A DNA stretch of 64,000 bases from Anaerovoracaceae bacterium (GTDB lineage: Bacteria > Bacillota > Clostridia > Peptostreptococcales > Anaerovoracaceae), in the NCBI GenBank assembly GCA_045112795.1, contig JBGUIG010000017.1, positions 18,323-82,322 on the forward strand, written 5' to 3'. The notes under the pieces are model-generated. The model did no database searches, was not told the origin of the DNA, and was given only the letters and a program-made list of their open reading frames with translations. Position 1 is the stretch's first letter, and every line of letters begins with the position of its first letter. Positions 1-64,000 of this stretch are shown here, piece by piece. Made by a program: the position numbers and the translations under genes.

Positions 1-922
1 TGGCTGCAGCTGCAATATCGTCAGCTGTCATGCCGTATTTTTTGAGAAGTTCAGCCGGTTTGCCGGATTCGCCGAAAACATCGTGCTGACCTACCATTGC
101 GATTCTGCAAGGGCACTTCTGTGCAGTAACCTCAGCAACTGCGCCGCCGAGGCCTCCTATTACGGAGTGTTCTTCGACTGTTACGATGCCTTTGCACTCA
201 GAAGCTGCCTTGACAATGATTTCTTCATCGATCGGCTTGATTGTGTGCATATCGATAACGCGTGCGGTGATTCCTTCTTCTTCAAGTGTTTGTGCTGCTT
301 TCAGAGCATCTGCTACGAGGATACCGGTTGCGATGATTGCAACGTCACTGCCGTCTTTGAGAAGATATCCTTTGCCGATCTCAAGGTCTGCGTCCTCAGC
401 ATAAAGAGCCGGAACGCCGGCTCTTCCGAGTCTGATGTATGCCGGGCGGTTCTGCTCGAATTCCTGTCTGAGGAGAATCTTGGTGCTGACTCCGTCAGCA
501 GGATTCAGAACTACCATATCAGGCAGAACTCTCATCAGCGCGATATCTTCAAAAGTCTGATGCGATGCTCCGTCCTCGCCTACTGTGATTCCGCCGTGTG
601 TAGCGCAGATCTTAACATTCGCATGGGTGTGCGCAATTGAATTGCGGATGATCTCAAATGATCTTCCTGCAGCGAACATAGCAAAGGTGCTGGCTGCAAC
701 TACATGACCCGAGTGAGCAATACCTGCTGCTTCAGCATACATATCCTGCTCGGAAATACCTACTTCAACAAATCTCTCAGGGAAAGCTTTTTCAAATATA
801 TCTGTCTTGTTTGAGCCTGAAAGGTCAGCACTCATGGCTATGAGATCCTGTCTCTCTGCGCCGTATTCAGCAAGGAACTCGCCGTATGCCTGTCTTGTTG
901 CTACTTTCTTAACATCAGCCAT
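1..922 (-). CDS. transketolase, C-terminal subunit (partial; 3' end runs off the window)
   Basis: Manual minus-strand translation from the ATG at 922-920 gives MADVKKVATRQAYGEFLAEYGAERQDL..., and the frame stays open to position 1. The start overlaps the stop of the upstream N-terminal subunit gene (TAATG). It is missing from the ORF track only because it is open-ended at the window edge. Confidence 0.85.
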   Translation of the reverse strand, partial: MADVKKVATRQAYGEFLAEYGAERQDLIAMSADLSGSNKTDIFEKAFPERFVEVGISEQDMYAEAAGIAHSGHVVAASTFAMFAAGRSFEIIRNSIAHTHANVKICATHGGITVGEDGASHQTFEDIALMRVLPDMVVLNPADGVSTKILLRQEFEQNRPAYIRLGRAGVPALYAEDADLEIGKGYLLKDGSDVAIIATGILVADALKAAQTLEEEGITARVIDMHTIKPIDEEIIVKAASECKGIVTVEEHSVIGGLGGAVAEVTAQKCPCRIAMVGQHDVFGESGKPAELLKKYGMTADDIAAAA

Positions 923-1749
923 TACTTCTCACCTCCGAGTTCTTTGATTGCGGCTTCAAGCTGCTCGTCACTAGGAGCTTTGCCATGCCAGCCTGCCTGA
1001 TTCTCCATAAAAGAAACACCCTTGCCCTTGACGGTCTTCGCAACGATGCATACAGGCTTGCCCTTAACTGCCATAGCCTTCTCGTATGCATCAAGCAGAG
1101 CCTGCATATCATGTCCGTCACAGACAAATGCCTCCCAGCCGAAAGCTGCGAATTTATCATCAATCGGAGCAACCTTCTTGACTGTATCGACAACTCCGTC
1201 TATCTGCAGGTTGTTCCAGTCAACAACTGCGATGAGATTGTCAAGTCCGTGCTTTGCAGCTGAAAGAGCTGCCTCCCATATGATGCCTTCCTGCAGTTCA
1301 CCGTCACCTGTTACGACAAAGGTTCTGCGTGACTTGCCGTCAATCTTGTCAGCAATTGCCATTCCGACAGCTACAGAAAAACCCTGTCCTAGTGATCCTG
1401 TGGACATCTCTACGCCCGGGCAAAGTTCCATGCTTGGATGTCCCTGAAGTCTGGAGCCAAGCTTGCGGAGTGTAAGCAATTCAGAAGGATCAAAAAATCC
1501 TCTGTGCGCGAGAACCGAATACAGAGCCGGTGCAGCATGTCCCTTGGAAAGAATCAGTCTGTCTCTGCCTTCCATCTTCGGATCTTCAGGATTAACATTC
1601 ATAACATTGAAATAAAGTGAAACGAGTATATCGGTCACGGATAGCGACCCGCCCGGGTGTCCGGCACCTGCAGAATGGATGCCTCTGAGAGCATCGATCC
1701 TTACATCGCGGGCTATTTCTCTAAGCTCCTGTACAGTTTTCAAAATCAT
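922..1749 (-). CDS. transketolase, N-terminal (TPP-binding) subunit
   Basis: ORF 922..1785 contains GHPGGSLS, LILSKGHAAPALY and GSLGQG, typical of split clostridial transketolases. The likely start is MILKTVQEL at 1749, preceded by GGAGG, though the spacing is short. Starts at 1761 or 1785 remain possible. Confidence 0.85.
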   Translation of the reverse strand: MILKTVQELREIARDVRIDALRGIHSAGAGHPGGSLSVTDILVSLYFNVMNVNPEDPKMEGRDRLILSKGHAAPALYSVLAHRGFFDPSELLTLRKLGSRLQGHPSMELCPGVEMSTGSLGQGFSVAVGMAIADKIDGKSRRTFVVTGDGELQEGIIWEAALSAAKHGLDNLIAVVDWNNLQIDGVVDTVKKVAPIDDKFAAFGWEAFVCDGHDMQALLDAYEKAMAVKGKPVCIVAKTVKGKGVSFMENQAGWHGKAPSDEQLEAAIKELGGEK

Positions 1750-2029
1750 ACCTCCAGTCATGAAAACGAATATACACTTATTCATTAGTTCGGTAATTCA
1801 TTTTTACATACGCACCCACCGTAGTCAATGAAATTTGTCGGACATATTGGTAATTATTTTTCAACAGGCGGAATATTATTTTTATCTTGGAAGAACCGTG
1901 TATTATCTGCTGCCGATTCATAATACGTATGCGGCTTTCTCCGAAGTCCTGGCAATAAAACCTGCTAACAAAATTCAAGTACTAATTTGAATTTGCCAGC
2001 AGGTTTCTCTTTTGTAATTGTTGCACTAC

Positions 2030-2057
2030 AAAAAAGGAGACGTTGTTGTCTCCTTTT
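2030..2057 (-). terminator. rho-independent terminator after the ADP-ribosylglycohydrolase gene
   Basis: GGAGAC-gttgtt-GTCTCC hairpin (2036-2053). On the minus strand it is followed by TTTTTT (complement of 2030-2035). Confidence 0.6.
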
Positions 2058-2078
2058 CCCCTGTATCATTCATGTCTC

Positions 2079-2870
2079 TTAGTGCATTTTCTTCATGACT
2101 GCTGCGAGGTCTTCCGGCAGTCTCTTGTCGCATTCTTGTTTGAGGTCGTCTGGTACTCCGAAGAATGCTTCTGCTATGGCACCTGTCATGGCGCCTATGG
2201 TGTCGCTGTCTCCGCCAAGGGAGATCGCGTTTCTGATACAGTCTTCAAAATCGGTTCCTTCAAGGAATGCGATTATGGCTTCAGGCACGCTGCCGTTGCA
2301 TGAGACGTCAAATCTGTAGCCAGGTCTGATCCCGTCGCAGGTCCTGCCAAGGTCGTAGCCAAATTCTGTTTCGATGTACTGTTTGATCTCGTCTTTGCTG
2401 CTGCCAGTTCTGGCCAGGTAGACCGCTGACGCTATTGCTTCGGCGCCCATTATGCCCGCCGGATGATTGTGCGTGACCTCAGCCGTCCAGGCCGCGATCA
2501 GTCTGGTTTTGTGCATGTCATCGTACAGCCACCCTGCCGCCGAAACTCTCATCGCCGACCCGTTGCCCCAGCTAAAATAAGGCTCGCGGTCGCGTGTCAG
2601 TATCCACTGGCGGAAGTGGCCGCCGTAGCCGACGTTCGGATATCTGTTGCCAAATTCATGCATGCAGTCGATGATGAGGTCCTTCGTGGCCTTTTCGTCA
2701 TCCGAAACGCCGCGCTCATCCGCCTGGAGCAAAGCCTCCGCGATCGCAAGCGACATCACCGTGTCGTCCGAGAAATCCGAGTGCGCGCTGAAAAGCGGGA
2801 AATCCTTCCTCTTAATATTGTGCCATTCGTAAGGCCCGCCAATAATATCTCCAAGAACAGCTCCGTACAT
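2079..2870 (-). CDS. ADP-ribosylglycohydrolase family protein
   Basis: N-terminal GAVLGDIIGGPYEW, then FSDDTVMSLAIAEAL, and C-terminal GGDSDTIGAMTGAIAEA. These match the ARH/DraG-type metal-binding signature blocks. Confidence 0.85.
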   Translation of the reverse strand: MYGAVLGDIIGGPYEWHNIKRKDFPLFSAHSDFSDDTVMSLAIAEALLQADERGVSDDEKATKDLIIDCMHEFGNRYPNVGYGGHFRQWILTRDREPYFSWGNGSAMRVSAAGWLYDDMHKTRLIAAWTAEVTHNHPAGIMGAEAIASAVYLARTGSSKDEIKQYIETEFGYDLGRTCDGIRPGYRFDVSCNGSVPEAIIAFLEGTDFEDCIRNAISLGGDSDTIGAMTGAIAEAFFGVPDDLKQECDKRLPEDLAAVMKKMH

Positions 2871-2906
2871 AAATCTACCTCCATTTTGGGAGTCATCGCT
2901 CCCCCA

Positions 2907-4310
2907 TTATGCTAATGCTTCAATCCACCGGCCGCGGTACATTCTCACGAGGAAGATGCAGCCTCTGAAGCATAGTTCTATCATCATTGCGATCCAGTAA
3001 CCCCTGAGTCCGAGCATCGGCACCAGGAATATCGCTGGTATGATGCGGACGCACCACATGCTGACAAGGTTCATCACGCTCGGGGTCAGTGTGTCGCCGG
3101 CACCCCTGAACACGCCCGCGCAGCAGATCGACGCTCCGTACAGCGGCTCGGCAAAAAGCTCGATCCTCAGCACGCTGGTGCCGAGTTTTGCCGCCTCAGC
3201 GCTGCTAGTCAGGATGCCAAAAACCGCCGGCGCCGAAATGTACATCAGCACGCCCATGCAGCCCATCAGTATCATGCCGAGATAGACCGAGACCCGCGCA
3301 AAGCTCCTCGTCAGGTCAAAACGTTTTGCGCCGATCGTCTGTCCGATGATGGCCGTCGCCGCCGCGCCTATGCCGTAGCCCGGCATGTAGCAGAGGCTTT
3401 CCGCCGTGATGGCGAGCGAGTTCGCAGCCGTCGGGACCGTCCCCAGCTGTGCCACTATTATAGTGCCTGCGAGGTATGCACTGCAAATGAATATCTGATC
3501 GAACGAAAGCGGGATGCCGATCCTCGCCGCTGTGGCCATAATGCCTGGCTCCCATTTCCAGCTGCCGCCGCTGAGGAGGGAGATCTTGTTGTTGCGCGCG
3601 GCTATCATGTACAGCGCTGCGATCGATATTATGACCTCCGAGAGCGCCGTCGCGATCGCCGCGCCTCTCACCTCCAGGCCCGCGCCCGGGATCGTTACAA
3701 GGTGTCCCGCCAGGCTCACTTGCCGTGTCGGGAAGATCATCAGGAAATTCAGGATCACGTCCAGCAGGCAGATGATGGCAGACAGGATGCTCGGGGTCTT
3801 CATGTCGCCGGTGCTCTGCATCATTCCGCAGGCCAGCTGCCGCATGAGAATGAACGGCACCGACAGGCTGTAGACGAAGAAATACGCCGAAGCGCCCGGC
3901 CTGATCTCCTCCGCTCCTCCGAGCCATGCCGGGAGCAAGCCGCTGATCGCTGCGCACAGAGCCGCGATCACGAGACCCGCCAACATGGCGGTTTTGAGCC
4001 CCTGACGCAGCACATCCTCCGCCCGGCTTTCCCTTTTTGCGCCAATCAGATGCGCCACCTGGACATAGAAGCCCGCGGAGATGCCTATGCAGCTGCCGCC
4101 GATGAGCCAGGTCGTGGATGAGATCAGCCCGATCGAAGCAGTCGCCGCCGCGCCAAGACTTCCGACCATGCCCGCGTCGATGTACTGCATCGCGATCGAA
4201 GTGAACTGCGCGAGGATCGCCGGAAGGCTCATACGCAAAACGAGGCGCACCTTGTCGGAACGCCTCACCTCAGGCATATCAAGCACATTGTCGAGATTGA
4301 TCCGGTTCAC
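2907..4310 (-). CDS. MATE family efflux transporter
   Basis: 467 aa and polytopic (about 12 hydrophobic segments). The N-terminal LPAILAQFTSIAMQYIDAGMVGSLG block is typical of MATE/NorM proteins. Confidence 0.85.
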   Translation of the reverse strand: MNRINLDNVLDMPEVRRSDKVRLVLRMSLPAILAQFTSIAMQYIDAGMVGSLGAAATASIGLISSTTWLIGGSCIGISAGFYVQVAHLIGAKRESRAEDVLRQGLKTAMLAGLVIAALCAAISGLLPAWLGGAEEIRPGASAYFFVYSLSVPFILMRQLACGMMQSTGDMKTPSILSAIICLLDVILNFLMIFPTRQVSLAGHLVTIPGAGLEVRGAAIATALSEVIISIAALYMIAARNNKISLLSGGSWKWEPGIMATAARIGIPLSFDQIFICSAYLAGTIIVAQLGTVPTAANSLAITAESLCYMPGYGIGAAATAIIGQTIGAKRFDLTRSFARVSVYLGMILMGCMGVLMYISAPAVFGILTSSAEAAKLGTSVLRIELFAEPLYGASICCAGVFRGAGDTLTPSVMNLVSMWCVRIIPAIFLVPMLGLRGYWIAMMIELCFRGCIFLVRMYRGRWIEALA

Positions 4311-4348
4311 TTTGTCAAGTGGAGACAGAGAACCGTCCCTGTCTCCTT

Positions 4349-5065
4349 CTATTTTATTGTTATTTCCACGATGTTCGGCAGGTCGGCTTCCGGCTCGTAC
4401 CTGTATGTCATGTCGTGGACTACGTTCTTAAGCATTTCGTATGAGAGCGCGTCGTCGCTCTCTTCCGGGTCAAAGCGGCTGCCCGTGTATGAAACGGTGA
4501 GTTCTGTATCGCCTGTCTTCTCGGAATACACTGCGGTGAACTGCACTTCCCTGCCGGTGATCACTGGTTTGAGCTGCTGCAGCACCAGCTCCTCATACGC
4601 CAGCCTGATGCGGTATTTCGTGCGCGGCGGGATGTCGTTCTTAAGGCAGTAGCGGTCGATCTCTGCCATGTCCTTCTCAAAGTCTGAATCGCTCCCGATC
4701 CTGAGCAGCCTGACGCCGGTGTCGTACGCCTCCTGCCTGGACTTCTTAAGGATGTCTATCTGCGGCTTCATCACATTCTCGATCACGGTGAGATGCCCGA
4801 ACAGGTTGAAGGACTGGAAAACCATGCCCATTTTGCGCCTGGCGAGCGTCGGATCGTATCGAGGCGCCGTGATATCCACGCCGTCAAGAAGTATTTTACC
4901 GCCAGTCGGCCTCTCAAGCAAGTCTATGCAGCGGATCAAAGTGGATTTGCCCGTGCCCGAAGGTCCGATGATGGCGATCACGTCGCCGTCATTGATGACT
5001 GCATTCACATCGGCGAGAGGAGTGGAATTCTCGTATTTTTTCTCAAGATGGATCAGCTCGATCAT
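4349..5065 (-). CDS. ABC-type ATPase N-terminal half fused to an unrelated C-terminal region (atypical or degenerate)
   Basis: Walker A (GPSGTGKS) and Q-loop (MVFQSFNLF) are present. No LSGGQ signature, Walker B or H-loop appears anywhere in the 238 aa. The start overlaps the stop of the upstream permease (ATGA at 5062-5065). Confidence 0.6.
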   Translation of the reverse strand: MIELIHLEKKYENSTPLADVNAVINDGDVIAIIGPSGTGKSTLIRCIDLLERPTGGKILLDGVDITAPRYDPTLARRKMGMVFQSFNLFGHLTVIENVMKPQIDILKKSRQEAYDTGVRLLRIGSDSDFEKDMAEIDRYCLKNDIPPRTKYRIRLAYEELVLQQLKPVITGREVQFTAVYSEKTGDTELTVSYTGSRFDPEESDDALSYEMLKNVVHDMTYRYEPEADLPNIVEITIK

Positions 5066-6452
5066 GTTCTATCCACCCCCTTCAGAATGTCCTCGCGGGT
5101 CTTGCGCCTCGGGTCCGTGCGGAGCTCGATCATGTTGACCAGCTGTATCAGCAGCCCCGCCAGGATGAAGTATATTATGGCGACCGCTACCAGCGGGAAG
5201 AAAGCATCGTAAGTCCGGCTTCGCACGACGTCGGCCATTTTGGTGAGGTCCTGCACCGCCACGTAACCGACGACAGCCGTTGCTTTGATCAGAGAAGTGA
5301 CCTGCGCCTTAAAGGTCGGCATGAATGCGGCATGGCCTGCGGCAGGATTATTCGGTAGAAAGCGTTTCGGTCGGTGTAGCCAAGCGAGTACGCAGCCTCC
5401 ATCTGCCCCGCGTCGACAGCGCCGACGCCGGCTTTGAGCATGCTGTAGACCGCGGCCGCGAATATCAGGGTGAACGCGACGACAGAGACAGCCGTGCCGG
5501 ACATTCCGGCATCGCTGAACACTATATAGTAGAGGATCATCAGGAGAACGACGACCGGCATGCCCTGAATGAGCCACACTGCGAAACGAGTGGCCACATT
5601 GGCGATCCGGTAGCCTTTGCGGCAAAGCATGAACACGGCGAATCCCAGCATCGTCCCCAGCAGCACTGACAAAACCGTTATGAGGATCGTCGTGCCAATG
5701 CCCGACGCGAAGAGTTTCCACCGCCCCTCGCGAACGAACGTCTTATGGAAGCTTTCCCTGATATTCGAGAAAACACTGTTCCCATGCGCATCCGTCACCA
5801 TCACGCCAACTTCCCCGACGTACGTAGGCTCGGAGAACTCAATCGCCTCGCTGCGCTCCGGCGTTATGAAAAGATTGGCGAAAATACAATCTATGTCTCC
5901 GCTGTTTGCGGCAGGTATGATCCCGTCATAGTCATACACTTTGAACGTCAGGCTCGCATTCATCCAGACCGCAAATCTTCTGGCCAGCTCGATGTCGTAG
6001 CCTGTGAGACCTTCACCCGCGTAATATGTATAAGGAGGATTCGCCCCGGAAGTCCCCACCAAAAGTTCATACTCCGGGTTTTCAGCCTCAGGTATTTCCG
6101 GCATGGTATCTTCATGCCGTATGACCCAGCGCTCCCTCATGTCCTCGAGCGTTCCGTCTGCTTTGACCTCCCGCAGGAACTCATTGACCTTGTCCTTGAG
6201 GCCCGGCCTGTTCAGATCCTCCAGAGAAGTGATCCCACCGGAAGATACACTCCCGTCAGAACCACCGCCCGCACCATTGCCGGCGGCACTTTCCGCACCA
6301 CCGCCTGGGCCGCCGCCCGCGCTGCAGCCCGCAAGCACACACAGCGCAATAATCAGGCAAAACAAAAGCGCGAGCCTCGCCCTTCTCCCCCCAGAAGAAA
6401 CAGACGCGCCAGCAGATCTCAAATACATGCAATCCCTAACGACCTTGATCAT
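5062..6452 (-). pseudogene. amino-acid ABC transporter, fused substrate-binding/permease protein, with an apparent frameshift
   Basis: ORF 5289..6452 has a lipoprotein signal (LAGCS), substrate-binding-like blocks and permease helices, and ends ...IILPQAMPH before going out of frame. The conserved permease C-terminus (FMPTFKAQVTSLIKATAVVGYVAVQDLTKMADVV...) continues in the frame of ORF 5062..5721. The junction is at about 5321-5335. Confidence 0.6.
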
Positions 6453-6554
6453 AAAACCCTTTTTCGTACAATTGCTTGATTGACCAGATATTTACCCTCA
6501 CATTATACCACAAAAGCAGGAACCATGGAGACGAGAGATCACCCGCGGCAGAGA

Positions 6555-6626
6555 GATGATCTGAAGCAGAGAAAGGCGCCGCCCCGGAGACATGATCTGA
6601 AGCAGATAAAGGCGTCGCCCCGGAGA
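6555..6626. repeat. 2 x 36-nt tandem direct repeat in the ABC-operon upstream region
   Basis: GATGATCTGAAGCAGAGAAAGGCGCCGCCCCGGAGA (6555-6590) is followed by CATGATCTGAAGCAGATAAAGGCGTCGCCCCGGAGA (6591-6626), with 3 mismatches. Confidence 0.8.
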
Positions 6627-6720
6627 GAGGAAGAGGAGGCCTTGATACTTTTTCTCTCTATACAGGCTTGCGGTATCAAACCACGCGACTAGCATTGATA
6701 CTTTTAACCTCGCTGGGCAT

Positions 6721-6795
6721 ATGCGCCAAGTCTCCTTCTCTCCACATGCGGTAACTTGGCGCATTTCAAGGGCTGCGCCGGGCATTTGCGCCAAG
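6721..6795 (-). promoter_or_regulatory. three copies of a TGCGCCAAG element able to form mutually exclusive hairpins (possible leader structure)
   Basis: ATGCGCCAAGT (6721-6731) is the perfect reverse complement of ACTTGGCGCAT (6754-6764). A third direct copy, TGCGCCAAG, lies at 6787-6795, so the middle element can pair with either flank. Confidence 0.3.
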
Positions 6796-6991
6796 CCTCA
6801 GCCTTATACTGGTACCCATAAAATGGACACGAGCTGTACACAAGTTGCACCATTGAAAAACTTGGCTGTACCACATTGCCGGACTCGTTATTACAATAAA
6901 AAAGGGGTCGCCAGACCAACTGTATCCCTTATTATATAAAACAAGTGCAGCTGCAGAGATTGTTCTCTGTCAACTACACTTTTATGGTACT

Positions 6992-7030
6992 AAAAAGCGG
7001 GATCCGCACCATATTATGCAGATCCCGCCC
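6992..7030 (-). terminator. rho-independent terminator of mgtE
   Basis: GCGGGATC (6997-7004) pairs with GATCCCGC (7021-7028). A T-run follows on the minus strand (complement of 6992-6996), immediately downstream of the mgtE stop. Confidence 0.75.
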
Positions 7031-7046
7031 ATAATCATAATTAATA

Positions 7047-8444
7047 TCAGATATGCAGGAAGATTCCCGCCATAATGAAGTATGTGCAAAGCGATATCAT
7101 ATCCGTAATCGATGCCATCATCGGTCCTGCCATGAGCGCAGGGTCTATGCCGATTTTCTTAGCCAGCATCGGCAGCATAGAGCCTATCAGCTTGGCGATA
7201 ATTACGATGAGTATCATCGCGCAGCATACAGTCAGAGCAACAAGAGGCGGATTGTGGTCTAGGTACACAATTCTGAAATAGTTCAGAGCGCTGAGGCATA
7301 TACCTACGATTATTCCTACTCTGATCTCTTTCCACATGACTTTGATGAAGTCTTTCAGTTCGATCTCACCCGTTGCCATACCACGGATAATAAGTGTTGA
7401 TGACTGGGAACCTGAGTTACCGCCTGTACCCATCAGCATCGGCATGTAGATAACAAGCGCGATAACTGCCGACATGGCGTCTTCAAATCTCTGCAGGATT
7501 CCTCCGGTGATAAAGTATGAGCACATCAGCAGGAACAGCCACGGCAGTCTCGCTTTGACATGCTGGAATACCGACTGGTCGAGGTACTCTCTGTCTGATG
7601 TATCGATGATACCACCCATACGCTCGATATCCTCTGTCGCCTCTTCTTCGATGACGTCGAGGATGTCGTCTACGGTAACGATACCGACAAGCCTGAATTC
7701 ATTATCTACGACCGGAATAGCCAGATAACCGAACCTTGTGAACAGCTCGGATACCTCTTCCTGGTCGTCATCTACATGAGCAACTACCGGGTCGTCATGC
7801 ATAATATCCGATACGAGCAGATTGTCGTCAGAGATAACAAGTGACTTGAGTGAAACTACGCCGATCAGTTTGCGGCCTCTGTCAAGTACGTAGCAGGTAT
7901 ATATGGTCTCTGAGTCCAGACCCACTTCCTTGATGTGATCGAGCGCCTGTCTGACGGTATCATTCTTGCTGAGATTGATATAATACGGGGTCATCAGTGA
8001 TCCCGCACTGTCTTCCTTATACTTAAGGAAGGTGTTGATCATTTTCCGCTCACTCTTAGGCGTCTTGTCGAGGATCTTGTCTACGATGTTGGACGGAAGT
8101 TCCTCAAGTACGTCGATCATATCATCGAAGTCGAGCTCGTCAAGAATGTATTTAAGCTCGGGATCTGTGATAATGTCGATAATATCCAGTCTGTCGTCAG
8201 TGCTGAGTTCTGCAAAAACGTCAACGCTGACATCCTTAGGCAGTGCACGGAAGAGAACGACCATGCGCTGGAGATCGAATTTTCGTCGGATATCTACCAG
8301 CATTTCTGCGATTTCTACTTCGTTATGCTTGAGAAGCTCGTCTCTGCATCTGAAATACTTCTTCTCTTCAAGCAGCTCGAAGATTTTTTCCAGCGACTCA
8401 TCATAAGCCTGATCCATATCCAGGATGATATTGGTATTCTCCAT
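7047..8444 (-). CDS. mgtE: magnesium transporter MgtE
   Basis: 465 aa with an N-terminal acidic MgtE_N region, tandem CBS-like segments (LIGVVSLKSL, LVGIVTVDDILDVIEEE) and a C-terminal TM domain containing GTGGNSGSQSS. Confidence 0.93.
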   Translation of the reverse strand: MENTNIILDMDQAYDESLEKIFELLEEKKYFRCRDELLKHNEVEIAEMLVDIRRKFDLQRMVVLFRALPKDVSVDVFAELSTDDRLDIIDIITDPELKYILDELDFDDMIDVLEELPSNIVDKILDKTPKSERKMINTFLKYKEDSAGSLMTPYYINLSKNDTVRQALDHIKEVGLDSETIYTCYVLDRGRKLIGVVSLKSLVISDDNLLVSDIMHDDPVVAHVDDDQEEVSELFTRFGYLAIPVVDNEFRLVGIVTVDDILDVIEEEATEDIERMGGIIDTSDREYLDQSVFQHVKARLPWLFLLMCSYFITGGILQRFEDAMSAVIALVIYMPMLMGTGGNSGSQSSTLIIRGMATGEIELKDFIKVMWKEIRVGIIVGICLSALNYFRIVYLDHNPPLVALTVCCAMILIVIIAKLIGSMLPMLAKKIGIDPALMAGPMMASITDMISLCTYFIMAGIFLHI

Positions 8445-8538
8445 GGGTCTCTTCCTCCTTTCTGATTCTTATCTTCTGTGATGCATGAACAGTTCTCCTG
8501 CAGCGTATGCGCAGACGGGAACTGTTCTGCTGCTGTAT

Positions 8539-10506
8539 TTACTGTACCTGATGTCCGAGCATTTCCCTTATTTCATCTTCGGTTATTATGTTTACACCAA
8601 GCTCTCTGGCTGTCCGGTTCTTGGATGATCCGGAGCCCGGATCGTTTGTGATCAGATAGTCAGTTCTGGCAGATACCGAACCTGCGACTTTACCGCCCTC
8701 TGATTCTATCTCGGCCTTGAGATCCTTGCGGTTTGCATAGTGATTAAGGCTGCCTGTAATCACGAAAGTTTTGCCCTCAAGACTGGTGCCTGCGGCTTCA
8801 TAGCTCTCGTCAATATCCAGGATAGACACGAGGTCTTCAATTACTGATCTGTTATCTTCATCTGCAAAGAACCTCACATAGTCAGCCGCCATTACTGACC
8901 CTACACCGTCGATCATCAGAAGTCCCTCTTCATCGAGGCTCTGAATCTCGGTCCATCTGTTGCGGCACGCTCTCGAAATGACGCCTGAAGTAGCCACGCC
9001 GATACCCGGAACTCCGAGGCCGTACAGCAGTCTCGCAGGTGTTGTGTGAGATGCTTTGTCTGCGGAAGCAATCAGATTGTCGTATGATTTCTGTCCGAAG
9101 CCTTCAAGTCCGATGATCTCATCTCTGTACCTCTCCAGTCTGAACAGATCCGGGAACTGTCTGACAGCGCCGATTCCTATCAGCTTGAGAAGTCCTGATT
9201 CCGACAGACCCTCGATGTTAAGAGCATCTCTTGAAACAAAGTGGGAGAATTTCTTGACATGCTTGGCAAGGCAGTCAGGATTGGTGCATATAAGTGTCTT
9301 AGTGCCTTCATCATCTCTGATCCTGGTTGCTCCGCCGCATACAGGGCAGACTTCCGGTATTTCTATTCTTCCGCTTCTTGTCAGGTTGTCACTGAGCTGC
9401 GGAATGATCATGTTAGCCTTGTACACTCTTATAGTATCACCAATTCCCAGTGCAAGGTCTTCCATTATATTAAGATTGTGGACTGATGCCCTGCTGACTG
9501 TTGTTCCCTCCAGTTCGACCGGATCGAAAATTGCAACAGGATTCAGAAGTCCTGTCCGTGACGGGCTCCACTCTATTTCTCTCAGAACAGTTTCAGCATT
9601 CTGATCGCGCCATTTGAACGCGATGGAATCCTTAGGATATTTTGCAGTCTCGCCAAGAGTCTTGGCGTACGCTGAATCCTCGAGGGTCAGAACAAGTCCG
9701 TCGGACGGTATGTCGAAGTCCGGGATGGCCGCTTCGTAGCTGTCGATGACATCCAGAAGGTTGTTCTTATCGACCATCACATAGTCTACGATATCGAAGC
9801 CCTGCGATTTCATCCACTCCATCTTGTCGCGTCTGCTGTTCATCTCTACGCCTTCAGAAAGCGTAAGTGTAAAAGCAAAGAAGCTTACTTTGCGGTCTGC
9901 GGTTACTTTCGGATCAAGCTGGCGAATGCTTCCGCTGCACAGATTGCGCGGATTCTTGTATTTAGCGTCAGTATCATCAATAGCCTCGTTGATCATCTCA
10001 AAGTCTGAATATCTGATAACAGCTTCGCCCCTGACAATGACCCTGCCCTTGTGAGGAATTCTCTTCGGAATATTCTGAACGGCAAGTGTGTTGGCAGTAA
10101 TCAGTTCACCTTCAACGCCGTTGCCTCTTGTTACTCCCTGCACAAGCCTTCCGTTTTCATATGTGAGTCCGACAGTAAGTCCGTCCAGCTTCCATGAAAG
10201 GAGTCCCTGCTGGTCGCCGAGCCATGCTTTCAGCTCATCTCTGTCCTTGGTCTTGTTCAGAGAAAGCATTTTGATTTCATGAACGATTTTAGGCAGGCCG
10301 ACGGCAGTCTCGTATCCTACATTGATGGAAGGACTGTCCTCTCTGATGTATCCCGTCTCATCCTCAAGTGCGAGGAGCTCGTCATACATCTCATCATATT
10401 CGAAGTTGGTTATTATCTCGATTCCGTCGGCGTAATAGGCTCTCGATGCCTCATTCAGTTTGTCGGAAAGCCAGTCTATTCTGCTTCTCTTTTCCTCTAA
10501 AGTCAT
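8539..10506 (-). CDS. ligA: NAD-dependent DNA ligase LigA
   Basis: Adenylation motif KLDGLTV, a four-Cys zinc finger (CPVCGG...CTNPDC), HhH repeats and a C-terminal BRCT (GKTFVITGSL). Start chosen at MTLEEK, which has AGGAGG 6 nt upstream. Confidence 0.95.
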   Translation of the reverse strand: MTLEEKRSRIDWLSDKLNEASRAYYADGIEIITNFEYDEMYDELLALEDETGYIREDSPSINVGYETAVGLPKIVHEIKMLSLNKTKDRDELKAWLGDQQGLLSWKLDGLTVGLTYENGRLVQGVTRGNGVEGELITANTLAVQNIPKRIPHKGRVIVRGEAVIRYSDFEMINEAIDDTDAKYKNPRNLCSGSIRQLDPKVTADRKVSFFAFTLTLSEGVEMNSRRDKMEWMKSQGFDIVDYVMVDKNNLLDVIDSYEAAIPDFDIPSDGLVLTLEDSAYAKTLGETAKYPKDSIAFKWRDQNAETVLREIEWSPSRTGLLNPVAIFDPVELEGTTVSRASVHNLNIMEDLALGIGDTIRVYKANMIIPQLSDNLTRSGRIEIPEVCPVCGGATRIRDDEGTKTLICTNPDCLAKHVKKFSHFVSRDALNIEGLSESGLLKLIGIGAVRQFPDLFRLERYRDEIIGLEGFGQKSYDNLIASADKASHTTPARLLYGLGVPGIGVATSGVISRACRNRWTEIQSLDEEGLLMIDGVGSVMAADYVRFFADEDNRSVIEDLVSILDIDESYEAAGTSLEGKTFVITGSLNHYANRKDLKAEIESEGGKVAGSVSARTDYLITNDPGSGSSKNRTARELGVNIITEDEIREMLGHQVQ

Positions 10507-10551
10507 TTTTTCCTCCTGAGTCCTTGCGGCTGCAGATCTGATCATCTGCCG

Positions 10552-12894
10552 TCAGTCACTGACCTTCTCCATTTTAACAAAGCCCTTGCCGAGCTTCTTC
10601 TGCCCGAAATCATCGAACATTACGGTCATGGTCTTCTCATCCTGCTCAATTACCATGCCTTCGCCGAATTTCGGATGTCTTACGATATCTCCGTTGCTGA
10701 ATTCATCAGAGATTGCTTCTTTGTTGTGCACGGCCTTTCTTGCGGCGCTGAGTCCGTCAAAAGGTCTCGGTCTCGGGTCACCCGCGTATCCGTCTGCGGT
10801 TCCGAGGCTGCGTCCTCCGAATATGTAATCACCCAGCAGTCCGCCTCTGCCTCTAAGCCCGTCTTCATTCTTGAGTTTGTCTTTGACTGTCTTGTCTCCG
10901 TTGAGACAGTCTTTGTCCATTTCATCAAGGAAAAGCGACTCAGTCTGCCAGTCCGTCCTGCCGTACATAGTACGCATCTGAGCGCCTGTAAGATACAACT
11001 TCTTCATCGCTCTGGTGATACCTACATAGCAGAGCCTGCGCTCTTCTTCCATTTTGGCTGTCTCATCGAAAGCTGTAACTCCCGGAAACATTCCGTTTTC
11101 CATGCCCGGCATGAATACAACAGGAAATTCCAGGCCTTTGGCTGAGTGAAGCGTCATAAGGACTACCGCGTCCTCTTCTTCGTCGTGATTGTCGATATCT
11201 GACATCAGTGTGATCTGCTCAAGAAATGTGCTGAGTACTGAAGTTTCCTCTGCAGGTAGTCCCTCACCGAGAAGTCCCAGTCTGTCAGCTCTCATCTCTG
11301 CCTGCATTGCCGCAACGCTGCCGTCGGCAAGGCCCTTCTCAAATTCCGCAATAACGGATTTGAATTCCATTATATTCTCGATGCGTCCGTCAGCTTCGAC
11401 AGTCTTCGCGTCCTCAAGCGCCTTGAGGTATCCTGATCTGCTGAGCAGATTGTCATATATATCAGAAAGAGTCAGATTGTCCTGCTCATTTCTGAGGTCA
11501 TCAAGCATCTGCGTGAGTTCCCGGACCGCGGTTCTGCTTTTGTTACCCAGCGATGCAAGCAGCTGGTCTTCGCAAAGCGCCTCATACATGCTTATGCCAT
11601 ATGAATTGGCGTATCCGTCAATTGCAGAAAGCGTCTTGGCACCGATGCCGCGCTTCGGCTCGTTAATGATGCGTCTCATACTCTCATTGTCGCCCGGATT
11701 GGCGATAAGTCTGAGGTATGCCATAACATCTTTGATTTCTTTGCGGTCATAGTATCTGAGACCGGCAAGGACTCTGTACGGAATCCCGCGGAAGCTGAAC
11801 TTCTCTTCGAAAGATCTCGACTGCGCGTTCTTGCGGTACAGGATAGCGATGTCTCTGTAGTTGTAACCCTCGTCACGGAGTTTCTCTATTTCGGCTCCTA
11901 TCCAGTATGCTTCCTGTTTTTCGTCATCAAGCCTGCGGTAGGTAATCTTCTCACCGTCGCTGCGTTCAGTCCAGAGCGCTTTGCTCTTCCGGCTCTTGTT
12001 GTTCCTGATAACTGAGTTCGCCAGTTTGAGAATGTTTCCGTCAGATCTGTAGTTCTGTTCGAGTCTTACGGTAAAAGCGCCGGAGAAATCATTCTCGAAG
12101 TCAAGGATGTTGCGTATGTCCGCGCCTCTCCACTGATATATGCACTGATCGTCATCGCCTACAACACACAGATTGCCGTGCTTTGAGGCCAGCATGCTGA
12201 TCAGCTTGTACTGCAGATAGTTGGTGTCCTGATACTCGTCTACCATAATATATCTGAATCTGTCAGAGTAGTATCTGAGCACGTCCGGCTCCTGCTCGAG
12301 AAGCCTGACACCGTTCCACAGCAGATCGTCAAAGTCCATGGCATTGTCTGCCATCAGATCTTCCTGGTACTTGGTGTAAACCTGATATATGAGTTTGTGC
12401 TGAGGCATTCCGGTACTCGTGGCCAGGTACTCCTCAGGACCCTGTTCCTGCTCTTTGCAGCTGCTGATAACACTGATAATCATCGATACAGGTGTTATCT
12501 TCTCGTCCACACCGAGTTCTTTGCAGATCCTCTTGATCAGAGCTTTCTTGTCTGTCTCATCATAGACAGTGAATCCCGGTCTGTAGCCAAGCGCCTCACC
12601 GGAATATCTGAGCATGCGAAGACACATAGCGTGGAAAGTCATGATCCACATTCCGTAAATATCTCCGACGAGATTTGCCACACGGCTTCTCATCTCGTTT
12701 GCGGCCTTGTTGGTGAAAGTCACTGCAAGAATACTGCGCGGATCGACGCCCTGCCGCACCATGTAAGCGATGCGGTGAGTCATTGTTGCCGTTTTGCCCG
12801 AACCTGCTCCCGCAAGTATCAGGACAGGCCCGTCGATCTGTCTTACTGCCCTGCGCTGCTCACTATTAAGTTCAACTCTGCTTGTATCTGCCAT
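10552..12894 (-). CDS. pcrA: ATP-dependent DNA helicase PcrA (UvrD family)
   Basis: Walker A AGAGSGKT, motif II VDEYQDTN, and the C-terminal Tudor-like block VRHPKFGEGMVIE. The pcrA-ligA adjacency is typical of Firmicutes. Start chosen at MADTSRVELNSEQ. Confidence 0.93.
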   Translation of the reverse strand: MADTSRVELNSEQRRAVRQIDGPVLILAGAGSGKTATMTHRIAYMVRQGVDPRSILAVTFTNKAANEMRSRVANLVGDIYGMWIMTFHAMCLRMLRYSGEALGYRPGFTVYDETDKKALIKRICKELGVDEKITPVSMIISVISSCKEQEQGPEEYLATSTGMPQHKLIYQVYTKYQEDLMADNAMDFDDLLWNGVRLLEQEPDVLRYYSDRFRYIMVDEYQDTNYLQYKLISMLASKHGNLCVVGDDDQCIYQWRGADIRNILDFENDFSGAFTVRLEQNYRSDGNILKLANSVIRNNKSRKSKALWTERSDGEKITYRRLDDEKQEAYWIGAEIEKLRDEGYNYRDIAILYRKNAQSRSFEEKFSFRGIPYRVLAGLRYYDRKEIKDVMAYLRLIANPGDNESMRRIINEPKRGIGAKTLSAIDGYANSYGISMYEALCEDQLLASLGNKSRTAVRELTQMLDDLRNEQDNLTLSDIYDNLLSRSGYLKALEDAKTVEADGRIENIMEFKSVIAEFEKGLADGSVAAMQAEMRADRLGLLGEGLPAEETSVLSTFLEQITLMSDIDNHDEEEDAVVLMTLHSAKGLEFPVVFMPGMENGMFPGVTAFDETAKMEEERRLCYVGITRAMKKLYLTGAQMRTMYGRTDWQTESLFLDEMDKDCLNGDKTVKDKLKNEDGLRGRGGLLGDYIFGGRSLGTADGYAGDPRPRPFDGLSAARKAVHNKEAISDEFSNGDIVRHPKFGEGMVIEQDEKTMTVMFDDFGQKKLGKGFVKMEKVSD

Positions 12895-13139
12895 GTAATC
12901 TCTCTCTGAAAAGAGCACAGTAAAACTTGAGCTGTGCCCATAGATATTATATTTTACCACAAATTCCGCCGTCAGTGGCTGCTTCTGACTTTTGGATTAT
13001 AAAAAAGACTCTGCCGCTGATTCGCAGCGAATTCGCAATTGTCACAAATTTCTGTTTTGTTATTTTAGGTTATTTCACAATTGTTAATTTATGTTTTTCA
13101 AAAACACCAAATCTTTACCCTGTGACGCCCCTTCAGATG

Positions 13140-13167
13140 TTGACTTTTACTTGTCAAGTGATAGAAT
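13140..13167 (+). promoter_or_regulatory. candidate sigma-A promoter of gdhA
   Basis: TTGACT (13140-13145), a 16-nt spacer, then TAGAAT (13162-13167), about 65 nt upstream of the gdhA ATG. Confidence 0.5.
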
Positions 13168-13231
13168 TTATGCGTAGGTGTTTTCACCACAATTCTTAAT
13201 CTTATTTAATTGCATAAGGAGAGTGATACCA

Positions 13232-14602
13232 ATGGCAAATTATGTAGAAAGAGTCATCGAACAGTGCAAGAAGAACAATCCTGGCGAGCTTGAGTTTCAT
13301 CAGACTGTAGAAGAAGTTCTGACTTCCCTCGCTCCAGTAATGGATGCTAATCCTAAGTACGAAGAGTGCGCACTTCTCGAGAGACTCGTTGAGCCTGAAA
13401 GAGGAGTTACTTTCAGAGTTGTTTGGGTTGACGACGAAGGTAAAGTTCAGGTTAACAAGGGATACAGATATCAGTTCAACAGCGCAATCGGACCTTACAA
13501 GGGTGGTCTGAGATTCGCTCCAAACGTATATCCTGGAATCATCAAGTTCCTCGGATTCGAGCAGATCTTCAAGAACTCCCTGACAGGACTGCCAATCGGC
13601 GGCGGCAAGGGTGGTTCCGATTTCGATCCTAACGGAAAGAGTGATGCTGAAGTTATGAGATTCTGCCAGGCATTCATGACAGAGCTCTACAGACATATCG
13701 GACCTGACACAGACGTTCCTGCTGGTGACCTTGGTGTTGGCGCAAGAGAGATCGGATATCTCTTCGGTCAGTACAAGAGAATCACTGACAGATTCGACGG
13801 CGGAGTTCTCACAGGTAAGGGAATTCCTTACGGCGGACTGCTCGGAAGAACAGAAGCTACAGGTTTCGGTATCGTATGGTATGCTGAGGAAATGCTCAAG
13901 GCTAACGGCGAAGAGATTAAGGATAAGGTTGTTGCTATCTCCGGATTCGGTAACGTATCTTGGGGAACAGCTTGGCAGCTCCAGAGACTCGGCGCTAAGC
14001 TCGTAACAATTTCCGGACCAGACGGATACATCTATGATCCAGAAGGAATCAGCACAGACGAGAAGATCGCTTACCTCCTCGAGCTCAGAGGATCCGGCAA
14101 GAACATCTGCGCACCTTACGCAGAGAAGTTCCCAGAAGCTACATTCTTCCCAGGAAAGAAGCCTTGGGGCGTATTTCAGGATACTGGATGCAAAGTTGAC
14201 ATGTTCATTCCATGCGCTATGCAGAACGACGTTCACATGGAGCATGCTCAGCAGATCGTTGAGGGCGGCTGCAAGTTCTATTGCGAAGGCGCTAACATGC
14301 CTACAACTAACGACGCTCTGAAGTATCTCATGGACAACATGATCGCTGTTGGTCCTGCTAAGGCAGCTAACGCTGGCGGCGTTGCTTGCTCCTGCATCGA
14401 GATGGGACAGAACTCCGGCCACACTGTATTCCAGCACGAGGACGTTTATGCACAGCTCCACCAGATCATGAAGAACATCTACAATGCATGTGCTAATGCT
14501 GGTGAGAAGTACTATGGCAACAAGAACGCTCTGGTACAGGGTGCTAACATCGCTGGTTTCGAGAGAGTTGCAGAAGCTATGATGGCTCAGGGTCTTGTAT
14601 AA
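13232..14602 (+). CDS. gdhA: NADP-specific glutamate dehydrogenase
   Basis: The MANYVERVIEQ start is preceded by GGAGAG. The GluDH active-site block LPIGGGKGGSDFDP and dinucleotide-fold GFGNVSWG are present. Codon usage is strongly biased, as in highly expressed genes. Confidence 0.95.
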   Translation: MANYVERVIEQCKKNNPGELEFHQTVEEVLTSLAPVMDANPKYEECALLERLVEPERGVTFRVVWVDDEGKVQVNKGYRYQFNSAIGPYKGGLRFAPNVYPGIIKFLGFEQIFKNSLTGLPIGGGKGGSDFDPNGKSDAEVMRFCQAFMTELYRHIGPDTDVPAGDLGVGAREIGYLFGQYKRITDRFDGGVLTGKGIPYGGLLGRTEATGFGIVWYAEEMLKANGEEIKDKVVAISGFGNVSWGTAWQLQRLGAKLVTISGPDGYIYDPEGISTDEKIAYLLELRGSGKNICAPYAEKFPEATFFPGKKPWGVFQDTGCKVDMFIPCAMQNDVHMEHAQQIVEGGCKFYCEGANMPTTNDALKYLMDNMIAVGPAKAANAGGVACSCIEMGQNSGHTVFQHEDVYAQLHQIMKNIYNACANAGEKYYGNKNALVQGANIAGFERVAEAMMAQGLV

Positions 14603-14720
14603 TGGTTTCATCTACCATAACGCCGTTGGCGTAAGGTAGAAACCATTGATCTCCGGAGGCTAAGCTCCTCCGATAGAATCAAGAAATGAGACTCGTTTGA
14701 CTCTTTAAGCAAACAACAAA

Positions 14721-14750
14721 AGAGAGACCGCTTCGGCGGTCTCTTTTATT
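14721..14750. terminator. bidirectional rho-independent terminator (gdhA and the convergent acidic-protein gene)
   Basis: AGAGACCG-cttcgg-CGGTCTCT hairpin (14723-14744), flanked by an A-rich run upstream and TTTATT downstream. Confidence 0.75.
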
Positions 14751-14819
14751 GCTTTCGAATGAGACAGCGGAACAGTTCACTGTCTCCGGTCGTCCCCTTT
14801 CTCCCTCATTATCTACGTA

Positions 14820-15794
14820 TCAGTCCTCATATCTGCTCTGGATTATGCTGATGTCATCGCATGAGAATGTCAGATATTTCAGTTCGCCGTCATCGAGCAG
14901 GAAGTGCACCTCAAATCTCCCGTCTTCAAAATACAGTTCGTGGCATTCTAGGTCGCAGTTTGAAGTCAAATCTCCGTCCTCATCGATCTCAGCCTCGACT
15001 GCGGCTTCCTCATCTTCGATGATCTGTACACCTTCAAACAAAGCCGTGCGTTTTACCGGCTCGCCTTCCTCATCCCAGCCTGACAGCTCGATTTCAAGTT
15101 CATCTCCATCCCTATGAATGCTCAGAACATATTCTCCGTCCAACTCGTCAAGATCCTCAATCAGCCTCGGATACTCATCCGGCATTACCTCACAGAGTTC
15201 CTCGTATATGTCCTCAAGAGCGTCCTCAGCTGCTTCGTCCAGCTCATCGAATCTCTCCTGCATAGCCTCTTCTTCAGCCATGAGTTTTTTGTAAGCGCCC
15301 TCAGGCAGTGCGCCCATAGCCAGGAGTCTTACATCGACTGAATCTCTGACCCACTTAGGAATGTCTTCGTCTGGTTCCTCAAGAAAATCCCTGTAATTCT
15401 CCTCGAAGATTTCCTTTGCTTCTTCTTCATCAAAAGGCTCTCTGTTCTCATATTCCTCGAGTTCACGTTCCATCTGGCGCTTTGTGAATTCCTTCAGTTC
15501 AGCGTAATCAGCCGGATGGCGGATATTCTGCTCATTTCCGTCTTCGTCAATGTCGCACACAATGTAGTCTTCAGGGTCGAAGTCCTCAGGATCCGGTTCG
15601 TCTTCTTCATCGAAAGCAAGGACTGGCGGTTCATCATAGTCTGCCCTCTCCTCTTCAATGAATCTGTCCATGAATTCCTGATACAGATCTTCGATTTCTC
15701 CGTCAGTGTATTCCTTATCAATGACAGGTCGGAACATATCAACAGTTCCGAGCGAGTTCATCAGCGAGTGCCATTCTTTGGTATAAAAACGCAT
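14820..15794 (-). CDS. hyper-acidic hypothetical protein (possibly DUF4085-like)
   Basis: 324 aa starting MRFYTKEWHSLM, with long Asp/Glu runs (EEDEPDPEDFDPEDY, DELDEAAEDALEDIYEE). No signal peptide or TM segment. The family assignment is from memory of the N-terminal motif only. Confidence 0.55.
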   Translation of the reverse strand: MRFYTKEWHSLMNSLGTVDMFRPVIDKEYTDGEIEDLYQEFMDRFIEEERADYDEPPVLAFDEEDEPDPEDFDPEDYIVCDIDEDGNEQNIRHPADYAELKEFTKRQMERELEEYENREPFDEEEAKEIFEENYRDFLEEPDEDIPKWVRDSVDVRLLAMGALPEGAYKKLMAEEEAMQERFDELDEAAEDALEDIYEELCEVMPDEYPRLIEDLDELDGEYVLSIHRDGDELEIELSGWDEEGEPVKRTALFEGVQIIEDEEAAVEAEIDEDGDLTSNCDLECHELYFEDGRFEVHFLLDDGELKYLTFSCDDISIIQSRYED

Positions 15795-15806
15795 TTTATT
15801 ATCTCC

Positions 15807-16433
15807 TTACAGTCCGTCAGGGAAGCTGGTAAAGCTGCCGTGCTCCATCTGCGGCTTTCCGTATTTTTCTTTCGCATCGGCAATTGCTTTTATCATAAAT
15901 GCCATGTTGCGCGCGAGGTTTCTCATTGTCTGAAGACCTTCCGCATCTTTCTTAACGTCTTCCGCACTGAATCCGTGAACCTGATTCCAGTAAGTGCTTG
16001 TTGCGATTGGCATTCCGCTGATTGAGAAGTACTTGTTCAGTACATCAAAGCTTGCTGAATTGCCTCCGCGTCTGGCGCTGACTACTGCAGCGCCGACTTT
16101 CAAATGAGTATCAAACTGAGCGCTGTAGAAAAGCCGGTCCATGAACGAGAGAATAGTGCCGTTAGGAGATCCATAATAAACAGGACTTCCGACAACCAGT
16201 CCGTCAGCTTCTTCGAATTTTGCGGACACCTCAGTTACGAGGTCATTAAAGACACAGTGCCCGTGAGTTTCGCAGTAGCCGCAAGCTATGCATCCTCTGA
16301 TTGACTTGCTTCCTACCTGTATTACTTCTGTTTCTATACCTTCTTCATTGAAAACTCTGACCATTTCGTCAAGAGCAGTTGCTGTGCACCCATCTGCTTT
16401 CGGGCTGCCGTTGAGTAGTATTACTTTGCTCAT
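15807..16433 (-). CDS. flavodoxin-like NAD(P)H-dependent FMN reductase / iron-sulfur flavoprotein (Isf-type)
   Basis: ILLNGSPKADGCT N-terminus and the compact Cys cluster CIACGYCETHGHC. Its start overlaps the stop of the upstream gene by 4 nt. Confidence 0.75.
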   Translation of the reverse strand: MSKVILLNGSPKADGCTATALDEMVRVFNEEGIETEVIQVGSKSIRGCIACGYCETHGHCVFNDLVTEVSAKFEEADGLVVGSPVYYGSPNGTILSFMDRLFYSAQFDTHLKVGAAVVSARRGGNSASFDVLNKYFSISGMPIATSTYWNQVHGFSAEDVKKDAEGLQTMRNLARNMAFMIKAIADAKEKYGKPQMEHGSFTSFPDGL

Positions 16434-18034
16434 TTTATCTCCTTTACAGTATGTCCTTTCATTTGCAGCATCCCGTCTTTGATATCTAACGGCCGCAGTA
16501 TAATATAAGTCCGGTTCTTCTGGGTTTTGTTCAGTTCCAGAGCTCTGCCGCGAAGTGGTCCCCTGATAATGAGTCTGTCATCTGCCCGTCCCCCGAGATC
16601 TGAATGATCTGAGAAGTAGTTTTTGAGTGTTTCAAAAGCATCCAGTGAAACAACTCTTATTTCATCTATCTGTTCAAGTTCTTCGTTGGTATATCCGAGT
16701 CCGATATCTGATGTCTGATAATAGTATTCCTGCAGTCCCAGACTGATTATCTGATCATCCTCGAGAGGCTTTCCATTGTATTTAATTTCAAGATCCTTGG
16801 TTTCCTTGTCATACTTTATCTTAAGCTCTCTGGAAGTGTGGAAGAAAACATCCTGCCAGTCATCCAGGACTTCATCTCTCAGCATATGACGCACCATATT
16901 TCTGAGCATTTCTCCTGTAACTTTGACTCTGTAAATCTTACCGTCATACGGATACGCTTCTCTGAGATCCTGCAGAGTGACTGTCATATCAAGGGTGTAA
17001 CATCTCGTACTTGATGACGCTAGGAACATGACATCCACGTCGAGGCTGTCCGCGAAAGCATCTGCGAAAAGCTGCCCGACTTCTGTCGTGTTTCCTCTCC
17101 CGTAGTTGTCCAGTGTGCGTTTGAGTCGTGTGATTATCCTGCCGTACTTCTCATCTATATCCATGGCATAAGTATTAACCATGGCTCTGACAAAAGGATC
17201 CACCTGACAGTGATCTTCATCAACAGGAATTACTTCCCATTTCCATCCGTCAATACTCCGTGTCTCAGCGTTGAAGTCCAGATCCAGTCTTCCGACATGT
17301 GTGTTCTCCATTCCCACCTGCAGAATGATTATTCCGTTCTCTATTGTCGGTTCGTCAAGATAAGTATGAGAATGGCCGCCGACTATAATGTCTACTCCGA
17401 GATCCTCAGGAAGGGACTTCGCCAGCTCTACATCAGCTTCATATCCTATATGAGTAAGAAGCACTGTTATGTCAGGTTTAAAGCCTTTTTTGTCTACCGC
17501 CCTCTCTCTGGCTCTTCTTATCTCCTGCTCGGCATCCTCGACTGTTACGAATGTGCCGACAAGGCCTTCGGTTTTGGCCTGATCGAGAATGTTTTCTGTA
17601 ATAAGACCGATAAACAGTACATTGACGTCACCGAGCTGAACAACATGATGCGGTTTGAAAAGATGCTTTCTGTTGCTCTTGACAAGGAAATTCGCATTCA
17701 CTATCGGGAAGTTCGCATATCTGGATACAAACAGCATATGAGAGATGCCGTAATCCAGTTCGTGGTTTCCCAGTGACATAACGTCGATATCCATAAGATT
17801 CAGGATCTGCATTGTGGAAAGTCCCTGGAAATCACTGTCAATGAGTGAGCCCTGGAACATATCGCCCGCATTGCAGTATATAGTATCAGGGTTTTCTTCC
17901 TTGACCGCAGAAATATATCCTGAAAGCTGCGCAAGGCTTCCGCACAGTTTTCCATTCTCGTCTCTTTTGCCTGTAAACTTGCCGTGGATATCGTTGGAAT
18001 GCAGTATTGTAATTGTTTTGTTTGTCTTTTCCAT
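16430..18034 (-). CDS. bifunctional metallophosphatase / 5'-nucleotidase family protein (no signal peptide)
   Basis: Calcineurin-like motifs HSNDIHG, GDMFQGS, GNHELDYG and GGHSHT, followed by a 5'-nucleotidase C-terminal-type region. The N-terminus MEKTNKTITIL lacks a secretion signal. Confidence 0.8.
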   Translation of the reverse strand: MEKTNKTITILHSNDIHGKFTGKRDENGKLCGSLAQLSGYISAVKEENPDTIYCNAGDMFQGSLIDSDFQGLSTMQILNLMDIDVMSLGNHELDYGISHMLFVSRYANFPIVNANFLVKSNRKHLFKPHHVVQLGDVNVLFIGLITENILDQAKTEGLVGTFVTVEDAEQEIRRARERAVDKKGFKPDITVLLTHIGYEADVELAKSLPEDLGVDIIVGGHSHTYLDEPTIENGIIILQVGMENTHVGRLDLDFNAETRSIDGWKWEVIPVDEDHCQVDPFVRAMVNTYAMDIDEKYGRIITRLKRTLDNYGRGNTTEVGQLFADAFADSLDVDVMFLASSSTRCYTLDMTVTLQDLREAYPYDGKIYRVKVTGEMLRNMVRHMLRDEVLDDWQDVFFHTSRELKIKYDKETKDLEIKYNGKPLEDDQIISLGLQEYYYQTSDIGLGYTNEELEQIDEIRVVSLDAFETLKNYFSDHSDLGGRADDRLIIRGPLRGRALELNKTQKNRTYIILRPLDIKDGMLQMKGHTVKEIK

Positions 18035-18082
18035 AGGTATTACCTTTTGATTTCGCTGTTAAGCGATTGTGTGCAGGAATTA

Positions 18083-21000
18083 TTACTGAATCATACTGAG
18101 GGCTTCTCCTGATGAGAAGAGATACAGATATGCCTCCGAAACCTCAAGGCCTGTGCCTTTACGCACTGCCTCTGAGTACAGTTCTATCTGTACGCTGTAT
18201 TCGTGTTTTATTCTCTCCAGTTCCTGTTTGTAGGTGCTGCCCGGCCTGATGAAACTCGTCTTGTAATCTATCAGGACCATGCTGTCTCTGTCCTCGAAGC
18301 AGCAGTCGATAACACCCTGTACCAGCACGGTATGGCCGCTGTCATCCGCCGTATCGTCCCGGGTCTTTGCAGTCCTCAGTGTGAATGGTTTTTCTTTCTT
18401 CAGAACACCTCGCCTCGCGGCGTCTGCTGCTCTCCGGCCAAGGTCTGTCCTGAAGAATTCAGCAATTCCGGAAGTATCCACCTCCCGGAACACTTCATCT
18501 GATATCGCCCCCTGTTCATGCAGGAAAGCTGCTCTTTCATCAATATAAGCCTGATCCACAGTACCGTCTTCACGGACTGCGAGCGCAAAGTCGATGAACT
18601 CCATTATCCTGTGATATCCGGTTCCGATGTCCGCTGCGCTTGCCGCGGTTTTCTTACGCCCTGATCCCCGGCTTCCTGTGTGTCCGGCGGTATTCTGCTC
18701 TGTGTCCTGACCGGCAGAACCAGAAGTCTGTTTCTCTGCTTCAAGCGCATTCCGTCTCAGTTCACTGACAGAGTATTTCGCCTTGGAAGTAAGCTGATCG
18801 CTGTCAGGATATTCGTATGAAAAGCGCTTGTCTATCTCATTATACAGTTCTATCTCTTCTTCCGTAAGAATGATCTTGGCGGGATCAGGAATATTCAGGC
18901 TCTTACCGGCGGATTCTCCTGCTCTCATATACAGCGGGCTTATGTGATATGTGTTGAAAGGTGTTCTGATAACATCTCTTATCACCTTGAGGAAGCTATC
19001 CGGCCTGGCTGTGTATTCACTAAGCTTGGCCTCGCTGTCACAGGTGCCGACCATTATGAGTTTGTTTCTGGCTCTTGTCATGGCTACATACAGAATTCTG
19101 AGTTCTTCATTGTAGCCGTCGCGGAGCGATTTTGCCGTAATCGCCCGCTGAACCGGAGTTGAACGCCAGTATTTTCTTGCCGGATCGATATAAGGCAGGC
19201 CTACACCGATCGATGAGTCAAAGCTGAAAGATTTCTCTGATGTGTCTTTTCTGAACCGGTGTCCCAGTCCTCCGACGATGACGAAAGGATATTCAAGGCC
19301 TTTGCTTTTGTGGATAGTGGATATCCGGACGACTTCGTCGCCGGCGGCTGCCGGTGTCTGGCCGCTGCTGATTTTCTTTTTCTTCATCACGTCAACAAAT
19401 GAGATGTATGAGCTGAGTGATGCTACTGTTTCACGGCTGTATTTAGCGGCCCTGTCTGCCAGTGTCCTGAGGTTGGCCTGGCGCCGGCTGCCGCCATGCA
19501 TTGCGCCGGCCATTCTGTAATATCCCGAATCCACCAGTACATGCCAGATAAAATCATCAAGCGGCATCATACGTGACATCCTTCTCCACTCCAGGATCCT
19601 GTCGGATACACTTGCGGCTTTGTCCCTGAGCGGCCCTTCAGGCCCTTCTTCACGGTACCATTTCAGAGCCTCCCAGTACGCTGCTCTTCCGGTCCCTTTC
19701 CGCTGTTCATTGTGTCTGATCCTTATTTCGGCCAGCTCAGAAGGAGTCCAGCCGAACACTTCAGAGTGGAGAGTCGCAATCAGCGGAATATCCCTCTTCA
19801 TGTTATCTATGCACGAGAGAAGCGACATCGCAATACCGATCTCGACTGTGTCAAAGTAGTCGTCTGACTCTTCTACATGAGGCTCAATACCGTGGCGTCT
19901 GAGCGCTGCTGACATAATATCGCCTCTTGCTCTGACCGCACGGAACAGAATAACGATGTCTCGGGCTTCTGCTTTTCTGACCTCCCCGGTCTTGGTATCC
20001 TCGAATTCCGTTCCGATAATACCTTCCGCCAGACATGCTATGTACTCGGCTTCAGCCTCTTCTTTGCTTAGCTCTGCTATCTCGCTGTCCACATCATCAC
20101 TGACAAGCCCGATTGCTGCATTATCAGCCGCCTGCAGGGATTCCCCGCCCGGTTCAGCCTCAGATGAGCTGTCATCTTCTTCCGCATTGTCAGTTGTAAG
20201 TATGTGAACCTCAGGGATGAAGTCATACTTAGGATCGCAAGGCATCCCTGTGTACAGCTTGGCCCTGTCGTCATAGCCTTCCATGACTTCCCCGAAAACC
20301 CTGTTTATATATTGTATGGTTGCGTCATTTGATCTGAAATTAGTTCCGAGATCGATTGCAACTCCGCTTTCATCGGACGGATCTGAGAATTTCCTGTACA
20401 CTTCCTGGAATATCTCAGGTTCAGCCTGTCTGAATTTGTATATGCTCTGTTTAACGTCTCCGACCCTGAATACATTATCCGGTCTGGCAACGCTGCTGAT
20501 AAGTTCTTCCTGAATCCTGTTCGTATCCTGATACTCATCAACGAATATGTAATTAAAGCGCTTTCTGAGTATTTCCGAAGGTGCCTCTTTTCTGAGTATC
20601 TTCACAGCCAGGTGCTCCATGTCAGCAAAGTCCAGAACATGGCGCTCACGCTTTTTCTCATTATACCGGCGCTCGAATTCTTCGAGCATCTTAATGTAAT
20701 ACACGGTATATCTGTAAGTTTCGTTCATCTCAGCGAGTCTGCTGCCGAAATCAGGATTCATGTACTTCTGATTCCAGGCTTTGATCTCGTCTTTGTATAC
20801 CTGTCTGAGTTTGCTGACCTCATCTTTGATCGGTTCGAAAGACTCTTTCTGGTCCTTTTTCGTTCTGAGTGTTACCCAGGACAAAGCGGCAGTCTGTTCC
20901 AGAAGATCAGTGTCGACAGTGCCGGCAAGTGCGCGTTTACGCAAATCATGCAATGTCAGAACCTCCGCTGCCAACTTGTCCTCAAACAGATCCGAAAGGC

Positions 21001-21739
21001 CTGACATCTCCAGCCGTTCTCTGACTTTTTCAGCCGCTTCACATGCCCTGCTGAAAGTCTCAAGAGCATCGTCTGACATTGTCTGCTGAAGGGCAGAGCC
21101 GTCAAAAGACTGTTCAGTAATGTTCAGAAGCTCCGCTTTGCTTAATGCCCAATCAAAGTAATCCGGAACGCTGCGGAGACTGTCATATGTTGTGAGGAAT
21201 TTGTCCTTGAATGAATCTTCCTGTCTCTCTTCGCTGTACAGTCTGAGAAACTCGCGGAACCCGACGCCGCCTCCGTCATTCAGGAACCCGTCATTCTCAA
21301 AGCCGGCTTCAAAAAGTTCGTTAAGGGCTTCTCTTTTCATCATTTCACCCTGAACTTCATCGCAGGCCTTAAAATCCGGGTCGCTGTCAGTCTCATAGAA
21401 GAATTCTCTGATGACCCTCATCGCAAAACTGTCTATCGTCGTGATGTACGCACGATAAAGACGCGCGAGCTGCTCCCTGAGATGCTTTGCATCTTCCGGC
21501 TGTTCGCGCATGCGCTTTCTGATTGCCGACGCCAGTCTCACTTTCATTTCAGCCGCCGCAGCTCTCGTAAAGGTCACGACCAGCAGCTCATCTACATTCG
21601 CTTTGCCCTCGAGAATTATCCTGAGGATTCTCTCAACGAGAATTGCTGTCTTGCCGGAACCCGCTGCAGCAGAAACCAGCACTGACTTATCCAGTGTTTC
21701 AATTGCCTGTTTCTGTTCGGGTGTAAAGTTTACTGCCAT
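18083..21739 (-). CDS. addA: helicase-exonuclease AddAB subunit AddA-like (UvrD helicase plus C-terminal PD-(D/E)XK nuclease)
   Basis: 1218 aa with Walker A AAAGSGKT, motif II VDEYQDTN and the C-terminal RecB-type nuclease block GVIDCCF...LIDYKT. No addB-like ORF lies adjacent on either side. Confidence 0.85.
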   Translation of the reverse strand: MAVNFTPEQKQAIETLDKSVLVSAAAGSGKTAILVERILRIILEGKANVDELLVVTFTRAAAAEMKVRLASAIRKRMREQPEDAKHLREQLARLYRAYITTIDSFAMRVIREFFYETDSDPDFKACDEVQGEMMKREALNELFEAGFENDGFLNDGGGVGFREFLRLYSEERQEDSFKDKFLTTYDSLRSVPDYFDWALSKAELLNITEQSFDGSALQQTMSDDALETFSRACEAAEKVRERLEMSGLSDLFEDKLAAEVLTLHDLRKRALAGTVDTDLLEQTAALSWVTLRTKKDQKESFEPIKDEVSKLRQVYKDEIKAWNQKYMNPDFGSRLAEMNETYRYTVYYIKMLEEFERRYNEKKRERHVLDFADMEHLAVKILRKEAPSEILRKRFNYIFVDEYQDTNRIQEELISSVARPDNVFRVGDVKQSIYKFRQAEPEIFQEVYRKFSDPSDESGVAIDLGTNFRSNDATIQYINRVFGEVMEGYDDRAKLYTGMPCDPKYDFIPEVHILTTDNAEEDDSSSEAEPGGESLQAADNAAIGLVSDDVDSEIAELSKEEAEAEYIACLAEGIIGTEFEDTKTGEVRKAEARDIVILFRAVRARGDIMSAALRRHGIEPHVEESDDYFDTVEIGIAMSLLSCIDNMKRDIPLIATLHSEVFGWTPSELAEIRIRHNEQRKGTGRAAYWEALKWYREEGPEGPLRDKAASVSDRILEWRRMSRMMPLDDFIWHVLVDSGYYRMAGAMHGGSRRQANLRTLADRAAKYSRETVASLSSYISFVDVMKKKKISSGQTPAAAGDEVVRISTIHKSKGLEYPFVIVGGLGHRFRKDTSEKSFSFDSSIGVGLPYIDPARKYWRSTPVQRAITAKSLRDGYNEELRILYVAMTRARNKLIMVGTCDSEAKLSEYTARPDSFLKVIRDVIRTPFNTYHISPLYMRAGESAGKSLNIPDPAKIILTEEEIELYNEIDKRFSYEYPDSDQLTSKAKYSVSELRRNALEAEKQTSGSAGQDTEQNTAGHTGSRGSGRKKTAASAADIGTGYHRIMEFIDFALAVREDGTVDQAYIDERAAFLHEQGAISDEVFREVDTSGIAEFFRTDLGRRAADAARRGVLKKEKPFTLRTAKTRDDTADDSGHTVLVQGVIDCCFEDRDSMVLIDYKTSFIRPGSTYKQELERIKHEYSVQIELYSEAVRKGTGLEVSEAYLYLFSSGEALSMIQ

Positions 21740-21892
21740 AAATGTATTCTAACACAAACGCAGCTGTATGGTTGTGCCAGATTAATTCATTTAATCGTTC
21801 ATACATCACGAAACTATTGTAAACTGAAGGCTGTTATGTGATACAATTATCATTGATTGAAATTGGGTATAAATCCTTGTAAGGAGATCAAC

Positions 21893-23407
21893 ATGAAACA
21901 CAAACCAACAATGCTCATGATTCTCGACGGTTTCGGAATCAGAGAAAAAACTTACGGCAATGCGATTGCCGCTGCGAACAAGCCTATTCTGGATGAAATG
22001 TTCGCAAAGTACCCGTTTATTACTATTGAGGCAAGCGGCGAGCCGGTAGGCCTGCCTGCAGGACAGATGGGTAATTCCGAAGTCGGACACCTGAATATCG
22101 GTGCCGGCAGCGTAGTTTATCAGAACCTGCTCAAGATCACCAGATCAATTCAGTCCGGCAAGTTCTTTGAAAACCCTGCTCTTCTTGCAGCTATGAAAAA
22201 CGCAGCAGAAGGACATACACTTCACATCATGGGACTCGTTTCCGACGGTGGTGTACACAGCCACTTTGAACACCTCAAAGCAGTCATCGATATGGCAAAA
22301 CTCAATGGTGTCACTGATGTAGTTGTTCACTGTTTCCTCGACGGCAGAGATGTTCCGCCAAGAAGCGCTATGACATGGCTCGGACCTCTCGAAGAATACA
22401 TGAAAGAAAAAGGCGTCGGATGCATCGGTGTTATCTCCGGCAGATTCTACGCTATGGACAGAGACAAGAGATGGGAGAGACTTGTCAGAGCTTATGACGC
22501 ACTGACACTCAGTGAAGGTCTCAAGGCTTCATGCTCTCAGGAAGCAATGGACGCATCATATGCCAAGGATGAGTCTGATGAGTTCGTTCAGCCTACAGTA
22601 GTCAATGCTGCGCCTATCACGTCCGGTGACTCTGTTGTTTTCATCAACTTCAGACCTGACCGCGCGCGTGAGATTACAAGAGCTCTCGTAGATCCTGATT
22701 TTGACGGTTTCGAGCGCAAAGTATTCCCTGCTGACCTCACTTACGTATGCATGGCAGAATATGACGCCACAATGCCTAACGTAACTGTCGCTTTCCCTCC
22801 GGAAGATGTCGATCCGACCCTCGGCAAGACAATCGCAGATCTCGGACTCAGGCAGCTGAGAATCGCTGAAACTGAAAAATACGCTCACGTAACATTCTTC
22901 TTCAACGGAGGTGTTGAAGAACCTAACAAGAACGAAGACAGAATTCTCATTCCTTCACCTAAGGTTGCTACATATGATCTGCAGCCGGAAATGAGCGCAC
23001 CGCTTGTTGCACAGACTGTAATCGAGAAGATCAACGAGGACATTTACGATCTGATCATCCTGAATTTCGCAAACCCTGACATGGTCGGACACACAGGTGT
23101 ATTCGATGCTGCAGTCAAAGCCATCGAGACTCTTGACGGACTTGTAGGAAATATCGCCGAGGCTGTTCTTGCACATGACGGACAGATCCTTCTGACCGCT
23201 GACCACGGCAATGCTGACTACATGCTTGACAGCGAGGGCAAAGTCGTAACCAAGCATTCAACATCTAAGGTTCCGCTCTGCCACATCTGCAATGAGCCTG
23301 TCCCATTTAAGAAAGACACCGGCAAGCTTGCAGATATCGCTCCTACACTTCTGACTCTGATGGGTCTTGAAGTACCGGCAGGCATGGAAGGAGACGTACT
23401 GGTCTAG
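21893..23407 (+). CDS. gpmI: 2,3-bisphosphoglycerate-independent phosphoglycerate mutase
   Basis: MKHKPTMLMILDGFG start with AAGGAG upstream, plus the NSEVGHLNIGAG, GLVSDGGVHSH and ADHGNA blocks. Confidence 0.95.
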   Translation: MKHKPTMLMILDGFGIREKTYGNAIAAANKPILDEMFAKYPFITIEASGEPVGLPAGQMGNSEVGHLNIGAGSVVYQNLLKITRSIQSGKFFENPALLAAMKNAAEGHTLHIMGLVSDGGVHSHFEHLKAVIDMAKLNGVTDVVVHCFLDGRDVPPRSAMTWLGPLEEYMKEKGVGCIGVISGRFYAMDRDKRWERLVRAYDALTLSEGLKASCSQEAMDASYAKDESDEFVQPTVVNAAPITSGDSVVFINFRPDRAREITRALVDPDFDGFERKVFPADLTYVCMAEYDATMPNVTVAFPPEDVDPTLGKTIADLGLRQLRIAETEKYAHVTFFFNGGVEEPNKNEDRILIPSPKVATYDLQPEMSAPLVAQTVIEKINEDIYDLIILNFANPDMVGHTGVFDAAVKAIETLDGLVGNIAEAVLAHDGQILLTADHGNADYMLDSEGKVVTKHSTSKVPLCHICNEPVPFKKDTGKLADIAPTLLTLMGLEVPAGMEGDVLV

Positions 23408-23434
23408 AATCTCAGGCGTATAGATTGAAATCAC

Positions 23435-23477
23435 AAAAAGCACATATGCGTACTCAGTACAGCATATGTGCTTTTTT
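23435..23477. terminator. bidirectional rho-independent terminator between gpmI and aroQ
   Basis: AAAAA-GCACATATGC (23440-23449), loop, GCATATGTGC (23462-23471), then TTTTTT. Confidence 0.8.
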
Positions 23478-23504
23478 GTCATCAGAATTGCGGTGTATTA
23501 TGTA

Positions 23505-23942
23505 TTATTTGTGGTTTACAAAATCGGAAAGAAGATCGATAGCTTCGATATATCCTTCAAAGCCTTTGCCTGCTACCATTCCTATCGCTGCAAGTCCGGT
23601 ATAGGTATGATGGCGGAAATCTTCTCTCAGAAGCGGCTCAGTGATGTGGACCTCAACACAAGGAGTCCTTACTGCGTTGATGGCATCCATGATGGCTATG
23701 CTTGTATATGAATAGCCTGCGGGATTGAGAACAATTCCGTCATAATTCTCAAAAAATGCCTGCTGAATCTCATCGATGATATCACCTTCGTGATTAGTCT
23801 GTATGAATTTGAGTTCGTTGCCTTCGCCCCGTTCAGCCCTGATGTAGTCTACGAGTTCTTCATATGTGCCGGTTCCGTAAATGTCAGGATTCATCACTCC
23901 GAGGAGATTCATGTTAGGTCCATTTATTATCAGCAATTTCAT
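23505..23942 (-). CDS. aroQ: type II 3-dehydroquinate dehydratase
   Basis: MKLLIINGPNMNLLG N-terminus and the VEVHITEP...FRHH block, 145 aa. Confidence 0.9.
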   Translation of the reverse strand: MKLLIINGPNMNLLGVMNPDIYGTGTYEELVDYIRAERGEGNELKFIQTNHEGDIIDEIQQAFFENYDGIVLNPAGYSYTSIAIMDAINAVRTPCVEVHITEPLLREDFRHHTYTGLAAIGMVAGKGFEGYIEAIDLLSDFVNHK

Positions 23943-25371
23943 TCAGATACCTCTCAATCTTCTTAGCGATATAATATACAAAGCCTTTGAGCTCATAATT
24001 ATATGTATTGCCTTCTCCCGTCCTGGCTCTGTGCTCCCCGAATATTCTTGAATTCAGGATAGACATATCTGCCGTCCGGCGGTAAATTCTGTCCCTTGCG
24101 TTGAAGAATTCCACAAGACCGCTGTTGATGCTGATCTGTCTGCCTCTCTTGTCGAGCATATCAAGCGGTCTTTTTACATAGACCACAATGCCGTTGGCTC
24201 TCAGGAGATCCCGGTTGATCGGATTAAGTGCGGTACTGCCGCCGGTCGCAATTACAGCGCCACGGCTCTGACACGCCTCTTTGACGGCGACATGCTCCAT
24301 TGCCTTGAAATAGTCTTCTCCGAGGCCAGGCTGAATCAGAACATCAGAGATTTTCTCTCCCATCAGTTTCTCAGTCTCTTCGTCTGTATCAATAAACTTC
24401 AGTCCAAGCTCATATGCGTATCTTCTCATTATGGTCGTCTTGCCGCTGCCCGGCATTCCAACCGCGATAACATTGAGCTGTTCCTGCAGAAGTCTTCTTT
24501 TGATTGGTGTTATGAATCTTCTGTCTGCGTCCATCGCATCAGGCTTGCCCAGCCAGATGTTTCTTGAGGCAATTGCCCGGTAGATGAGCATCTCAATTCC
24601 CGACTTCGTCCTGCAGCCCGTGAGTCTCCTGGCGTCCTGCAGGAATTTGGTCCGGTATGGGTCATAGATCAGGTCGACTGCCAGTTTGAGATTGGTAAAC
24701 ATTCTCATTGTAAGGCGTCTGTCTGTTATCGGTGAGTGTTCAAGATCCGGTGACTTTCCTACCGGAGTGCAGTTGACTATAAATTCAGCATCATAGTGCA
24801 TATACAGTCTGTTGTAGCCGGTTACTTCGTACAGATCTCCAAGTCTGGCTGTGCTGCCCGGTTCAGCTCCCGAATGATGTGAGCCGGTTCCTGCAGGCAG
24901 GCCGCCTTCATAATGAGGAATAATCTTATCAGCGGCAGAAACCGGGTCTCTGGAAACTATGACAATACTTGCCGCTCCCATATCCTTGAGTGTCCTGGCA
25001 GCAGCTGTTGCCGCGCCTCCGCTGCCGAGTATCAGGCATTTCTTGCCTTCGACATCCCCCTCGACCATGTATCTGAATGCCGCCATTTCTGTATTGAAGC
25101 CTTTGAGTCTGCCGTCAGGAAGTCTCATGACTACATCAGCTGCACCGGCACGAAGTGTATCATCACTGATCTCGTCAAGATATGATATAACGTCTACCTT
25201 GAAAGGGTTCGCAATGTTGTAACCGCTGATTCGGGTATCCCTGAGAGCTGCTTCAAGTTCTTCTGTTGAATTCACATCCAGTTCTACATATTCATAATCT
25301 GCTATCTGCTCGTGTACACGCCGGAACTGGCTGTATCCGCGTGCACCTCCGATCAAGGCATATCTTGACAT
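23914..25371 (-). CDS. fused shikimate dehydrogenase-like / shikimate kinase protein
   Basis: The N-terminal half has NIANPFK and the LILGSGGAATAAA Rossmann motif (AroE-like but divergent). The C-terminal half has P-loop GMPGSGKTT and FIDTDEE (AroK). It overlaps aroQ by 29 nt. Confidence 0.8.
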   Translation of the reverse strand: MSRYALIGGARGYSQFRRVHEQIADYEYVELDVNSTEELEAALRDTRISGYNIANPFKVDVISYLDEISDDTLRAGAADVVMRLPDGRLKGFNTEMAAFRYMVEGDVEGKKCLILGSGGAATAAARTLKDMGAASIVIVSRDPVSAADKIIPHYEGGLPAGTGSHHSGAEPGSTARLGDLYEVTGYNRLYMHYDAEFIVNCTPVGKSPDLEHSPITDRRLTMRMFTNLKLAVDLIYDPYRTKFLQDARRLTGCRTKSGIEMLIYRAIASRNIWLGKPDAMDADRRFITPIKRRLLQEQLNVIAVGMPGSGKTTIMRRYAYELGLKFIDTDEETEKLMGEKISDVLIQPGLGEDYFKAMEHVAVKEACQSRGAVIATGGSTALNPINRDLLRANGIVVYVKRPLDMLDKRGRQISINSGLVEFFNARDRIYRRTADMSILNSRIFGEHRARTGEGNTYNYELKGFVYYIAKKIERYLNEIADNKWT

Positions 25372-25577
25372 ACTGTGTATCTTTTTCCCCTCATATTAAT
25401 CTGATTCAGAATATTAGTACTCACAGAGTCCCTTTTCCGGCATTTAATCAGTTTGGTATCTGCGAACATCATATATCAGCGGTACAGTACAATTCAAATT
25501 TCGTTAAAGAATTATCACACAAAAAGGGGTGACCGTATAGCCGCCCCTAAAGCTACATACTGCACTGCCGGAATCTG

Positions 25578-25787
25578 TTACTCAGCTTCCTCTTCTCTGC
25601 GTGTATAGGTGATCAGATCTGCTGCTACTTCCTTAGCTGCCTGGCTGACCGGTCTTTCGCTCTCCTCTTCTGTAAGTACCGGTTTGCCGTCGATGATGTC
25701 CCTTGCTCTCTTGGCAGTGAGGATAACCAGTGAATATCTGCTGTCTGTCTTCTCCTGAAGCTTGTTTACTGATGGATAAAGTAACAT
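25578..25787 (-). CDS. rpoZ: DNA-directed RNA polymerase subunit omega
   Basis: 69 aa with SRYSLVILTAKRARDI. Located downstream of gmk, as in most Firmicutes. Confidence 0.9.
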   Translation of the reverse strand: MLLYPSVNKLQEKTDSRYSLVILTAKRARDIIDGKPVLTEEESERPVSQAAKEVAADLITYTRREEEAE

Positions 25788-25792
25788 TGATC

Positions 25793-26422
25793 TTATTCTC
25801 CCTTCTCTTCCTGTTCGTATCTCCTGATGATCGGCATTACTTTTTCAGGTACTCTTGCGTTTTCTGCAGCCATAATGCTCTTGGCAAGAGCCACCGCCTC
25901 ATCTAAATTGTCATTTACAATTATATAGTCATATTCGCCTATGAGTTTGATCTCATTTACGGCTTTGCTGAGTCTCTTCTCAACTATTTCAGCACTCTCT
26001 GTGCCGCGTCCTTCGAGTCTCTTTCTCAGCACTGCAAGGCTTGGAGGCAGAATGAATATGAGTATTGCTTCAGGCATAGCTGCCTTGACCTGCAGACCGC
26101 CCTGAACATCGATATCAAGGATGACGTTGCGTCCTCTTTCGAGTCTTTTCAGGACCATGTCTTTGGGTGTACCGTAATAATTGTCAAATACGGTAGCATG
26201 TTCGAGGAAATTGCCCTGCTCAACATTTTCAAGGAATTCGTCTTTTGTGACGAAATAGTATTCCCTTCCGTGGACTTCGCCCTCGCGAGGGGAGCGCGTT
26301 GTCATGGAAACGGAGAACTCATTGTAATTCTCCTTGAGCAGTTCATTGCATATCGTTCCTTTGCCGGTTCCAGACGGACCCGAGATGACGTAGAGTTTCC
26401 CTCTGTTCTGACTCATAAGCAC
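25793..26422 (-). CDS. gmk: guanylate kinase
   Basis: P-loop GPSGTGKGT and TTRSPREGEVHGREYYF. Confidence 0.95.
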   Translation of the reverse strand: MLMSQNRGKLYVISGPSGTGKGTICNELLKENYNEFSVSMTTRSPREGEVHGREYYFVTKDEFLENVEQGNFLEHATVFDNYYGTPKDMVLKRLERGRNVILDIDVQGGLQVKAAMPEAILIFILPPSLAVLRKRLEGRGTESAEIVEKRLSKAVNEIKLIGEYDYIIVNDNLDEAVALAKSIMAAENARVPEKVMPIIRRYEQEEKGE

Positions 26423-26478
26423 CTCCTATGCAAAATCGCATTATATCACATTAAATCCGAGAAATCCACTTAAATGCG

Positions 26479-27369
26479 CTATTCAATATTCTGAACCTGT
26501 TCTCTGATCTTTTCGATCTCTGCTTTGAGGTCAAGCATCATCGATGTGATTTCCTTATCATTGGACTTGGAGCCGATTGTGTTAGCCTCTCTGTTCATCT
26601 CCTGAATCAGAAAATCAATTTTCTTACCGATGGAATCCTCTTTGCCCTTAAGGAATTCTCTGAGCTGCATAATGTGGCTGTCGAGTCTGACAAGCTCCTC
26701 TGTTATGTTGGCTTTGTCTGCGAAAACAGCCGCCTCGAGTGCGACACGTTCTTCCGGAACTTCATAAACACCGTCAAGAAGCTCTTCTATTCTGGCTCTG
26801 AACTTTGCCGCGAATTCCTTCTCAAGCTGTGGCGCTCTCTCCTCAATTCTGCTGCGGATATCTGCGATAATGTCTGCTCTCATGGCGATGTCGGCAGCAA
26901 GCTTCGCGCCTTCAGTCTCTCTCATAGTGCAGATGTCCGTTGCAGCCTTGCCTGCAGCATCCATGAGGCATCTGAGCATTTCCTCTTCGTCTTCTTCAGC
27001 AGGTGCTGTGCGGATAACATCCGGCATTTTGGCCAGCAGACTGAGTGACGGTCCCGTAAGTTCGCCGATTTCAAACGTCTCGCTGAGCTCAAGAAGAGCT
27101 TTGTAATATTTGGAAGCGAGATCCTTGTCGAGTCTTACATCAGCATCGCTGACGCCGAAGTTGTCAACAGATACAGATACTTCGATCTTGCCTCTGGACA
27201 GTCTGCTCTTGATCATTGCCTTGATCTTTTCCTCAGCGAAGGAATACTTTCTCGGCATTTTGACGAAGATATCGCAGTAGCGGTGATTGACCGCTCTGAT
27301 CTCGACAGTGACCTTTCTTACATCATCAACATATTCGCCTCTTCCGAAGCCAGTCATACTTTTAATCAT
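26479..27369 (-). CDS. yicC: YicC/YloC family endoribonuclease-like stress protein
   Basis: MIKSMTGFGRG N-terminus and C-terminal EMNREANTIGSKS...EIEKIREQVQNIE. Confidence 0.9.
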   Translation of the reverse strand: MIKSMTGFGRGEYVDDVRKVTVEIRAVNHRYCDIFVKMPRKYSFAEEKIKAMIKSRLSRGKIEVSVSVDNFGVSDADVRLDKDLASKYYKALLELSETFEIGELTGPSLSLLAKMPDVIRTAPAEEDEEEMLRCLMDAAGKAATDICTMRETEGAKLAADIAMRADIIADIRSRIEERAPQLEKEFAAKFRARIEELLDGVYEVPEERVALEAAVFADKANITEELVRLDSHIMQLREFLKGKEDSIGKKIDFLIQEMNREANTIGSKSNDKEITSMMLDLKAEIEKIREQVQNIE

Positions 27370-27446
27370 TTTTCCGAAAGCCTCCTAATATATATTTAAT
27401 GATCATTCTGATCTTTCGTGTCTTAGTAATTAGCGTGACGCGGAAT

Positions 27447-28097
27447 CTATTTCTTCTTTCCGGTCTTGCTCTTAGGACCTGAACTCCTGCGTGCTGATGC
27501 CTTCCCGGCTGCTCCGGCCGCCCTGCGTTTTGCCGTCTTCGGCTTCATAATAGAATAGCCGAAAAAGCCCAGTTCCTGTGGTTTCATCCTGTAATATTTG
27601 CCATGGTTGAAAGCCACAAGGTCCATTGCGCCATAGTCATACGCGCCCTCTTCATCAACGTATTTCTCATCTACGTGCACTGCAACTATCTCAGCGATGA
27701 ACATATCATGGGACGGATATTCTTTAATCTCGATGACTTTGCATTCAAGATTGACAGGCGACTCGGCTATCATCGGAGCTGCTACAGCATCCCCTGCCTC
27801 ACGTGTCAGTCCCGTCTCACTGAACTTGTCGACATCCCTGCCTGATCTGACACCGCAGTAGTCCATGGCCCTGACCAGATCCGCGCTGGTGAGATTGATG
27901 ACAAACTCACCCGTCTCAGCAATGATGTCATGTGAAAAGCGCTGTTTCCTTACGGAAACATATGTTATTGGCGGATGCGAGTTGACGATTCCTGTCCACG
28001 CAACCGTAAGAATATTGCTTTTTTCCATATCGCCGCAGCTGACCATGACCGTAGGAAGCGGTGCAGTCAGCGGGCCCGGTTTCGAACTTATCTTCAT
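27447..28097 (-). CDS. flavin reductase-like domain protein with a basic C-terminal tail
   Basis: Flavin_Reduct-type core (NILTVAWTGIVNSHPP, FVINL). The last 32 aa are Lys/Arg-rich (KPKTAKRRAAGAAGKASARRSSGPKSKTGKKK). Confidence 0.75.
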   Translation of the reverse strand: MKISSKPGPLTAPLPTVMVSCGDMEKSNILTVAWTGIVNSHPPITYVSVRKQRFSHDIIAETGEFVINLTSADLVRAMDYCGVRSGRDVDKFSETGLTREAGDAVAAPMIAESPVNLECKVIEIKEYPSHDMFIAEIVAVHVDEKYVDEEGAYDYGAMDLVAFNHGKYYRMKPQELGFFGYSIMKPKTAKRRAAGAAGKASARRSSGPKSKTGKKK

Positions 28098-28118
28098 AGT
28101 TTCTTAATCCAGATTGTA

Positions 28119-29285
28119 TTATGTGTTTCTGAGTTTGTTCAGCACATCCGCGAACACTTCCGGCAGATCTGAGTGAAATTCCATATATTCTCCGGTTGCA
28201 GGATGCACGAATCCAAGGGTGCCTGCATGGAGAAGCTGCCCGCTTAGTTTAGCAGCTGCTGCAGTGGAAGCAGCACGCCTCGGCCCGTACAGTTCATCAC
28301 CGACAAGCGGATGATGAATGTATGCCATATGGACTCTGATCTGATGTGTACGACCTGTTTCAAGGCGTGCTCTGACAAGGGTATATTTCCCGAATCTCTC
28401 AAGCACAGTGATATGAGTCACAGCGTTTCTGCTGCCCGAACCGTTAACCGCGTGCCGCATTCTGTTTCTTATGTCCCTTCCGATCGGGACATCTATGGTG
28501 ATCACGGGGCCTGATTCTGTTTCCTCACGGGTTACCCCGCTGACACCGAACGTCCCGCTTTCTGAGATATTATCGAAGCAAAGCGCTGTATATTCTCTGG
28601 TCACAGAGTGTACGCGGAGCTGTTCAGCAAGCGATTCATGCGCACGGTCGTTTTTTGCGATCATCAGAAGTCCGCTGGTATCTTTGTCTATTCTGTGGAC
28701 GATTCCCGGCCTTATAACACCGTTGATAGTGGAAAGCGAGTCGCCGCAGTGATGCATTACAGCATTCACAAGTGTTCCCGACCAGTTCCCCGGTCCCGGA
28801 TGCACGACCATTCCGCGAGGTTTGTTCACAACCAGAACATCGTCATCCTCATAGACGATTTCAAGCGGAATATCTTCAGGCTTTACATCAAGAGTCTCCG
28901 GTTCCGGAAGATCAATTGCGATCTCATCGCCGCAAGAGACAACCTGTTTCTTGGACTTAGCGGCTTTGCCATTAACAGTAACTCTACCTTTTTCGATAAG
29001 TCTGACCGCATAGCTTCTCGACAGCTCGTCTGTATTCCATCCGATGAAAGCATCCAGCCTTGCGCCTGCGTCCTCTTCGCTGACGGTAAGCGCAATAATA
29101 CCGGACTCGGAGGCCTGCTCTTCAGCAGAAATCTCTTCATCCAGATTCGTATCAGCATTTCTGATAATCGTATCATCAGGCTCATTATTCAGATTCGGGG
29201 CAGATTTTGGTACGATCACTCTGTTCTCTATTCTTCTTTTCTCATCTCGAGTATCAGGTAAAGTATGGTCAGAGCGCAGCCGCAA
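28119..29285 (-). CDS. rluD: RluA-family 23S rRNA pseudouridine synthase (RluD-like)
   Basis: S4-like region, catalytic HRIDKDTSGLL, and GRTHQIRVHM. The ATG at 29285 would overlap lspA by 58 nt. A GTG at 29219, just after the lspA stop, is an alternative start. Confidence 0.85.
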   Translation of the reverse strand: MRLRSDHTLPDTRDEKRRIENRVIVPKSAPNLNNEPDDTIIRNADTNLDEEISAEEQASESGIIALTVSEEDAGARLDAFIGWNTDELSRSYAVRLIEKGRVTVNGKAAKSKKQVVSCGDEIAIDLPEPETLDVKPEDIPLEIVYEDDDVLVVNKPRGMVVHPGPGNWSGTLVNAVMHHCGDSLSTINGVIRPGIVHRIDKDTSGLLMIAKNDRAHESLAEQLRVHSVTREYTALCFDNISESGTFGVSGVTREETESGPVITIDVPIGRDIRNRMRHAVNGSGSRNAVTHITVLERFGKYTLVRARLETGRTHQIRVHMAYIHHPLVGDELYGPRRAASTAAAAKLSGQLLHAGTLGFVHPATGEYMEFHSDLPEVFADVLNKLRNT

Positions 29286-29677
29286 GTCACGGCGATATCC
29301 GCAACGTTGAAGACTGCGAAGCTCCCGCAGGAGATCATGTCTGTAACATAGCCGAGTGTCAGGCGGTCAATGAGGTTCGATGCGCCGCCGGCTATCACGA
29401 ATGTAAGCAGTACCGACAACGGACGCGAGCCGCTTCTGGCTTCTCTGATCACGAAGACAAGGCATGCAACAATCAGAATCGATGTGAGCACAAGTGTGAT
29501 CCACTTATTCCCTTCAAACATGCTGAAAGCCGTGCCTGTATTGCGTACGTAAAGTATGCGGAACCACTCTCCGAGGACAGGTATGCTGTCACCGGGCTGC
29601 ATTCCGCTTCTTACAATGTATTTTGTTAGCTGATCGAGGGCAATAACAGCCGCAGCGATCACTGGGTAAATTACCAT
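29228..29677 (-). CDS. lspA: lipoprotein signal peptidase (SPase II)
   Basis: 149 aa with 4 TM segments and the NTGTAFS and FNVADIAV blocks. Confidence 0.92.
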   Translation of the reverse strand: MVIYPVIAAAVIALDQLTKYIVRSGMQPGDSIPVLGEWFRILYVRNTGTAFSMFEGNKWITLVLTSILIVACLVFVIREARSGSRPLSVLLTFVIAGGASNLIDRLTLGYVTDMISCGSFAVFNVADIAVTCGCALTILYLILEMRKEE

Positions 29678-29681
29678 TTTT

Positions 29682-31436
29682 CTATTTCTCCGACGGCAGT
29701 TTCGGGTCTACATACACGGTCTGGTTATGAGTGAAAATAACCATTCCCGGCTTGGCTCCGTTAGGCTTTTTGACGTAGCGCACAGGCACATAGTCAACAG
29801 GCACATTGGACCCCCCTGCCGCTTTGCTGTGAAATGCGGCAATTGATGCCGCTTCATATATGAGATCTGCGGTCAGGTCATTAACAGTCCTGCCGTCTTC
29901 CATTCTGACTATTACATGCGATCCCGGAATATCCTTGGTGTGCAGCCACACATCAGTCTTGGATGCGTACTTCATGGTCAGCCAGTCGTTTTCGATGTTA
30001 TTTCTGCCGACCAGCACCAGCGTTCCGTCGCTAAGCCTGTATTTTACCGGCTCAGGCCTGGAAGGTTTGCGCTTTCTCTGCGCTGCTTTGGCTCTCCGCT
30101 TGACATATCCGGTGCTCTCCAGCTCATCTCTTATCGACTCAAGCAGAGGCACACTGTCAGCGGCCTCGATGTTCTGAATTACTGACTCGAGGTATGCGAT
30201 GTCCTTGTCGTTGTCATCCAGCTGAGCCTGCTTCTCATGTATCGCAGTCCTTGCCTTGGAGTACTTCTTGAAGTACCGCTGAGCATTGGCGCTCGCCCCG
30301 ATCTTCTCATCCAGCGGAATGTCTATCAGAGATCCATCGTAGTAATTAGTAACAGTCGCCTTTCTGGCGCCCGGCTTTACCGCATGGATATTAGCCGTGA
30401 GCAGTTCACCGTAAAGCCTGTATTTCTCCGAGTTCTCGGCATTCAGGAGGTCTTCTGACAGCTTCTTCTTCTTGAGAAGCGCCTTGCTGAGAGATGCCTG
30501 CACCGATTTCAGGAGAGGCATGGATTTCTGTCTCACCAGATTTGACGTCTCGCGGTTGCTGAAAAAGTATTCGACACACTCTGATACGCTGGCAAAGTCT
30601 ATTCTCTCCAGGTCGTCATATTCCGACAGATCGGTAATGTGAAATTCACGCGGAGTTCCGGTCTTGCCCGGTATATCTGCTTTGCGGGCTGAATCATCTG
30701 ATCTGTCAATGTAGACACGCGGTATGCATGTTCCGTCGTCTATTGATCCGAGAATCTCGAGCAGTCTCGCTGCCGGCCTGACTGATCTTGAGCGGGCATC
30801 ATGCTGCTCTGGGCAGTATGCCAGCAGCTCTCTGCTGATTGCAGGCGATATGCCTCCTACCCAGCTCATCAATGCCTTGTCGTCTTCAGGGAGCTCCTGA
30901 TCTGCAGTAATCTCCCTGAACGGAATCTTGTCCTGTGCCGGCGGGTACTGATACACAATTCCCGGCAGAAGCTGTCTGTATCTGTTTACGTCGATGGATA
31001 TCCGCTTGATCGAATCTATTATCTTGCCGGACTCGATGTCCAGAAGCACGATATTACTGTGCTTTGCCATGATCTCGACTATCAGGCGTCTGCTGACCGA
31101 GAAGCCGAGCTCGTTCTGTGCCTCGATGTCGATTTCAATAATACGCTCAGAGCCGCGCTGCCTTACCTCGGTAATGCGTCCGCCCTGAAGATGCTTTCTT
31201 AAGAGCATGCAAAAAGTCGGCGGCTGATCAGGGTTCACGTAAGTTCCTGTTGTGAGGCAGACCCTCGCCGACTGACTGTTGCACGATATAAAGAGGCGGA
31301 CATTGCCGCTTCTTGTATGAATGTGAATGAGCAGCTCTTCAGATCCCGGCTGGTAGACCTTTTCAATCTTGCCCAGAGTGATCTTCTCTGCTAACTCTGT
31401 AGTTATTGCATATGTAATAATTCCATCGTAAGCCAT
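29682..31436 (-). CDS. rqcH: ribosome quality-control protein RqcH (NFACT / fibronectin-binding protein A family)
   Basis: MAYDGIITYAI...KIEKVYQP N-terminus, a central coiled region and a C-terminal NFACT-R block (VWLHTKDIPGSHVIV). Confidence 0.9.
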   Translation of the reverse strand: MAYDGIITYAITTELAEKITLGKIEKVYQPGSEELLIHIHTRSGNVRLFISCNSQSARVCLTTGTYVNPDQPPTFCMLLRKHLQGGRITEVRQRGSERIIEIDIEAQNELGFSVSRRLIVEIMAKHSNIVLLDIESGKIIDSIKRISIDVNRYRQLLPGIVYQYPPAQDKIPFREITADQELPEDDKALMSWVGGISPAISRELLAYCPEQHDARSRSVRPAARLLEILGSIDDGTCIPRVYIDRSDDSARKADIPGKTGTPREFHITDLSEYDDLERIDFASVSECVEYFFSNRETSNLVRQKSMPLLKSVQASLSKALLKKKKLSEDLLNAENSEKYRLYGELLTANIHAVKPGARKATVTNYYDGSLIDIPLDEKIGASANAQRYFKKYSKARTAIHEKQAQLDDNDKDIAYLESVIQNIEAADSVPLLESIRDELESTGYVKRRAKAAQRKRKPSRPEPVKYRLSDGTLVLVGRNNIENDWLTMKYASKTDVWLHTKDIPGSHVIVRMEDGRTVNDLTADLIYEAASIAAFHSKAAGGSNVPVDYVPVRYVKKPNGAKPGMVIFTHNQTVYVDPKLPSEK

Positions 31437-31517
31437 ACGGAGTTATTTTACCATCCTGATGTTCTGTCTTGCAATAGTTCATGTCCGTATTGGTCATCAG
31501 ATGTAGTATTTCAAAGT

Positions 31518-31562
31518 AAAAAAAGCATCTCCTTCCATCCTGCCGGACAGAAAGATATGCTT
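31518..31562 (-). terminator. rho-independent terminator after divIVA
   Basis: On the minus strand, an imperfect hairpin (GCATATCTTTC...GGAAGGAGATGC) is followed by TTTTTTT (complement of 31518-31524). Confidence 0.6.
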
Positions 31563-31599
31563 CTGAATTCCTGATAGGTATATATCCGTATGAACGGAA

Positions 31600-32424
31600 T
31601 TACTTGAGGATGATTGTATCGCCGATGCTTGCAGGCTCTTCAGCCATCTTCTTGAGTCCTTCTGACAGGTCGGAAATAGTTGCGTGTCCGAGGTCAGTGA
31701 TAGGCTCATTGCCGAAATCAATTACAGGCTTCTCGCTTACTACGATTGTAGCGCCCTGTGATACAGGTTCTTCAGCTACTGCCTCAGCAATAGCATCGGT
31801 ATCAAGGCCGAGGTCGCTGCTGATTGTAGGTGCTGTACCTGCGTCAAGATCATCGAGGAGGCCGAACGGATCATCTTCGAGGCTCTGCAGTTCAGTTCCG
31901 AACATTTCTGTGATGTTCTTGCACTGAGCAGCGACAGCTTCGGTTGCGCTCTTATGCTGATCTTCAAGCTTTGCGAGCTGAGAATCAAACATTTCCTTAG
32001 CGCTCTTGCTGGCGTTCTCAAGCATCTTCTTGTAATTGGATCTGAGTCTCTCGATCTTGTTGCTCAGAACTGTATACTCGTCATTCAGCTTCTTGACATT
32101 AACCTTGGCATCAAGGAGCATATTCTCAGCCTCAAGCTCAGCGTCTCTCATCATGAGCTCAGCTCTTCTCTCAGCGCTTGCGGAGATGTCAGCCATCAGC
32201 TTCTTTGCTGTCTCGAGAGTCTCGAGCATAGCATTGTCATCCTTCTGAGCCTCTTCGAGCTGCTTCTCAAGAGCTTTGATCTTGTGAGCCATTGATCTGT
32301 TGTCGTTGAGAATTTTCTCATAATCAGCAACGATAATGTCGAGGAACTCATCAACTTCTCTTGAGTTGTATCCTCTCTTGTCACGGCTGAATTCTTTCTT
32401 ATCAATATCAATAGGCATTATCAT
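31600..32424 (-). CDS. divIVA: DivIVA domain-containing cell-division protein
   Basis: The N-terminus PIDIDKKEFSRDKRGYNSREVDEFLD matches the DivIVA signature, followed by coiled-coil sequence. Confidence 0.88.
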   Translation of the reverse strand: MIMPIDIDKKEFSRDKRGYNSREVDEFLDIIVADYEKILNDNRSMAHKIKALEKQLEEAQKDDNAMLETLETAKKLMADISASAERRAELMMRDAELEAENMLLDAKVNVKKLNDEYTVLSNKIERLRSNYKKMLENASKSAKEMFDSQLAKLEDQHKSATEAVAAQCKNITEMFGTELQSLEDDPFGLLDDLDAGTAPTISSDLGLDTDAIAEAVAEEPVSQGATIVVSEKPVIDFGNEPITDLGHATISDLSEGLKKMAEEPASIGDTIILK

Positions 32425-32448
32425 AATGTCGCACCTTACCTTTCTTTT

Positions 32449-32985
32449 CTATTTCCAAGGGTTGGAATTTGCAGGCTTTCCTGCCTCTGTTGCTCTGTCG
32501 ACCATAGCCTTGATATCTACGTTCTTAGGAGCAAAGATGTATATATTCTGATTGATTCTCTGCACAGTTCCGGACAAAGCGTATGTTGCGCCGCCAAGGA
32601 AGTCAAACATCTTGCGTGCAAGGTCTGTCTCAACTTTCTCGAGGTTGATGATAACCGGCTTGCGTGCTCTCAGATTGTCTACCAGCTTACGGCATTCATC
32701 GAGGCTCTTAGGCTCGATAACTACCATCTTGAACTGACCGGACTGATTCATTGAATCCTTCATGTCCGGAGAAGCCTTAGGCATTGCTGTCATCGGAGGT
32801 TCTACACTGCCGAATCCAAGCGGTTTGATTGGTGAACTGCTGTCTCCTGCAGGTGCTGTGCTTGCAGTTCCTGAAGATCCCATGTTCTTCTTGTACTCAT
32901 CGATCTCTGCCTGAGTGATTTCGAGATCGTCATCTTCCTCGTAGTCGATACCCACGAGCTCTTTCATTTTGTCCATGAAACTCAT
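32449..32985 (-). CDS. sepF: cell division protein SepF
   Basis: The C-terminal core VVIEPKSLDECRKLVDNLRARKPVIINL...DFLGGATYAL is typical of SepF/YlmF. Confidence 0.9.
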   Translation of the reverse strand: MSFMDKMKELVGIDYEEDDDLEITQAEIDEYKKNMGSSGTASTAPAGDSSSPIKPLGFGSVEPPMTAMPKASPDMKDSMNQSGQFKMVVIEPKSLDECRKLVDNLRARKPVIINLEKVETDLARKMFDFLGGATYALSGTVQRINQNIYIFAPKNVDIKAMVDRATEAGKPANSNPWK

Positions 32986-33001
32986 TTTTTGTGCATCCTC
33001 C

Positions 33002-33712
33002 CTATCTGTAGTTACGCGGTCCGAATATTGAGCTGCCTACTCTGACAATTGTTGACCCTTCTTCGATTGCTACTTCATAATCTCCGGACATCCCCATCGA
33101 CAATGTGTCCGGACAGAATCTGTCAGACGGCAGATCCCATGTCTTCATTTCTTCAAACAATCCGCGGGCTTCGCGGAAATATGGTCTCGCATCTTCAGGC
33201 ACCTCTGCGATTGGCGGAACGCACATCAGCCCTCTGATACGCACATTGCTGCACTCAGCAGCGATTTCTTCAGCCAGATTTCTGAGGTCTCCGGCTGCAA
33301 TACCTGATTTGGTCTCCTCCATTGCGGAATTGATCTCAATCAGTATGTCCATCACGATACCGGCGTTCCCTGCTCTCTTGTCAATTTCTCTGGCAAGTTT
33401 GAGCGAGTCAACCGAATGAATCATGACTACTTTGTCGATTATGTTCTTGACTTTGTTAGTCTGAAGATGACCGATCAGATGCCATCTTACAGGTTTCACA
33501 CCGTCGTATTTTTCAAGCAGTTCCTGAACGCGGTTTTCTCCGATATCGGTAGCGCCGGCATCAATCGCTTCGTTGATTTCAGCAGCGGTATGCGTCTTGG
33601 TTACAGCCATCAGAGTGACATCCTGAGGCTCCCTGCCGCTTCTGATTGCAGCGGCATTTTTGCGTTCTTCTACCTGCCTGTATCTATCTGTTATGTTCAA
33701 ACTCATTATCAT
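33002..33712 (-). CDS. yggS: YggS-family pyridoxal-phosphate homeostasis protein
   Basis: LMAVTKTH (PLP lysine), GENRVQE, HLIGHLQTNKV and LSMGMSGDY blocks. Confidence 0.92.
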   Translation of the reverse strand: MIMSLNITDRYRQVEERKNAAAIRSGREPQDVTLMAVTKTHTAAEINEAIDAGATDIGENRVQELLEKYDGVKPVRWHLIGHLQTNKVKNIIDKVVMIHSVDSLKLAREIDKRAGNAGIVMDILIEINSAMEETKSGIAAGDLRNLAEEIAAECSNVRIRGLMCVPPIAEVPEDARPYFREARGLFEEMKTWDLPSDRFCPDTLSMGMSGDYEVAIEEGSTIVRVGSSIFGPRNYR

Positions 33713-35106
33713 TCACCTGATCCCTCTGTATTTGAGGCTTCAGTATTGCCTGCATTATTTGAGTTGTCTGCCGCATTTTCAGCAGGCTGCGCAGCTGCGT
33801 CAGCTGCAGGAGCTGTGCCCTCTGCAGGCTGCGTCTCACCGGCTGCAGGTGTCACGGCATTCGGTAAGACCTGACCGTTGTCTTCTGCCTCAGCTGCTGC
33901 CTGTTTTGCAGCTGCTTTCTTAAGAGCTTCCTGTATCGCTGCGTCGCGTCCGGCTTCTCTTGCCGCCCTGTCAGCTGCCTCTTTCTCTCTCTGAGCCTTT
34001 TCTTCGGCCTCCTTGGCAGCCTGTACCTGCAGATCAGCGATCTCTTCTTCGGTAGGTTCTGCGACAATCTCGTCATAAGTACTCAGAGTCTCTACATAGT
34101 TGCCTTCTGCGTCTACATAAATATCTGAATACACAACACAGCGCTCGCCGTCATCAACTTTGATGGAGATAGGTTTGAACCTGTGCTCTCCGAGCTTGTT
34201 TTTGACGAAAACGCCTATCTGTTCTCCCTTTTTGACGATGCTCGAATCCTGCAGCACCAGCCCTTCAGCACTCGCTACAGTAACCGTAGTCTTCATGGTC
34301 CTCTCCTCGAAGAAGCCCTCGAAGAACGATTTGCAGGAAAGAACGACTCTTGTAGTTTCCTTGCCGGCCTGCACTTCTGCGACTTTGACGGGCACTTTGC
34401 TCCCGTTAATATCAATAGAAACCGTGCGGCCCTGGACATATTTCTCGCCTGCTTTGTTATCTATATAAAATACGAGATACCACTTGCTGTTGTGAATGAC
34501 CTTGAAAATCGGATCGCCTTTGCCGGCTGTCTGAGACTGAGTCTCGACCTTCTTGCGTGTGGTGAATTCTTCAAAGTCCTTCTGGCTGATTTCATCTATC
34601 TTGTCAGTTGAAAGCCTGCTCTCAGCACCGTCAATATTGTAACTGATATATCCTGCCTGCTGACTGACACCCTTCTCGCTCGGATGAACGTCTCCGCCCA
34701 GATCCTCAAGGATTCTGACGTATTTACGGCTGATGTTCTCAGGTGCCTCGCCGTTAGCCTCGGCTGCAGCCTGGGCAGATTCCTGATCAGCGTCCGGGCC
34801 GGCTTCCTTGGCAGCCTCAGCCTCCTCATCGATGATAGGAGTCAGCTTGACTATCTTGGTCTTGGCCTTGATCAGCCTGTCTGTATCTGCAAGTCTCTCA
34901 ACCTCGCTGTCCTGTGCGGCGACATAGACAGTTTCGTCACGCACAATATAGGCAGAGACCTCATCAGTGATATCGATCTTACCGTATTCCGTTACGTATG
35001 TTTTCTCGAGCATGCCCTTGACGGAAGGAACAGCATATATCACTATGAGACACGCTGCCAGGAGCGTGATATAGATTATAAATACTGCTAACCACTTCTT
35101 TTTCAT
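33709..35106 (-). CDS. membrane-anchored protein of unknown function (weak HlyD-like resemblance)
   Basis: N-terminal TM helix (WLAVFIIYITLLAACLIVIYAV), a beta-rich middle and an Ala/Glu/Lys-rich low-complexity C-terminus. A 4-nt overlap couples it to yggS. Confidence 0.45.
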   Translation of the reverse strand: MKKKWLAVFIIYITLLAACLIVIYAVPSVKGMLEKTYVTEYGKIDITDEVSAYIVRDETVYVAAQDSEVERLADTDRLIKAKTKIVKLTPIIDEEAEAAKEAGPDADQESAQAAAEANGEAPENISRKYVRILEDLGGDVHPSEKGVSQQAGYISYNIDGAESRLSTDKIDEISQKDFEEFTTRKKVETQSQTAGKGDPIFKVIHNSKWYLVFYIDNKAGEKYVQGRTVSIDINGSKVPVKVAEVQAGKETTRVVLSCKSFFEGFFEERTMKTTVTVASAEGLVLQDSSIVKKGEQIGVFVKNKLGEHRFKPISIKVDDGERCVVYSDIYVDAEGNYVETLSTYDEIVAEPTEEEIADLQVQAAKEAEEKAQREKEAADRAAREAGRDAAIQEALKKAAAKQAAAEAEDNGQVLPNAVTPAAGETQPAEGTAPAADAAAQPAENAADNSNNAGNTEASNTEGSGE

Positions 35107-35135
35107 TACGGGCCCTCTTCGTAGAATTATACAAT

Positions 35136-35175
35136 ATAAAAGCCCGGTAGTACAATATGTATTTACTCCGGGCCG
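35136..35175 (-). terminator. candidate terminator after trmD
   Basis: On the minus strand, GCCCGG...CCGGGC hairpin (35142-35173) followed by TTTTAT. An extended -10-like TGTATAAT follows immediately. Confidence 0.5.
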
Positions 35176-35276
35176 CCAAAATAACTATATTTTGTGCTGT
35201 GTAAAAGTCGCTTTACATGCCTTGCTTGTGGATTTTTCCAAGTGCAAAGCTTAATGTTAGTGCAAAGCAACAGTTC

Positions 35277-36005
35277 TTATTTGCGGTATTTGTCGAGTAC
35301 TGCGCGTTCTTTGCGTGTCAGTTCGTGAGGCTTATCAAGGTACTTCTCCATTAGATCCGGCCGCCTCTTGGCTGTCAGCTCGAGCGACTGTTCCCAGCGC
35401 CACTTCGCAATCTCCTTGTGATTGCCCGACAGAAGAACATCCGGTACTGCCATGCCCTCGTATTCGGCCGGTCTTGAATACTGCGGATATTCAAGCAGTC
35501 CCGAGTACACAGACTCATCCATAACAGACTCTTCACTTGCAAGAACTCCCTCCAGGAATCTTGCAACGGTGTCTATCAGCACCATAGCAGGCAGTTCTCC
35601 GCCTGTCAGAACGTAATCCCCGATAGACACTTCTCTGGCGTTCAGCGCATCGAGAGCGCGCTGATCCACACCTTCATAGTGTCCGCACAGAATCGTGATC
35701 TCTTCCTGTTCCGAAAACTCACGTGCAAGTTCACCGCTGAGAACCTCGCCGCGAGGCGACATATACAGAACTTCTCCACCATATCCGGCAGATCTGAACG
35801 CGTCAAGAATAGGCTGAACCTGCATCACCATTCCGGCGCCGCCTCCGTAAGGCGTGTCATCAACCCGGTTGTGCTTGTCCAGCGTGTAATCTCTGATGTC
35901 AGTCACACTGATCTCAAGTATTCCTTTGTCAATCGCCCTTCCAAGCATGCTCTGGCGCAGAGGCTCGAACATCTCAGGAAAGATTGTAAGAATATTGATT
36001 TTCAT
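35277..36005 (-). CDS. trmD: tRNA (guanine37-N1)-methyltransferase
   Basis: MKINILTIFPEMF start plus the YGGGAGMVM and LCGHYEGVDQR blocks. Confidence 0.95.
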   Translation of the reverse strand: MKINILTIFPEMFEPLRQSMLGRAIDKGILEISVTDIRDYTLDKHNRVDDTPYGGGAGMVMQVQPILDAFRSAGYGGEVLYMSPRGEVLSGELAREFSEQEEITILCGHYEGVDQRALDALNAREVSIGDYVLTGGELPAMVLIDTVARFLEGVLASEESVMDESVYSGLLEYPQYSRPAEYEGMAVPDVLLSGNHKEIAKWRWEQSLELTAKRRPDLMEKYLDKPHELTRKERAVLDKYRK

Positions 36006-36577
36006 TAATCCAGAAATCCGGGGATCAGTTCCACCGCAATTACTTCTCTGTCATCATCAATGCATTTCAGAAATGCATCAACTGCAGGAATGAGTACCTG
36101 TTTGCCGTCAGCACTTTCGACATCAAGTATACTCTGAGCAGTATTCTGAATTACATCTCTCAGCACACCGACCTCTCTGCCGCTGGCCAGATCCGTTACC
36201 TGATAGCCGATTATGTCTCTGACATAGTGCTGTCCTTCAGGCAATTCTTCAAGCTGATCCTCGCGGATGTAAACTTCCATTCCTCTCAGCTCATCAGCCA
36301 TAGTTCTGTCAGTTATTCCTTCAAGTCTGATAACAGGCTTGTCCTTCTGAAGTCTGACGCCTGTACACTTTGCTTCGATTTCACGCAAAGTCTTATCCGG
36401 ACCTGACGGTCTTGATGAACCTGCCGTTTTGCCCGTATGCTTAAGAAGGAGGACTTTGCCCTCCTTCAGATTTTCGGAATCCGGGGCATACAGTGTGACC
36501 CTGACTTCTCCTCTGAGGCCGACACTGCTCCCGATTTTTCCAATATTGATTAATTCTTCAGTATCTCTTCTCTTCAA
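36005..36577 (-). CDS. rimM: 16S rRNA processing protein RimM
   Basis: IGKIGSSVGLRGEVRV N-terminus and a PRC-barrel C-terminus. Located between the KH-protein gene and trmD. Confidence 0.9.
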   Translation of the reverse strand: MKRRDTEELINIGKIGSSVGLRGEVRVTLYAPDSENLKEGKVLLLKHTGKTAGSSRPSGPDKTLREIEAKCTGVRLQKDKPVIRLEGITDRTMADELRGMEVYIREDQLEELPEGQHYVRDIIGYQVTDLASGREVGVLRDVIQNTAQSILDVESADGKQVLIPAVDAFLKCIDDDREVIAVELIPGFLD

Positions 36578-36645
36578 TGATCTCTACCTTAATCTGCAAC
36601 TACTGTTCTATATCTAACGTATTGATCCGAAGCGGCCTTCCCGTC

Positions 36646-36879
36646 TTATTCCTCAACGATCTCAACCGTAACTCTGAGATTCTGCTTGATTGCTGCAGCC
36701 TTGACTACTGTCCTGATCGCTTTAGCAATGCGGCCTGACTTTCCGATAATCTTACCGATATCTTCGTCAGCTACCTGCAGCTTAACAAGGACTTCCTTGC
36801 CGTCTGTCTCTTCAGTAACTCTAACTTCGTCAGGCTTGGACACAAGAGCTCTGGCAATTACTTCAACTAGACTTCCCAT
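36646..36879 (-). CDS. KH domain RNA-binding protein (YlqC/UPF0109)
   Basis: 77 aa containing the GKIIGKSGRIAKAIRTV GXXG loop. Confidence 0.88.
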   Translation of the reverse strand: MGSLVEVIARALVSKPDEVRVTEETDGKEVLVKLQVADEDIGKIIGKSGRIAKAIRTVVKAAAIKQNLRVTVEIVEE

Positions 36880-36976
36880 TGCTTGTTTCCTTCCTTTTCA
36901 TATCCATTACAATAAACCGGCTGCTCCGTCAGAGGCAGCTTGTGGTTATCGTATGGCTCAAGAGACTCGTGTACTA

Positions 36977-37219
36977 TTATTCGATAGCGCCTGACTTCTT
37001 GAGGAGAGCTCTTACTGTATCAGTTGGCTGTGCGCCGTTGTCAAGCCACTTCTTTGCAGCTTCGTTGTCGATCTTGATCTCAGCAGGGTTCTTCAGTGGA
37101 TCATAAGTACCGATCTCCTCGATGAACTTACCATTGCGAGGTGTTCTTGAATCTGCAACAACTACTCTGTAGAAAGGCTTCTTGTGAGCTCCCATTCTCT
37201 TAAGTCTGATCTTAACCAT
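36977..37219 (-). CDS. rpsP: 30S ribosomal protein S16
   Basis: The N-terminus is [25 protein letters not shown]. Confidence 0.97.
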
Positions 37220-37385
37220 TTTTTCCTCCTAATTAATATACTTATAAAATTATTATTTATGAATTCACTGCCTACAGATCTGCCGCACTGCCGTGGCCAC
37301 CATAGTGTTGCCACATTACCGGTCTCTATATTACCGGTCTCCGCATTACAGGCCTAATCCCGCATCCAGGAATTGATAACTTGTC

Positions 37386-38729
37386 TTAGAATCCCATGTT
37401 ACGCATCATAGCGCGCGCTTTCTTGGAATTCGGGTTTGCGATGGCCTTGGTCATCTTCTTCATCTCTTCGTACTTCTTCATGACCTGGTTGACTTCCTGA
37501 ACGGTCACGCCGGATCCGGCAGCGATTCTCTTACGTCTTGATCCGTTGAGAATATTAGGTCTGCGTCTCTCTTCCGGAGTCATCGACAGGATGATAGCCT
37601 CCATCTTCTTGAGGTCCTTGCGGCCCTGTTCAAGGTCGAGGTTCTTCTTGTCTGCAGCTGAAATGCCCGGGATCATGTCGATGAGTTTGCCGAGTCCGCC
37701 CAGCTTGTTGATCTGTCTCATCTGGCCGAGGAAGTCCTCGAGGTCGAACTTGTTTCTTCTGATTTTCTCTTCGAGCTTCCTGGTCTCATCTTCGTCAAAA
37801 GCATTTTCTGCCTGTTCGATGAGTGACATGATGTCGCCCATTCCGAGGATTCTCGAAGCGATTCTCTCAGGGTAGAAAGGCTCAAGAGCGTTGTACTTCT
37901 CGCCTGTACCCATGAACTTGATCGGCTTGCCTGTAACCGCTTTGACTGAAAGCGCAGCACCGCCTCTTGAGTCACCGTCCATCTTGGTCATGATGATTCC
38001 GTCAACACCGAGAGCGTCGTTGAATCCGCTTGCGATATTAACAGCATCCTGACCTGTAAGAGCATCGACTACCAGCAGAATCTCGTGCGGCTTGACCTGT
38101 GTCTTGAGATCCTTGAGCTCGTTCATCAGAGTCTCATCGATCTGCAGACGGCCGGCAGTATCCACGATCAGAACATTGCAGCCCTTTCTCTGAGCTTCCT
38201 GAACTGCGTCCTGAGCAATCCTGACTGCGTTGTGTGATTCTCTGTCTACATATACAGGTGTATTTACTGCCTTGCCTACGATTTCCAGCTGATCGATAGC
38301 AGCCGGTCTGTAGATATCGCATGCAGCCAGCATTGGGTGCTTGCCGGTCTGCTTGAGCCATGCTGCCAGCTTGCCGGCGGTCGTTGTCTTACCAGTACCC
38401 TGAAGACCTACCAGCATGATGACGGTAAATCCGCTCGGCGAATATGTCAGTTTGGAGCCTGTGCTGCCCATCATCTCGACCATCTCGTCCTTGACGATCT
38501 TGATAACCATCTGGTCCGGTGTCAGACTGTTGAGCACTCCGGCGCCGAGAGCTTTGTCCTTGATAGTCGCAACAAAGTCCTTGACGACCTTGAAGTTGAC
38601 GTCCGCCTCGAGAAGAGCCATCTTGACGGCTCTCATAGCGTTGTCAAAGTCCTTCTCGGTGACTACGCCCTGGCCTTTGAGGTCCTTGAATGCACTCTGT
38701 AATTTTTCAGAAAGTCCTTCGAATGCCAT
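37386..38729 (-). CDS. ffh: signal recognition particle protein Ffh
   Basis: GTPase motifs GLQGTGKTT, DTAGR and TKMDGD, plus a Met-rich M domain. Confidence 0.97.
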   Translation of the reverse strand: MAFEGLSEKLQSAFKDLKGQGVVTEKDFDNAMRAVKMALLEADVNFKVVKDFVATIKDKALGAGVLNSLTPDQMVIKIVKDEMVEMMGSTGSKLTYSPSGFTVIMLVGLQGTGKTTTAGKLAAWLKQTGKHPMLAACDIYRPAAIDQLEIVGKAVNTPVYVDRESHNAVRIAQDAVQEAQRKGCNVLIVDTAGRLQIDETLMNELKDLKTQVKPHEILLVVDALTGQDAVNIASGFNDALGVDGIIMTKMDGDSRGGAALSVKAVTGKPIKFMGTGEKYNALEPFYPERIASRILGMGDIMSLIEQAENAFDEDETRKLEEKIRRNKFDLEDFLGQMRQINKLGGLGKLIDMIPGISAADKKNLDLEQGRKDLKKMEAIILSMTPEERRRPNILNGSRRKRIAAGSGVTVQEVNQVMKKYEEMKKMTKAIANPNSKKARAMMRNMGF

Positions 38730-38757
38730 ATTGTCTCCGTAATTATTACTCTGCTTA

Positions 38758-39153
38758 TTACTCCGCGATCTGGTCGATTATGGCAAGAAGTTCATTCCTG
38801 CTGCCTGCATCGATCGATTGGTCTGCTTGCTGTATTATCTGTCTGGCTTTGTCAGCCAGCTGCTGATTTCTCTGATATTCTGATACCAGTCCGAGTTTGT
38901 CTTCATACCCGGCAAGAGCCTTCTCGGCTTTCTTGAGTGTGTAGTGGACTGCCTGACGGCTCATCCCGAGATCTTCAGCGATCTCCGACAGGCTCAGGTT
39001 GTCTTCATGGTAAAGCGCCATCACTTCGTTCTGGCTGTCATTCAGAAGAGCTCCGTAGAAATCGAACAGCATACTCTGATACTCGATATTCTCTATTTCG
39101 GCTGATATTCCCGCAGTCCCCGCTGCAGCTCTGCCCATGCTCTCTGCTGCCAT
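38758..39153 (-). CDS. ylxM: YlxM/UPF0122 putative DNA-binding protein
   Basis: LFDFYGALL...YHEDNLSLSEIAEDLGMSRQAV sigma-70 region-4-like HTH, immediately upstream of ffh. Confidence 0.85.
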   Translation of the reverse strand: MAAESMGRAAAGTAGISAEIENIEYQSMLFDFYGALLNDSQNEVMALYHEDNLSLSEIAEDLGMSRQAVHYTLKKAEKALAGYEDKLGLVSEYQRNQQLADKARQIIQQADQSIDAGSRNELLAIIDQIAE

Positions 39154-39277
39154 GATTGTCGTCCTCTGATGCGAATCTCTATAGTTACCTTAAGGGTTCT
39201 CAAGGGTTGGCTCAAGGGTTGCCTTAAGAATTGCCTCAAGGTGCACTTATCCCTTAATGCCCTTTTCGCACTTGTAT

Positions 39278-39306
39278 AAGATAGCATAGCATCGCTTGGG
39301 TGTCAA
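39278..39306 (-). promoter_or_regulatory. candidate sigma-A promoter of the ylxM-ffh operon
   Basis: On the minus strand: TTGACA (39306-39301), 17-nt spacer, TATCTT (39283-39278). The -35 box is one arm of palindrome copy 1. Confidence 0.4.
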
Positions 39307-39357
39307 ACATTTTATTTGACAGATCATGTTTTTAATGTCAAACATTTTGTTTGACAG
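39301..39357. repeat. two copies of a 22-nt palindromic element, TGTCAAAC-N6-GTTTGACA-like
   Basis: TGTCAAACATTTTATTTGACAG (39301-39322) and TGTCAAACATTTTGTTTGACAG (39336-39357), period 35 nt. A degenerate third copy, TTTTGTTTGGCAAG, lies at about 39380. Confidence 0.8.
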
Positions 39358-39447
39358 GATGTATTATTGTTGCCGCGCTTTTTGTTTGGCAAGTCATGAA
39401 ATCAAGGAGCCTGCATTTTTCCTATGATAAGATCAGGCACGAGAAAG

Positions 39448-39471
39448 CTCCGCACCTTATGCGGTGCGGAG
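39448..39471 (-). terminator. hairpin at the 3' end of the pilus operon (probable terminator)
   Basis: CTCCGCACC-ttatgc-GGTGCGGAG, 94 nt downstream of the stop at 39565. The T-tract is weak on the minus strand (CTTTCTC) and stronger on the plus strand. Confidence 0.5.
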
Positions 39472-39564
39472 TCTTTATTCATTTTAGTTCTGTCAATCAA
39501 TCAGTATTCTGCCGATTAATGCAGCCTTCACCAGCCTGTTAAGTTCGGTGCAGATTTCATCTGA

Positions 39565-41979
39565 TCACTGCACCCTCTTGCGTTTGCACAAAGCATAAAG
39601 TATAGATGAAGCAACTGCAACGCAACCTGCTGCCGCAGTCGCAGCAGCTATTGGGGCTGCGTCACCCGGAATGCCTGTTATCGGCGCAAGATCTCTGCTG
39701 TTAATGAATGCTGCATTGTAAGTGTCTGCTGTTTCCATCGTGAATTCCCCGGTAGACAGCGCGGAATGTGTTCTGTGACTGTCCTCCTTTATTACAGTTC
39801 CGCTTTGACCTGTTATATGGTATTCAGGGAAGTGGTCGCTCTCTTCTTCGCTGATGGTGAATGCTGCTCCAGCAGGCAGTTTATCAAATAATATGCCTTT
39901 CTCATCCTTAAGCCTGAATCTGAGTGATGCTTTGCCCTCTGCATCAGCTCTGAAGTTATAAATGCCGGTGTCGTCCTCAGTACCCGAGTCAGCAGATCTG
40001 TCTTCCGATTTGATAGCTTTGGCTGAAGGTCTGGGTGCCTGTATTATTATCTCAGGTTTTCTGAATCCTTCTACAAGTACTGCTCCGTTGTTGGCAGCGC
40101 CGTATGTCATATTCGGTTCAAGGCCGGAGAAATCCACAGTAAAACTGAATTCCTTGGTTAAATCTCCGAGATTGCCCCTTACATTTTTGGTTATCCTAAG
40201 CGACGACAAAATCTCCGTCTCGGTGCTGCTGCCGTTGCATGTATTGACAACTGACGTTTTGCCCGATGCCTTATATGCATCCCAGTTGACCCTTGCCTTG
40301 TATTTGATCACCATAGATGGAGCCCCGCCGTTCGCAGCTTCAGAATTGAATTTATAAACCAGACCTGTGTCATCCGCTTTGACCTTAGTATATGTACCGC
40401 CTGACACAGTTACCTCAGGCTCTCCTTCGAGCATAAGAAGTCCGTTAGCCATATCATCATGAATCTCATATGTGCCCGCAGGTGCTCCCGGATTCAGTTC
40501 ATCCACCCTGATCTCATAATTGATAACGCTCTCATCGTATACATCAAGGAATTGAGTACCTGATGTCTTTTGCAGAGTGTAATCAGGCTGCTGCTCGTAT
40601 TCCGCCTCTATTGTATAGAATCCGGAATCCTTGGCGATCAGAACCTGTCCGTTACGGATGTCTCTTTTGGGCAGCGGATACTTGTTCAGTCTCTCAAATG
40701 TATATGTTCCTCCGTTTATCTTCTGATCATCTGTCAGTGTCTGTTCTACTCCGTCCACTTTGAGTGATTTCATATACCAGCCTTCTGCAGGCTTGTAATT
40801 GTAACCATATGATGAGTTCATCAGATGAGTATTCGCAATCCACGTGTCCACTCCTGACTTGACATTGTTGTCCCCCAGGACTGCGTCTGCTGCGCCGGGA
40901 TTAATTCTCTTGGCTTTGACTGCGACAGTAGGCTGTCCGCCAATCGTTGTACCCATTCCGTCATGGCCTGAAGCACTGCCCGCATGCGACCCTGTCCAGT
41001 AAAAGCTGAAGCCCTGAGGCTGCACAGCTGCAACAAATCCGGACCAAAGCGTGTTAAAGTCACAATCTGACGGATTGAATTTTTTCTCGAAAGCATCTAT
41101 CTTGGCACCATCTACCTTGATTCTGGTATTCGCGCCTGACATCTTCGAATTAACAAGGAGTGTATTCGCAAGGTCATTAGTTGACGGAGCCAGCACAGCA
41201 TTTCCTATCCAACCGCTGACGAGCTCAACACCCTCTGCATAGGTTCCATCGCCTTTTTCTGTCGGGGTTGCACTGCTTCTGATCGTTCTATCCATAATAT
41301 CCAGATCCTTGAATTCGACCAGCATTGTAGGATAATCCGAGGATATCGGTGTCATTGTGCCCTTGTTCACCACTTTCATGGTCACTTTGTATTTGCTGCC
41401 TATACTGGCACCTGAATTGATACCTCTGTCCGCATTGCCATTCTTCTCAGCATATGTCGTCCTTGGCGGCATTGATCCCAGCATGCCCCAGCCTCCGGCA
41501 ACAACCAGCTGCAACGTCGTGTTGTTATTTATTTTCGTTGTTCTGCTTGCTCCAAGTGCAACCTTGACATCACTCAGGGTCAATAGAATATCGCACACTG
41601 TTCCGTCAGATAACACTGCACCATCAGGAAACCTCAGCGTTACATCCGGGAGTGTATTCACCCTGAGAGAGGCATTGGCATCATTGGTGGTATTGCCTGT
41701 TCCGAATGAGAACTTGCCTGTCCACACCAGATTGCGTCTGAAGTAGTCTGCAGATCCGACATATCCATCCTGTAATGAATAGCCGGAGCCCGATACTATC
41801 GCAGCATGTGCAAAATTAAGATCCTTGATCTGTACGTAGTTGACCGGTAGCGTGTCGTACTGATTACCTGTGCCGTTGTCCCGCACAATAGGTACATTCT
41901 GTGCGTACGGTCTGACCTGCCACATATTCACAAGAACCAGCACTGACAGGATGAGCATCAATATTTTTCTTTTTTTCAT
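39565..41979 (-). CDS. wall-anchored protein, putative pilus ancillary or tip subunit
   Basis: Signal peptide MKKRKILMLILSVLVLVNMW. The C-terminal third has the pilin-type block ITKNVRGNLGDLTKEFSFTV, which is shared with the backbone pilin. Sorting signal: LAPITGIPGD, then a hydrophobic stretch, then KRKRVQ. The N-terminal ~550 aa have no motif I recognise. Confidence 0.7.
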   Translation of the reverse strand: MKKRKILMLILSVLVLVNMWQVRPYAQNVPIVRDNGTGNQYDTLPVNYVQIKDLNFAHAAIVSGSGYSLQDGYVGSADYFRRNLVWTGKFSFGTGNTTNDANASLRVNTLPDVTLRFPDGAVLSDGTVCDILLTLSDVKVALGASRTTKINNNTTLQLVVAGGWGMLGSMPPRTTYAEKNGNADRGINSGASIGSKYKVTMKVVNKGTMTPISSDYPTMLVEFKDLDIMDRTIRSSATPTEKGDGTYAEGVELVSGWIGNAVLAPSTNDLANTLLVNSKMSGANTRIKVDGAKIDAFEKKFNPSDCDFNTLWSGFVAAVQPQGFSFYWTGSHAGSASGHDGMGTTIGGQPTVAVKAKRINPGAADAVLGDNNVKSGVDTWIANTHLMNSSYGYNYKPAEGWYMKSLKVDGVEQTLTDDQKINGGTYTFERLNKYPLPKRDIRNGQVLIAKDSGFYTIEAEYEQQPDYTLQKTSGTQFLDVYDESVINYEIRVDELNPGAPAGTYEIHDDMANGLLMLEGEPEVTVSGGTYTKVKADDTGLVYKFNSEAANGGAPSMVIKYKARVNWDAYKASGKTSVVNTCNGSSTETEILSSLRITKNVRGNLGDLTKEFSFTVDFSGLEPNMTYGAANNGAVLVEGFRKPEIIIQAPRPSAKAIKSEDRSADSGTEDDTGIYNFRADAEGKASLRFRLKDEKGILFDKLPAGAAFTISEEESDHFPEYHITGQSGTVIKEDSHRTHSALSTGEFTMETADTYNAAFINSRDLAPITGIPGDAAPIAAATAAAGCVAVASSILYALCKRKRVQ

Positions 41980-41998
41980 AGTTCACGCTCCTATCCTG

Positions 41999-42703
41999 CT
42001 ATAATTGCTGCGACTCATCGGTCGTCCCAAAGGCTGCACGTGCAGATAACGGTCTTGTTGACAGCATATTGTCCTCCGGAATCTTTCCGAATATGGCCGT
42101 TATTGTTGTATCGTCTCGAAAAGTTATTTCGGAAATCCCGGTTTCTGGTATTTCTCTGCCCTTTTTAACTCCCTCTGCGTCCTTGTCTGCGGTGATGGAT
42201 ATTATTTCATAGCCTGTATCAGGAATGCAGCTGAGTTTACCTTCCTTGTCTAATGACAAATCGCCGTGTCCTATTGTAACGAGCGTGAGTTCCGGGTCAT
42301 CTGACGGAGATGTCTCAGACGCCTCTTCAGCTTTGGCCTCCGCCTCAGGGTCCTTATCAGAAACTGCTGTATCATCTATTTCATTTTGTATGCTCTTACT
42401 GCAATCCTTGTCTTCACCAGCCTTATCTGCCTTCTCCACTGAAGCATCCGTCCTATCCGTCTCAGATAAAGCGGCATTGTCAGTTGTGGCCTCTTTCTCA
42501 CTGTCCTCTCCTTTCTCAGAGTCACAGTCTTCATCATTTGATTGATTATTATCTGAGTTTCCCGTTACTCCGGATGCCTGCTCTTCTGTGGCTGCAGGCA
42601 GTTCCTGCGTGTCTGAGGCTGCATCCGCAAATGCCGGCGCAGCAGCTATAAGCGCTATCAGCAGCAATAGGCTGATCAGCTGTATTCTGTGTACTAATTT
42701 CAT
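41999..42703 (-). CDS. secreted acidic protein without a wall anchor
   Basis: Signal peptide ending APAFADA, then an Asp/Glu/Ser-rich low-complexity half, then a ~90-aa C-terminal beta-like module (IPDTGYEIISITADKD). No sorting signal. ATGA overlap with the upstream small-pilin gene. Confidence 0.6.
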   Translation of the reverse strand: MKLVHRIQLISLLLLIALIAAAPAFADAASDTQELPAATEEQASGVTGNSDNNQSNDEDCDSEKGEDSEKEATTDNAALSETDRTDASVEKADKAGEDKDCSKSIQNEIDDTAVSDKDPEAEAKAEEASETSPSDDPELTLVTIGHGDLSLDKEGKLSCIPDTGYEIISITADKDAEGVKKGREIPETGISEITFRDDTTITAIFGKIPEDNMLSTRPLSARAAFGTTDESQQL

Positions 42704-43371
42704 TCAGCCACCCCCTTTCTGCTTCTTTCTGCCCGTGATAACCTGCCTGCTGCTGACGCCACAAGAATAACAGCCATGAGTGCAAGCGCCCCTGCGCCTG
42801 TAATCATCCATCTGAGAGCAGCTTTTCTGAACTCCTGATCACCCGTTTTGGGTGTGCTTCGCTGCAATGGAGCCTCGTACACATCTGTATAAGTGATACC
42901 GTCCACCTTTTCACCATCCTCATTCCAGATCACAGTTTCGGTAATTCCGTCATTGAATTTGGCAACCATCACTGTAAATACAGAATCATCTGCATCCAGC
43001 CTGTCATAGTTTTTCTGAGCCCTGCTGACGGTGTAGTAATATGCTCCGGGATATTCAAAGGTGATGCTCCCGAAATCCGGTGATTCGCTGCCCGAAACGG
43101 TCACGCTCCGGGTTCTCCCGTTTGATCCTGCAGGCATTGGCGTATTGTCACCACTTGCTGTGAGGATGAATTCAAATCTGTCATCTCCTGTATATTTACC
43201 TCCTGTTATTTCATGTTTAACTGGGATGCTGACTGTCGCTGAAGGTATCGTTTTGCCGTTATCTCCGCTGATGTCCGCATATACTGCACCTTCAGATGTC
43301 AGTAAAGGACCCAGCATGACTACTGCAGTCAGCACCAGAGCTAATGCATATTTTCTGATTTCTCTGTGCAT
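42700..43371 (-). CDS. small pilin-like wall-anchored protein (single Spy0128/FctA-type isopeptide domain)
   Basis: Signal peptide, then RFEFILTASGDNTPMPAGS...ITFEYPGAYYYTVSR...DDSVFTVMV, the pattern of the pilin isopeptide-linkage domain. Sorting signal: TPKTGD, TM segment, basic tail. Confidence 0.7.
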   Translation of the reverse strand: MHREIRKYALALVLTAVVMLGPLLTSEGAVYADISGDNGKTIPSATVSIPVKHEITGGKYTGDDRFEFILTASGDNTPMPAGSNGRTRSVTVSGSESPDFGSITFEYPGAYYYTVSRAQKNYDRLDADDSVFTVMVAKFNDGITETVIWNEDGEKVDGITYTDVYEAPLQRSTPKTGDQEFRKAALRWMITGAGALALMAVILVASAAGRLSRAERSRKGVAE

Positions 43372-43410
43372 TACAAGCCCCTTTCTCGTTTTATTTAGTG
43401 TGATAAATGT

Positions 43411-44052
43411 CTAAATCTGTCTTCGCCTTAATACAGCTATAATCCTGCCGCATATATTCTTACGGCTTATCTGCCCGTACACCCGGCTATCCTCTGATTC
43501 TCCTCTGTTGTCCCCCAGGATGAAAAAGCATTCTTCACCGACTGTAACGGGCAGAATTTCCTGTTCTGCCGCATAAGTCCGGTCATATATACCGGCAGAA
43601 GGTGACGGCGGGAGATATATGCCGTTAAAAGTCAGCTGCATATCTCCCGTTGAACTGATCAGGGTCCCTTCTGATGCGGCAATTCTCCCTGTGTGGATTT
43701 CTCCGTCTGCTGTATACACGCAGGCTTCGGTATTCACCAGGTCAGATGCCCTGTAGTAAAAAATGATATCGCCGTCCTTAATGGCCGGATACATGCTGTT
43801 TCCGTGCTGAACAGTAACACCGAAGAAAAACCTGAATATTACAAAGAGAAACAATATTAACACTGCTGTTTCCGCTGCGAGTCCGGTCAGTGCTGACCTG
43901 TAACTTGCCCGTTCTGCCGATTCATCAGTCCTGAGTTCTGCTTCACCGATGCCTTCTTCTACTGAGTTTCTCCGTGGTTCAGACTTGTCTGATGTGCTCC
44001 GAGACTCCGCCTCGATTGCATAACTGTTACTTGCCTTTTTCCTGTGCAGCAT
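43411..44052 (-). CDS. signal peptidase I paralog (SipA/LepA-like, pilus-associated)
   Basis: Box B GNSMYPAI (Ser present), box C GDIIFYY and box E FILGDNRGESEDSR are all found. Box D reads HTGRIAASEGT where canonical enzymes have (Y/V)KR(I/V)IGLPGD, so the general-base Lys position is Gly. The gene has a long polar N-terminal extension and overlaps the sortase gene by 26 nt. Confidence 0.8.
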   Translation of the reverse strand: MLHRKKASNSYAIEAESRSTSDKSEPRRNSVEEGIGEAELRTDESAERASYRSALTGLAAETAVLILFLFVIFRFFFGVTVQHGNSMYPAIKDGDIIFYYRASDLVNTEACVYTADGEIHTGRIAASEGTLISSTGDMQLTFNGIYLPPSPSAGIYDRTYAAEQEILPVTVGEECFFILGDNRGESEDSRVYGQISRKNICGRIIAVLRRRQI

Positions 44053-44773
44053 AATATTCTCCTGTATATCTCGCCCTGCATAGCAGCACCGCTCTCAGAT
44101 CTGTCATATCCCCTGAGCAGGTCGAAAGAACTACCAGCTTGTCATCATCTCTGAATGTCACATCGTGCCTATGCACGCAGTCATCCAACTGATTCAAGGG
44201 CCTGCCTGCATCAGGTCCTGTATAGTACAAGTCTCCTTCATAGGGATTTACTATCTTGAACCCCGCTGCAGTCAGCTGATATACGCCGCCCGGTGTAATG
44301 AGTTCTCCCTGCAAATGCTCTTCGAAGAATTCCCGATCAGCGTATTCTGCCACATCACTGAACATAGCGCCTCGGGCCATGTGATGCCCATGTATGATGA
44401 TGTACTTGTCTGAAAAGTCCGGCGCGTTACCTGCGTCAAGAAAAATGCTGCCGCCCTGATAGAACTCTCCGTCAGGGTTCTTGCTGAGATATTCGAAGTT
44501 GTCCCGGCCATGGAGTAAGGGATGATTGATATGCGTACCGTCCATCCGGATCCACCCAGCGATGTCCTCATTTCTATTCCGGAGCGCTTCGAATCCGGGG
44601 AAGTCCTCACTGCCAAGCCCTGCAGCAGCCAGTGAATTCGCGTCCTGCACCAGAGCAGCAGTAAACAGACCTGCAAGTATCAGAAGCAGCAATTCCAGCC
44701 GCCTCAGCATGCTGCTCATTGTTTTTACAGCTTTCGTCCTCTTCCTATAATATGTTTTCATCAGATTATTCAT
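44027..44773 (-). CDS. srtB: class B sortase
   Basis: The NEDIAGWIRMDGTHINHPLL...GSIFLD block is typical of class B. Catalytic His in IIHGHHM, Cys in VLSTCS and a downstream Arg (DLRAVLLCR) are present, along with an N-terminal TM anchor. Confidence 0.85.
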   Translation of the reverse strand: MNNLMKTYYRKRTKAVKTMSSMLRRLELLLLILAGLFTAALVQDANSLAAAGLGSEDFPGFEALRNRNEDIAGWIRMDGTHINHPLLHGRDNFEYLSKNPDGEFYQGGSIFLDAGNAPDFSDKYIIIHGHHMARGAMFSDVAEYADREFFEEHLQGELITPGGVYQLTAAGFKIVNPYEGDLYYTGPDAGRPLNQLDDCVHRHDVTFRDDDKLVVLSTCSGDMTDLRAVLLCRARYTGEYYAAQEKGK

Positions 44774-44807
44774 CAGTTAATTGTTCCAATACTGTTTGAA
44801 AGCCTGT

Positions 44808-46301
44808 TTATTCAAACTCGGCTGCCCCTCTCTTTCTCCTCATGACTATGAAGAATACGATGCCTGCGCCGATAAGTGCCGCCAGTACGTTCATGTGTTC
44901 GCCGTAGAACGGTATTCCTGTCGGTGTGAGAAGACTTCTGTGGTTAACAAAGTTGATGGTCACTGTTCCGTCATTAGTAGCTGCATTTGCTCTGCCTTCT
45001 ACATTGGAAACCGCGTCAACAGTCTCTTCGCTTGTAGATATCGCCAAATCACTGTGATTATTTGCCTTATCGGTCTCTACCATTACCCAGGTATCCGGCT
45101 TGGTCGACTCAGAATTGAATGAAGCTATGTGATCTGATTTCAGCTCTTCTACCTTGTATTTCGATGTTGCAGGCAAAGCATTAAATACCATCAGTTCATC
45201 ATCAGCGAGTTTGATGCGGAATGTCGCATTGCCGTCAGAATCTGAAGTGAATGATTTTGCGGTGCTGTCGACTGTTCCTTTGCCCCCTGTGAGAGCTTCG
45301 ATCTCGGCTGTTGCTGAAGTGGTCTTCTTATCTTCTTTGCCTTCTGCATCAATATTGGTTGTGTACTGCTTATTCTTCTCAAGTCCGGTAAGGGTCACTG
45401 TGTACTCGAATTCCTTGGTTACATCACCGAGATTACCCGTTACGTTGTTAGTAACTACTACATCGTGTGTAGTCTGGTCATTGAAGAATCTGTATGCTTC
45501 CAGCTTGTCAGGGCCTACAGGGTTTCCTGTCTGTGGATCGTTGCCGGGCTCATCAGGTGTCTTGCCTACCTTGGCCAGGTTGTCATAATTATTCTCAGTT
45601 GCTGCAACATTATTGTTGTCAGTTGTGTTCTGGATGTCTGACAGATCAGGCTCATGTGTTGTCGACGGACTGTTTCTGTAAGATGTTATGTCATGTACAT
45701 ATACTCCCGGGATCGTATTGCCGCTGTTGTCTGTGTTGTTGCAGACATATACGACTACATAGTAGCTGTTGTTATCGTATGCCATTCCCGGGATATTGCC
45801 TGGATCTGATGATGTCTCGGTGATTTTGTACATGTAGTATCCGGCTTTATCAAACTTAATCTTCACAGGTGTGAATCTGTATTTCTGTGTTGCTGTATCG
45901 GCAACATTAGTATTGGCATCTCCCGAAAAGTCACCGATCTGTATGGAGGCAATACCATTACCGGCATCAGTAACTGCAACCTTGTGGTGATTATCTGAAA
46001 CCGCAGTCGGAAGAGGCATCTGCGCAATCGGTATAGTCTTGCCGCTTTCCGCAGTGCTGACATTCGCGTTATCCCACGCTTTGACTGCTTCCATTTTCAA
46101 GTTAAAGTCCGTTACGGTCGGGAACTTATTCGCCTGGGATACAGTCAGGACTTTGCCCGCGTATATTGTTGCTGTATCGGATGATACGTTCTGAATAGGG
46201 TCCCTGAGTGACACTGCCGCAGCAAAAGCCGGAACCGACATCGACAGCGTAAGCGCCAGAGCAGCTGCCGTTACAGCAATCTTTCTAATAAATGATTTCA
46301 T
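44808..46301 (-). CDS. major (backbone) pilin candidate, two isopeptide-type domains
   Basis: Start MKSFIRKIAVTAAALALTLSMSVPAFA with AAGGAG 8 nt upstream; the longer ORF to 46385 is probably spurious. YMYKITETSSDPGNIPGMAYDNNSYYVVVYV and VTNNVTGNLGDVTKEFEYTVTL are pilin blocks. Sorting signal: LLTPTGIPFY, TM segment, RRKRG. Confidence 0.8.
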   Translation of the reverse strand: MKSFIRKIAVTAAALALTLSMSVPAFAAAVSLRDPIQNVSSDTATIYAGKVLTVSQANKFPTVTDFNLKMEAVKAWDNANVSTAESGKTIPIAQMPLPTAVSDNHHKVAVTDAGNGIASIQIGDFSGDANTNVADTATQKYRFTPVKIKFDKAGYYMYKITETSSDPGNIPGMAYDNNSYYVVVYVCNNTDNSGNTIPGVYVHDITSYRNSPSTTHEPDLSDIQNTTDNNNVAATENNYDNLAKVGKTPDEPGNDPQTGNPVGPDKLEAYRFFNDQTTHDVVVTNNVTGNLGDVTKEFEYTVTLTGLEKNKQYTTNIDAEGKEDKKTTSATAEIEALTGGKGTVDSTAKSFTSDSDGNATFRIKLADDELMVFNALPATSKYKVEELKSDHIASFNSESTKPDTWVMVETDKANNHSDLAISTSEETVDAVSNVEGRANAATNDGTVTINFVNHRSLLTPTGIPFYGEHMNVLAALIGAGIVFFIVMRRKRGAAEFE

Positions 46302-46526
46302 CGAAAATAACTCCTTTCTGATTGTCTTTCTCGGATAGTGTGTGCATCTGTTAACAGGTGAGCCTATTCTGGCACACATACACAATTCGGAGTCATGCCG
46401 ATGTGATTATGGCATTCGTGTTGATTGACATTATGAAATTGCTGCAACTCATGACTTCACCGCAGCAGCTTCGGAGTTATCCACATGAGGGATACTGTTA
46501 CACTATTTCTGGTTATTTAAGGCACA

Positions 46527-46572
46527 ACAAAACAGGAAGACGGAATTAAGTTATTCCGTCTTCCTGTTTTTA
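46527..46572 (-). terminator. rho-independent terminator after the 2174-aa adhesin gene
   Basis: 16-bp perfect stem AACAGGAAGACGGAAT / ATTCCGTCTTCCTGTT (46531-46568), flanked by A and T runs. Confidence 0.8.
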
Positions 46573-46620
46573 GTTAGCCATTATCTGTTGCCAGATAATC
46601 GGGAAAGTCTGTTGTAAGGA

Positions 46621-49600
46621 CTATTCCTCATCCTCACGGCGTCTCATTATGAGAAGTCCGCTTCCGCCTGCTGCTGCAAGTGCCATCAGTGCGAGCCATC
46701 CGCCGATGTTGTTGTCGTCGCCTGTCTTAGCGCCAGGTGTTGGCTCTTCTGGCTCTTCCGGTTCTTCAGGTGGTGTGTAGGTGTTGATGAACTCAGCTGA
46801 TCCGCCATCGATTGATACCTTAGCGACCAGTTTACCGTTCTTATCATCTGTTACAGTGATAGTTGCAGTATATACAGAGTCATCATATTCGAAGTTTTCA
46901 ACTTCTGTGTTAACTTCCTTGATCTTGTAGGTGTATGTACCCTCTTCTGTGAACTTGATTCCACCGAAGGTTACATTGCCGTTAGCGTCGTTTGTAGCGG
47001 ATGCTACTACCTCGCCGTCTGTGCTTTCAACTACGAATGCGAACTCTCCCTTAGTAAGGTCTGCGCCTTCGAGTGTCTTGTGTGCTTTGAGGTTGACTGT
47101 AACGTCTTCAGGCTTGTAAGTGTTTACAAAGCTCATTCCGTCTGCGCCGCTCATTGTTGCTGTCAGCTTACCGGCATCTGCATCATAATCAACTTTTACA
47201 GTGAATGTGTAAACAGTTTCGTCATATGTGACTCCGCCAAGGTCGCCCTTAATTTCGGATACAGTGTACTCGTATGTCTTGTCTGCATCCTTAGCTGTGA
47301 AGCTCAGCTGAGGGAATGTGACTTTGCCATCTGCGTCATTAGCAACAACTACGTTAGTGCCGTTACCCTTGAGTCTGAACTGGAACATACCTTCTTTCAG
47401 GTCTTTACCTGTCAGTGTCTTGGTTGCTTCAGGGTTGACTGTTGCAGGGTTTGGCTCGTACTGGTTATTGAATGTGACTACATCGCCATCCGGATATGTG
47501 ACTGCTGTTGTACATGTACCATCGCCGTTGTCTGTGACCTCGATGCTAACGTTATATTCGTTAGTATCATATGTGATCTTTCCGTTTTCAGTCTCAACAA
47601 CGCCTTCATCTTCTGCAGCGTATGCTACGAGCAGGAGTCTCTCGAAGATGCTTCCAGTCTGAACTTCCTCTTCAACCTTAGCTCCTTCACTTGCGGCTGG
47701 TGTTTCTTCTGCGGAAGGTGTTTCTTCTGCGGAAGGTGCTTCAGCCTGTGCTGCATCATCAGTATTTACTTCTTCAGTTGCAGCCGGTGTTCCTTCTTCT
47801 GCAGGTGTTTCTGTCTGAGCTTCTTCCGGTACTGCTTCTGTTCCGGCAGCTCCAGCATTCTCTGATGCTGCATCCTGAGTCTGCTCGCCTTCAGTTGTCT
47901 GTTCGCCTTCAGCCGGCTGCTCTTCTGAAGTGTTCTCTGATCCAGGTACTACCTCTTTGAGTTTGTAAGTGTATGTACCAGGTGTCAGATCCTCAATTTT
48001 GAATGTACCAGTCTGCTCATCCTTAGTCAGAGTCTTGGAATCAATCTTTTCTCCAGTACTGTCGTAGAGATCGATTGTGAACTCTTCTTCATCAGTCCAG
48101 TTCTTGCCCTCGAATACCTTCTTGATATCGATTTCAGCATCGCCCTTAGTGACGTATTCGTTTGTAAATGCTACTGACTCAGGGCTTACTGTAGCTACAA
48201 GCGTTCCGCCCTGGTCTTCTACGGTAACTGTGACAGTGTGCTTTGTCTCATCGTATGTGACGCCGCCAAGCTTGTGCTCGTCGTCAGGAATATCTTCACT
48301 TACAGTGTATTTGTACGTGTCAGCTCTGGTGTAGGTTGCTGAGATTGCAGCCGTACCATCTGCCTTTACAGTTCCTGTGATTCCTTCAGCAGGTACCGGA
48401 TCTCCGGCTACGGTTCCATCAGGTACCATCGTGAATGAGAACTCTCCAGCCTTAAGTGCTCTTACGCCAGTCAGTGTCTTGTTGATATTGACTGTTGCAG
48501 ATACTGGATCAGGTACGTACTTATTGGTGAATACGATCTGAGCTGCAGTCTTGTCAGCTTCTGCAACCAGCTCACCCTCACCATTGTCTGTAACTGTTAC
48601 TGTTACAGGATATTCAGTTGGATCATAGATGATGTTGCCAAGCTTGTGTGTCTTCTCATCAGCGCCCTCAGGGATGTTTTCCTTGATGGTGTAATTGAAG
48701 GACTTGCCTGCATCAGCAAGAGTGTAGTTGATGTCGCCGAAAACAACATTTCCGTCTGCGTCATTTGTACCAGTTGCTATTGGATTGCCTTCTGCATCAT
48801 ATACTGTGAAGCTGAATTCGTCTGGCTGGAGTGTTCTTCCTTCACCCTCGAGTACCTTCGTAGCGCCGAGGTTGATCTTTCCGGTAGCGTCGTAGGTGTT
48901 GGTGAATGTAGCGTTTTCCGGTGTATAAGTAACACTTGTGCTAAGTGTTCCGTCACCATTATCGGTTACACTGACTCTTGCTGTAATCTCATCAGGTGAT
49001 CCTGTCCAGCCAGCGCCGAAGCTGCTCTCTGTTACTGTGTAAGTGTAGGTCTTGCCCGCATCTGCCGCAGTGTATGTAATAGGAGCAAATGTCGCTTTGC
49101 CAGCTGCTGTCAGGTCAACAGTCGTAGTCTCAGGAAGTGTTCCGCCTTCACCTGCGAGTGTGAATGTCAGAGTCTTGCCTTCCGGCCATTCTGCACCAGC
49201 AAGTGCCTTTGTTACTTCGATTACAGCTGAGCCTGAAGCCTCGTATGTATTAGTAATTGTGTCATTTTCCGGATCATATGATACTGCAGTTGAAAGAGTT
49301 CCGTCACCATTGTCTGTTACTTCTACAGTAGCAGTGATATCTCCGGAGCCTGTCCATCCTTTGCCGAAGCCATCCTCGCTGATTGTGTAGGTGTAGGTCT
49401 TGCCTGCATCTGCCTCAGTGTATGTAATGGCTCCGAAGGTTGCCTTTCCAGGCTCACTCAGCGAAACGGTCTTAGTAGTAGGAAGTGTTCCGCCTTCACC
49501 TGCGAGTGTGAATGTGATCGTCTTTCCTGACGGCCATGCTGCGCCATCAATAGCCTTAGTAGCTTCGAGTATTGCAGTACCTGTTGCCGTATAGGTGTTT

Positions 49601-52600
49601 GTGAATGTAGCATCCTCAGGTGAGTATGTTACCTCTGTTCCAAGAGTTCCGTCACCGTTGTCTGTTATTTCTACTGTTGCTGTAATGGAAGCAGGTGTTC
49701 CTGTCCATCCAGCGCCAAAGCCATCTTCAGTAACTGTGTAAGTATATGTCTTGCCTGCATCAGACAGGGCATATTCGATAGGTCCGAATGTTACAGAACC
49801 AGCTGCTGACAGAGTAGCAGTTGTTTCTTCTGGCATTGGTGCATTGCCTGTTCCTTCAAGTGTCAGGGTCAGAGTCTTGCCGCTTGGCCAAGCTGCGCCA
49901 ACAAGTTCCTTAGATACTACGATACTTGCTTCACCATCTGCATCGTATTCGTTAGTGAATGAGAGCTGTACCTGATCGGTTGTAGGTGTGACTGTCAGTT
50001 TGCCTGTGCCATCATCTTCAACGGTGAATGTAAGAGTCTTACCTGTTTCAGCATCAGGGTCATTAGTTACGCCATCTACCTCACCAGACTCAGTAATCTT
50101 GTATTCATATGTGCCAGGCATTGTGAATGTGATTACACCAAACTCATAGTAGCCAGTCTTGCCCTCAAGTTCGTACTCAGCACTATTGGTGATCTCTGTA
50201 TTAGCAGGCATCGGAGCGCCTTCTGTAACTGCCTCGATTGTGAATGTGAAATCGCCTCCGTTATAGAGATCTTCATTGTTTGTGATTATCTTCTGTACCG
50301 GTGGGTCTACCGAAACAGGAGTTGGGTTGTATGTGTTTGTAACTGTGAATGTTACAGTGCCGTCCTCAGCGGTTGTCTTTTCCGGTCCGGACTTGGTATA
50401 TCCTGTAGGAACGGCTGTCTCGTCTGCTGTATAAACGATTTCTTCTCCATCACTATACTTAGGAAGATTCTCCCATGTGTATGTCCACTCGTTATCTTCA
50501 TTGAGTGTAACTGGATCACCGGAAGCCGTTCCGTCAGCCTTGAGCTGTGCCTGAATCGATGCAGGACGGATCTTGCCGATATCATCGGAATCATCCCAAA
50601 CCTTAGCGACTGTAACACTAGTTACCTCCGGCTCATGAGTGTTGGTAATGGTACCATGATCCTCAGCCGGGCTACCTTCAGTGGTATAACCATCGATAGC
50701 AGACTCAGTTACTGTGTACTTTACCTCTTCGCCATTGTCGTAACGTGGCAGGCCAGTGTATGTAATGGTATATGTTCCGTCTTCATTGTCAACAATTGTA
50801 GGCTCTTTGCCTTCTACTGCCGGTGACAGAGTCAGCTTTGCCTTCAGTTCGTCAGCTGTCAGACGCATGCCGTCCTGATCGTCATTATCATCCCACTCCT
50901 TGGTGACCTCGAGATCAGTCAGAGCGTAGTCGTTAGTGTACTTAACAGCATAGCTTGTCTTGGTATTCTCAATCGTACCTGTAGTGGTCTGAGCGCCATT
51001 GAATGTGGAGTCTTCGCCTGTTGTCAGCTCAGAGCTTACGAATGCAAAGTTATCAGCAAGGGTTTCATCAAATGTGTATGTCGTACCAGTAGGCAGGTTC
51101 AGGAAACGCAGGCTCCAACCTGCTCCAATCTCTACATTGAAGGTAGTACCATTTGGTGCATAGTAATATCCGCCGCTGTCTTCTATGACTCCGCTGCCCA
51201 GATCAAGGCCTGTAACACCCTGTCCGTTTTCGTCACGGATCGAGAGCCAGATCCAATAGTCAGACTCATGTTTCGGGTCATCCTGTTCGGAAGGTGCAGT
51301 GGAAGGAGCCTTCGGGTTATTAACTGTAAGTGCGAACGGGAATTTCGCATCCTTAGGTGCATCTTCACCGGTAACGACTTTTGTAAGGTTCAGGTTTGAA
51401 CGACGGTGGTTGACAGCCGTCAGACCTGCTGCATCTTTATCTACATAATATGTAGCGCCCTTAATCGTATATGTATCAGCTCCTGAAGGTGCTGGATGAT
51501 CGTCATCGACCTTGACAAGCATCGTTTTTACGCCGTCAATAAGCATCGGGTGAACAGTAGGGGTTTCAAGTTCCCAATGATACTGAGTATCGTCGAGCTC
51601 AGCGAACTTGAAATCGTGGCCTTCAGCTCCGGAAAGAACCTGACCATCTTTGATAATACCTATGGAAATGAAGGATGATGTTGACCAACCGCTAGCCTCC
51701 GTCATTGTAGTTGTATGGAATGCCTCATTATCCATGAGAACAGTCATCTCAAGGCTGTCTGTGTCTGGATCTCCACCTTCCCACTCCTTGGTTGCGGTCA
51801 GTGTTTCTGCATCAGTTTTAACCGGGTCAGGGTTGGTGTAGCCAGCAGTCTGTCTGCCAGCATCATCACGGGTATCGTCCCACGCAATGCCTGCATTCGT
51901 GTTGGTACGCAGGGAGTATGAACCGCCGCCATTGTCAACGATGTACTTCTTGATCTCGGAATCGAGAGAATCGTAAGTGATATCGCCATTCTTCAGCTGA
52001 GCGATAGTGTCGTAGGTGTACTGGCTAGGATAGCAGTCAAAAGTAACTGTGTACCTTACGCCGTTTTCAAGTACGCCAATCGAGGAGAGATCCCATTCGA
52101 CCTCACCGTTAACGATCTTGGCTTCCGGTGCGTCATTCCAAGGTTCCATGCTACCATGATCTCCGCCCGAACGGTAGTACTTGAAGTTCGGAACGAGTTC
52201 GAGGAGTTCAGCTACCTCGCCGGAGGTTGTAGTTACCTGATTGGTAGTACCATCATCGATCTCAGCGTCAGCAAAGCCTGCCATCTCGATCTTGGCAAGG
52301 ATGTCGGCGATAGCCTGATTCAGAGCTGCAGTATCCTGTGCGCTGTAGTAGTTTGTTGATGAATCTGATCCTGCATCATCAGTCAGCTGCTCCATACGGT
52401 CAACGTTACCGAATGCACCGATGGTAAAGAAGTTTGCAGGTGTAACCTTTGTAGCAAGTGCCTGCGCATCATCAACCGCAGTTGTGTAACATCTCTGAAT
52501 ATTCTGGGTGGTTTCCTGACCAGAACCCCACTGCTGATACTGATAGCTCCAGTCATTCCAGCCGTTCTGTGTTGTACGGAATGTCGGGTTACCATCGGAA

Positions 52601-53145
52601 ACGAACACTGCGAATGTCTGGTCATCATCACCAAAGCTAACTCCATTGGCTGTCTGAAGAGCAGATTCCCAGTTAGTTCCGCCGTTTCCTTGGTTGCCCA
52701 AGCCATTAACGGCACTTCTGAAAGTTGCAGCACTATTCGTAGGCTGCTGCGCAACACTGGATGATGTCGCAAAGCGTACGAGTGCCATCTCAACAGTATT
52801 AGGCTCACTTGCTGTATTGTATGCATACAGTGAGTTAGCCAGGCTGTTGACAGCATTCTTAGCTGCGGTCATTCTCTGCTGTGTCATTGAGCCCGATGTA
52901 TCAACGATAACTATAACGTTGACATTGTTCGGCTTTTTTTCAGATTCACCGACGATGTCAAGTGATATCGTATAGGTACCGTCCTGATTGTCGGTGATGT
53001 TCTTGGTGTGCGGCGGGGTGCTGCCAGCTGCCGCATAGGCTGTACTGTTTAAGAACAGTCCCGGTATCATTGTCCATACCATCATGAATGACAGCAAGGT
53101 AGTGAATACCGAGTTCACCCATCTTTTTCTTCTTGTCTCTTTCAT
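46621..53145 (-). CDS. giant wall-anchored adhesin: N-terminal vWFA domain, CnaB-type domains, many Spy0128/FctA-type repeats
   Basis: Signal peptide. MIDAS motif VIVDTSGSM with downstream GGTNWESAL and VFVSDGNPT (vWFA). Two clear CnaB blocks (VTKEWDDNDDQDG...YTVTESAIDGYT; VAKVWDDSDDIGKIRP...YTADETAVPTGYT). At least 12 repeats of the F.FT(L/V)...P.P....ATF..I.Y...G.Y.Y.V.E type. Sorting signal: GAKTGDD, TM segment, RRREDEE. Confidence 0.85.
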   Translation of the reverse strand: MKETRRKRWVNSVFTTLLSFMMVWTMIPGLFLNSTAYAAAGSTPPHTKNITDNQDGTYTISLDIVGESEKKPNNVNVIVIVDTSGSMTQQRMTAAKNAVNSLANSLYAYNTASEPNTVEMALVRFATSSSVAQQPTNSAATFRSAVNGLGNQGNGGTNWESALQTANGVSFGDDDQTFAVFVSDGNPTFRTTQNGWNDWSYQYQQWGSGQETTQNIQRCYTTAVDDAQALATKVTPANFFTIGAFGNVDRMEQLTDDAGSDSSTNYYSAQDTAALNQAIADILAKIEMAGFADAEIDDGTTNQVTTTSGEVAELLELVPNFKYYRSGGDHGSMEPWNDAPEAKIVNGEVEWDLSSIGVLENGVRYTVTFDCYPSQYTYDTIAQLKNGDITYDSLDSEIKKYIVDNGGGSYSLRTNTNAGIAWDDTRDDAGRQTAGYTNPDPVKTDAETLTATKEWEGGDPDTDSLEMTVLMDNEAFHTTTMTEASGWSTSSFISIGIIKDGQVLSGAEGHDFKFAELDDTQYHWELETPTVHPMLIDGVKTMLVKVDDDHPAPSGADTYTIKGATYYVDKDAAGLTAVNHRRSNLNLTKVVTGEDAPKDAKFPFALTVNNPKAPSTAPSEQDDPKHESDYWIWLSIRDENGQGVTGLDLGSGVIEDSGGYYYAPNGTTFNVEIGAGWSLRFLNLPTGTTYTFDETLADNFAFVSSELTTGEDSTFNGAQTTTGTIENTKTSYAVKYTNDYALTDLEVTKEWDDNDDQDGMRLTADELKAKLTLSPAVEGKEPTIVDNEDGTYTITYTGLPRYDNGEEVKYTVTESAIDGYTTEGSPAEDHGTITNTHEPEVTSVTVAKVWDDSDDIGKIRPASIQAQLKADGTASGDPVTLNEDNEWTYTWENLPKYSDGEEIVYTADETAVPTGYTKSGPEKTTAEDGTVTFTVTNTYNPTPVSVDPPVQKIITNNEDLYNGGDFTFTIEAVTEGAPMPANTEITNSAEYELEGKTGYYEFGVITFTMPGTYEYKITESGEVDGVTNDPDAETGKTLTFTVEDDGTGKLTVTPTTDQVQLSFTNEYDADGEASIVVSKELVGAAWPSGKTLTLTLEGTGNAPMPEETTATLSAAGSVTFGPIEYALSDAGKTYTYTVTEDGFGAGWTGTPASITATVEITDNGDGTLGTEVTYSPEDATFTNTYTATGTAILEATKAIDGAAWPSGKTITFTLAGEGGTLPTTKTVSLSEPGKATFGAITYTEADAGKTYTYTISEDGFGKGWTGSGDITATVEVTDNGDGTLSTAVSYDPENDTITNTYEASGSAVIEVTKALAGAEWPEGKTLTFTLAGEGGTLPETTTVDLTAAGKATFAPITYTAADAGKTYTYTVTESSFGAGWTGSPDEITARVSVTDNGDGTLSTSVTYTPENATFTNTYDATGKINLGATKVLEGEGRTLQPDEFSFTVYDAEGNPIATGTNDADGNVVFGDINYTLADAGKSFNYTIKENIPEGADEKTHKLGNIIYDPTEYPVTVTVTDNGEGELVAEADKTAAQIVFTNKYVPDPVSATVNINKTLTGVRALKAGEFSFTMVPDGTVAGDPVPAEGITGTVKADGTAAISATYTRADTYKYTVSEDIPDDEHKLGGVTYDETKHTVTVTVEDQGGTLVATVSPESVAFTNEYVTKGDAEIDIKKVFEGKNWTDEEEFTIDLYDSTGEKIDSKTLTKDEQTGTFKIEDLTPGTYTYKLKEVVPGSENTSEEQPAEGEQTTEGEQTQDAASENAGAAGTEAVPEEAQTETPAEEGTPAATEEVNTDDAAQAEAPSAEETPSAEETPAASEGAKVEEEVQTGSIFERLLLVAYAAEDEGVVETENGKITYDTNEYNVSIEVTDNGDGTCTTAVTYPDGDVVTFNNQYEPNPATVNPEATKTLTGKDLKEGMFQFRLKGNGTNVVVANDADGKVTFPQLSFTAKDADKTYEYTVSEIKGDLGGVTYDETVYTFTVKVDYDADAGKLTATMSGADGMSFVNTYKPEDVTVNLKAHKTLEGADLTKGEFAFVVESTDGEVVASATNDANGNVTFGGIKFTEEGTYTYKIKEVNTEVENFEYDDSVYTATITVTDDKNGKLVAKVSIDGGSAEFINTYTPPEEPEEPEEPTPGAKTGDDNNIGGWLALMALAAAGGSGLLIMRRREDEE
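48893..49950. repeat. three tandem ~350-bp coding repeats inside the 2174-aa adhesin gene
   Basis: The period is visible from near-identical DNA starting at 49052, 49400 and 49751 (for example cttgcc.gcatctgcc.cagtgtatgtaat). The encoded units are ...AWP.GKT.TFTLAGEGGTLP...AGKTYTYT..E..FG.GWTG...TDNGDGTLST... Confidence 0.85.
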
Positions 53146-53274
53146 AATTACTTCCCCTTAGCCTTCAAAATTTCCATCCAATAGTTTAACTAAAATATAG
53201 GTATTTATAGGATGATGGGCAAAAGCTGCGGCGGACAATTTCTTCGCAAAAATGATCCTTTTACTGCATTACGT

Positions 53275-53313
53275 CGCGTTTAATGCGCAACAAAACAATA
53301 GAAATGTCGCAGT
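53275..53313 (-). promoter_or_regulatory. CGCAAC-type phased hexamers upstream of the vWFA adhesin gene (site B1)
   Basis: CGCGTT (53275), CGCAAC (53286) and CGCAGT (53308) sit on an 11/22-bp register. The core reads TGCGCAACAAAAC. Confidence 0.3.
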
Positions 53314-53348
53314 TTGCCTTTATACATATCGTATACTACCCGTAATCA

Positions 53349-53365
53349 CGCATCGCAAGCGCAAC
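53349..53365 (-). promoter_or_regulatory. CGCATC-N5-CGCAAC direct repeat upstream of the vWFA adhesin gene (site B2)
   Basis: CGCATC at 53349-53354 and CGCAAC at 53360-53365, an 11-bp spacing, followed by AAAAA. Confidence 0.35.
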
Positions 53366-53612
53366 AAAAATGGGTGTTTTTGTCGTTTCCTTTACATAAT
53401 TTAATAAAATATTTTGCATCTTTTATCATCCATTAGCATTATCTTCCTAATTGTCCATTTTTCTTCATTTTTTAACGCTTTCATATACTTATCTATCATT
53501 TTCGTAATGCATACGGTACTCTAATGGTGAAGCTATATCTAGCAGCAAAGTCATTCTTGTGTCATATCAAAGTTCACAAGAAATGACTCACATCTGGCAT
53601 AGTATGAGCGTA

Positions 53613-53638
53613 CAAAAAGAGGGAGTATAGCTCCCTCT
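53613..53638 (-). terminator. rho-independent terminator after the regulator gene
   Basis: On the minus strand, AGAGGGAG-ctata-CTCCCTCT hairpin followed by TTTTTG. Confidence 0.75.
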
Positions 53639-53693
53639 AATCTAATCAGTTTACATGGATTAAAAGATTCCGGGCAGCGAAATGCGCAACATG

Positions 53694-54473
53694 CTACTTC
53701 TGCAGCTGGTACAGGCTTCCGCTTGTCATTTCTGCCCATGAATACTGGGCCATATATTCGCCTCTGAAACGGTCACGTTCTTTCTTATCACCCTCTAGGA
53801 AATCGTAATAATCACATGAAAGCTTCTCAACATTAACTGCCCATGTGTTCCATTGCTTTACAAGGATATCTGCAGCACCCACAGCATCCAGATCTTTTCT
53901 CAGGCTTGACATGATCATTCTGCACTGTGACTTGAGGTTCTTATCGACTACCCTGTTTTCCCAAAGCGTATTGCATATCTCATTAATAGTACATGCAGCA
54001 CCTCTGCGGTCCACAAGATATGCAAGAGCTTCTTTGCCGAGTGACCGGCTGAAGCGAATAGCAACACCATCGGACATCGCTTCAAAGTTTCCGAAGCACT
54101 GTATTCTGAGATTTTTTGATGGCTGAACAGGATATCTGAGATTCTGCAGTTCCGCTAAAACCTTCCCTTCTTCAACCGGCTCAAGAATAAATCCACTGGC
54201 ATGCACACGGAATGCTTCAGCTGCATTATGCATATCATCAGAAATAAATATCCAGTTAATACCTGCTGGCAGCTCATCCGAATCTGCAGTGAAAGCAAAA
54301 CTGTCAGGCGAAGCATCAAGCCATACAACATCAGGCTTTGACGCACCAATCGAAGCTCTTAGTTCATCAAAACTATCTACGAAACTGAATTGACCACGCG
54401 GATCAAAATATTGAGACGAACCCTCAATAATCCTGGCCACTTCTATATTTGAGACAAAACAAACCGATATCAT
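53694..54473 (-). CDS. orphan response-regulator-like transcription factor: atypical receiver plus SARP/OmpR-type winged helix
   Basis: The wHTH block is LRIQCFGNFEAMSDGVAIRFSRSLGKEALAYLVDRRGAACTINEICNTLWEN...LRKDL. The N-terminal receiver-like fold keeps the putative acceptor Asp (VVWLDA), but lacks the acidic pair (CFVSN instead of DD/DE) and has Glu where the conserved Lys sits (GFILEP). The start is either ATG 54473 (GGGGG 8 nt upstream) or GTG 54488. Confidence 0.75.
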   Translation of the reverse strand: MISVCFVSNIEVARIIEGSSQYFDPRGQFSFVDSFDELRASIGASKPDVVWLDASPDSFAFTADSDELPAGINWIFISDDMHNAAEAFRVHASGFILEPVEEGKVLAELQNLRYPVQPSKNLRIQCFGNFEAMSDGVAIRFSRSLGKEALAYLVDRRGAACTINEICNTLWENRVVDKNLKSQCRMIMSSLRKDLDAVGAADILVKQWNTWAVNVEKLSCDYYDFLEGDKKERDRFRGEYMAQYSWAEMTSGSLYQLQK

Positions 54474-54563
54474 TGTCTGTACCCCCACATCAATGATTTG
54501 CCCCTCACAAATAAGAAGTTATCTCCCCTTATAACATATGATACCCTATTATTGAACAATTAG

Positions 54564-54590
54564 CGCAACAAATGCGCACCTATTGTTGCG
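54564..54590 (-). promoter_or_regulatory. CGCAAC-N5-CGCACC direct repeat plus inverted GTTGCG upstream of the regulator gene
   Basis: CGCAAC 54564-54569 and CGCACC 54575-54580 (11-bp spacing), plus GTTGCG 54585-54590 (inverted). On the minus strand the cluster lies just upstream of a candidate TTCAAT-17-TGTTATAAG promoter. Confidence 0.35.
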
Positions 54591-54671
54591 TTTGTTCCTC
54601 GCTTCGGAACAGACCGCCAAACTTTACCCCATGTTCATGTGATCTATCGCAATTTGACGATTTTTTGCACA

Positions 54672-54722
54672 ATAAAACAGGAAGACGAAACCCTGATTGA
54701 TTCCGTCTTCCTGTTTTGTTTT
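54672..54722 (-). terminator. rho-independent terminator after the 2484-aa adhesin gene
   Basis: AAAACAGGAAGACG (54675-54688) pairs with CGTCTTCCTGTTTT (54704-54717). The stem sequence is the same as in the 46531-46568 terminator. Confidence 0.8.
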
Positions 54723-54829
54723 GTCGATGCTCAGATAATCGTCATTCGTTAATCGATCAGATTACCTGATCTCGAACGCCTCCGTTGCTTTAGAGGTTTG
54801 ATTTTCTGTTAGAAGAAAGTCTGTATAGA

Positions 54830-57800
54830 CTATTCCTCGTCGCTTCTTCTTCTGCGGATGAAGAGTGCACCGAAGAGTGCTACGACTGATGCGAAGAATC
54901 CGCCAACCATTCCTGGGATGTTAGTGTCATCGCCAGTCTTGACGCCTGTTGTAGGCTCAGCTTCAGGTTCAGCTACTGGAACTGTCTTCTCGCCAGGTAC
55001 AACAGTTGGGTATGGATGGTTAGGATCGTCAGTTGTTCCGGTTGCTGTTGCAATGTTAGTAACTGATCCGTTCTTAGCATCTTCTTCTGTTACTGTGTAC
55101 TCGCAGTTGAATGTCTGGCTCTTGTCTGGTGCAAGGCTCTCAATGTTCCATGCATCGCCTGTCAGATCATCCTTAACCTCGATATCCTTAACAGTCAGGT
55201 TACCGTCGTTAGTTACTGTGATTTCATAAGTAACAGTCTCGCCTACCTCGTAGCTCTTGCCATTTGCAGGAGTGCTTGTTGTTTCCTTAACCACAGTCAG
55301 ATGTGGGTTGCTCTCATCTGTAGGATCTTCAGTAGTTCCCGGTACGATCTCAGGCTTTGGTGCCTCAGGGTCCTTAGGTTCTGCTGTTGCAGTTGCCTCG
55401 TTCTTAACGACGCCTGCAATGATATCCTTCTCAGTTACTGTGTGCTCTGTTGTGAATGTCTTGGATTCGCCAGGAGCAAGCTCTTCTACTGACCAAGCAT
55501 CACCAGTCAGTTCGTCAGTAACTTCGATGTTCTTGAGAGTCATGTTGCCATCGTTAGTAGCCTTGACTTCGTAAGTGATTGTTTCGCCAAGAGCATATGT
55601 CTTGCCGTTAGCAGGTGTACTTGTAGTCTTCTTGTCTATTGTCAGATGGCTCTTAGGATCTTCTACGTCTACCTTGTCTTCCGGCTCATATGGCTTGTCT
55701 ACGCCACTGAACTCAACGGTAGCCTTGTTGTTGAACTCTCCTGCGAGGATGTCAGCTTCTGTTACTACGTATTCTGCAGTTACAGTTACCTTAGCGCCTG
55801 GCTCAACATCCTTGAATTCGCTCTCAGATGTGATTGTAACTCCCGGCTGCTCAGTAACAGTGATGTCCTTCTTCTCTGCGTAGATATTAGTTACCTCGAT
55901 AGTGAATACTACTTTTTCGCCCAGCTTGTATTCCTTATCTTCGTGCTTCTTAGTAGCTACCTTGTCGACAGGAACGTCTTCATCAGTTACTTCAAGAGTT
56001 CCATACTTAACAGTGATGTTGTAGTTGTCCGCATTAGTAGCCTTTGTTGCTTTGTAGGTTGTTTCATCATCTGCATCAACACCTGTAAGCTTAGCAAACA
56101 GTTTTCTGGTTGGTGTGAACAGCTTATAAGTGAATGTGTTATCTGATGTTCCTACATATGTCTGAGATCCAGTTACATCGATTGATGCAAGACCTTCGCC
56201 ATCTACGAAGCCATCGATTGTCATTTCATCGTGCTTAGTAAGCGGTGTTCCGTCGTATACCTTCTTTGCAGAAGCAGATTCGATTGTTACATCGATAGGC
56301 TCGATCTTGAGGCTTCCGTCGTTTACAACGAACTCAACGTTTGTGAAGTTCTTGGAGATGTTCTCGAAGTCTCCTGCCTTGAGTCCCATTGGGTAGCTGT
56401 CAACATCGTCTCCGGACTTCTTAACGTCTGTGCCCTTTGCTGTAGCATCGCCGCTGAATGTGAAGTCTTCCTCAGTGTACAGCTCGTTGTCGATGCTTAC
56501 ATCGTAGCCTTCTACCTTCTGCTCAGCACCGTTGTAGTCAACGTCATCCTTGTGACCTGTGATTGTAACAGTAACCTTGTCAGTTACAGGTGTTACAGTC
56601 AGAGTTCCTACGGACTGAGTGATGTCATAGTTGTCAGCCTTTGTTCCTTCATTCAGAGTGTAGCTGAAGGAGTTCTGGCTTGAGCCTACATCTGTCTGTG
56701 TTCCGGTTACATCGTACTTAGCGCCTTCGCCGTCTGCGAATCCGTCGCCGCCAACTGTTACCTCATCGTTAGTAAGAGCCTTACCGTCATATACCTTTTC
56801 ATCTGTAGCAGATGTCAGGGTGACTGTTCTCTTGCTGATCTCGAGTGTTCCGTCAACGATCTGGAATGTAACCTTAGTGAAGTTCTTGTTGTTGTTTGTG
56901 AAGTCTGTCGGCTTCAGTTCCATATCATAGCTGCCTGCGTCTGTTCCCTTTACAGTAGCGTCGCCGCTGAATGTGAAGTCAGACTCTTTGTACAGGTCGC
57001 TGCTGATGCTTGTTACTTTGTAGCCTGTTACAGTCTTCTCTGTTCCGTCGTACTTCTCGCTGCCGCTGTTCTCTGTGATAACAACAACTACTTCCTTCTC
57101 GTCTGCAGTTACGGTCAGAGTACCTTCAACCTGAGTGATTTCATAGTTGTCAGCCTTTGTGCCCTTGTTCAGAGTATAAGTGAATGTGTTCTTGCTTGAA
57201 CCAGCGTCAGTCTGAGTACCAGTTACATCGTATGTTGCGCCTTCGCCTTCGACGAATCCGTCACCAGTCTCTGTAACCTTGTCATTAGTAAGAGCCTTGC
57301 CGTCATATGTCTTGCTGTCTGTTGCAGAAGTCATTGTGACTGTTCTCTTGCTGATTTCAAGTGTTCCGTCAACGATTACGAACTCTACGTTGGAGAAGTT
57401 CTTGCTTATGTTGGTGAAGTCTTCCGGTGTGAGCTCCATGTCGTATGAACCGGCATCTGTGCCCTTTACAGTAGCGTCACCATCGAATGTGAAGTCATTC
57501 TCAGTGTACAGTGGGTTGCTGATCTCAACTGTGTAGCCCTCAACGGTCTTCTCAGTTCCATCATACTTAGCTGTACCGCTGTTCTCTGTGATTGTTACAG
57601 TAACCTTGTCAGTTACAGGTGTAACTTCCAGAGTGCCTTCTGTCTTAGTAATTGTGTAGTTTGCAGCCTTAGTGCCTTCGTTCAGAGTGTAGTCGAACTT
57701 GTTTGCACTTGAGCCAACATTGGTCTGAGTACCAGTTACATCGTATGTAGCGCCTTCGCCTGTTGCGAATCCGTCGCCACCGACTGTTACCTCATCATTT

Positions 57801-60800
57801 GTAAGAGCTGTTCCGTCATAGACCTTTTCGTCATCAGCTGATGTCAGAGTGACTGTTCTCTTGCTGATCTCGAGTGTTCCGTCAACGATTACGAACTCTA
57901 CGTTTTTGAAATTCTTGTTTGTGTTAGTGAAGTCTTCTGGCTTGAGCTCCATTGGATATGAGCCTGCATCAGTTCCCTTTACAGTGTCATTTCCACTGAA
58001 TGTGAAGTCATCCTCAGTGTAAAGCTCATTGTCGATTGAAACAGTGTAGCCTGTTGCAGTCTTCTCTGTTCCATCGTACTTCTCGCTTCCGCTGTTCTCA
58101 GTAATTGTTACTGTGACCTTATCAGTGAGCTCAGTTACTGTCAGAGTTCCTTCAGTCTTAGTGATTGTGTAGTTATCAGCCTTAGTGCCGTTGTTCAGAG
58201 TGTATGTGAACTTATTAGCACTTGAGCCAACTTCTGTCTGTGATCCGGTTACATCATATGTAGCGCCTTCGCCTGATACGAAACCGTCGCCACCGACTGT
58301 GACTTCATCATTTGTAAGAGCTGTTCCGTCATATACCTTACTGTCTGTAGCAGATGTCAGGGTAACAGATCTCTTAGTAATTGTAAGCTTGAGAGTTCCG
58401 TCAGTTACTCCGCCATCTTCAGGAAGTACATACTTATCAGCTGCAGAGCTTGCAATCGTAATTGTTCCTGTTACAGAACCATTATACGTACCAACATCTG
58501 TACCCTTTGCAGAATCAACGCTAGGAGTAAATGTAACTCCATCAGGCAGCTTTTCAACTTCCTGGTCGCCTACAAAGTATTTAACAGTGTATTCATCGTT
58601 GCTCTGCTGTTTGCCATTATACTTCTGAGTATCTTCAGATCCGGTAATCTCTACTCTTACCTCAGCAGCCCATACAGCAAACATTGCATGATATGGAGTC
58701 TTCTCGTCAGCAGCTACCTCTGTAACAACATCTCCGTCGGCACTGCCAAGATGGAACTGGCTGCCATCATAGTACAGGTACATGTTCTGATCTGCATTGT
58801 CCTGTGTCCAGTTGCTCTGGTTTGCTTCCCAAGCCTTTGATGATTCAGGATCATTTCCAGCCGGAATACGAGCCCAGCCCTTGAACACATAACCTTCACG
58901 AGTCTGTGCCGGTTCAATATTTACAGCTTTATTGATTGCAAGATTATCATCCTTATGGAATGCCTCTGTGCCATCATTCTTGTACCAGTAAATATGTGTA
59001 GGTGTTGGTGTATCCTTAGGAGTATATTCTGCTCTGAGCTGTACAGTATACTTCTTAGTTACTTCAGGTTCATCTTCAGTTGGTGTAATATCCTCAACTT
59101 TAGCGTTTGCTCTGAGAACTTCGAATGTATCTCCAGGATATACGAACTGGTCAGTATCCTCAAATTTGGTTCCGTTCCATTTCTGAACTACCCAGTATAC
59201 AAACTGTTCATCTTCACTTGCAGGTGTAGATGCTCCCTGTGCAATAGCATTTGTCTTATCTTTGTAGAGAAGATCATCCTTTGGAGCTCCTGATCCACCA
59301 TTAGCATCGTATACCACATTGATACCCTTTGCGCCTGGAATCGTTGAACGCCACTTAGCATACAGGTCAAGGCTCTTTGTGATCCAGAAACGATCAGTAT
59401 CCTTGTTAACATTCTCTGTTACATTGCCATACTTATCAGTTTCTGTGGATCTTGACTTATCATAAGCCGTAACGCCAGGTGTGGAATCTGTAAGCGGATA
59501 TGCCTCAGAACTGAAGATTTTGGTACATCCTTCATCATAGTACCATCCCATCAGTTCATAATCATCTCTGGTAGCAGGAGTCAACTGAACTTCTTCGCCA
59601 TATGATACACGGAAGGATGTTGCCTGATCTCCCATCTGATACGAGGTGTCAGATGTTGGTACATTCGGATGCAGGAATACACGGTACTCTACCTGTCTCC
59701 ATTTAGCATAAACTGTTATACCTTCCGGCATGTTTGTGAACGTATATGGCTGAGTGCAAGCATCATCTGCATACCAGCCTTCGAAGGCGAATGCATTAAA
59801 TTTAGGTTCGTAATAGTTTGCACCGCCTTTGTTGTAACTGGCAACGCTAGACTCGAAGTTAATCTTCTCAGCAACATGCAGCTGGCCTCTGTCATCCATG
59901 TCAGTAAGAACGTTGCCGTCACCGTCAACATATACTCCATCCATGAAGAGAATGTTGTATGTCAATGGAGCATAACGGATGTACAGATTAGTGTAATCGG
60001 TTACTGTTGCATAATAGCCAGAGCTATCTTTCTCACCAAGATTTGTCCAGTTTGTGCCATTCTTACTGTACTGTACTGCTTTGTATCCATTGTATTTATC
60101 AGAGATATAGAATGTACCACCATTACTAATATCTACAGTATTTGTAGCAGTCGTTGGGTATGTGCCATCTGCATTCTGCTTGTAGAAGTAGACATGGTTA
60201 TTTCCGTTTCCACCAAATCCATAGAATGTCTGGCTGGAACTGTCATCTGACAGCTTAAAAGCATCCAGGAATGTGGTACGTGTACCAGAACCTTCATATC
60301 CACTCCAAGTCTGTCGATATGATTCATACCACCAGCGATTGGTCGGCCATGTATAACCCTGTGATGCAAGAGTCTGACCATAGAGACCTGTCATAGTGGT
60401 CTGAGTTGCCCAGCTGTTTCCGTTACGATACTGGAAAGTCAGTGTTACGAGATTACGATCATAGTAAACATTGACTACAGAGCTGCCTGTTGCATCAATA
60501 GTAACATTTGTATCATATTTATTAAGATGGAATCCCGGGTAACTCTTAGCTACTCCATTTACAGATGCATATCTACCGTCTCCGGAACCTGTAGCTGTAA
60601 CAGTATTAATAGTGCTGCCAACATTTCCGGAAAGTGTAACAGATTCGCCAAAATCATAAGTTTTAGCGCTGTCTGCTGCATCCTTAGCATCCTTTACGCT
60701 CTGCTTCCAGATGATAACAGTATAATTTGCTGTCTCAACTTCTTTCCATTTAGCGTAGAGGTAAGTCTTTGTATCAATTCCGGATCCGAATGTAAACTTA

Positions 60801-62284
60801 CTGCCTGTCGGGTCGCCACCTACTTCGCTAGGTTCACCAGTATACCATCCGTCGAATTCATATCCGAGTCTGGATGGATCAGCCGGCTCTTCTGTCACCT
60901 TACCTGTTTCAATAAACTGTGCAACAGTATAGGTTGCTCCCTTACCGTTCTCTTTGAAGATGAGGTAATTGCCCTTAGGTGCCTTTGCTGTAAGTGTTAC
61001 ATTACCATTAACCTTGAGCTTGGTACCTACCTGCTGTGCCTCGTTTGAAGGTATTGGTTTTCCGTCAACATCAGTAGCAGCGCCTGAAACAAACCAGCCC
61101 TGGAATTGCTGGATATCCGGGTTCTCAGGCTCGTATGTCATATTGATCTCAAAATCTTCTGTTGATCCGTTAACACCAAGAACTGTTACTGAATCGATGA
61201 TTGTTCCTGTTTCACTCTTATAAGTGACAGTATATGCATCGAGAATCACAGCATGAACATAATACTTGTCGCCTTCAGTTATTGAAAGGCCTTCGAAGTA
61301 CTTACGTACTTCTTCGATGTTCATTGTTTTTGTCTTAGTGTCGTATGATGCTGTTGCGTCCTTGCTGACAATCCAGCCTTTGAAAATCTTTCCTGCAGCT
61401 AATTCGCCAACGCCTGGATCATAGATGATCTCTTCCAGCTCGTCTAATGTGTCAGCGTTCTTTACATATACTGTAGCTCTCTCAGTGTCTCCACTCTTGA
61501 AGATAACTTCTGCACGAGCGTTTCCAGAAGTATCACCTTCTTCAACAACAGCATATACCGAGAACTGATCTGTTACGACTTTAGCGATGCCTGCTTTGTT
61601 GACTGTAGCGTCGTCAACAACTTCAGCAGGGCCATTGTCTGGAATGTGGACTACTGCATTTGCATTGTCCAGTCCGGATGCGTTCAGATAGACATGTACA
61701 GGAACCTTAGGCTCAACATCTTCTCCGTCTTTGACGAAGGTGATGTCAACGGCCTTGAATCCGGTGACTTCGCCATCAACTGCATCCTTAACAGCCTGCT
61801 CAACAGCCTTTGTGTTAGCAGGTGTTACGACCATTTCAGTGCCTTCCGGGAGAGCACCTTCTGGCGCTTTAACGAGAACCTTTACTCCGCCCTTGTCGGC
61901 ATTAAAGGTCTGCGCCGGGAACGATACTTCCTTCTCAGGCTCTGTGGTCTCCTCTGCAGGAGTTTCTTCAGCAGGTTCTTCAACCTGTTGTTCTTCCTCT
62001 GCAGGGGCCTGTTCCTCTTCGACTGCAGGTTCCTCCTCAACTGGTGCAGGTGCAGGTTCAGCAACCTCTTCCTGTACCGGGGCAGGTTCTTCAGTCGTCA
62101 CTTCGTCCTGTGGGGCCGGAGCTTCGGTGTTGGCAGCGTTGTCAACAACCTCTTCAGCGACTGGCTGCTGTGGTGCTTCATTTTCAGCATATGCGATCAG
62201 ATTGACCGGCATATACGTGATCACCATTGCAACCGACAGGGCAAAGGCAAGGAATCTTTTCAGATACTTGTGATTGTCTTTCAT
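54830..62284 (-). CDS. giant wall-anchored adhesin: Listeria-Bacteroides (Flg_new) repeats, ~172-aa YDG repeats, DUF11-like repeats
   Basis: Signal peptide, then a Pro/Glu/Ala-rich spacer. Several G(W/Y)...LYAKW(K/R) repeats (for example YEFDGWYTGEPSEV...TYLYAKWKE). Five units of ISKRTVTLTSA.D.KVYDG.ALTNDEVTVGGDGF.... Three Y.(L/V)GE.(I/V).(F/Y).(I/V)..TN.(G/Y)N(M/L)T.K.I.V.D DUF11-type modules. Sorting signal: GVKTGDD, TM segment, RRRRSDEE. RBS AAGGGGAAAG. Confidence 0.85.
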   Translation of the reverse strand: MKDNHKYLKRFLAFALSVAMVITYMPVNLIAYAENEAPQQPVAEEVVDNAANTEAPAPQDEVTTEEPAPVQEEVAEPAPAPVEEEPAVEEEQAPAEEEQQVEEPAEETPAEETTEPEKEVSFPAQTFNADKGGVKVLVKAPEGALPEGTEMVVTPANTKAVEQAVKDAVDGEVTGFKAVDITFVKDGEDVEPKVPVHVYLNASGLDNANAVVHIPDNGPAEVVDDATVNKAGIAKVVTDQFSVYAVVEEGDTSGNARAEVIFKSGDTERATVYVKNADTLDELEEIIYDPGVGELAAGKIFKGWIVSKDATASYDTKTKTMNIEEVRKYFEGLSITEGDKYYVHAVILDAYTVTYKSETGTIIDSVTVLGVNGSTEDFEINMTYEPENPDIQQFQGWFVSGAATDVDGKPIPSNEAQQVGTKLKVNGNVTLTAKAPKGNYLIFKENGKGATYTVAQFIETGKVTEEPADPSRLGYEFDGWYTGEPSEVGGDPTGSKFTFGSGIDTKTYLYAKWKEVETANYTVIIWKQSVKDAKDAADSAKTYDFGESVTLSGNVGSTINTVTATGSGDGRYASVNGVAKSYPGFHLNKYDTNVTIDATGSSVVNVYYDRNLVTLTFQYRNGNSWATQTTMTGLYGQTLASQGYTWPTNRWWYESYRQTWSGYEGSGTRTTFLDAFKLSDDSSSQTFYGFGGNGNNHVYFYKQNADGTYPTTATNTVDISNGGTFYISDKYNGYKAVQYSKNGTNWTNLGEKDSSGYYATVTDYTNLYIRYAPLTYNILFMDGVYVDGDGNVLTDMDDRGQLHVAEKINFESSVASYNKGGANYYEPKFNAFAFEGWYADDACTQPYTFTNMPEGITVYAKWRQVEYRVFLHPNVPTSDTSYQMGDQATSFRVSYGEEVQLTPATRDDYELMGWYYDEGCTKIFSSEAYPLTDSTPGVTAYDKSRSTETDKYGNVTENVNKDTDRFWITKSLDLYAKWRSTIPGAKGINVVYDANGGSGAPKDDLLYKDKTNAIAQGASTPASEDEQFVYWVVQKWNGTKFEDTDQFVYPGDTFEVLRANAKVEDITPTEDEPEVTKKYTVQLRAEYTPKDTPTPTHIYWYKNDGTEAFHKDDNLAINKAVNIEPAQTREGYVFKGWARIPAGNDPESSKAWEANQSNWTQDNADQNMYLYYDGSQFHLGSADGDVVTEVAADEKTPYHAMFAVWAAEVRVEITGSEDTQKYNGKQQSNDEYTVKYFVGDQEVEKLPDGVTFTPSVDSAKGTDVGTYNGSVTGTITIASSAADKYVLPEDGGVTDGTLKLTITKRSVTLTSATDSKVYDGTALTNDEVTVGGDGFVSGEGATYDVTGSQTEVGSSANKFTYTLNNGTKADNYTITKTEGTLTVTELTDKVTVTITENSGSEKYDGTEKTATGYTVSIDNELYTEDDFTFSGNDTVKGTDAGSYPMELKPEDFTNTNKNFKNVEFVIVDGTLEISKRTVTLTSADDEKVYDGTALTNDEVTVGGDGFATGEGATYDVTGTQTNVGSSANKFDYTLNEGTKAANYTITKTEGTLEVTPVTDKVTVTITENSGTAKYDGTEKTVEGYTVEISNPLYTENDFTFDGDATVKGTDAGSYDMELTPEDFTNISKNFSNVEFVIVDGTLEISKRTVTMTSATDSKTYDGKALTNDKVTETGDGFVEGEGATYDVTGTQTDAGSSKNTFTYTLNKGTKADNYEITQVEGTLTVTADEKEVVVVITENSGSEKYDGTEKTVTGYKVTSISSDLYKESDFTFSGDATVKGTDAGSYDMELKPTDFTNNNKNFTKVTFQIVDGTLEISKRTVTLTSATDEKVYDGKALTNDEVTVGGDGFADGEGAKYDVTGTQTDVGSSQNSFSYTLNEGTKADNYDITQSVGTLTVTPVTDKVTVTITGHKDDVDYNGAEQKVEGYDVSIDNELYTEEDFTFSGDATAKGTDVKKSGDDVDSYPMGLKAGDFENISKNFTNVEFVVNDGSLKIEPIDVTIESASAKKVYDGTPLTKHDEMTIDGFVDGEGLASIDVTGSQTYVGTSDNTFTYKLFTPTRKLFAKLTGVDADDETTYKATKATNADNYNITVKYGTLEVTDEDVPVDKVATKKHEDKEYKLGEKVVFTIEVTNIYAEKKDITVTEQPGVTITSESEFKDVEPGAKVTVTAEYVVTEADILAGEFNNKATVEFSGVDKPYEPEDKVDVEDPKSHLTIDKKTTSTPANGKTYALGETITYEVKATNDGNMTLKNIEVTDELTGDAWSVEELAPGESKTFTTEHTVTEKDIIAGVVKNEATATAEPKDPEAPKPEIVPGTTEDPTDESNPHLTVVKETTSTPANGKSYEVGETVTYEITVTNDGNLTVKDIEVKDDLTGDAWNIESLAPDKSQTFNCEYTVTEEDAKNGSVTNIATATGTTDDPNHPYPTVVPGEKTVPVAEPEAEPTTGVKTGDDTNIPGMVGGFFASVVALFGALFIRRRRSDEE
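56100..58400. repeat. about 4.5 tandem ~515-bp coding repeats inside the 2484-aa adhesin gene
   Basis: The landmark (c/t)tc(g/a)agtgttccgtcaacgat recurs at 56840, 57356 and 57869 (spacings 516 and 513 nt). Diverged copies lie near 56305 and 58385. Confidence 0.85.
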
Positions 62285-62365
62285 TTTTCTTTCCCCTTAG
62301 CAACGTAATAAGAAATAAGTGATAATTTATAACTGGCTAATGTTGTGCGGATTTTTCGAATTTCG

Positions 62366-62382
62366 CGCAACAAAAGCGCATC
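62366..62382 (-). promoter_or_regulatory. CGCAAC-N5-CGCATC direct repeat in the leader of the 2484-aa adhesin gene
   Basis: CGCAAC 62366-62371 and CGCATC 62377-62382, an 11-bp spacing, about 85-100 nt upstream of the ATG. Confidence 0.35.
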
Positions 62383-62654
62383 GTTAAACAAAGTAATTTT
62401 AACACAACGACAGCAAAAGCGTTGTTCTTTTAATTGGTCATTAACAGCTTTTTCATGCTGTTTTAGACCTATTAATCTGATATTCCATTTACCTCTGAAA
62501 CCTTGAATGAAAAACCAGTCAGGATGTCCTGACCTTGTAGTGCATCTCTATTGTTAAAGGAGCCAAGATACACCCATCAATCGCTATTCCGGGTAAATTA
62601 CGCAAGCGCTGATCAATTTGTCCTAAAGTTTCCCCATTGTCTTAATGCTAGCTA

Positions 62655-62695
62655 ATTGTAGCAAATCCGCAACATTTACGCAACCAAAGCGCAAC
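62655..62695 (-). promoter_or_regulatory. three perfectly phased CGCAAC repeats overlapping a candidate promoter of the 2484-aa adhesin gene
   Basis: CGCAAC at 62668, 62679 and 62690 (11 + 11 bp). On the minus strand the middle repeat supplies TTGCGT as a -35 box, 17 nt upstream of TACAAT (62660-62655). This implies a leader of about 360 nt. Confidence 0.45.
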
Positions 62696-62731
62696 ATTAT
62701 TAATAAAAATACATTTTTCCACACAATGAAA

Positions 62732-62762
62732 CAGCCGGCACGAATAATTATCATGCCAGCTG
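62732..62762 (-). terminator. candidate terminator after the DMT transporter gene
   Basis: On the minus strand, CAGCTGGCA...TGCCGGCTG hairpin followed by TTTCATTG. Confidence 0.5.
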
Positions 62763-62791
62763 AAAACAATCAGTTCTGTATTAATTAATGA

Positions 62792-63685
62792 TTAATTATC
62801 TGATGATGTAATTGTCGACAGTGTAACGCACACTATGATTATCAAAGCTCCGGCGATTCCTGCAGCCGAAAGGCGCTCACCAAGCAGGATAAATGCGAAT
62901 AAAGCAGTCATTACCGGGCAGAGAGTCTGCAGCAATGCAACTGACCTGTCAGAAATCCTGGTCAGTGCCAGATTCTGCATCAAATAGCCGAGGAAAGTGC
63001 ACATAATAGCCAGATAGAGGATAATCATCCAGGTGACCGGTGTAGTTGTCTCTACGTGAATGCCGCCTTCGAATATGAAGCTTCCGCCTATCGCGAGTGC
63101 CGCTGAGCACCCGCCCTGAAGCGCTGTAAGGCTGACCGGATCAACAGTTTCGATGTAGCTCTTGGAAAAGACCAGCGTTCCGGCTGCAAAACAAGCCGCC
63201 ACAAGAGTAACCACCTCACCTATGCCGAATCCCGACAGTCCGCCTCTCACACACAGCAGATACAGCCCCGGGAGAACCAGGATCTGAAGAACCATGTGCT
63301 GCCACTTATAATGTGTCCTATATATAAGGAAGGCAAATACCGGCGTGAACACTACCGAAAGGGATCTGAGAAAAGCAACGGACGTCGCGTCGGTAAGTGC
63401 CAACGCTACATTATTAAGAAGATATGTCAGTCCGATGCACAGACCCGGAATCAGCCATGCCCGCACCGGAACCGTTCTGAGCGTATTAATAATCCTTTTT
63501 CTGAACAGCACAAAGCATACAACGAATGCGATCGAATATCTGACCGACATCATCGAATATACTGGAGTCACCTCGAAAGCAATCTTGGAAATCGGGTCTC
63601 CGAATCCATATACGATCGACTGCAGGATGATCAGTGCCTCCGGCCATCTTTTGAAGTTTACTTTGCCTTGTTCTCTCATTGACAA
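62792..63685 (-). CDS. DMT superfamily (EamA-like) transporter
   Basis: 297 aa with about 10 TM helices in two EamA-like halves. Confidence 0.8.
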   Translation of the reverse strand: MSMREQGKVNFKRWPEALIILQSIVYGFGDPISKIAFEVTPVYSMMSVRYSIAFVVCFVLFRKRIINTLRTVPVRAWLIPGLCIGLTYLLNNVALALTDATSVAFLRSLSVVFTPVFAFLIYRTHYKWQHMVLQILVLPGLYLLCVRGGLSGFGIGEVVTLVAACFAAGTLVFSKSYIETVDPVSLTALQGGCSAALAIGGSFIFEGGIHVETTTPVTWMIILYLAIMCTFLGYLMQNLALTRISDRSVALLQTLCPVMTALFAFILLGERLSAAGIAGALIIIVCVTLSTITSSDN

Positions 63686-63688
63686 CCG

Positions 63689-64000
63689 CTATTCTTTGCC
63701 TTTAACCGCTGTTATTCTTCCCTGTCCGTACGGATCAGCGTATTCCTCCGGAATTACGCCGCCAAGAGTTTCAGTTATATATTTAGAAACGGCTTCAATG
63801 TCTGCTGATCCTTCGCGGATAATCTGATCCTCACTGAACATGGACATTCCGTCCCCCATGTCCCGGATATAGTAATCCTGGCTTGCAAGCGTGTATTTCT
63901 TTGAAGTATCCAGCGGTTTTCCGCCGACTGTCACATTCCTGACCCTGTATTCACCTTCTACTCCTGCAAACATGCCGTTTTTGTCCGCTTTGCATGAGCT
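63689..64000 (-). CDS. 5'-nucleotidase C-terminal-domain protein (partial; 5' end beyond the window)
   Basis: The frame is open to the window edge. KYTLASQDYYIRDMGDGMSMF...SKYITETLGGVIPEEYADPYGQGRI matches the C-terminal substrate-binding domain pattern of UshA/CpdB-type nucleotidases. Confidence 0.65.
   Translation of the reverse strand, partial: SSCKADKNGMFAGVEGEYRVRNVTVGGKPLDTSKKYTLASQDYYIRDMGDGMSMFSEDQIIREGSADIEAVSKYITETLGGVIPEEYADPYGQGRITAVKGKE

Follow-up and report, generated by a model that had tools for sequence, protein, structure and literature searches.

What structure do nine co-oriented minus-strand genes, lying between ylxM-ffh and an EamA/DMT transporter gene, encode on the surface of this bacterium, and do they form one unit? 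We analysed the whole stretch of 64,000 nucleotides (the window), of which a preliminary description was available. We consider it likely that an operon for a pilus of the streptococcal FCT-2/3/4 or PI-2 type, assembled by sortase and covalently polymerised, lies intact at positions 39565-46301. The host is a Mogibacterium sp. MAG (gut or rumen; class Clostridia; reported alongside Anaerovoracaceae MAGs) and not a Clostridium; YlxM and TrmD match proteins of a Mogibacterium sp. MAG exactly.

Layout and history of the locus

The features of the locus and its flanks are as follows, in the coordinates of the window.

37386-38729, minus strand: ffh, conserved flank (Ffh SRP54, 1.2e-76)
38758-39153, minus strand: ylxM, conserved flank (YlxM PF04297, 1.3e-24)
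39448-39471, minus strand: intrinsic terminator closing the pilus operon, after the 804-aa gene (-21.8 kcal/mol, z -5.3)
39565-41979, minus strand: 804-aa anchored protein, candidate tip adhesin (DUF7601; sorting signal LAPITG-IP)
41999-42703, minus strand: secreted, unanchored acidic protein, 234 aa (signal peptide, acidic low-complexity region, small C-terminal domain)
42700-43371, minus strand: small basal (anchor) pilin, FctB-like, 223 aa (Pfam FctA; profile matches FctB)
43411-44052, minus strand: SipA/LepA-type signal-peptidase-I paralogue, 213 aa (Peptidase_S26, 1.9e-13)
44027-44773, minus strand: pilus-type class B sortase, 248 aa (N-terminal membrane anchor; TIGR03064 and PDB matches)
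44808-46301, minus strand: backbone (shaft) pilin, 497 aa (DUF7601, Spy0128-like fold)
46529-46570, minus strand: intrinsic terminator after the 2174-aa gene (18-bp stem, -36.8 kcal/mol, z -10.95, then a T-run)
46621-53145, minus strand: giant fibrillar adhesin, 2174 aa (VWA head, FctA/Cna_B stalk)
53694-54488, minus strand: putative SARP-family response regulator (orphan), 264 aa (degenerate receiver, winged-helix DNA-binding C-terminus)
54674-54717, minus strand: intrinsic terminator after the 2484-aa gene (-27.7 kcal/mol, z -8.3)
54830-62284, minus strand: giant fibrillar adhesin, 2484 aa (Flg_new repeats, CLIPPER_2 domains)
62792-63685, minus strand: EamA/DMT transporter gene, opposite flank (EamA, 7.6e-33)

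All nine genes named in the preliminary description were found as open reading frames on the minus strand, and its compact operon is equally evident: the six pilus genes are tightly packed in 6.7 kb, with intergenic gaps or overlaps of 34, -26, 39, -4 and 19 nt, the 4-nt overlap being that between the start of the acidic-protein gene and the basal pilin gene. The surface locus of about 23 kb proposed there is right in gene content but is not one unit; it consists of the 6.7-kb pilus operon and three independently terminated units. The strongest terminator, that after the 2174-aa gene, sets this gene apart from the pilus operon; it was missed by a consensus terminator scan and was revealed by folding. 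The terminator of the 2484-aa gene is a near-copy of it (family D16). The two giant adhesin genes flanking the regulator gene do end, as had been described, at their own hairpin terminators. The regulator gene also has a 3' terminator, weaker than the other three. The 3' ends of both giant genes, sorting signal and terminator together, form a duplicated cassette (46515-46545 versus 54660-54690, 84% identity). With regard to boundary elements, the reported absence of integrase, transposase and tRNA holds (no transposase gene in the window part of the locus, and no tRNA gene or Rfam family in scans of the whole window), but that of a direct repeat does not, because the cassette is a short one.

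The two giant adhesin genes and the gene for the SARP-type regulator adjoin the pilus operon as surface-protein units with transcription of their own; their products are not parts of the pilus. The 2174-aa protein is composed of a VWA head with an intact MIDAS motif (DTSGS, residues 82-86), DUF7604, DUF7601, two Cna_B domains, nine FctA stalk domains and the sorting signal GAKTG-DD (Pfam FctA 6.9e-152 in nine stretches, Cna_B 1.4e-38, VWA 3.4e-12). The 2484-aa protein contains Listeria-Bacteroides (Flg_new) repeats, five 171-aa repeats, three CLIPPER_2 (DUF7507)/DUF11 isopeptide domains and GVKTG-DD (DUF7507 2.1e-43, DUF11 1.2e-9, Flg_new 3.1e-9); DUF7507 and DUF11 have been renamed CLIPPER_2 and CLIPPER as isopeptide domains (PMC12617251). 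The regulator's own matches are weak (Trans_reg_C 0.014 and MrkE receiver 0.0086, both below threshold, and AfsR 0.14). It has 1655 homologues, many of them with Pfam Response_reg, under names such as 'two-component SAPR family response regulator' (the source's spelling) and 'response regulator [Mogibacterium sp.]', and homologues are located between giant adhesin genes. No kinase gene adjoins the regulator gene.

Outside this genome, the order pilin-sortase-SipA is preserved in every one of the 30 GTDB species loci with sufficient sequence, which come mostly from uncultured Mogibacterium of ruminant and human guts and include the cultured M. kristiansenii. In five other Mogibacterium species loci (L028-L031 and L037), very divergent modules of pilin, sortase, SipA and basal pilin lie directly upstream of ylxM-ffh, with conserved downstream synteny. 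Since this position is common to all five, the site appears to be old and variable, not newly acquired, and the comparisons fit better with a long-standing variable surface site with module replacement, comparable to the FCT types, than with one recent insertion. The preliminary description had suggested comparing synteny between ffh and the DMT gene for presence or absence: the content does vary, as in the sister strain L001, but a pilus module stands at the same site in the five other loci. L001 keeps the pilus operon but lacks the regulator and 2174-aa genes, and has genes for an ISL3 and an IS3 transposase where these would be. The two copies of the terminator cassette might have recombined to cause this deletion, but we did not adopt this explanation because the L001 junction carries these two IS elements.

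In view of these observations, it is unlikely that the accessory locus of about 23 kb, as first framed, arrived recently and in its entirety as one island. Such an island would agree with the difference in ylxM-to-DMT content between strains and with the IS elements that occupy the site in the sister strain, although the same-place modules of L028-L031 and L037, with their conserved downstream synteny, would not be expected from it. Also in keeping with an island, the GC content of 52-62 kb is slightly lower (0.44-0.46 versus 0.47-0.50), yet that of the pilus operon equals that of the flanks. Likewise, the closest pilus modules (57-67% backbone identity) are found at other chromosomal sites in other Mogibacterium species. 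Against an island, the locus here comprises four separately terminated units, and no integrase, tRNA or long boundary repeat was found in it.

Products of the six-gene operon

The backbone pilin, whose ATG start is preceded by AGGAG 8 nt upstream, consists of a Sec signal peptide, a Spy0128-like N-domain, a DUF7601 C-domain (Pfam 9e-9), an LLTPTG-IP sorting signal, a TM segment and an RRKRG tail. When its AF2 model (pLDDT 89) was searched with Foldseek, the best 25 matches were all Spy0128, T-antigens or PitB (E 6e-17 to 3e-12), with Spy0128 itself (3gle/3b2m) at E 6e-17 to 2e-16, probability 1.00 and a target-normalised TM of about 0.6; the family profile also matches Spy0128 3b2m (2.4e-13). 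Five of the six known isopeptide-bond residues of Spy0128 map to invariant or near-invariant backbone columns. In the N-domain, K50, E162 and N274 correspond to Spy0128 K36, E117 and N168 and are invariant across 55 homologues. E386 and N453 of the C-domain are likewise conserved, but this protein and the 24 homologues closest to it have Asn285 where Spy0128 has K179. Of the two isopeptide bonds that are canonical for the backbone, that of the C-domain is therefore probably absent or formed differently. K309 and K322 were examined as stand-ins for the missing lysine at position 285; both are over-represented among the Asn285 proteins, which may reflect phylogeny only, and we propose neither. 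The YPK/YPKN motif is absent from the backbone pilin, and the linking lysine may be either K266, the positional equivalent of K161, or K244, which is at least 90% conserved.

The only sortase in the operon carries the catalytic residues H128-H131, C219 and R227. It matches the class B model TIGR03064 at 1.9e-37 (128.8 bits, under the equivalog cut-off of 153.75) and Pfam Sortase at 23.9 bits, under the cut-off of 26.6. All 15 matches in a PDB sequence search are class B, with no class C sortase among them. The closest are 4y4q (2.4e-36), which we take to be S. pneumoniae SrtG1, and then Spy0129 (3psq, 1.2e-24); the SrtB enzymes of S. aureus, B. anthracis and C. difficile rank below these two, the C. 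difficile structures 4ux7 and 5gyj at about 1e-16 to 1e-17.

The SipA-like protein has its best PDB matches in S. pyogenes SipA (4n31, 6.6e-16) and LepA (4k8w, 2.1e-13). Its catalytic dyad is incomplete: Ser86 is present, and the general-base Lys is replaced by Gly122. In 28 of 28 related loci the dyad positions read N-D-M and G/A-R-I, as do Asp48 and Gly85 of S. pyogenes SipA (PMC4049620). Ser at the nucleophile position is thus confined to this species, against Asp in the 28 related loci, and its protein may have residual or altered activity. The SipA-type protein with the Asp/Gly dyad loss is strictly co-conserved with the sortase.

The basal pilin is a single FctA/Ig-like domain without an isopeptide triad, with a conserved Lys155 ahead of the last strand. 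It scores 35.2 bits against Pfam FctA (2.4e-8; cut-off 22.1), and a profile of 16 homologues matches FctB3 (8k6t, 2.7e-8) and FctB (3klq, 3.5e-8). The combination announced in the preliminary description, namely pilins, a class B sortase and a SipA-like peptidase in an order of their own and with extra components, is accordingly supported as a pilus operon by folds and by profile and PDB matches. For the proteins on which that proposal depended, the 497-aa pilin has a Spy0128-like fold, the 223-aa pilin lies above the FctA threshold in a family that matches FctB, and the sortase is nearest to the pilus-polymerising class B enzyme Spy0129 and not to a class with another role.

The sorting signals fall into two classes. 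The first, L(T/A)P(T/I)TGIP, comprises LLTPTGIP of the backbone and LAPITGIP of the 804-aa protein, and its Pro placement matches that of PitB (VTPTG) and of the FctA/Cpa motifs EVPTG and VVPTG. The second, xKTGD, comprises S-TPKTG-DQ of the basal pilin and the signals of both giant adhesins. Across loci, the small pilins have xPxTG in 12 of 14 cases and a following D in 13 of 14; the corresponding counts for the large pilins are 3 and 0 of 55. The two classes fit polymerisation by the operon sortase and wall anchoring by a housekeeping sortase that would be encoded elsewhere, there being no gene for one within the window.

The acidic protein contains 26% D+E, has a net charge of -34 and gave nothing usable in Pfam, NCBIfam or PDB sequence searches. 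Acidic secreted counterparts hold the same operon position in four loci (L002, L005, L008 and L013); a C-terminal A-[RV]-F-[DE]-G-like motif is common to them and to this protein, and its C-terminal domain matches the L013 protein in BLASTP (2e-8).

The 804-aa protein consists of a signal peptide, a lineage-restricted head of about 420 aa (60 relatives among 1.84 billion cluster representatives), a middle Ig-like domain and a Spy0128-C-like DUF7601 domain that carries the triad K598/E711/N760. It matches DUF7601 (2.9e-12), RrgB_K2N_iso_D2 (5e-6) and, by profile, the Spy0128 C-domain (4e-10); the model NF033396 (pilus_ancill_1) reaches 21.8 bits against a cut-off of 600, in the C-terminal domain alone. 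The Foldseek matches of its AF2 model (pLDDT 82) are the Sgo0707 N-domain, BcpA, PitA and Spy0128. Note that the whole-chain search is dominated by the Ig-like stalk domains, and that the best match of the head, the Sgo0707 N-domain, is weak (target TM 0.41), so that no ligand can be proposed for the head. Since no match to a thioester domain (TQ/TED) or a Cpa head was found in this protein, its candidate role at the tip rests on the sorting motif and the operon position. In most of the 30 related loci, a DUF7601 protein of about 800-900 aa follows the pilin-sortase-SipA module.

Proposed pilus assembly

The analysis shows the order of the genes, the folds and families of their products, the conserved residues, the two sorting-signal classes and the conservation between species. 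From these we infer what each subunit does and all catalytic steps of the following scheme, with homology to streptococci as the basis for polymerisation, the order of subunits and the need for SipA. All pilins would leave the cytoplasm by Sec and stay in the membrane through their C-terminal anchors. The membrane-anchored class B sortase would cleave after Thr in the L(T/A)P(T/I)TG signals of both the 497-aa pilin and the 804-aa adhesin and link the cleaved Thr to the N-domain lysine (K266 or K244) of the next backbone subunit, which would place the adhesin at the tip and make the backbone the shaft. The SipA-like protein, presumably unable to work as a normal Ser/Lys signal peptidase, would act as a polymerisation cofactor or chaperone, as in S. 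pyogenes. The FctB-like pilin would join via Lys155 and so end growth, and the housekeeping sortase would use its TPKTGD to fix the fibre to peptidoglycan. Self-formed Lys-Asn bonds would stabilise the backbone N-domain (K50-N274, with E162 catalysing) and the C-terminal domain of the adhesin (K598-N760, E711).

Alternatively, the class B sortase might only anchor proteins singly to the wall, like SrtB of C. difficile and S. aureus, and the 'pilins' would then be monomeric adhesins that form no polymer. We hold this to be quite improbable. Outside streptococci, class B sortases are known above all for anchoring, and C. difficile SrtB structures are among the sortase matches; however, 4y4q and the pilus polymerase Spy0129 are closer by 8-20 orders of magnitude in E-value. 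The TPKTG of the basal pilin resembles the C. difficile SrtB motif, (S/P)PxTG, but two sorting-signal classes in one operon fit a division of labour between two sortases, and the main substrate has the Spy0128 shaft-pilin fold. The SipA-type protein that accompanies the sortase also argues against anchoring alone, as the literature that we found describes it solely as a pilus-polymerisation factor.

It is very unlikely that the 2174-aa protein is the true tip adhesin, like RrgA, SpaC and GBS104, with the 804-aa protein accessory or separate and a functional unit larger than the six-gene operon: the protein has the VWA head with intact MIDAS of known tip pilins and a stalk of nine domains of a family shared with pilins, and its gene directly adjoins the operon in the same orientation, but a very strong terminator lies between them, its signal GAKTGDD is of the basal/housekeeping and not the backbone class, a sister strain has the intact operon without this gene, and the 30 related loci yielded no ORF that BLASTP assigned to this protein.

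Relation to known systems

The SipA/class B sortase pilus proposed here widens the range of a known system and is not a new kind of machine. In the literature that we found, such pili have been studied just in streptococci, where the reason SipA is needed is an open question in the field (PMC7900414, PMC4049620), and our searches found no description of class B sortase or SipA pili in Clostridia, Mogibacterium or Anaerovoracaceae. Several features are common to the operon and S. pyogenes FCT-2/3/4. The backbone has the two-domain Spy0128 fold, and the sole operon sortase is of class B. The SipA paralogue has lost its catalytic dyad, with Gly in place of the base and, in nearly all relatives, Asp in place of the nucleophile. 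The small basal pilin is FctB-like, has no isopeptide triad and bears a sorting signal of canonical type; the signals of the backbone and of the large adhesin are non-canonical, with Pro at position X. Both loci are variable and lie between conserved flanks.

It differs in gene order (backbone-sortase-sipA-basal-acidic protein-adhesin, as against cpa-sipA-fctA-srtC-fctB), in its 497-aa backbone with long insertions (about 340 aa in S. pyogenes), in the lack of the K179-equivalent Lys in the C-domain and in the extra conserved secreted acidic protein. In the adhesin, whose head is lineage-restricted, no thioester domain like that of Cpa was detectable. The regulator is probably of SARP type, and genes for RofA/Nra or MsmR and for fibronectin-binding proteins are not present in the locus; the host belongs to an anaerobic genus of Clostridia.

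The PI-2 islands of S. pneumoniae and the mitis group (PitA, SipA, PitB, SrtG1, SrtG2) share the backbone motif xTPTG (VTPTG in PitB, LTPTG here). Their assembly depends on SipA and a class B-like sortase, for both of which the operon has counterparts, and PitB and PitA are among the top structural matches. Unlike PI-2, the operon has one sortase instead of two, a basal pilin and another gene order, and identity is 12-17%. With class C pili (C. diphtheriae SpaA, L. rhamnosus SpaCBA and C. perfringens CppA), it would share an overall plan in which Thr-Lys isopeptide bonds connect tip, shaft and base pilins and a housekeeping sortase attaches the fibre to the wall; unlike them, it has no class C sortase and no YPKN, and it has a SipA partner.

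Mogibacterium would thus be a second, deeply diverged clade with independent co-evolved pilin/sortase/SipA triples, from which the essential features could be read. Both clades conserve the Asp/Gly 'dead' dyad but not the Pro of the sorting motif, and the C-domain isopeptide Lys appears to be dispensable in half of the backbone family. It is conceivable, though we consider it doubtful, that the SipA/class B sortase pilus is an old, widespread machine of Firmicutes, to which the Mogibacterium branch added the acidic protein, possibly as an assembly or surface-charge factor, and from which it dropped the C-domain isopeptide bond of the shaft; if true, the loss of this bond would give a mechanically different fibre. 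The clade also points to possible colonisation factors of a gut and oral genus that is common but has received little study.

Beside the pilus, the 2174-aa and 2484-aa proteins resemble fibrillar adhesins with CLIPPER/CLIPPER_2, FctA and Cna_B stalks (PMC12617251), in which an adhesive head, a tandem isopeptide-type stalk and a wall anchor follow one another; they are single polypeptides and not polymerised pilins. The VWA protein also resembles class C tip pilins, but it is a separate transcription unit.

Transcription units and boundaries of the locus

The nine open reading frames that the preliminary description had reported are all present where it placed them, all on the minus strand, and the flanking genes encode YlxM, Ffh and an EamA/DMT transporter. 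Six of them are indeed compactly packed (46301 down to 39565), either separated by 34, 39 or 19 nt or overlapping by 26 or 4 nt; they encode a 497-aa backbone pilin, a 248-aa sortase, a 213-aa SipA-like protein, a 223-aa basal pilin candidate, a 234-aa acidic protein and an 804-aa tip adhesin candidate. The two giant adhesin genes were said to be independently terminated, and folding predicts a strong intrinsic terminator 3' of each. The structures predicted by folding are as follows.

46529-46570, minus strand: terminator after the 2174-aa gene, -36.8 kcal/mol, z -11
54674-54717, minus strand: terminator after the 2484-aa gene, z -8.3
Minus strand, after the 804-aa gene: terminator, z -5.3
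After the regulator gene: hairpin, weaker than the other three terminators

Together with the tight packing of the six genes, these structures divide the 23 kb into four transcription units, namely the 2484-aa adhesin, the regulator, the 2174-aa adhesin and the six-gene operon. The genes of the proposed single locus are thus as described, but they do not form one unit. Scans of the window found no tRNA gene, Rfam family or transposase in the locus, in agreement with the earlier account as regards transposases and tRNAs. The reported absence of direct repeats did not hold: one 3' cassette, comprising the coding region of the sorting signal and the terminator, is duplicated and common to both giant genes (46515-46545 and 54660-54690; more widely, 46420-46720 versus 54630-54930), with near-identical terminator hairpins. 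It is the sole boundary-like repeat. Its copies form short direct repeats on either side of an 8.2-kb segment that varies between strains.

Relationship to streptococcal class B sortase pili

The operon had been proposed to combine Spy0128-type pilins, a class B sortase and a SipA-like peptidase, and all three components, including the small pilin, are supported. The only Pfam match of the 497-aa protein is DUF7601. Its AlphaFold2 model is confident (pLDDT 89, with 55 homologues as input), and the 25 best PDB structure matches of the model are all S. pyogenes Spy0128, T-antigens or PitB of PI-2 (E-values from 6e-17 to 3e-12). The family profile likewise retrieves Spy0128, at 2.4e-13. As for the 248-aa sortase, every PDB match is of class B; the best are 4y4q (2.4e-36) and then the pilus polymerase Spy0129 (1.2e-24), with the haem-uptake and C. 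difficile SrtB enzymes ranking behind both. Its score falls below the TIGR03064 equivalog cut-off.

The S26 paralogue has S. pyogenes SipA (6.6e-16) and LepA (2.1e-13) as its top PDB matches. In S. pyogenes SipA the Ser/Lys dyad is replaced by Asp48 and Gly85 (PMC4049620). Across 28 related loci, the dyad positions read N-D-M and G/A-R-I, with Ala at the base position in one. This Asp/Gly signature, found in both families, speaks for a shared origin with streptococcal SipA and against independent decay. In the window and its sister strain the two positions are instead Ser and Gly: only the window species, which still lacks the general-base Lys, has Ser at the nucleophile position (Ser86, codon 43795-43797), whereas all 28 related loci have Asp.

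For mapping Spy0128 onto the backbone pilin, five known residues served to set the chain offset. K36/E117/N168 of Spy0128 correspond to K50/E162/N274, which are invariant in 55 sequences, and in the C-domain E258 and N303 correspond to E386 and N453, both still conserved. At the position of the isopeptide lysine K179, the backbone pilin and all 24 homologues that are 50% or more identical to it have Asn (Asn285, codon 45447-45449), so the C-domain isopeptide bond is probably missing in this lineage; Lys occupies the position in 28 more distant homologues.

The 223-aa protein passes the Pfam FctA threshold, and its family profile matches FctB (2.7e-8 and 3.5e-8). It lacks the isopeptide triad, having Arg at the Glu position and Asp at the Asn position; S. 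pyogenes FctB is likewise without one. A conserved lysine, K155, immediately precedes the last strand, the region in which Spy0128 has K161 and FctB its linking Lys (PMC7900414). The 804-aa protein has a C-terminal domain like that of Spy0128, with a full triad (K598/E711/N760). Its head of about 420 aa matches no Pfam family, has just 60 relatives among 1.84 billion cluster representatives, and shows a weak structural likeness to the Sgo0707 adhesin head.

No family was matched by the 234-aa secreted acidic protein. Signal-peptide proteins with 25-41% Asp+Glu are encoded at the same position in four related loci (L002, L005, L008 and L013); of these, the L013 protein is matched by the C-terminal domain at 2e-8, and a short motif like A-[RV]-F-[DE]-G recurs at the C-terminus of these proteins. 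In another related locus, L012, one protein joins an acidic region to a DUF7601 domain bearing a pilus-type signal. In divergent modules at the ylxM site, a secreted protein of 325-359 aa is encoded after the basal pilin gene (L028, 13639-14616; L029, 12329-13348; L030, 13338-14351; L037, 10481-11560); it combines an acidic N-region with a conserved Cys-containing C-terminal domain (motif like YTGTCAxQGV).

By membership tests, the operon belongs with the streptococcal pili that are built by a class B sortase and depend on SipA (FCT-2/3/4 and PI-2), and would work like them. A strict FCT region was rejected, as a thioester Cpa, regulators of the RofA/Nra or MsmR type and genes for fibronectin binding are all missing from the locus; a class C (SpaA-type) pilus was also rejected, there being neither a class C sortase nor a YPKN motif. 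In the literature, we found no description of the SipA/class B sortase type in Clostridia, Mogibacterium or Anaerovoracaceae. The system is a well-supported taxonomic extension of a known streptococcal pilus type, with Asn285, Ser86 and the acidic protein as its unusual details.

Sorting signals, giant adhesins and regulator

The sorting signals fall into two classes: LLTPTG-IP in the backbone and LAPITG-IP in the 804-aa protein, versus TPKTG-DQ in the basal pilin and GAKTG-DD and GVKTG-DD in the 2174-aa and 2484-aa adhesins, respectively. By a crude regex count over related loci, a canonical xPxTG occurs in 3 of 55 large pilins (next residue Asp in none of the 55) and in 12 of 14 small FctB-like pilins (next residue Asp in 13 of 14). 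In S. pyogenes, SrtC1/2 processes the FctA and Cpa motifs (EVPTG and VVPTG, or VPPTG and QVPTG) and SrtA the LPXTG of FctB, a split that the two classes mirror; the Pro of the backbone LTPTG is placed as in VTPTG of PitB. From these signals we infer a polymerising operon sortase and an anchoring housekeeping sortase elsewhere. The former would polymerise tip and shaft, and the latter, encoded outside the window, would anchor the basal pilin and both giant adhesins.

The head of the 2174-aa protein is a VWA domain that bears the MIDAS motif DTSGS, and its stalk is built of DUF7604, DUF7601, two Cna_B and nine FctA domains. The 2484-aa protein contains Flg_new repeats, three CLIPPER_2/DUF11 isopeptide domains and five 171-aa repeats that match no Pfam family; in the gene, the latter are tandem repeats of 513-534 nt with 65-87% identity (56100-58450).

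The regulator, a probable member of a family of 1655 SARP-type response regulators abundant in Mogibacterium, has a degenerate receiver and no kinase gene next to it. In other Mogibacterium contigs (L038, 6234-16254; L039 and L040, 1847-12862), homologues are flanked by genes for giant adhesins with Flg_new or CLIPPER_2 domains; in L039 and L040 the regulator has an intact receiver, and after it come a 235-aa protein and a His_kinase/HATPase_c sensor. In the window, the regulator most probably governs the neighbouring adhesin gene or genes.

Distribution and history of the ylxM site

YlxM and TrmD of the window are identical to proteins of a Mogibacterium sp. MAG, and the related contigs come from ruminant-gut samples. 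When each GTDB species was represented by a single genome, a scan found 30 loci that encode backbone-pilin relatives (identity 32-67%), most of them in Mogibacterium MAGs from goat and sheep intestine; among the remaining hosts are M. kristiansenii, a cultured species (strain WCA-MUC-591-APC-4B, locus L020), a Lentihominibacter MAG, Anaerovoracaceae and a small number of Oscillospiraceae and Acutalibacteraceae. Pilin, sortase and SipA follow one another in this order at every related locus with enough sequence, and a small FctB-like pilin, an 800-900-aa DUF7601 protein or both usually come next.

At five loci (L028-L031 and L037), a very divergent module, whose backbone is 33-36% identical, lies directly upstream of ylxM-ffh, as in the window, with Ffh 86% identical and downstream synteny kept. 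The nearest modules (57-67%) occupy other chromosomal sites, beside a Tad pilus cluster or beside ackA. In the sister strain L001, the ylxM flank is 98.5% identical in DNA and the pilus operon is intact, its distal half being just 89% identical; ISL3 and IS3 transposase genes (2276-5893) stand in place of the regulator and 2174-aa genes (window 46433-54641). The picture that these comparisons suggest is of an old, variable site for surface proteins at which modules are replaced, as in the FCT types, and not of a recent island.

Some minor observations concern the related contigs and the rest of the window. In one Mogibacterium MAG (L002/L003, 565-9945) the sortase-pilus module lies immediately downstream of a Tad/Flp-type cluster (T2SSE, T2SSF, Flp1_like), placing two different pilus systems side by side. 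Upstream of the related module in L005 (3029-9951) are genes for a collagen-repeat protein and a 668-aa protein with a TQ ester-bond domain, of which L007 has a 1379-aa version. At 13178-14611 of the window, two long ORFs of 474 aa (plus strand) and 469 aa (minus strand) overlap; neither the latter nor a 324-aa ORF at 14820-15794 matches a Pfam family. Finally, the segment 2001-6000, which encodes an ADP-ribosylglycohydrolase, a MATE transporter and an ABC ATPase, has a GC content of 0.56-0.57 versus 0.45-0.50 elsewhere, and may have a different origin.

Follow-up and report, generated by a model that had tools for sequence, protein, structure and literature searches.

GTTGCGC-type direct repeats phased at 11 bp occupy the long intergenic regions of a surface-protein locus of an Anaerovoracaceae bacterium, and they are real, far from chance and conserved. 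The locus lies in a stretch of 64,000 nucleotides (GCA_045112795.1 JBGUIG010000017.1:18323-82322), hereafter the window. We consider it likely that these repeats serve as operator for the 259-aa regulator encoded alongside, which would control its own gene, a sortase-pilus operon and the gene of a giant adhesin. We infer this because the boxes leave footprints in orthologs, the regulator's family shows an excess of 11-bp repeats, heptamer and recognition helix co-vary, and like boxes stand beside other regulators sharing that helix. The regulator is an orphan, probably phosphorylation-independent member of a clostridial receiver/winged-helix/truncated-BTAD family. Features of the locus are collected in Table 1.

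Table 1. Features of the locus in window coordinates, with predicted -10 boxes. The last column gives the plus-strand hexamers listed in the first-pass annotation, all of which were found in place.
Feature	Position	Strand	Remarks	Plus-strand hexamers
2174-aa protein gene (VWA, Cna_B, FctA domains)	46621..53145	-	first gene of the sortase-pilus cluster	
Leader cluster D1: ACTGCGA, 22 bp, GTTGCGC, 11 bp, AACGCGA	53274..53313	-	one strong heptamer, two weak	CGCGTT 53275, CGCAAC 53286, CGCAGT 53308
Predicted -10 of pilus promoter, TAGTAT	53333..53338	-	9 nt past proximal heptamer, no -35	
Pilus-operon promoter box, type I, GTTGCGC-ttgc-GATGCGT	53348..53365	-	kept in L032, L033, L035	CGCATC 53349, CGCAAC 53360
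Lone GTTGCGC	53684..53690	-	4 nt past regulator stop codon; in L032 (95%), absent from L033 and L034 (88%)	CGCAAC 53685
Regulator gene, 259-aa form from ATG 54473	53694..54473	-	ORF list extends to GTG 54488	
Predicted -10 of regulator promoter, AATAAT	54548..54553	-	9 nt past proximal heptamer, no -35	
Regulator promoter box, type I, GGTGCGC-attt-GTTGCGC	54563..54580	-	kept in orthologs	CGCAAC 54564, CGCACC 54575
Inverted GTTGCG	54585..54590	+	upstream of regulator box; lost in L031, L033	GTTGCG 54585
2484-aa surface protein gene (DUF7507/DUF11 and Flg_new repeats)	54830..62284	-	putative target	
Site B box GATGCGC-tttt-GTTGCGC	62365..62382	-	kept in L057 as GATGCGC-tttt-GGTGCGT	CGCAAC 62366, CGCATC 62377
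Second conserved extended -10, TGtTAAAAT (L057: TGcTACAAT)	62396..62404	-	13 nt upstream of site B	
Predicted extended -10, TGcTACAAT	62655..62663	-	6 nt past proximal heptamer, 17 nt past TTGCGT	
Triple box GTTGCGC (62695-62689), GTTGCGT (62684-62678), GTTGCGG (62673-62667)	62667..62695	-	11 + 11 bp	CGCAAC 62668, 62679, 62690

The first-pass annotation placed the signal in exact phasing and clustering rather than in motif count, and the statistics agree. The pair CGCAAC-N5-CGCAAC, with at most one mismatch, occurs 6 times in the window, against 0.29 +/- 0.57 expected from 100 dinucleotide shuffles, none of which reached 6. When spacings of 6 to 30 bp were compared, the locus had 0 or 1 pair at each except 11 bp. 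The phased motif also stands out genome-wide: the 2.8-Mb genome holds 10 pairs at 11 bp (at most one mismatch), 5 of them within 1.4 kb of intergenic DNA of the locus. The extended core GCGCAACA has 57 copies in the 2.81-Mb genome and 11 in the window; 6 of these 11 fall within the three long intergenic regions, which total 1,396 nt, and each of the 6 is on the plus strand. Read on the gene strand, the repeat unit is the heptamer GTTGCGC plus a 4-nt spacer; the 14-nt dimer GTTGCGC-N4-GTTGCGC has four matches in the genome at up to one mismatch, three of them at the locus. Not every pair marks a promoter, as shown by a perfect heptamer pair elsewhere in the genome (contig C115), which lacks a -10 and is oriented toward a terminator.

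Could the clustering be a functionless product of chance, or of the duplication of a segment or repeat element? Single CGCAAC hexamers are indeed about as frequent in the window as chance predicts (31 observed). The shuffles, the spacing control, the genome-wide scan and conservation in orthologs all speak against such an origin. Moreover, the three long intergenic regions share no sequence beyond the motif and a ribosome-binding site, and thus do not represent a duplicated segment or mobile element. We rejected a chance or duplicated-repeat origin on the shuffles, the spacing control, the orthologs and the intergenic-region comparison, and give it next to no credence. Two copies that the first-pass annotation had counted with the signal, the lone heptamer and the inverted hexamer, are not kept in close orthologs; both are probably incidental and outside it.

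The box ahead of the regulator gene is kept in orthologs of 95, 88, 65 and 52% identity despite diverged flanks, and in every case it lies 9 nt from a -10; at the same offset, L035 has GATAAT and L036 has TAACAT. The regulator transcript is predicted to start near 54541. At the pilus promoter, L035 carries TAATAT at the -10 offset; here transcription is predicted to begin near 53326, with a leader of about 180 nt. The 2174-aa protein resembles a pilus tip adhesin, and its gene is a putative activated target. Both promoters obey one predicted grammar, namely heptamer, 4 nt, heptamer, 9 nt and -10, with no -35; this grammar was derived in the present analysis and is not a published definition, and all its -10 boxes are predicted. 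Within the leader, the D1 cluster would span about +14 to +53 relative to the predicted pilus start; it consists of one strong heptamer and two weak ones, with no -10 at activator distance. Its 22 + 11 phasing is kept in L033 as three copies of ATTGCG, and L035 keeps the central GTTGCGC only.

Repeats of the same phasing accompany relatives of the regulator. A search at E <= 1e-10 retrieved 1648 homologous proteins. The 120 best of these are 42-95% identical to the regulator, mostly over at least 90% of the length; several of these 120 bear the name two-component SAPR family response regulator, and PF00072 is present in most. SAPR family is the JGI name for clostridial proteins with a receiver, a winged helix and a BTAD stub, to which the regulator is similar over its full length. 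We found no published study of this family in the literature. Among 301 genomes from the bacterium's own taxonomic family, 77 encode a homolog, and regulators of this kind repeatedly adjoin genes for giant surface proteins.

The intergenic DNA next to 30 distant homologs (10.2 kb) contains 7 exact 7-mer direct repeats at 11 bp and 0-2 at any other spacing from 7 to 33. Likewise, 8-mer repeats matching at 7 or more of 8 positions number 28 at 11 bp in 31.6 kb, against 1-12 elsewhere. At fourteen sites beside distant homologs the order in sense orientation is the same, heptamer, 4 nt, heptamer, 9 nt, TANNNT, with lineage-specific heptamers (GTTACGG, AATGCGG, CCGACAC, GTGCAGT, GTTGGAC and others). 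The heptamer co-varies with the recognition helix, also across different genera; this co-variation runs along the phylogeny and does not constitute independent evidence. The recognition-helix residues are retained in homologs of 47-52% identity, which carry GT(T/A)GCGC boxes in other genomic contexts. An automatic scan of this clade found a 9-nt gap to the -10 in 17 of 20 site entries, several of which are duplicate contigs or close orthologs. The scanned sites sit ahead of the regulator gene and ahead of a downstream VWA adhesin gene.

The regulator protein has three parts: a fold like that of a receiver, a winged helix of OmpR type and a short helical tail. Its AlphaFold model (pLDDT 86) has an alternating strand-helix receiver fold at residues 7-115, followed by a DNA-binding part with strands at 127-139, helices at 151-202 and a wing at 209-218. 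Foldseek ranks the OmpR/PhoB regulators DrrB, RpaA, VanR, KdpE, PrrA and PhoP highest (E 1e-8 to 1e-5); the AfsR SARP domain (8hvr_I) is matched at E 2e-5 with 23% identity. By sequence, the winged helix falls below curated cut-offs (Trans_reg_C, E 0.014; AfsR, E 0.013-0.14). In the recognition helix, K186, S187, Q188, C189 and R190 vary little or not at all among the aligned proteins. After the wing come only about 40 residues, of which 243-264 are modeled with pLDDT below 50; this tail, CDYYDF...GEYM...YSWAE, looks like the start of a BTAD, for which (PF03704) Pfam gave no match even at E <= 10. There was likewise no Pfam Response_reg match, and in an alignment with 45 homologs the phospho-acceptor pocket is not intact: SN replaces DD, Glu replaces the Lys of LKP, and five residues are deleted from the loop after the acceptor Asp, which itself is kept. 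Among the neighboring ORFs from 39565 to 63685 there is no histidine kinase gene. Those with Pfam matches are adhesin, pilin, sortase, signal-peptidase and EamA genes, and one 234-aa ORF has no match. In homologs of 47-51% identity the regulator gene is followed by a gene of about 230 aa and a PF06580 histidine kinase gene. The protein is an orphan pseudo-receiver with a winged helix and only a stub of the SARP activation domain, and so SARP-like but not a SARP. The initial proposal of an operator with OmpR/SARP-type direct repeats for a SARP-like regulator is supported by the footprints, the family repeats, the co-variation and the like boxes in other contexts, and needs amendment as to the protein.

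The boxes might instead be read by a different OmpR-family regulator, or by an alternative sigma factor that takes GTTGCG as its -35, the adjacent regulator being unrelated to them. TTGCGN does resemble a -35 hexamer and lies 17 nt from the -10 at the triple site; the link between boxes and adjacent regulator is drawn from sequence, and another OmpR-family protein could in principle occupy the sites. We nevertheless think this very improbable, for dozens of unrelated loci have lineage-specific 11-bp repeats next to a regulator of this family, and these repeats vary along with its recognition helix. The heptamers of the canonical promoters lie 9 and 20 nt from the -10, neither of which fits a sigma-70-type -35, and a tblastn search of the genome turned up no clear paralog of the regulator (next best match, E = 0.066 over 39 residues).

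The sites ahead of the 2484-aa gene have a different geometry. The minus-strand TTGCGT and TACAAT, 17 nt apart, to which the first-pass annotation had pointed are present at the triple site, and a TG makes the -10 an extended one. In this type II geometry the middle repeat supplies the -35-like TTGCGT, and the promoter looks self-sufficient, with a predicted distal start near 62648. The block TTTGCTACAATT at its extended -10 is identical in L057, where the site reads GTTGCGG-ttt-GTTGCGC, 7 nt, TACAAT, with heptamers 10 and not 11 bp apart; L059 has GTTGCGA-aaat-GTTGCGG, 6 nt, TACCAT. An ortholog with 80% identity in its N-terminal region has kept the boxes ahead of this gene. Both sites sit uneasily with the operator model, the triple site breaking the 9-nt rule with its 6-nt gap and site B having no conserved -10 at activator distance (the window offers only a weak AAAAAT at an 8-nt gap, L057 none). 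Site B lies at about +8 to +25 of a putative promoter formed with the second conserved extended -10. L036 is laid out similarly, with TATAAT, 11 nt, GTTGCAC-attt-GCAGCAT ahead of its Flg_new adhesin gene. The leader of about 360 nt proposed earlier for the 2484-aa gene is uncertain, as the second -10, about 105 nt upstream of the ATG, would give one of about 105 nt. The canonical activator geometry (9 nt, no -35) is found at the regulator and pilus promoters; the triple site, which the first-pass annotation had singled out, has a 6-nt gap and its own -35 and extended -10. Since the triple site overlaps a seemingly self-sufficient promoter and site B lies downstream of a conserved -10, repression of the 2484-aa gene appears as likely as activation.

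We regard as unlikely the simpler arrangement in which the regulator activates all three units, the 2484-aa gene included, the triple site being a SARP-style box over the -35, as the first-pass annotation proposed, and the 3-bp offset either tolerated or tuning activation strength. Counting each 11-bp unit as a 4-nt spacer with its heptamer, and placing the start by assumption 7 nt past the -10, puts the two proximal units at -40 to -19, which are the coordinates of the afs box (PMC10936776); the layout recurs in L057, L059 and L060. However, a promoter with TTGCGN, a 17-nt spacer and an extended -10 needs no activator, and the 9-nt gap prevails among the scanned clade entries (17/20). The 10-bp repeat spacing in L057 and the position of site B downstream of a conserved -10 also count against it.

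Under the operator model that we prefer, two regulator protomers, arranged head-to-tail, would each occupy one of two GTTGCGC-type heptamers phased at 11 bp. With the proximal heptamer exactly 9 nt before the -10 and no -35 present, the dimer bound at the regulator and pilus promoters would replace the -35 contact and bring in RNA polymerase, as with PhoB and SARPs. The regulator would thus activate its own gene and the pilus operon; at the 2484-aa gene it would more likely dampen or otherwise modulate transcription than switch it on. The analysis itself shows the motif with its statistics and conservation, the promoter grammar and the fold of the protein; binding by the regulator, the direction of each effect and all transcription starts are what we infer here. 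A bolder extension, which we consider doubtful, is that an orphan regulator with only its own positive feedback alternates the two giant adhesins. Boxes in activator register, 9 nt from the -10, would turn on the regulator gene and the VWA-tipped pilus operon; the 3-bp-shifted boxes on the self-sufficient promoter, together with the box at +8 to +25, would shut off the Flg_new/DUF7507 adhesin of 2484 aa; and the weak boxes of the pilus leader would add negative feedback. If true, this would yield bistable, phase-variation-like surface heterogeneity without DNA rearrangement.

The operator model provides a testable wiring diagram of how an uncultured gut or rumen-type member of the Bacillota controls a sortase-pilus operon and a giant adhesin, with a named binding site and promoter grammar and predicted positive autoregulation. 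As the grammar is common to many relatives, it could predict regulons across a large family (about 1,600 homologs retrieved). The mechanism is classical, of PhoB/SARP type, and what is gained lies in annotation and the prediction of regulons rather than in principle. Only the way the sites are arranged at the 2484-aa gene, a hint of both activation and repression, is out of the ordinary.

In SARP target sites the direct repeats are spaced by 11 or 22 bp, and 8 bp separate the 3' repeat from the -10 (PMC10936776). The window resembles Streptomyces SARP targets (AfsR at afsS; ActII-ORF4, DnrI) in its sense-strand heptamer direct repeats with 11 (or 22) bp phasing, and resembles SARP boxes in the fixed short distance of the proximal repeat from the -10, replacing or overlapping the -35 (PMC10936776). 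The D1 cluster has 22 + 11 spacing, and the winged helix resembles that of AfsR. Where SARP sites leave 8 bp before the -10, the regulator and pilus promoters leave 9 nt before their predicted -10 and the triple site leaves 6 nt. Unlike SARPs, the regulator has no Pfam BTAD but a low-confidence tail of about 40 aa, and it has an N-terminal receiver-like domain; the host belongs to the Bacillota, and the targets would be adhesin and pilus genes rather than antibiotic clusters.

The pho box consists of two 7-bp direct repeats with a 4-bp A/T-rich spacer, placed where the -35 would be, about 10 bp upstream of the -10. The regulator is like PhoB of E. coli (OmpR/PhoB family) in its receiver and winged helix, and its repeat layout is like the pho box; it differs in SN for DD, Glu for Lys, the 5-residue deletion, the SARP-like tail and the lack of a kinase gene in the locus. 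At ompF and ompC, OmpR activates or represses according to site position. The window appears analogous in its phased tandem sites at activating and potentially repressing positions and its small regulon, although here the dual role is suggested by site geometry alone and there is no apparent phosphorylation input. Known regulators of pilus islands, RofA/Nra and MsmR (S. pyogenes FCT) and EbpR (Enterococcus), belong to the RALP/Mga-like and AraC families and use other site types; no homology was found between them and the window regulator. What the locus shares with Gram-positive pilus islands is a stand-alone regulator gene amid sortase, pilin and SipA-like signal peptidase genes, which it presumably controls.

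The window (C17:18323-82322) belongs to a 2.81-Mb draft genome of 169 contigs with 46.6% G+C. Every gene of the locus is encoded on the minus strand; with this gene order, the three long intergenic regions are the upstream regions of three transcription units, whose promoters, like all those described for the window, are predictions from sequence.

Features of the locus and its predicted promoters
Feature	Position	Strand	Remarks
EamA transporter gene	62792-63685	minus	terminator 62762-62732
2484-aa surface protein gene	54830-62284	minus	DUF7507/DUF11 and Flg_new repeats; terminator 54695-54678
Regulator gene	53694-54473 or 54488	minus	terminator 53638-53618
2174-aa protein gene	46621-53145	minus	resembles pilus tip adhesin; VWA, Cna_B and FctA domains
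Genes after the 2174-aa gene		minus	pilin-like, sortase, SipA-like signal peptidase and FctA-domain protein genes, an ORF without Pfam match, 804-aa DUF7601 protein gene
Three long intergenic regions	53146-53693, 54489-54829, 62285-62791		1,396 nt in total
Regulator promoter (predicted)	-10 at 54553-54548	minus	GGTGCGC-attt-GTTGCGC, 9 nt, AATAAT
Pilus promoter (predicted)	-10 at 53338-53333	minus	GTTGCGC-ttgc-GATGCGT, 9 nt, TAGTAT

The first-pass annotation had described CGCAAC hexamers phased at 11 bp as a candidate operator of the SARP-like regulator, and every one of these hexamers was found in place. Read on the gene strand, a 4-nt, mostly T-rich spacer and the heptamer GTTGCGC that follows it (or a weaker form, GATGCGC/T, GGTGCGC or GTTGCGT/G) make up an 11-bp unit repeated head to tail. 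Of the 57 genomic copies of the 8-mer GCGCAACA, the window contains 11, and 6 of these, all on the plus strand, fall within the 1.4 kb of intergenic DNA. Allowing one mismatch, CGCAAC-N5-CGCAAC occurs 6 times in the window versus 0.29 expected, a count reached in none of 100 shuffles; such pairs at 11 bp number 10 genome-wide, 5 of them at the locus, where every other distance between 6 and 30 bp gives 0 or 1 pair. Likewise, three of the four genomic matches to the 14-nt dimer GTTGCGC-N4-GTTGCGC (up to one mismatch) are at the locus. The phased motif is thus clearly more common here than in other intergenic DNA, the reverse of the outcome that had been named beforehand as speaking against an operator.

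Recurrence by duplication, or as part of a repeat or mobile element, would leave more extensive similarity among the three intergenic regions; because these share only the motif (10-16 nt) and a ribosome-binding site, this origin can be ruled out. Boxes aside, the upstream regions of the two giant genes are alike only in the ribosome-binding context gctaaggggaa (gene strand; 62291-62301 and 53152-53162) and the ORF start, which is ATGAAAGA in both. A search for a wider regulon, with the dimer relaxed to three mismatches, returned only noise with codon periodicity. The genome's only other perfect pair, GCGCAACAAAT-ACGCAACAAAG (C115:14021-14044, outside the window), points in its sense orientation at a 662-aa gene's terminator and lacks a -10 at 9 nt; it is located upstream of a TnpB-like (IS200/IS605 OrfB-type) gene, at a distance of 270 nt. 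Also outside the window, odd short tandem repeats at C78:5100-5250 pass from aatatagaaatatag... through taaatagttaaatag... to attaatagattaatag..., directly after a GTTGCGCTTGCGGTATAAT sequence and upstream of a 431-aa ORF.

Orthologous loci were taken from metagenome contigs that encode the regulator's nearest relatives (95, 88, 65 and 52% identity). The pair at the regulator promoter, (N)NTGCGC-(A/T)TTT-GTTGCGC, is retained in all four, and in the 65% and 52% loci the sequence around it is unrelated. The box of the pilus operon, GTTGCGC-TT(G/A)C-GATGCGT, is retained in three orthologs. Upstream of the ortholog of the 2484-aa gene in locus L057, whose N-terminal region is 80% identical, only three blocks are retained and the rest has diverged: the distal repeats with TTTGCTACAATT, the proximal box with adjoining upstream sequence, and the ribosome-binding site. 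The copies at 53685 and 54585 (inverted), previously counted as part of the signal, are not retained and probably form no part of it.

The 259-aa regulator has no Pfam match at default thresholds and only weak matches to Trans_reg_C, the AfsR winged helix and the receiver domain. In its AlphaFold model (46-sequence alignment, pLDDT 86), residues 7-115 adopt a receiver fold and residues 127-218 an OmpR-type winged helix, with a short, helical tail modelled at low confidence. Foldseek matched it to OmpR/PhoB regulators in full length (E 1e-8 to 1e-5) and, at E 2e-5 with 23% identity, to the SARP domain of AfsR. Its earlier designation as SARP-like therefore holds for the DNA-binding part, but by the BTAD criterion the protein is not a true SARP; it belongs to a clostridial family with a receiver, a winged helix and a BTAD stub. 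No study of this family turned up in a full-text literature search. The more distant homologs are canonical: they carry PF00072, and their genes are followed by a gene of ~230 aa and a PF06580 histidine kinase gene. Relative to canonical homologs, the window regulator has SN for the acidic DD pair, Glu for the conserved Lys of "LKP" and a deletion of 5 residues after the acceptor Asp, which is retained within VVWLDAS, and no histidine kinase gene is present in the locus; on these grounds its receiver is classed as a pseudo-receiver, attached to a SARP-like DNA-binding part. The closest clade (homologs P0002-P0005, P0014, P0018 and P0025) shows the same pocket changes. Searches of the genome with tblastn revealed no clear paralog (best other match, E = 0.066 over 39 residues).

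A homolog of the regulator is encoded in 77 of 301 genomes of the same taxonomic family, and 11-bp repeats recur beside such genes. Next to 30 distant homologs (25-45% identity), the intergenic DNA contains 7 exact 7-mer direct repeats spaced 11 bp apart versus 0-2 at every other distance between 7 and 33; in 20-kb loci, the counts for 8-mer repeats with at least 7 of 8 positions matching are 28 at 11 bp versus 1-12 at other spacings. Fourteen such sites, read in the sense of the downstream gene, share one grammar (heptamer, 4 nt, heptamer, 9 nt, TANNNT, without a -35), with which an automatic offset count agrees. The heptamer differs by lineage (GTTACGG, AATGCGG, CCGACAC, GTCACGA, GTTGTGC, GTGCAGT, GTTGGAC) and varies together with the recognition helix, the same helix in different genera being accompanied by the same heptamer. 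In an alignment of 45 homologs (43-95% identity), the recognition helix never varies at K186, Q188 and R190 and hardly at S187 and C189, and homologs of 47-52% identity whose loci were fetched have GT(T/A)GCGC boxes in other genomic contexts. Sites in this clade precede the regulator gene and the downstream VWA adhesin gene; an automatic scan found the 9-nt gap in 17 of 20 site entries, several of them coming from duplicate contigs or close orthologs. The genes that lie downstream of family members include those for giant surface proteins (SLH, Flg_new and GLUG), a GGDEF sensor and an Hpt protein.

Three of the homolog loci (L060, L062 and L064) are syntenic, with genes for a giant adhesin, the regulator, a ~230-aa protein without Pfam matches, a PF06580 histidine kinase and a second giant adhesin; in L062 an 8805-aa open frame extends past the locus end. 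In the distant homolog locus L043, the same box occurs twice (CCGACGC / CCGACAC, at 8036 and 10437), once after the regulator gene and once, on the opposite strand, before a divergently transcribed 587-aa gene that lies upstream of the kinase-regulator pair; both copies are 9 nt from a -10 (TATTAT or TATTCT).

Upstream of the 2484-aa gene the arrangement is of another kind. At the triple site, 6 nt separate the proximal heptamer from TGcTACAAT; TTGCGT, which the first-pass annotation had read as a -35 box, comes from the middle heptamer and has 17-nt spacing. TTGCGN, 17 nt, TAC(A/C)AT is retained in L057, despite heptamers only 10 bp apart, and also in L059 and L060. A role of the heptamer as a sigma-factor -35 is compatible with this site, whose promoter looks self-sufficient from its sequence. 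The pattern GTTGCG-N5-GTTGCG-N7-TACMAT had 8 matches in public genome contigs, all of them from unrelated phyla and attributable to chance; the triple-site layout thus rests on four loci only, the window, L057, L059 and L060. A second box, site B (62382-62365), is found 13 nt downstream of another conserved extended -10 (TGtTAAAAT, 62404-62396; TGcTACAAT in L057), and hence at about +8 to +25. The only -10 at activator distance from site B is AAAAAT (8-nt gap), which is absent in L057. The same layout, a -10, 11 nt and two heptamers, precedes a Flg_new adhesin gene in L036. Within the long leader that the distal promoter would give, a terminator-like hairpin (62517-62534, minus; GGTCAGGACATCCTGACT then GGTTTTTC) is not conserved in L057 and has no Rfam match; an Rfam search of the leaders (53000-63000, E <= 1) yielded only a meaningless snoRNA match.

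The heptamer cluster D1 (53313-53274) falls in the predicted pilus leader, at +14 to +53, with no -10 at activator distance. From their positions, we infer that repression or modulation would fit the triple site, site B and D1 better than activation. Some 50 nt ahead of the 2174-aa ORF is a sigma-70-like promoter, TTGCCC, 17 nt, TATATT (53194-53222, minus), conserved in L033 (TTGCCC...TATATC), so the pilus operon may have a second, box-independent promoter downstream of D1.

The regulator and pilus promoters, and those of their orthologs (-10 GATAAT, TAACAT or TAATAT at the same offset), obey the family grammar. At the two window promoters, the reading of the heptamers as sigma-factor -35 elements is rejected on account of spacers of 9 and 20 nt. 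In pho boxes, about 10 bp separate the box from the -10. Because the 9-nt grammar is close both to this distance and to the SARP rule, activation by -35 replacement appears probable: the box would stand in for the -35, activating the regulator gene (positive autoregulation) and the pilus operon. By analogy, the element would work like PhoB and SARP operators, with a gap to the -10 of 9 nt versus 8 bp in SARP promoters (PMC10936776), and its proposed regulator is SARP-like in part, but of OmpR/PhoB type and non-canonical.
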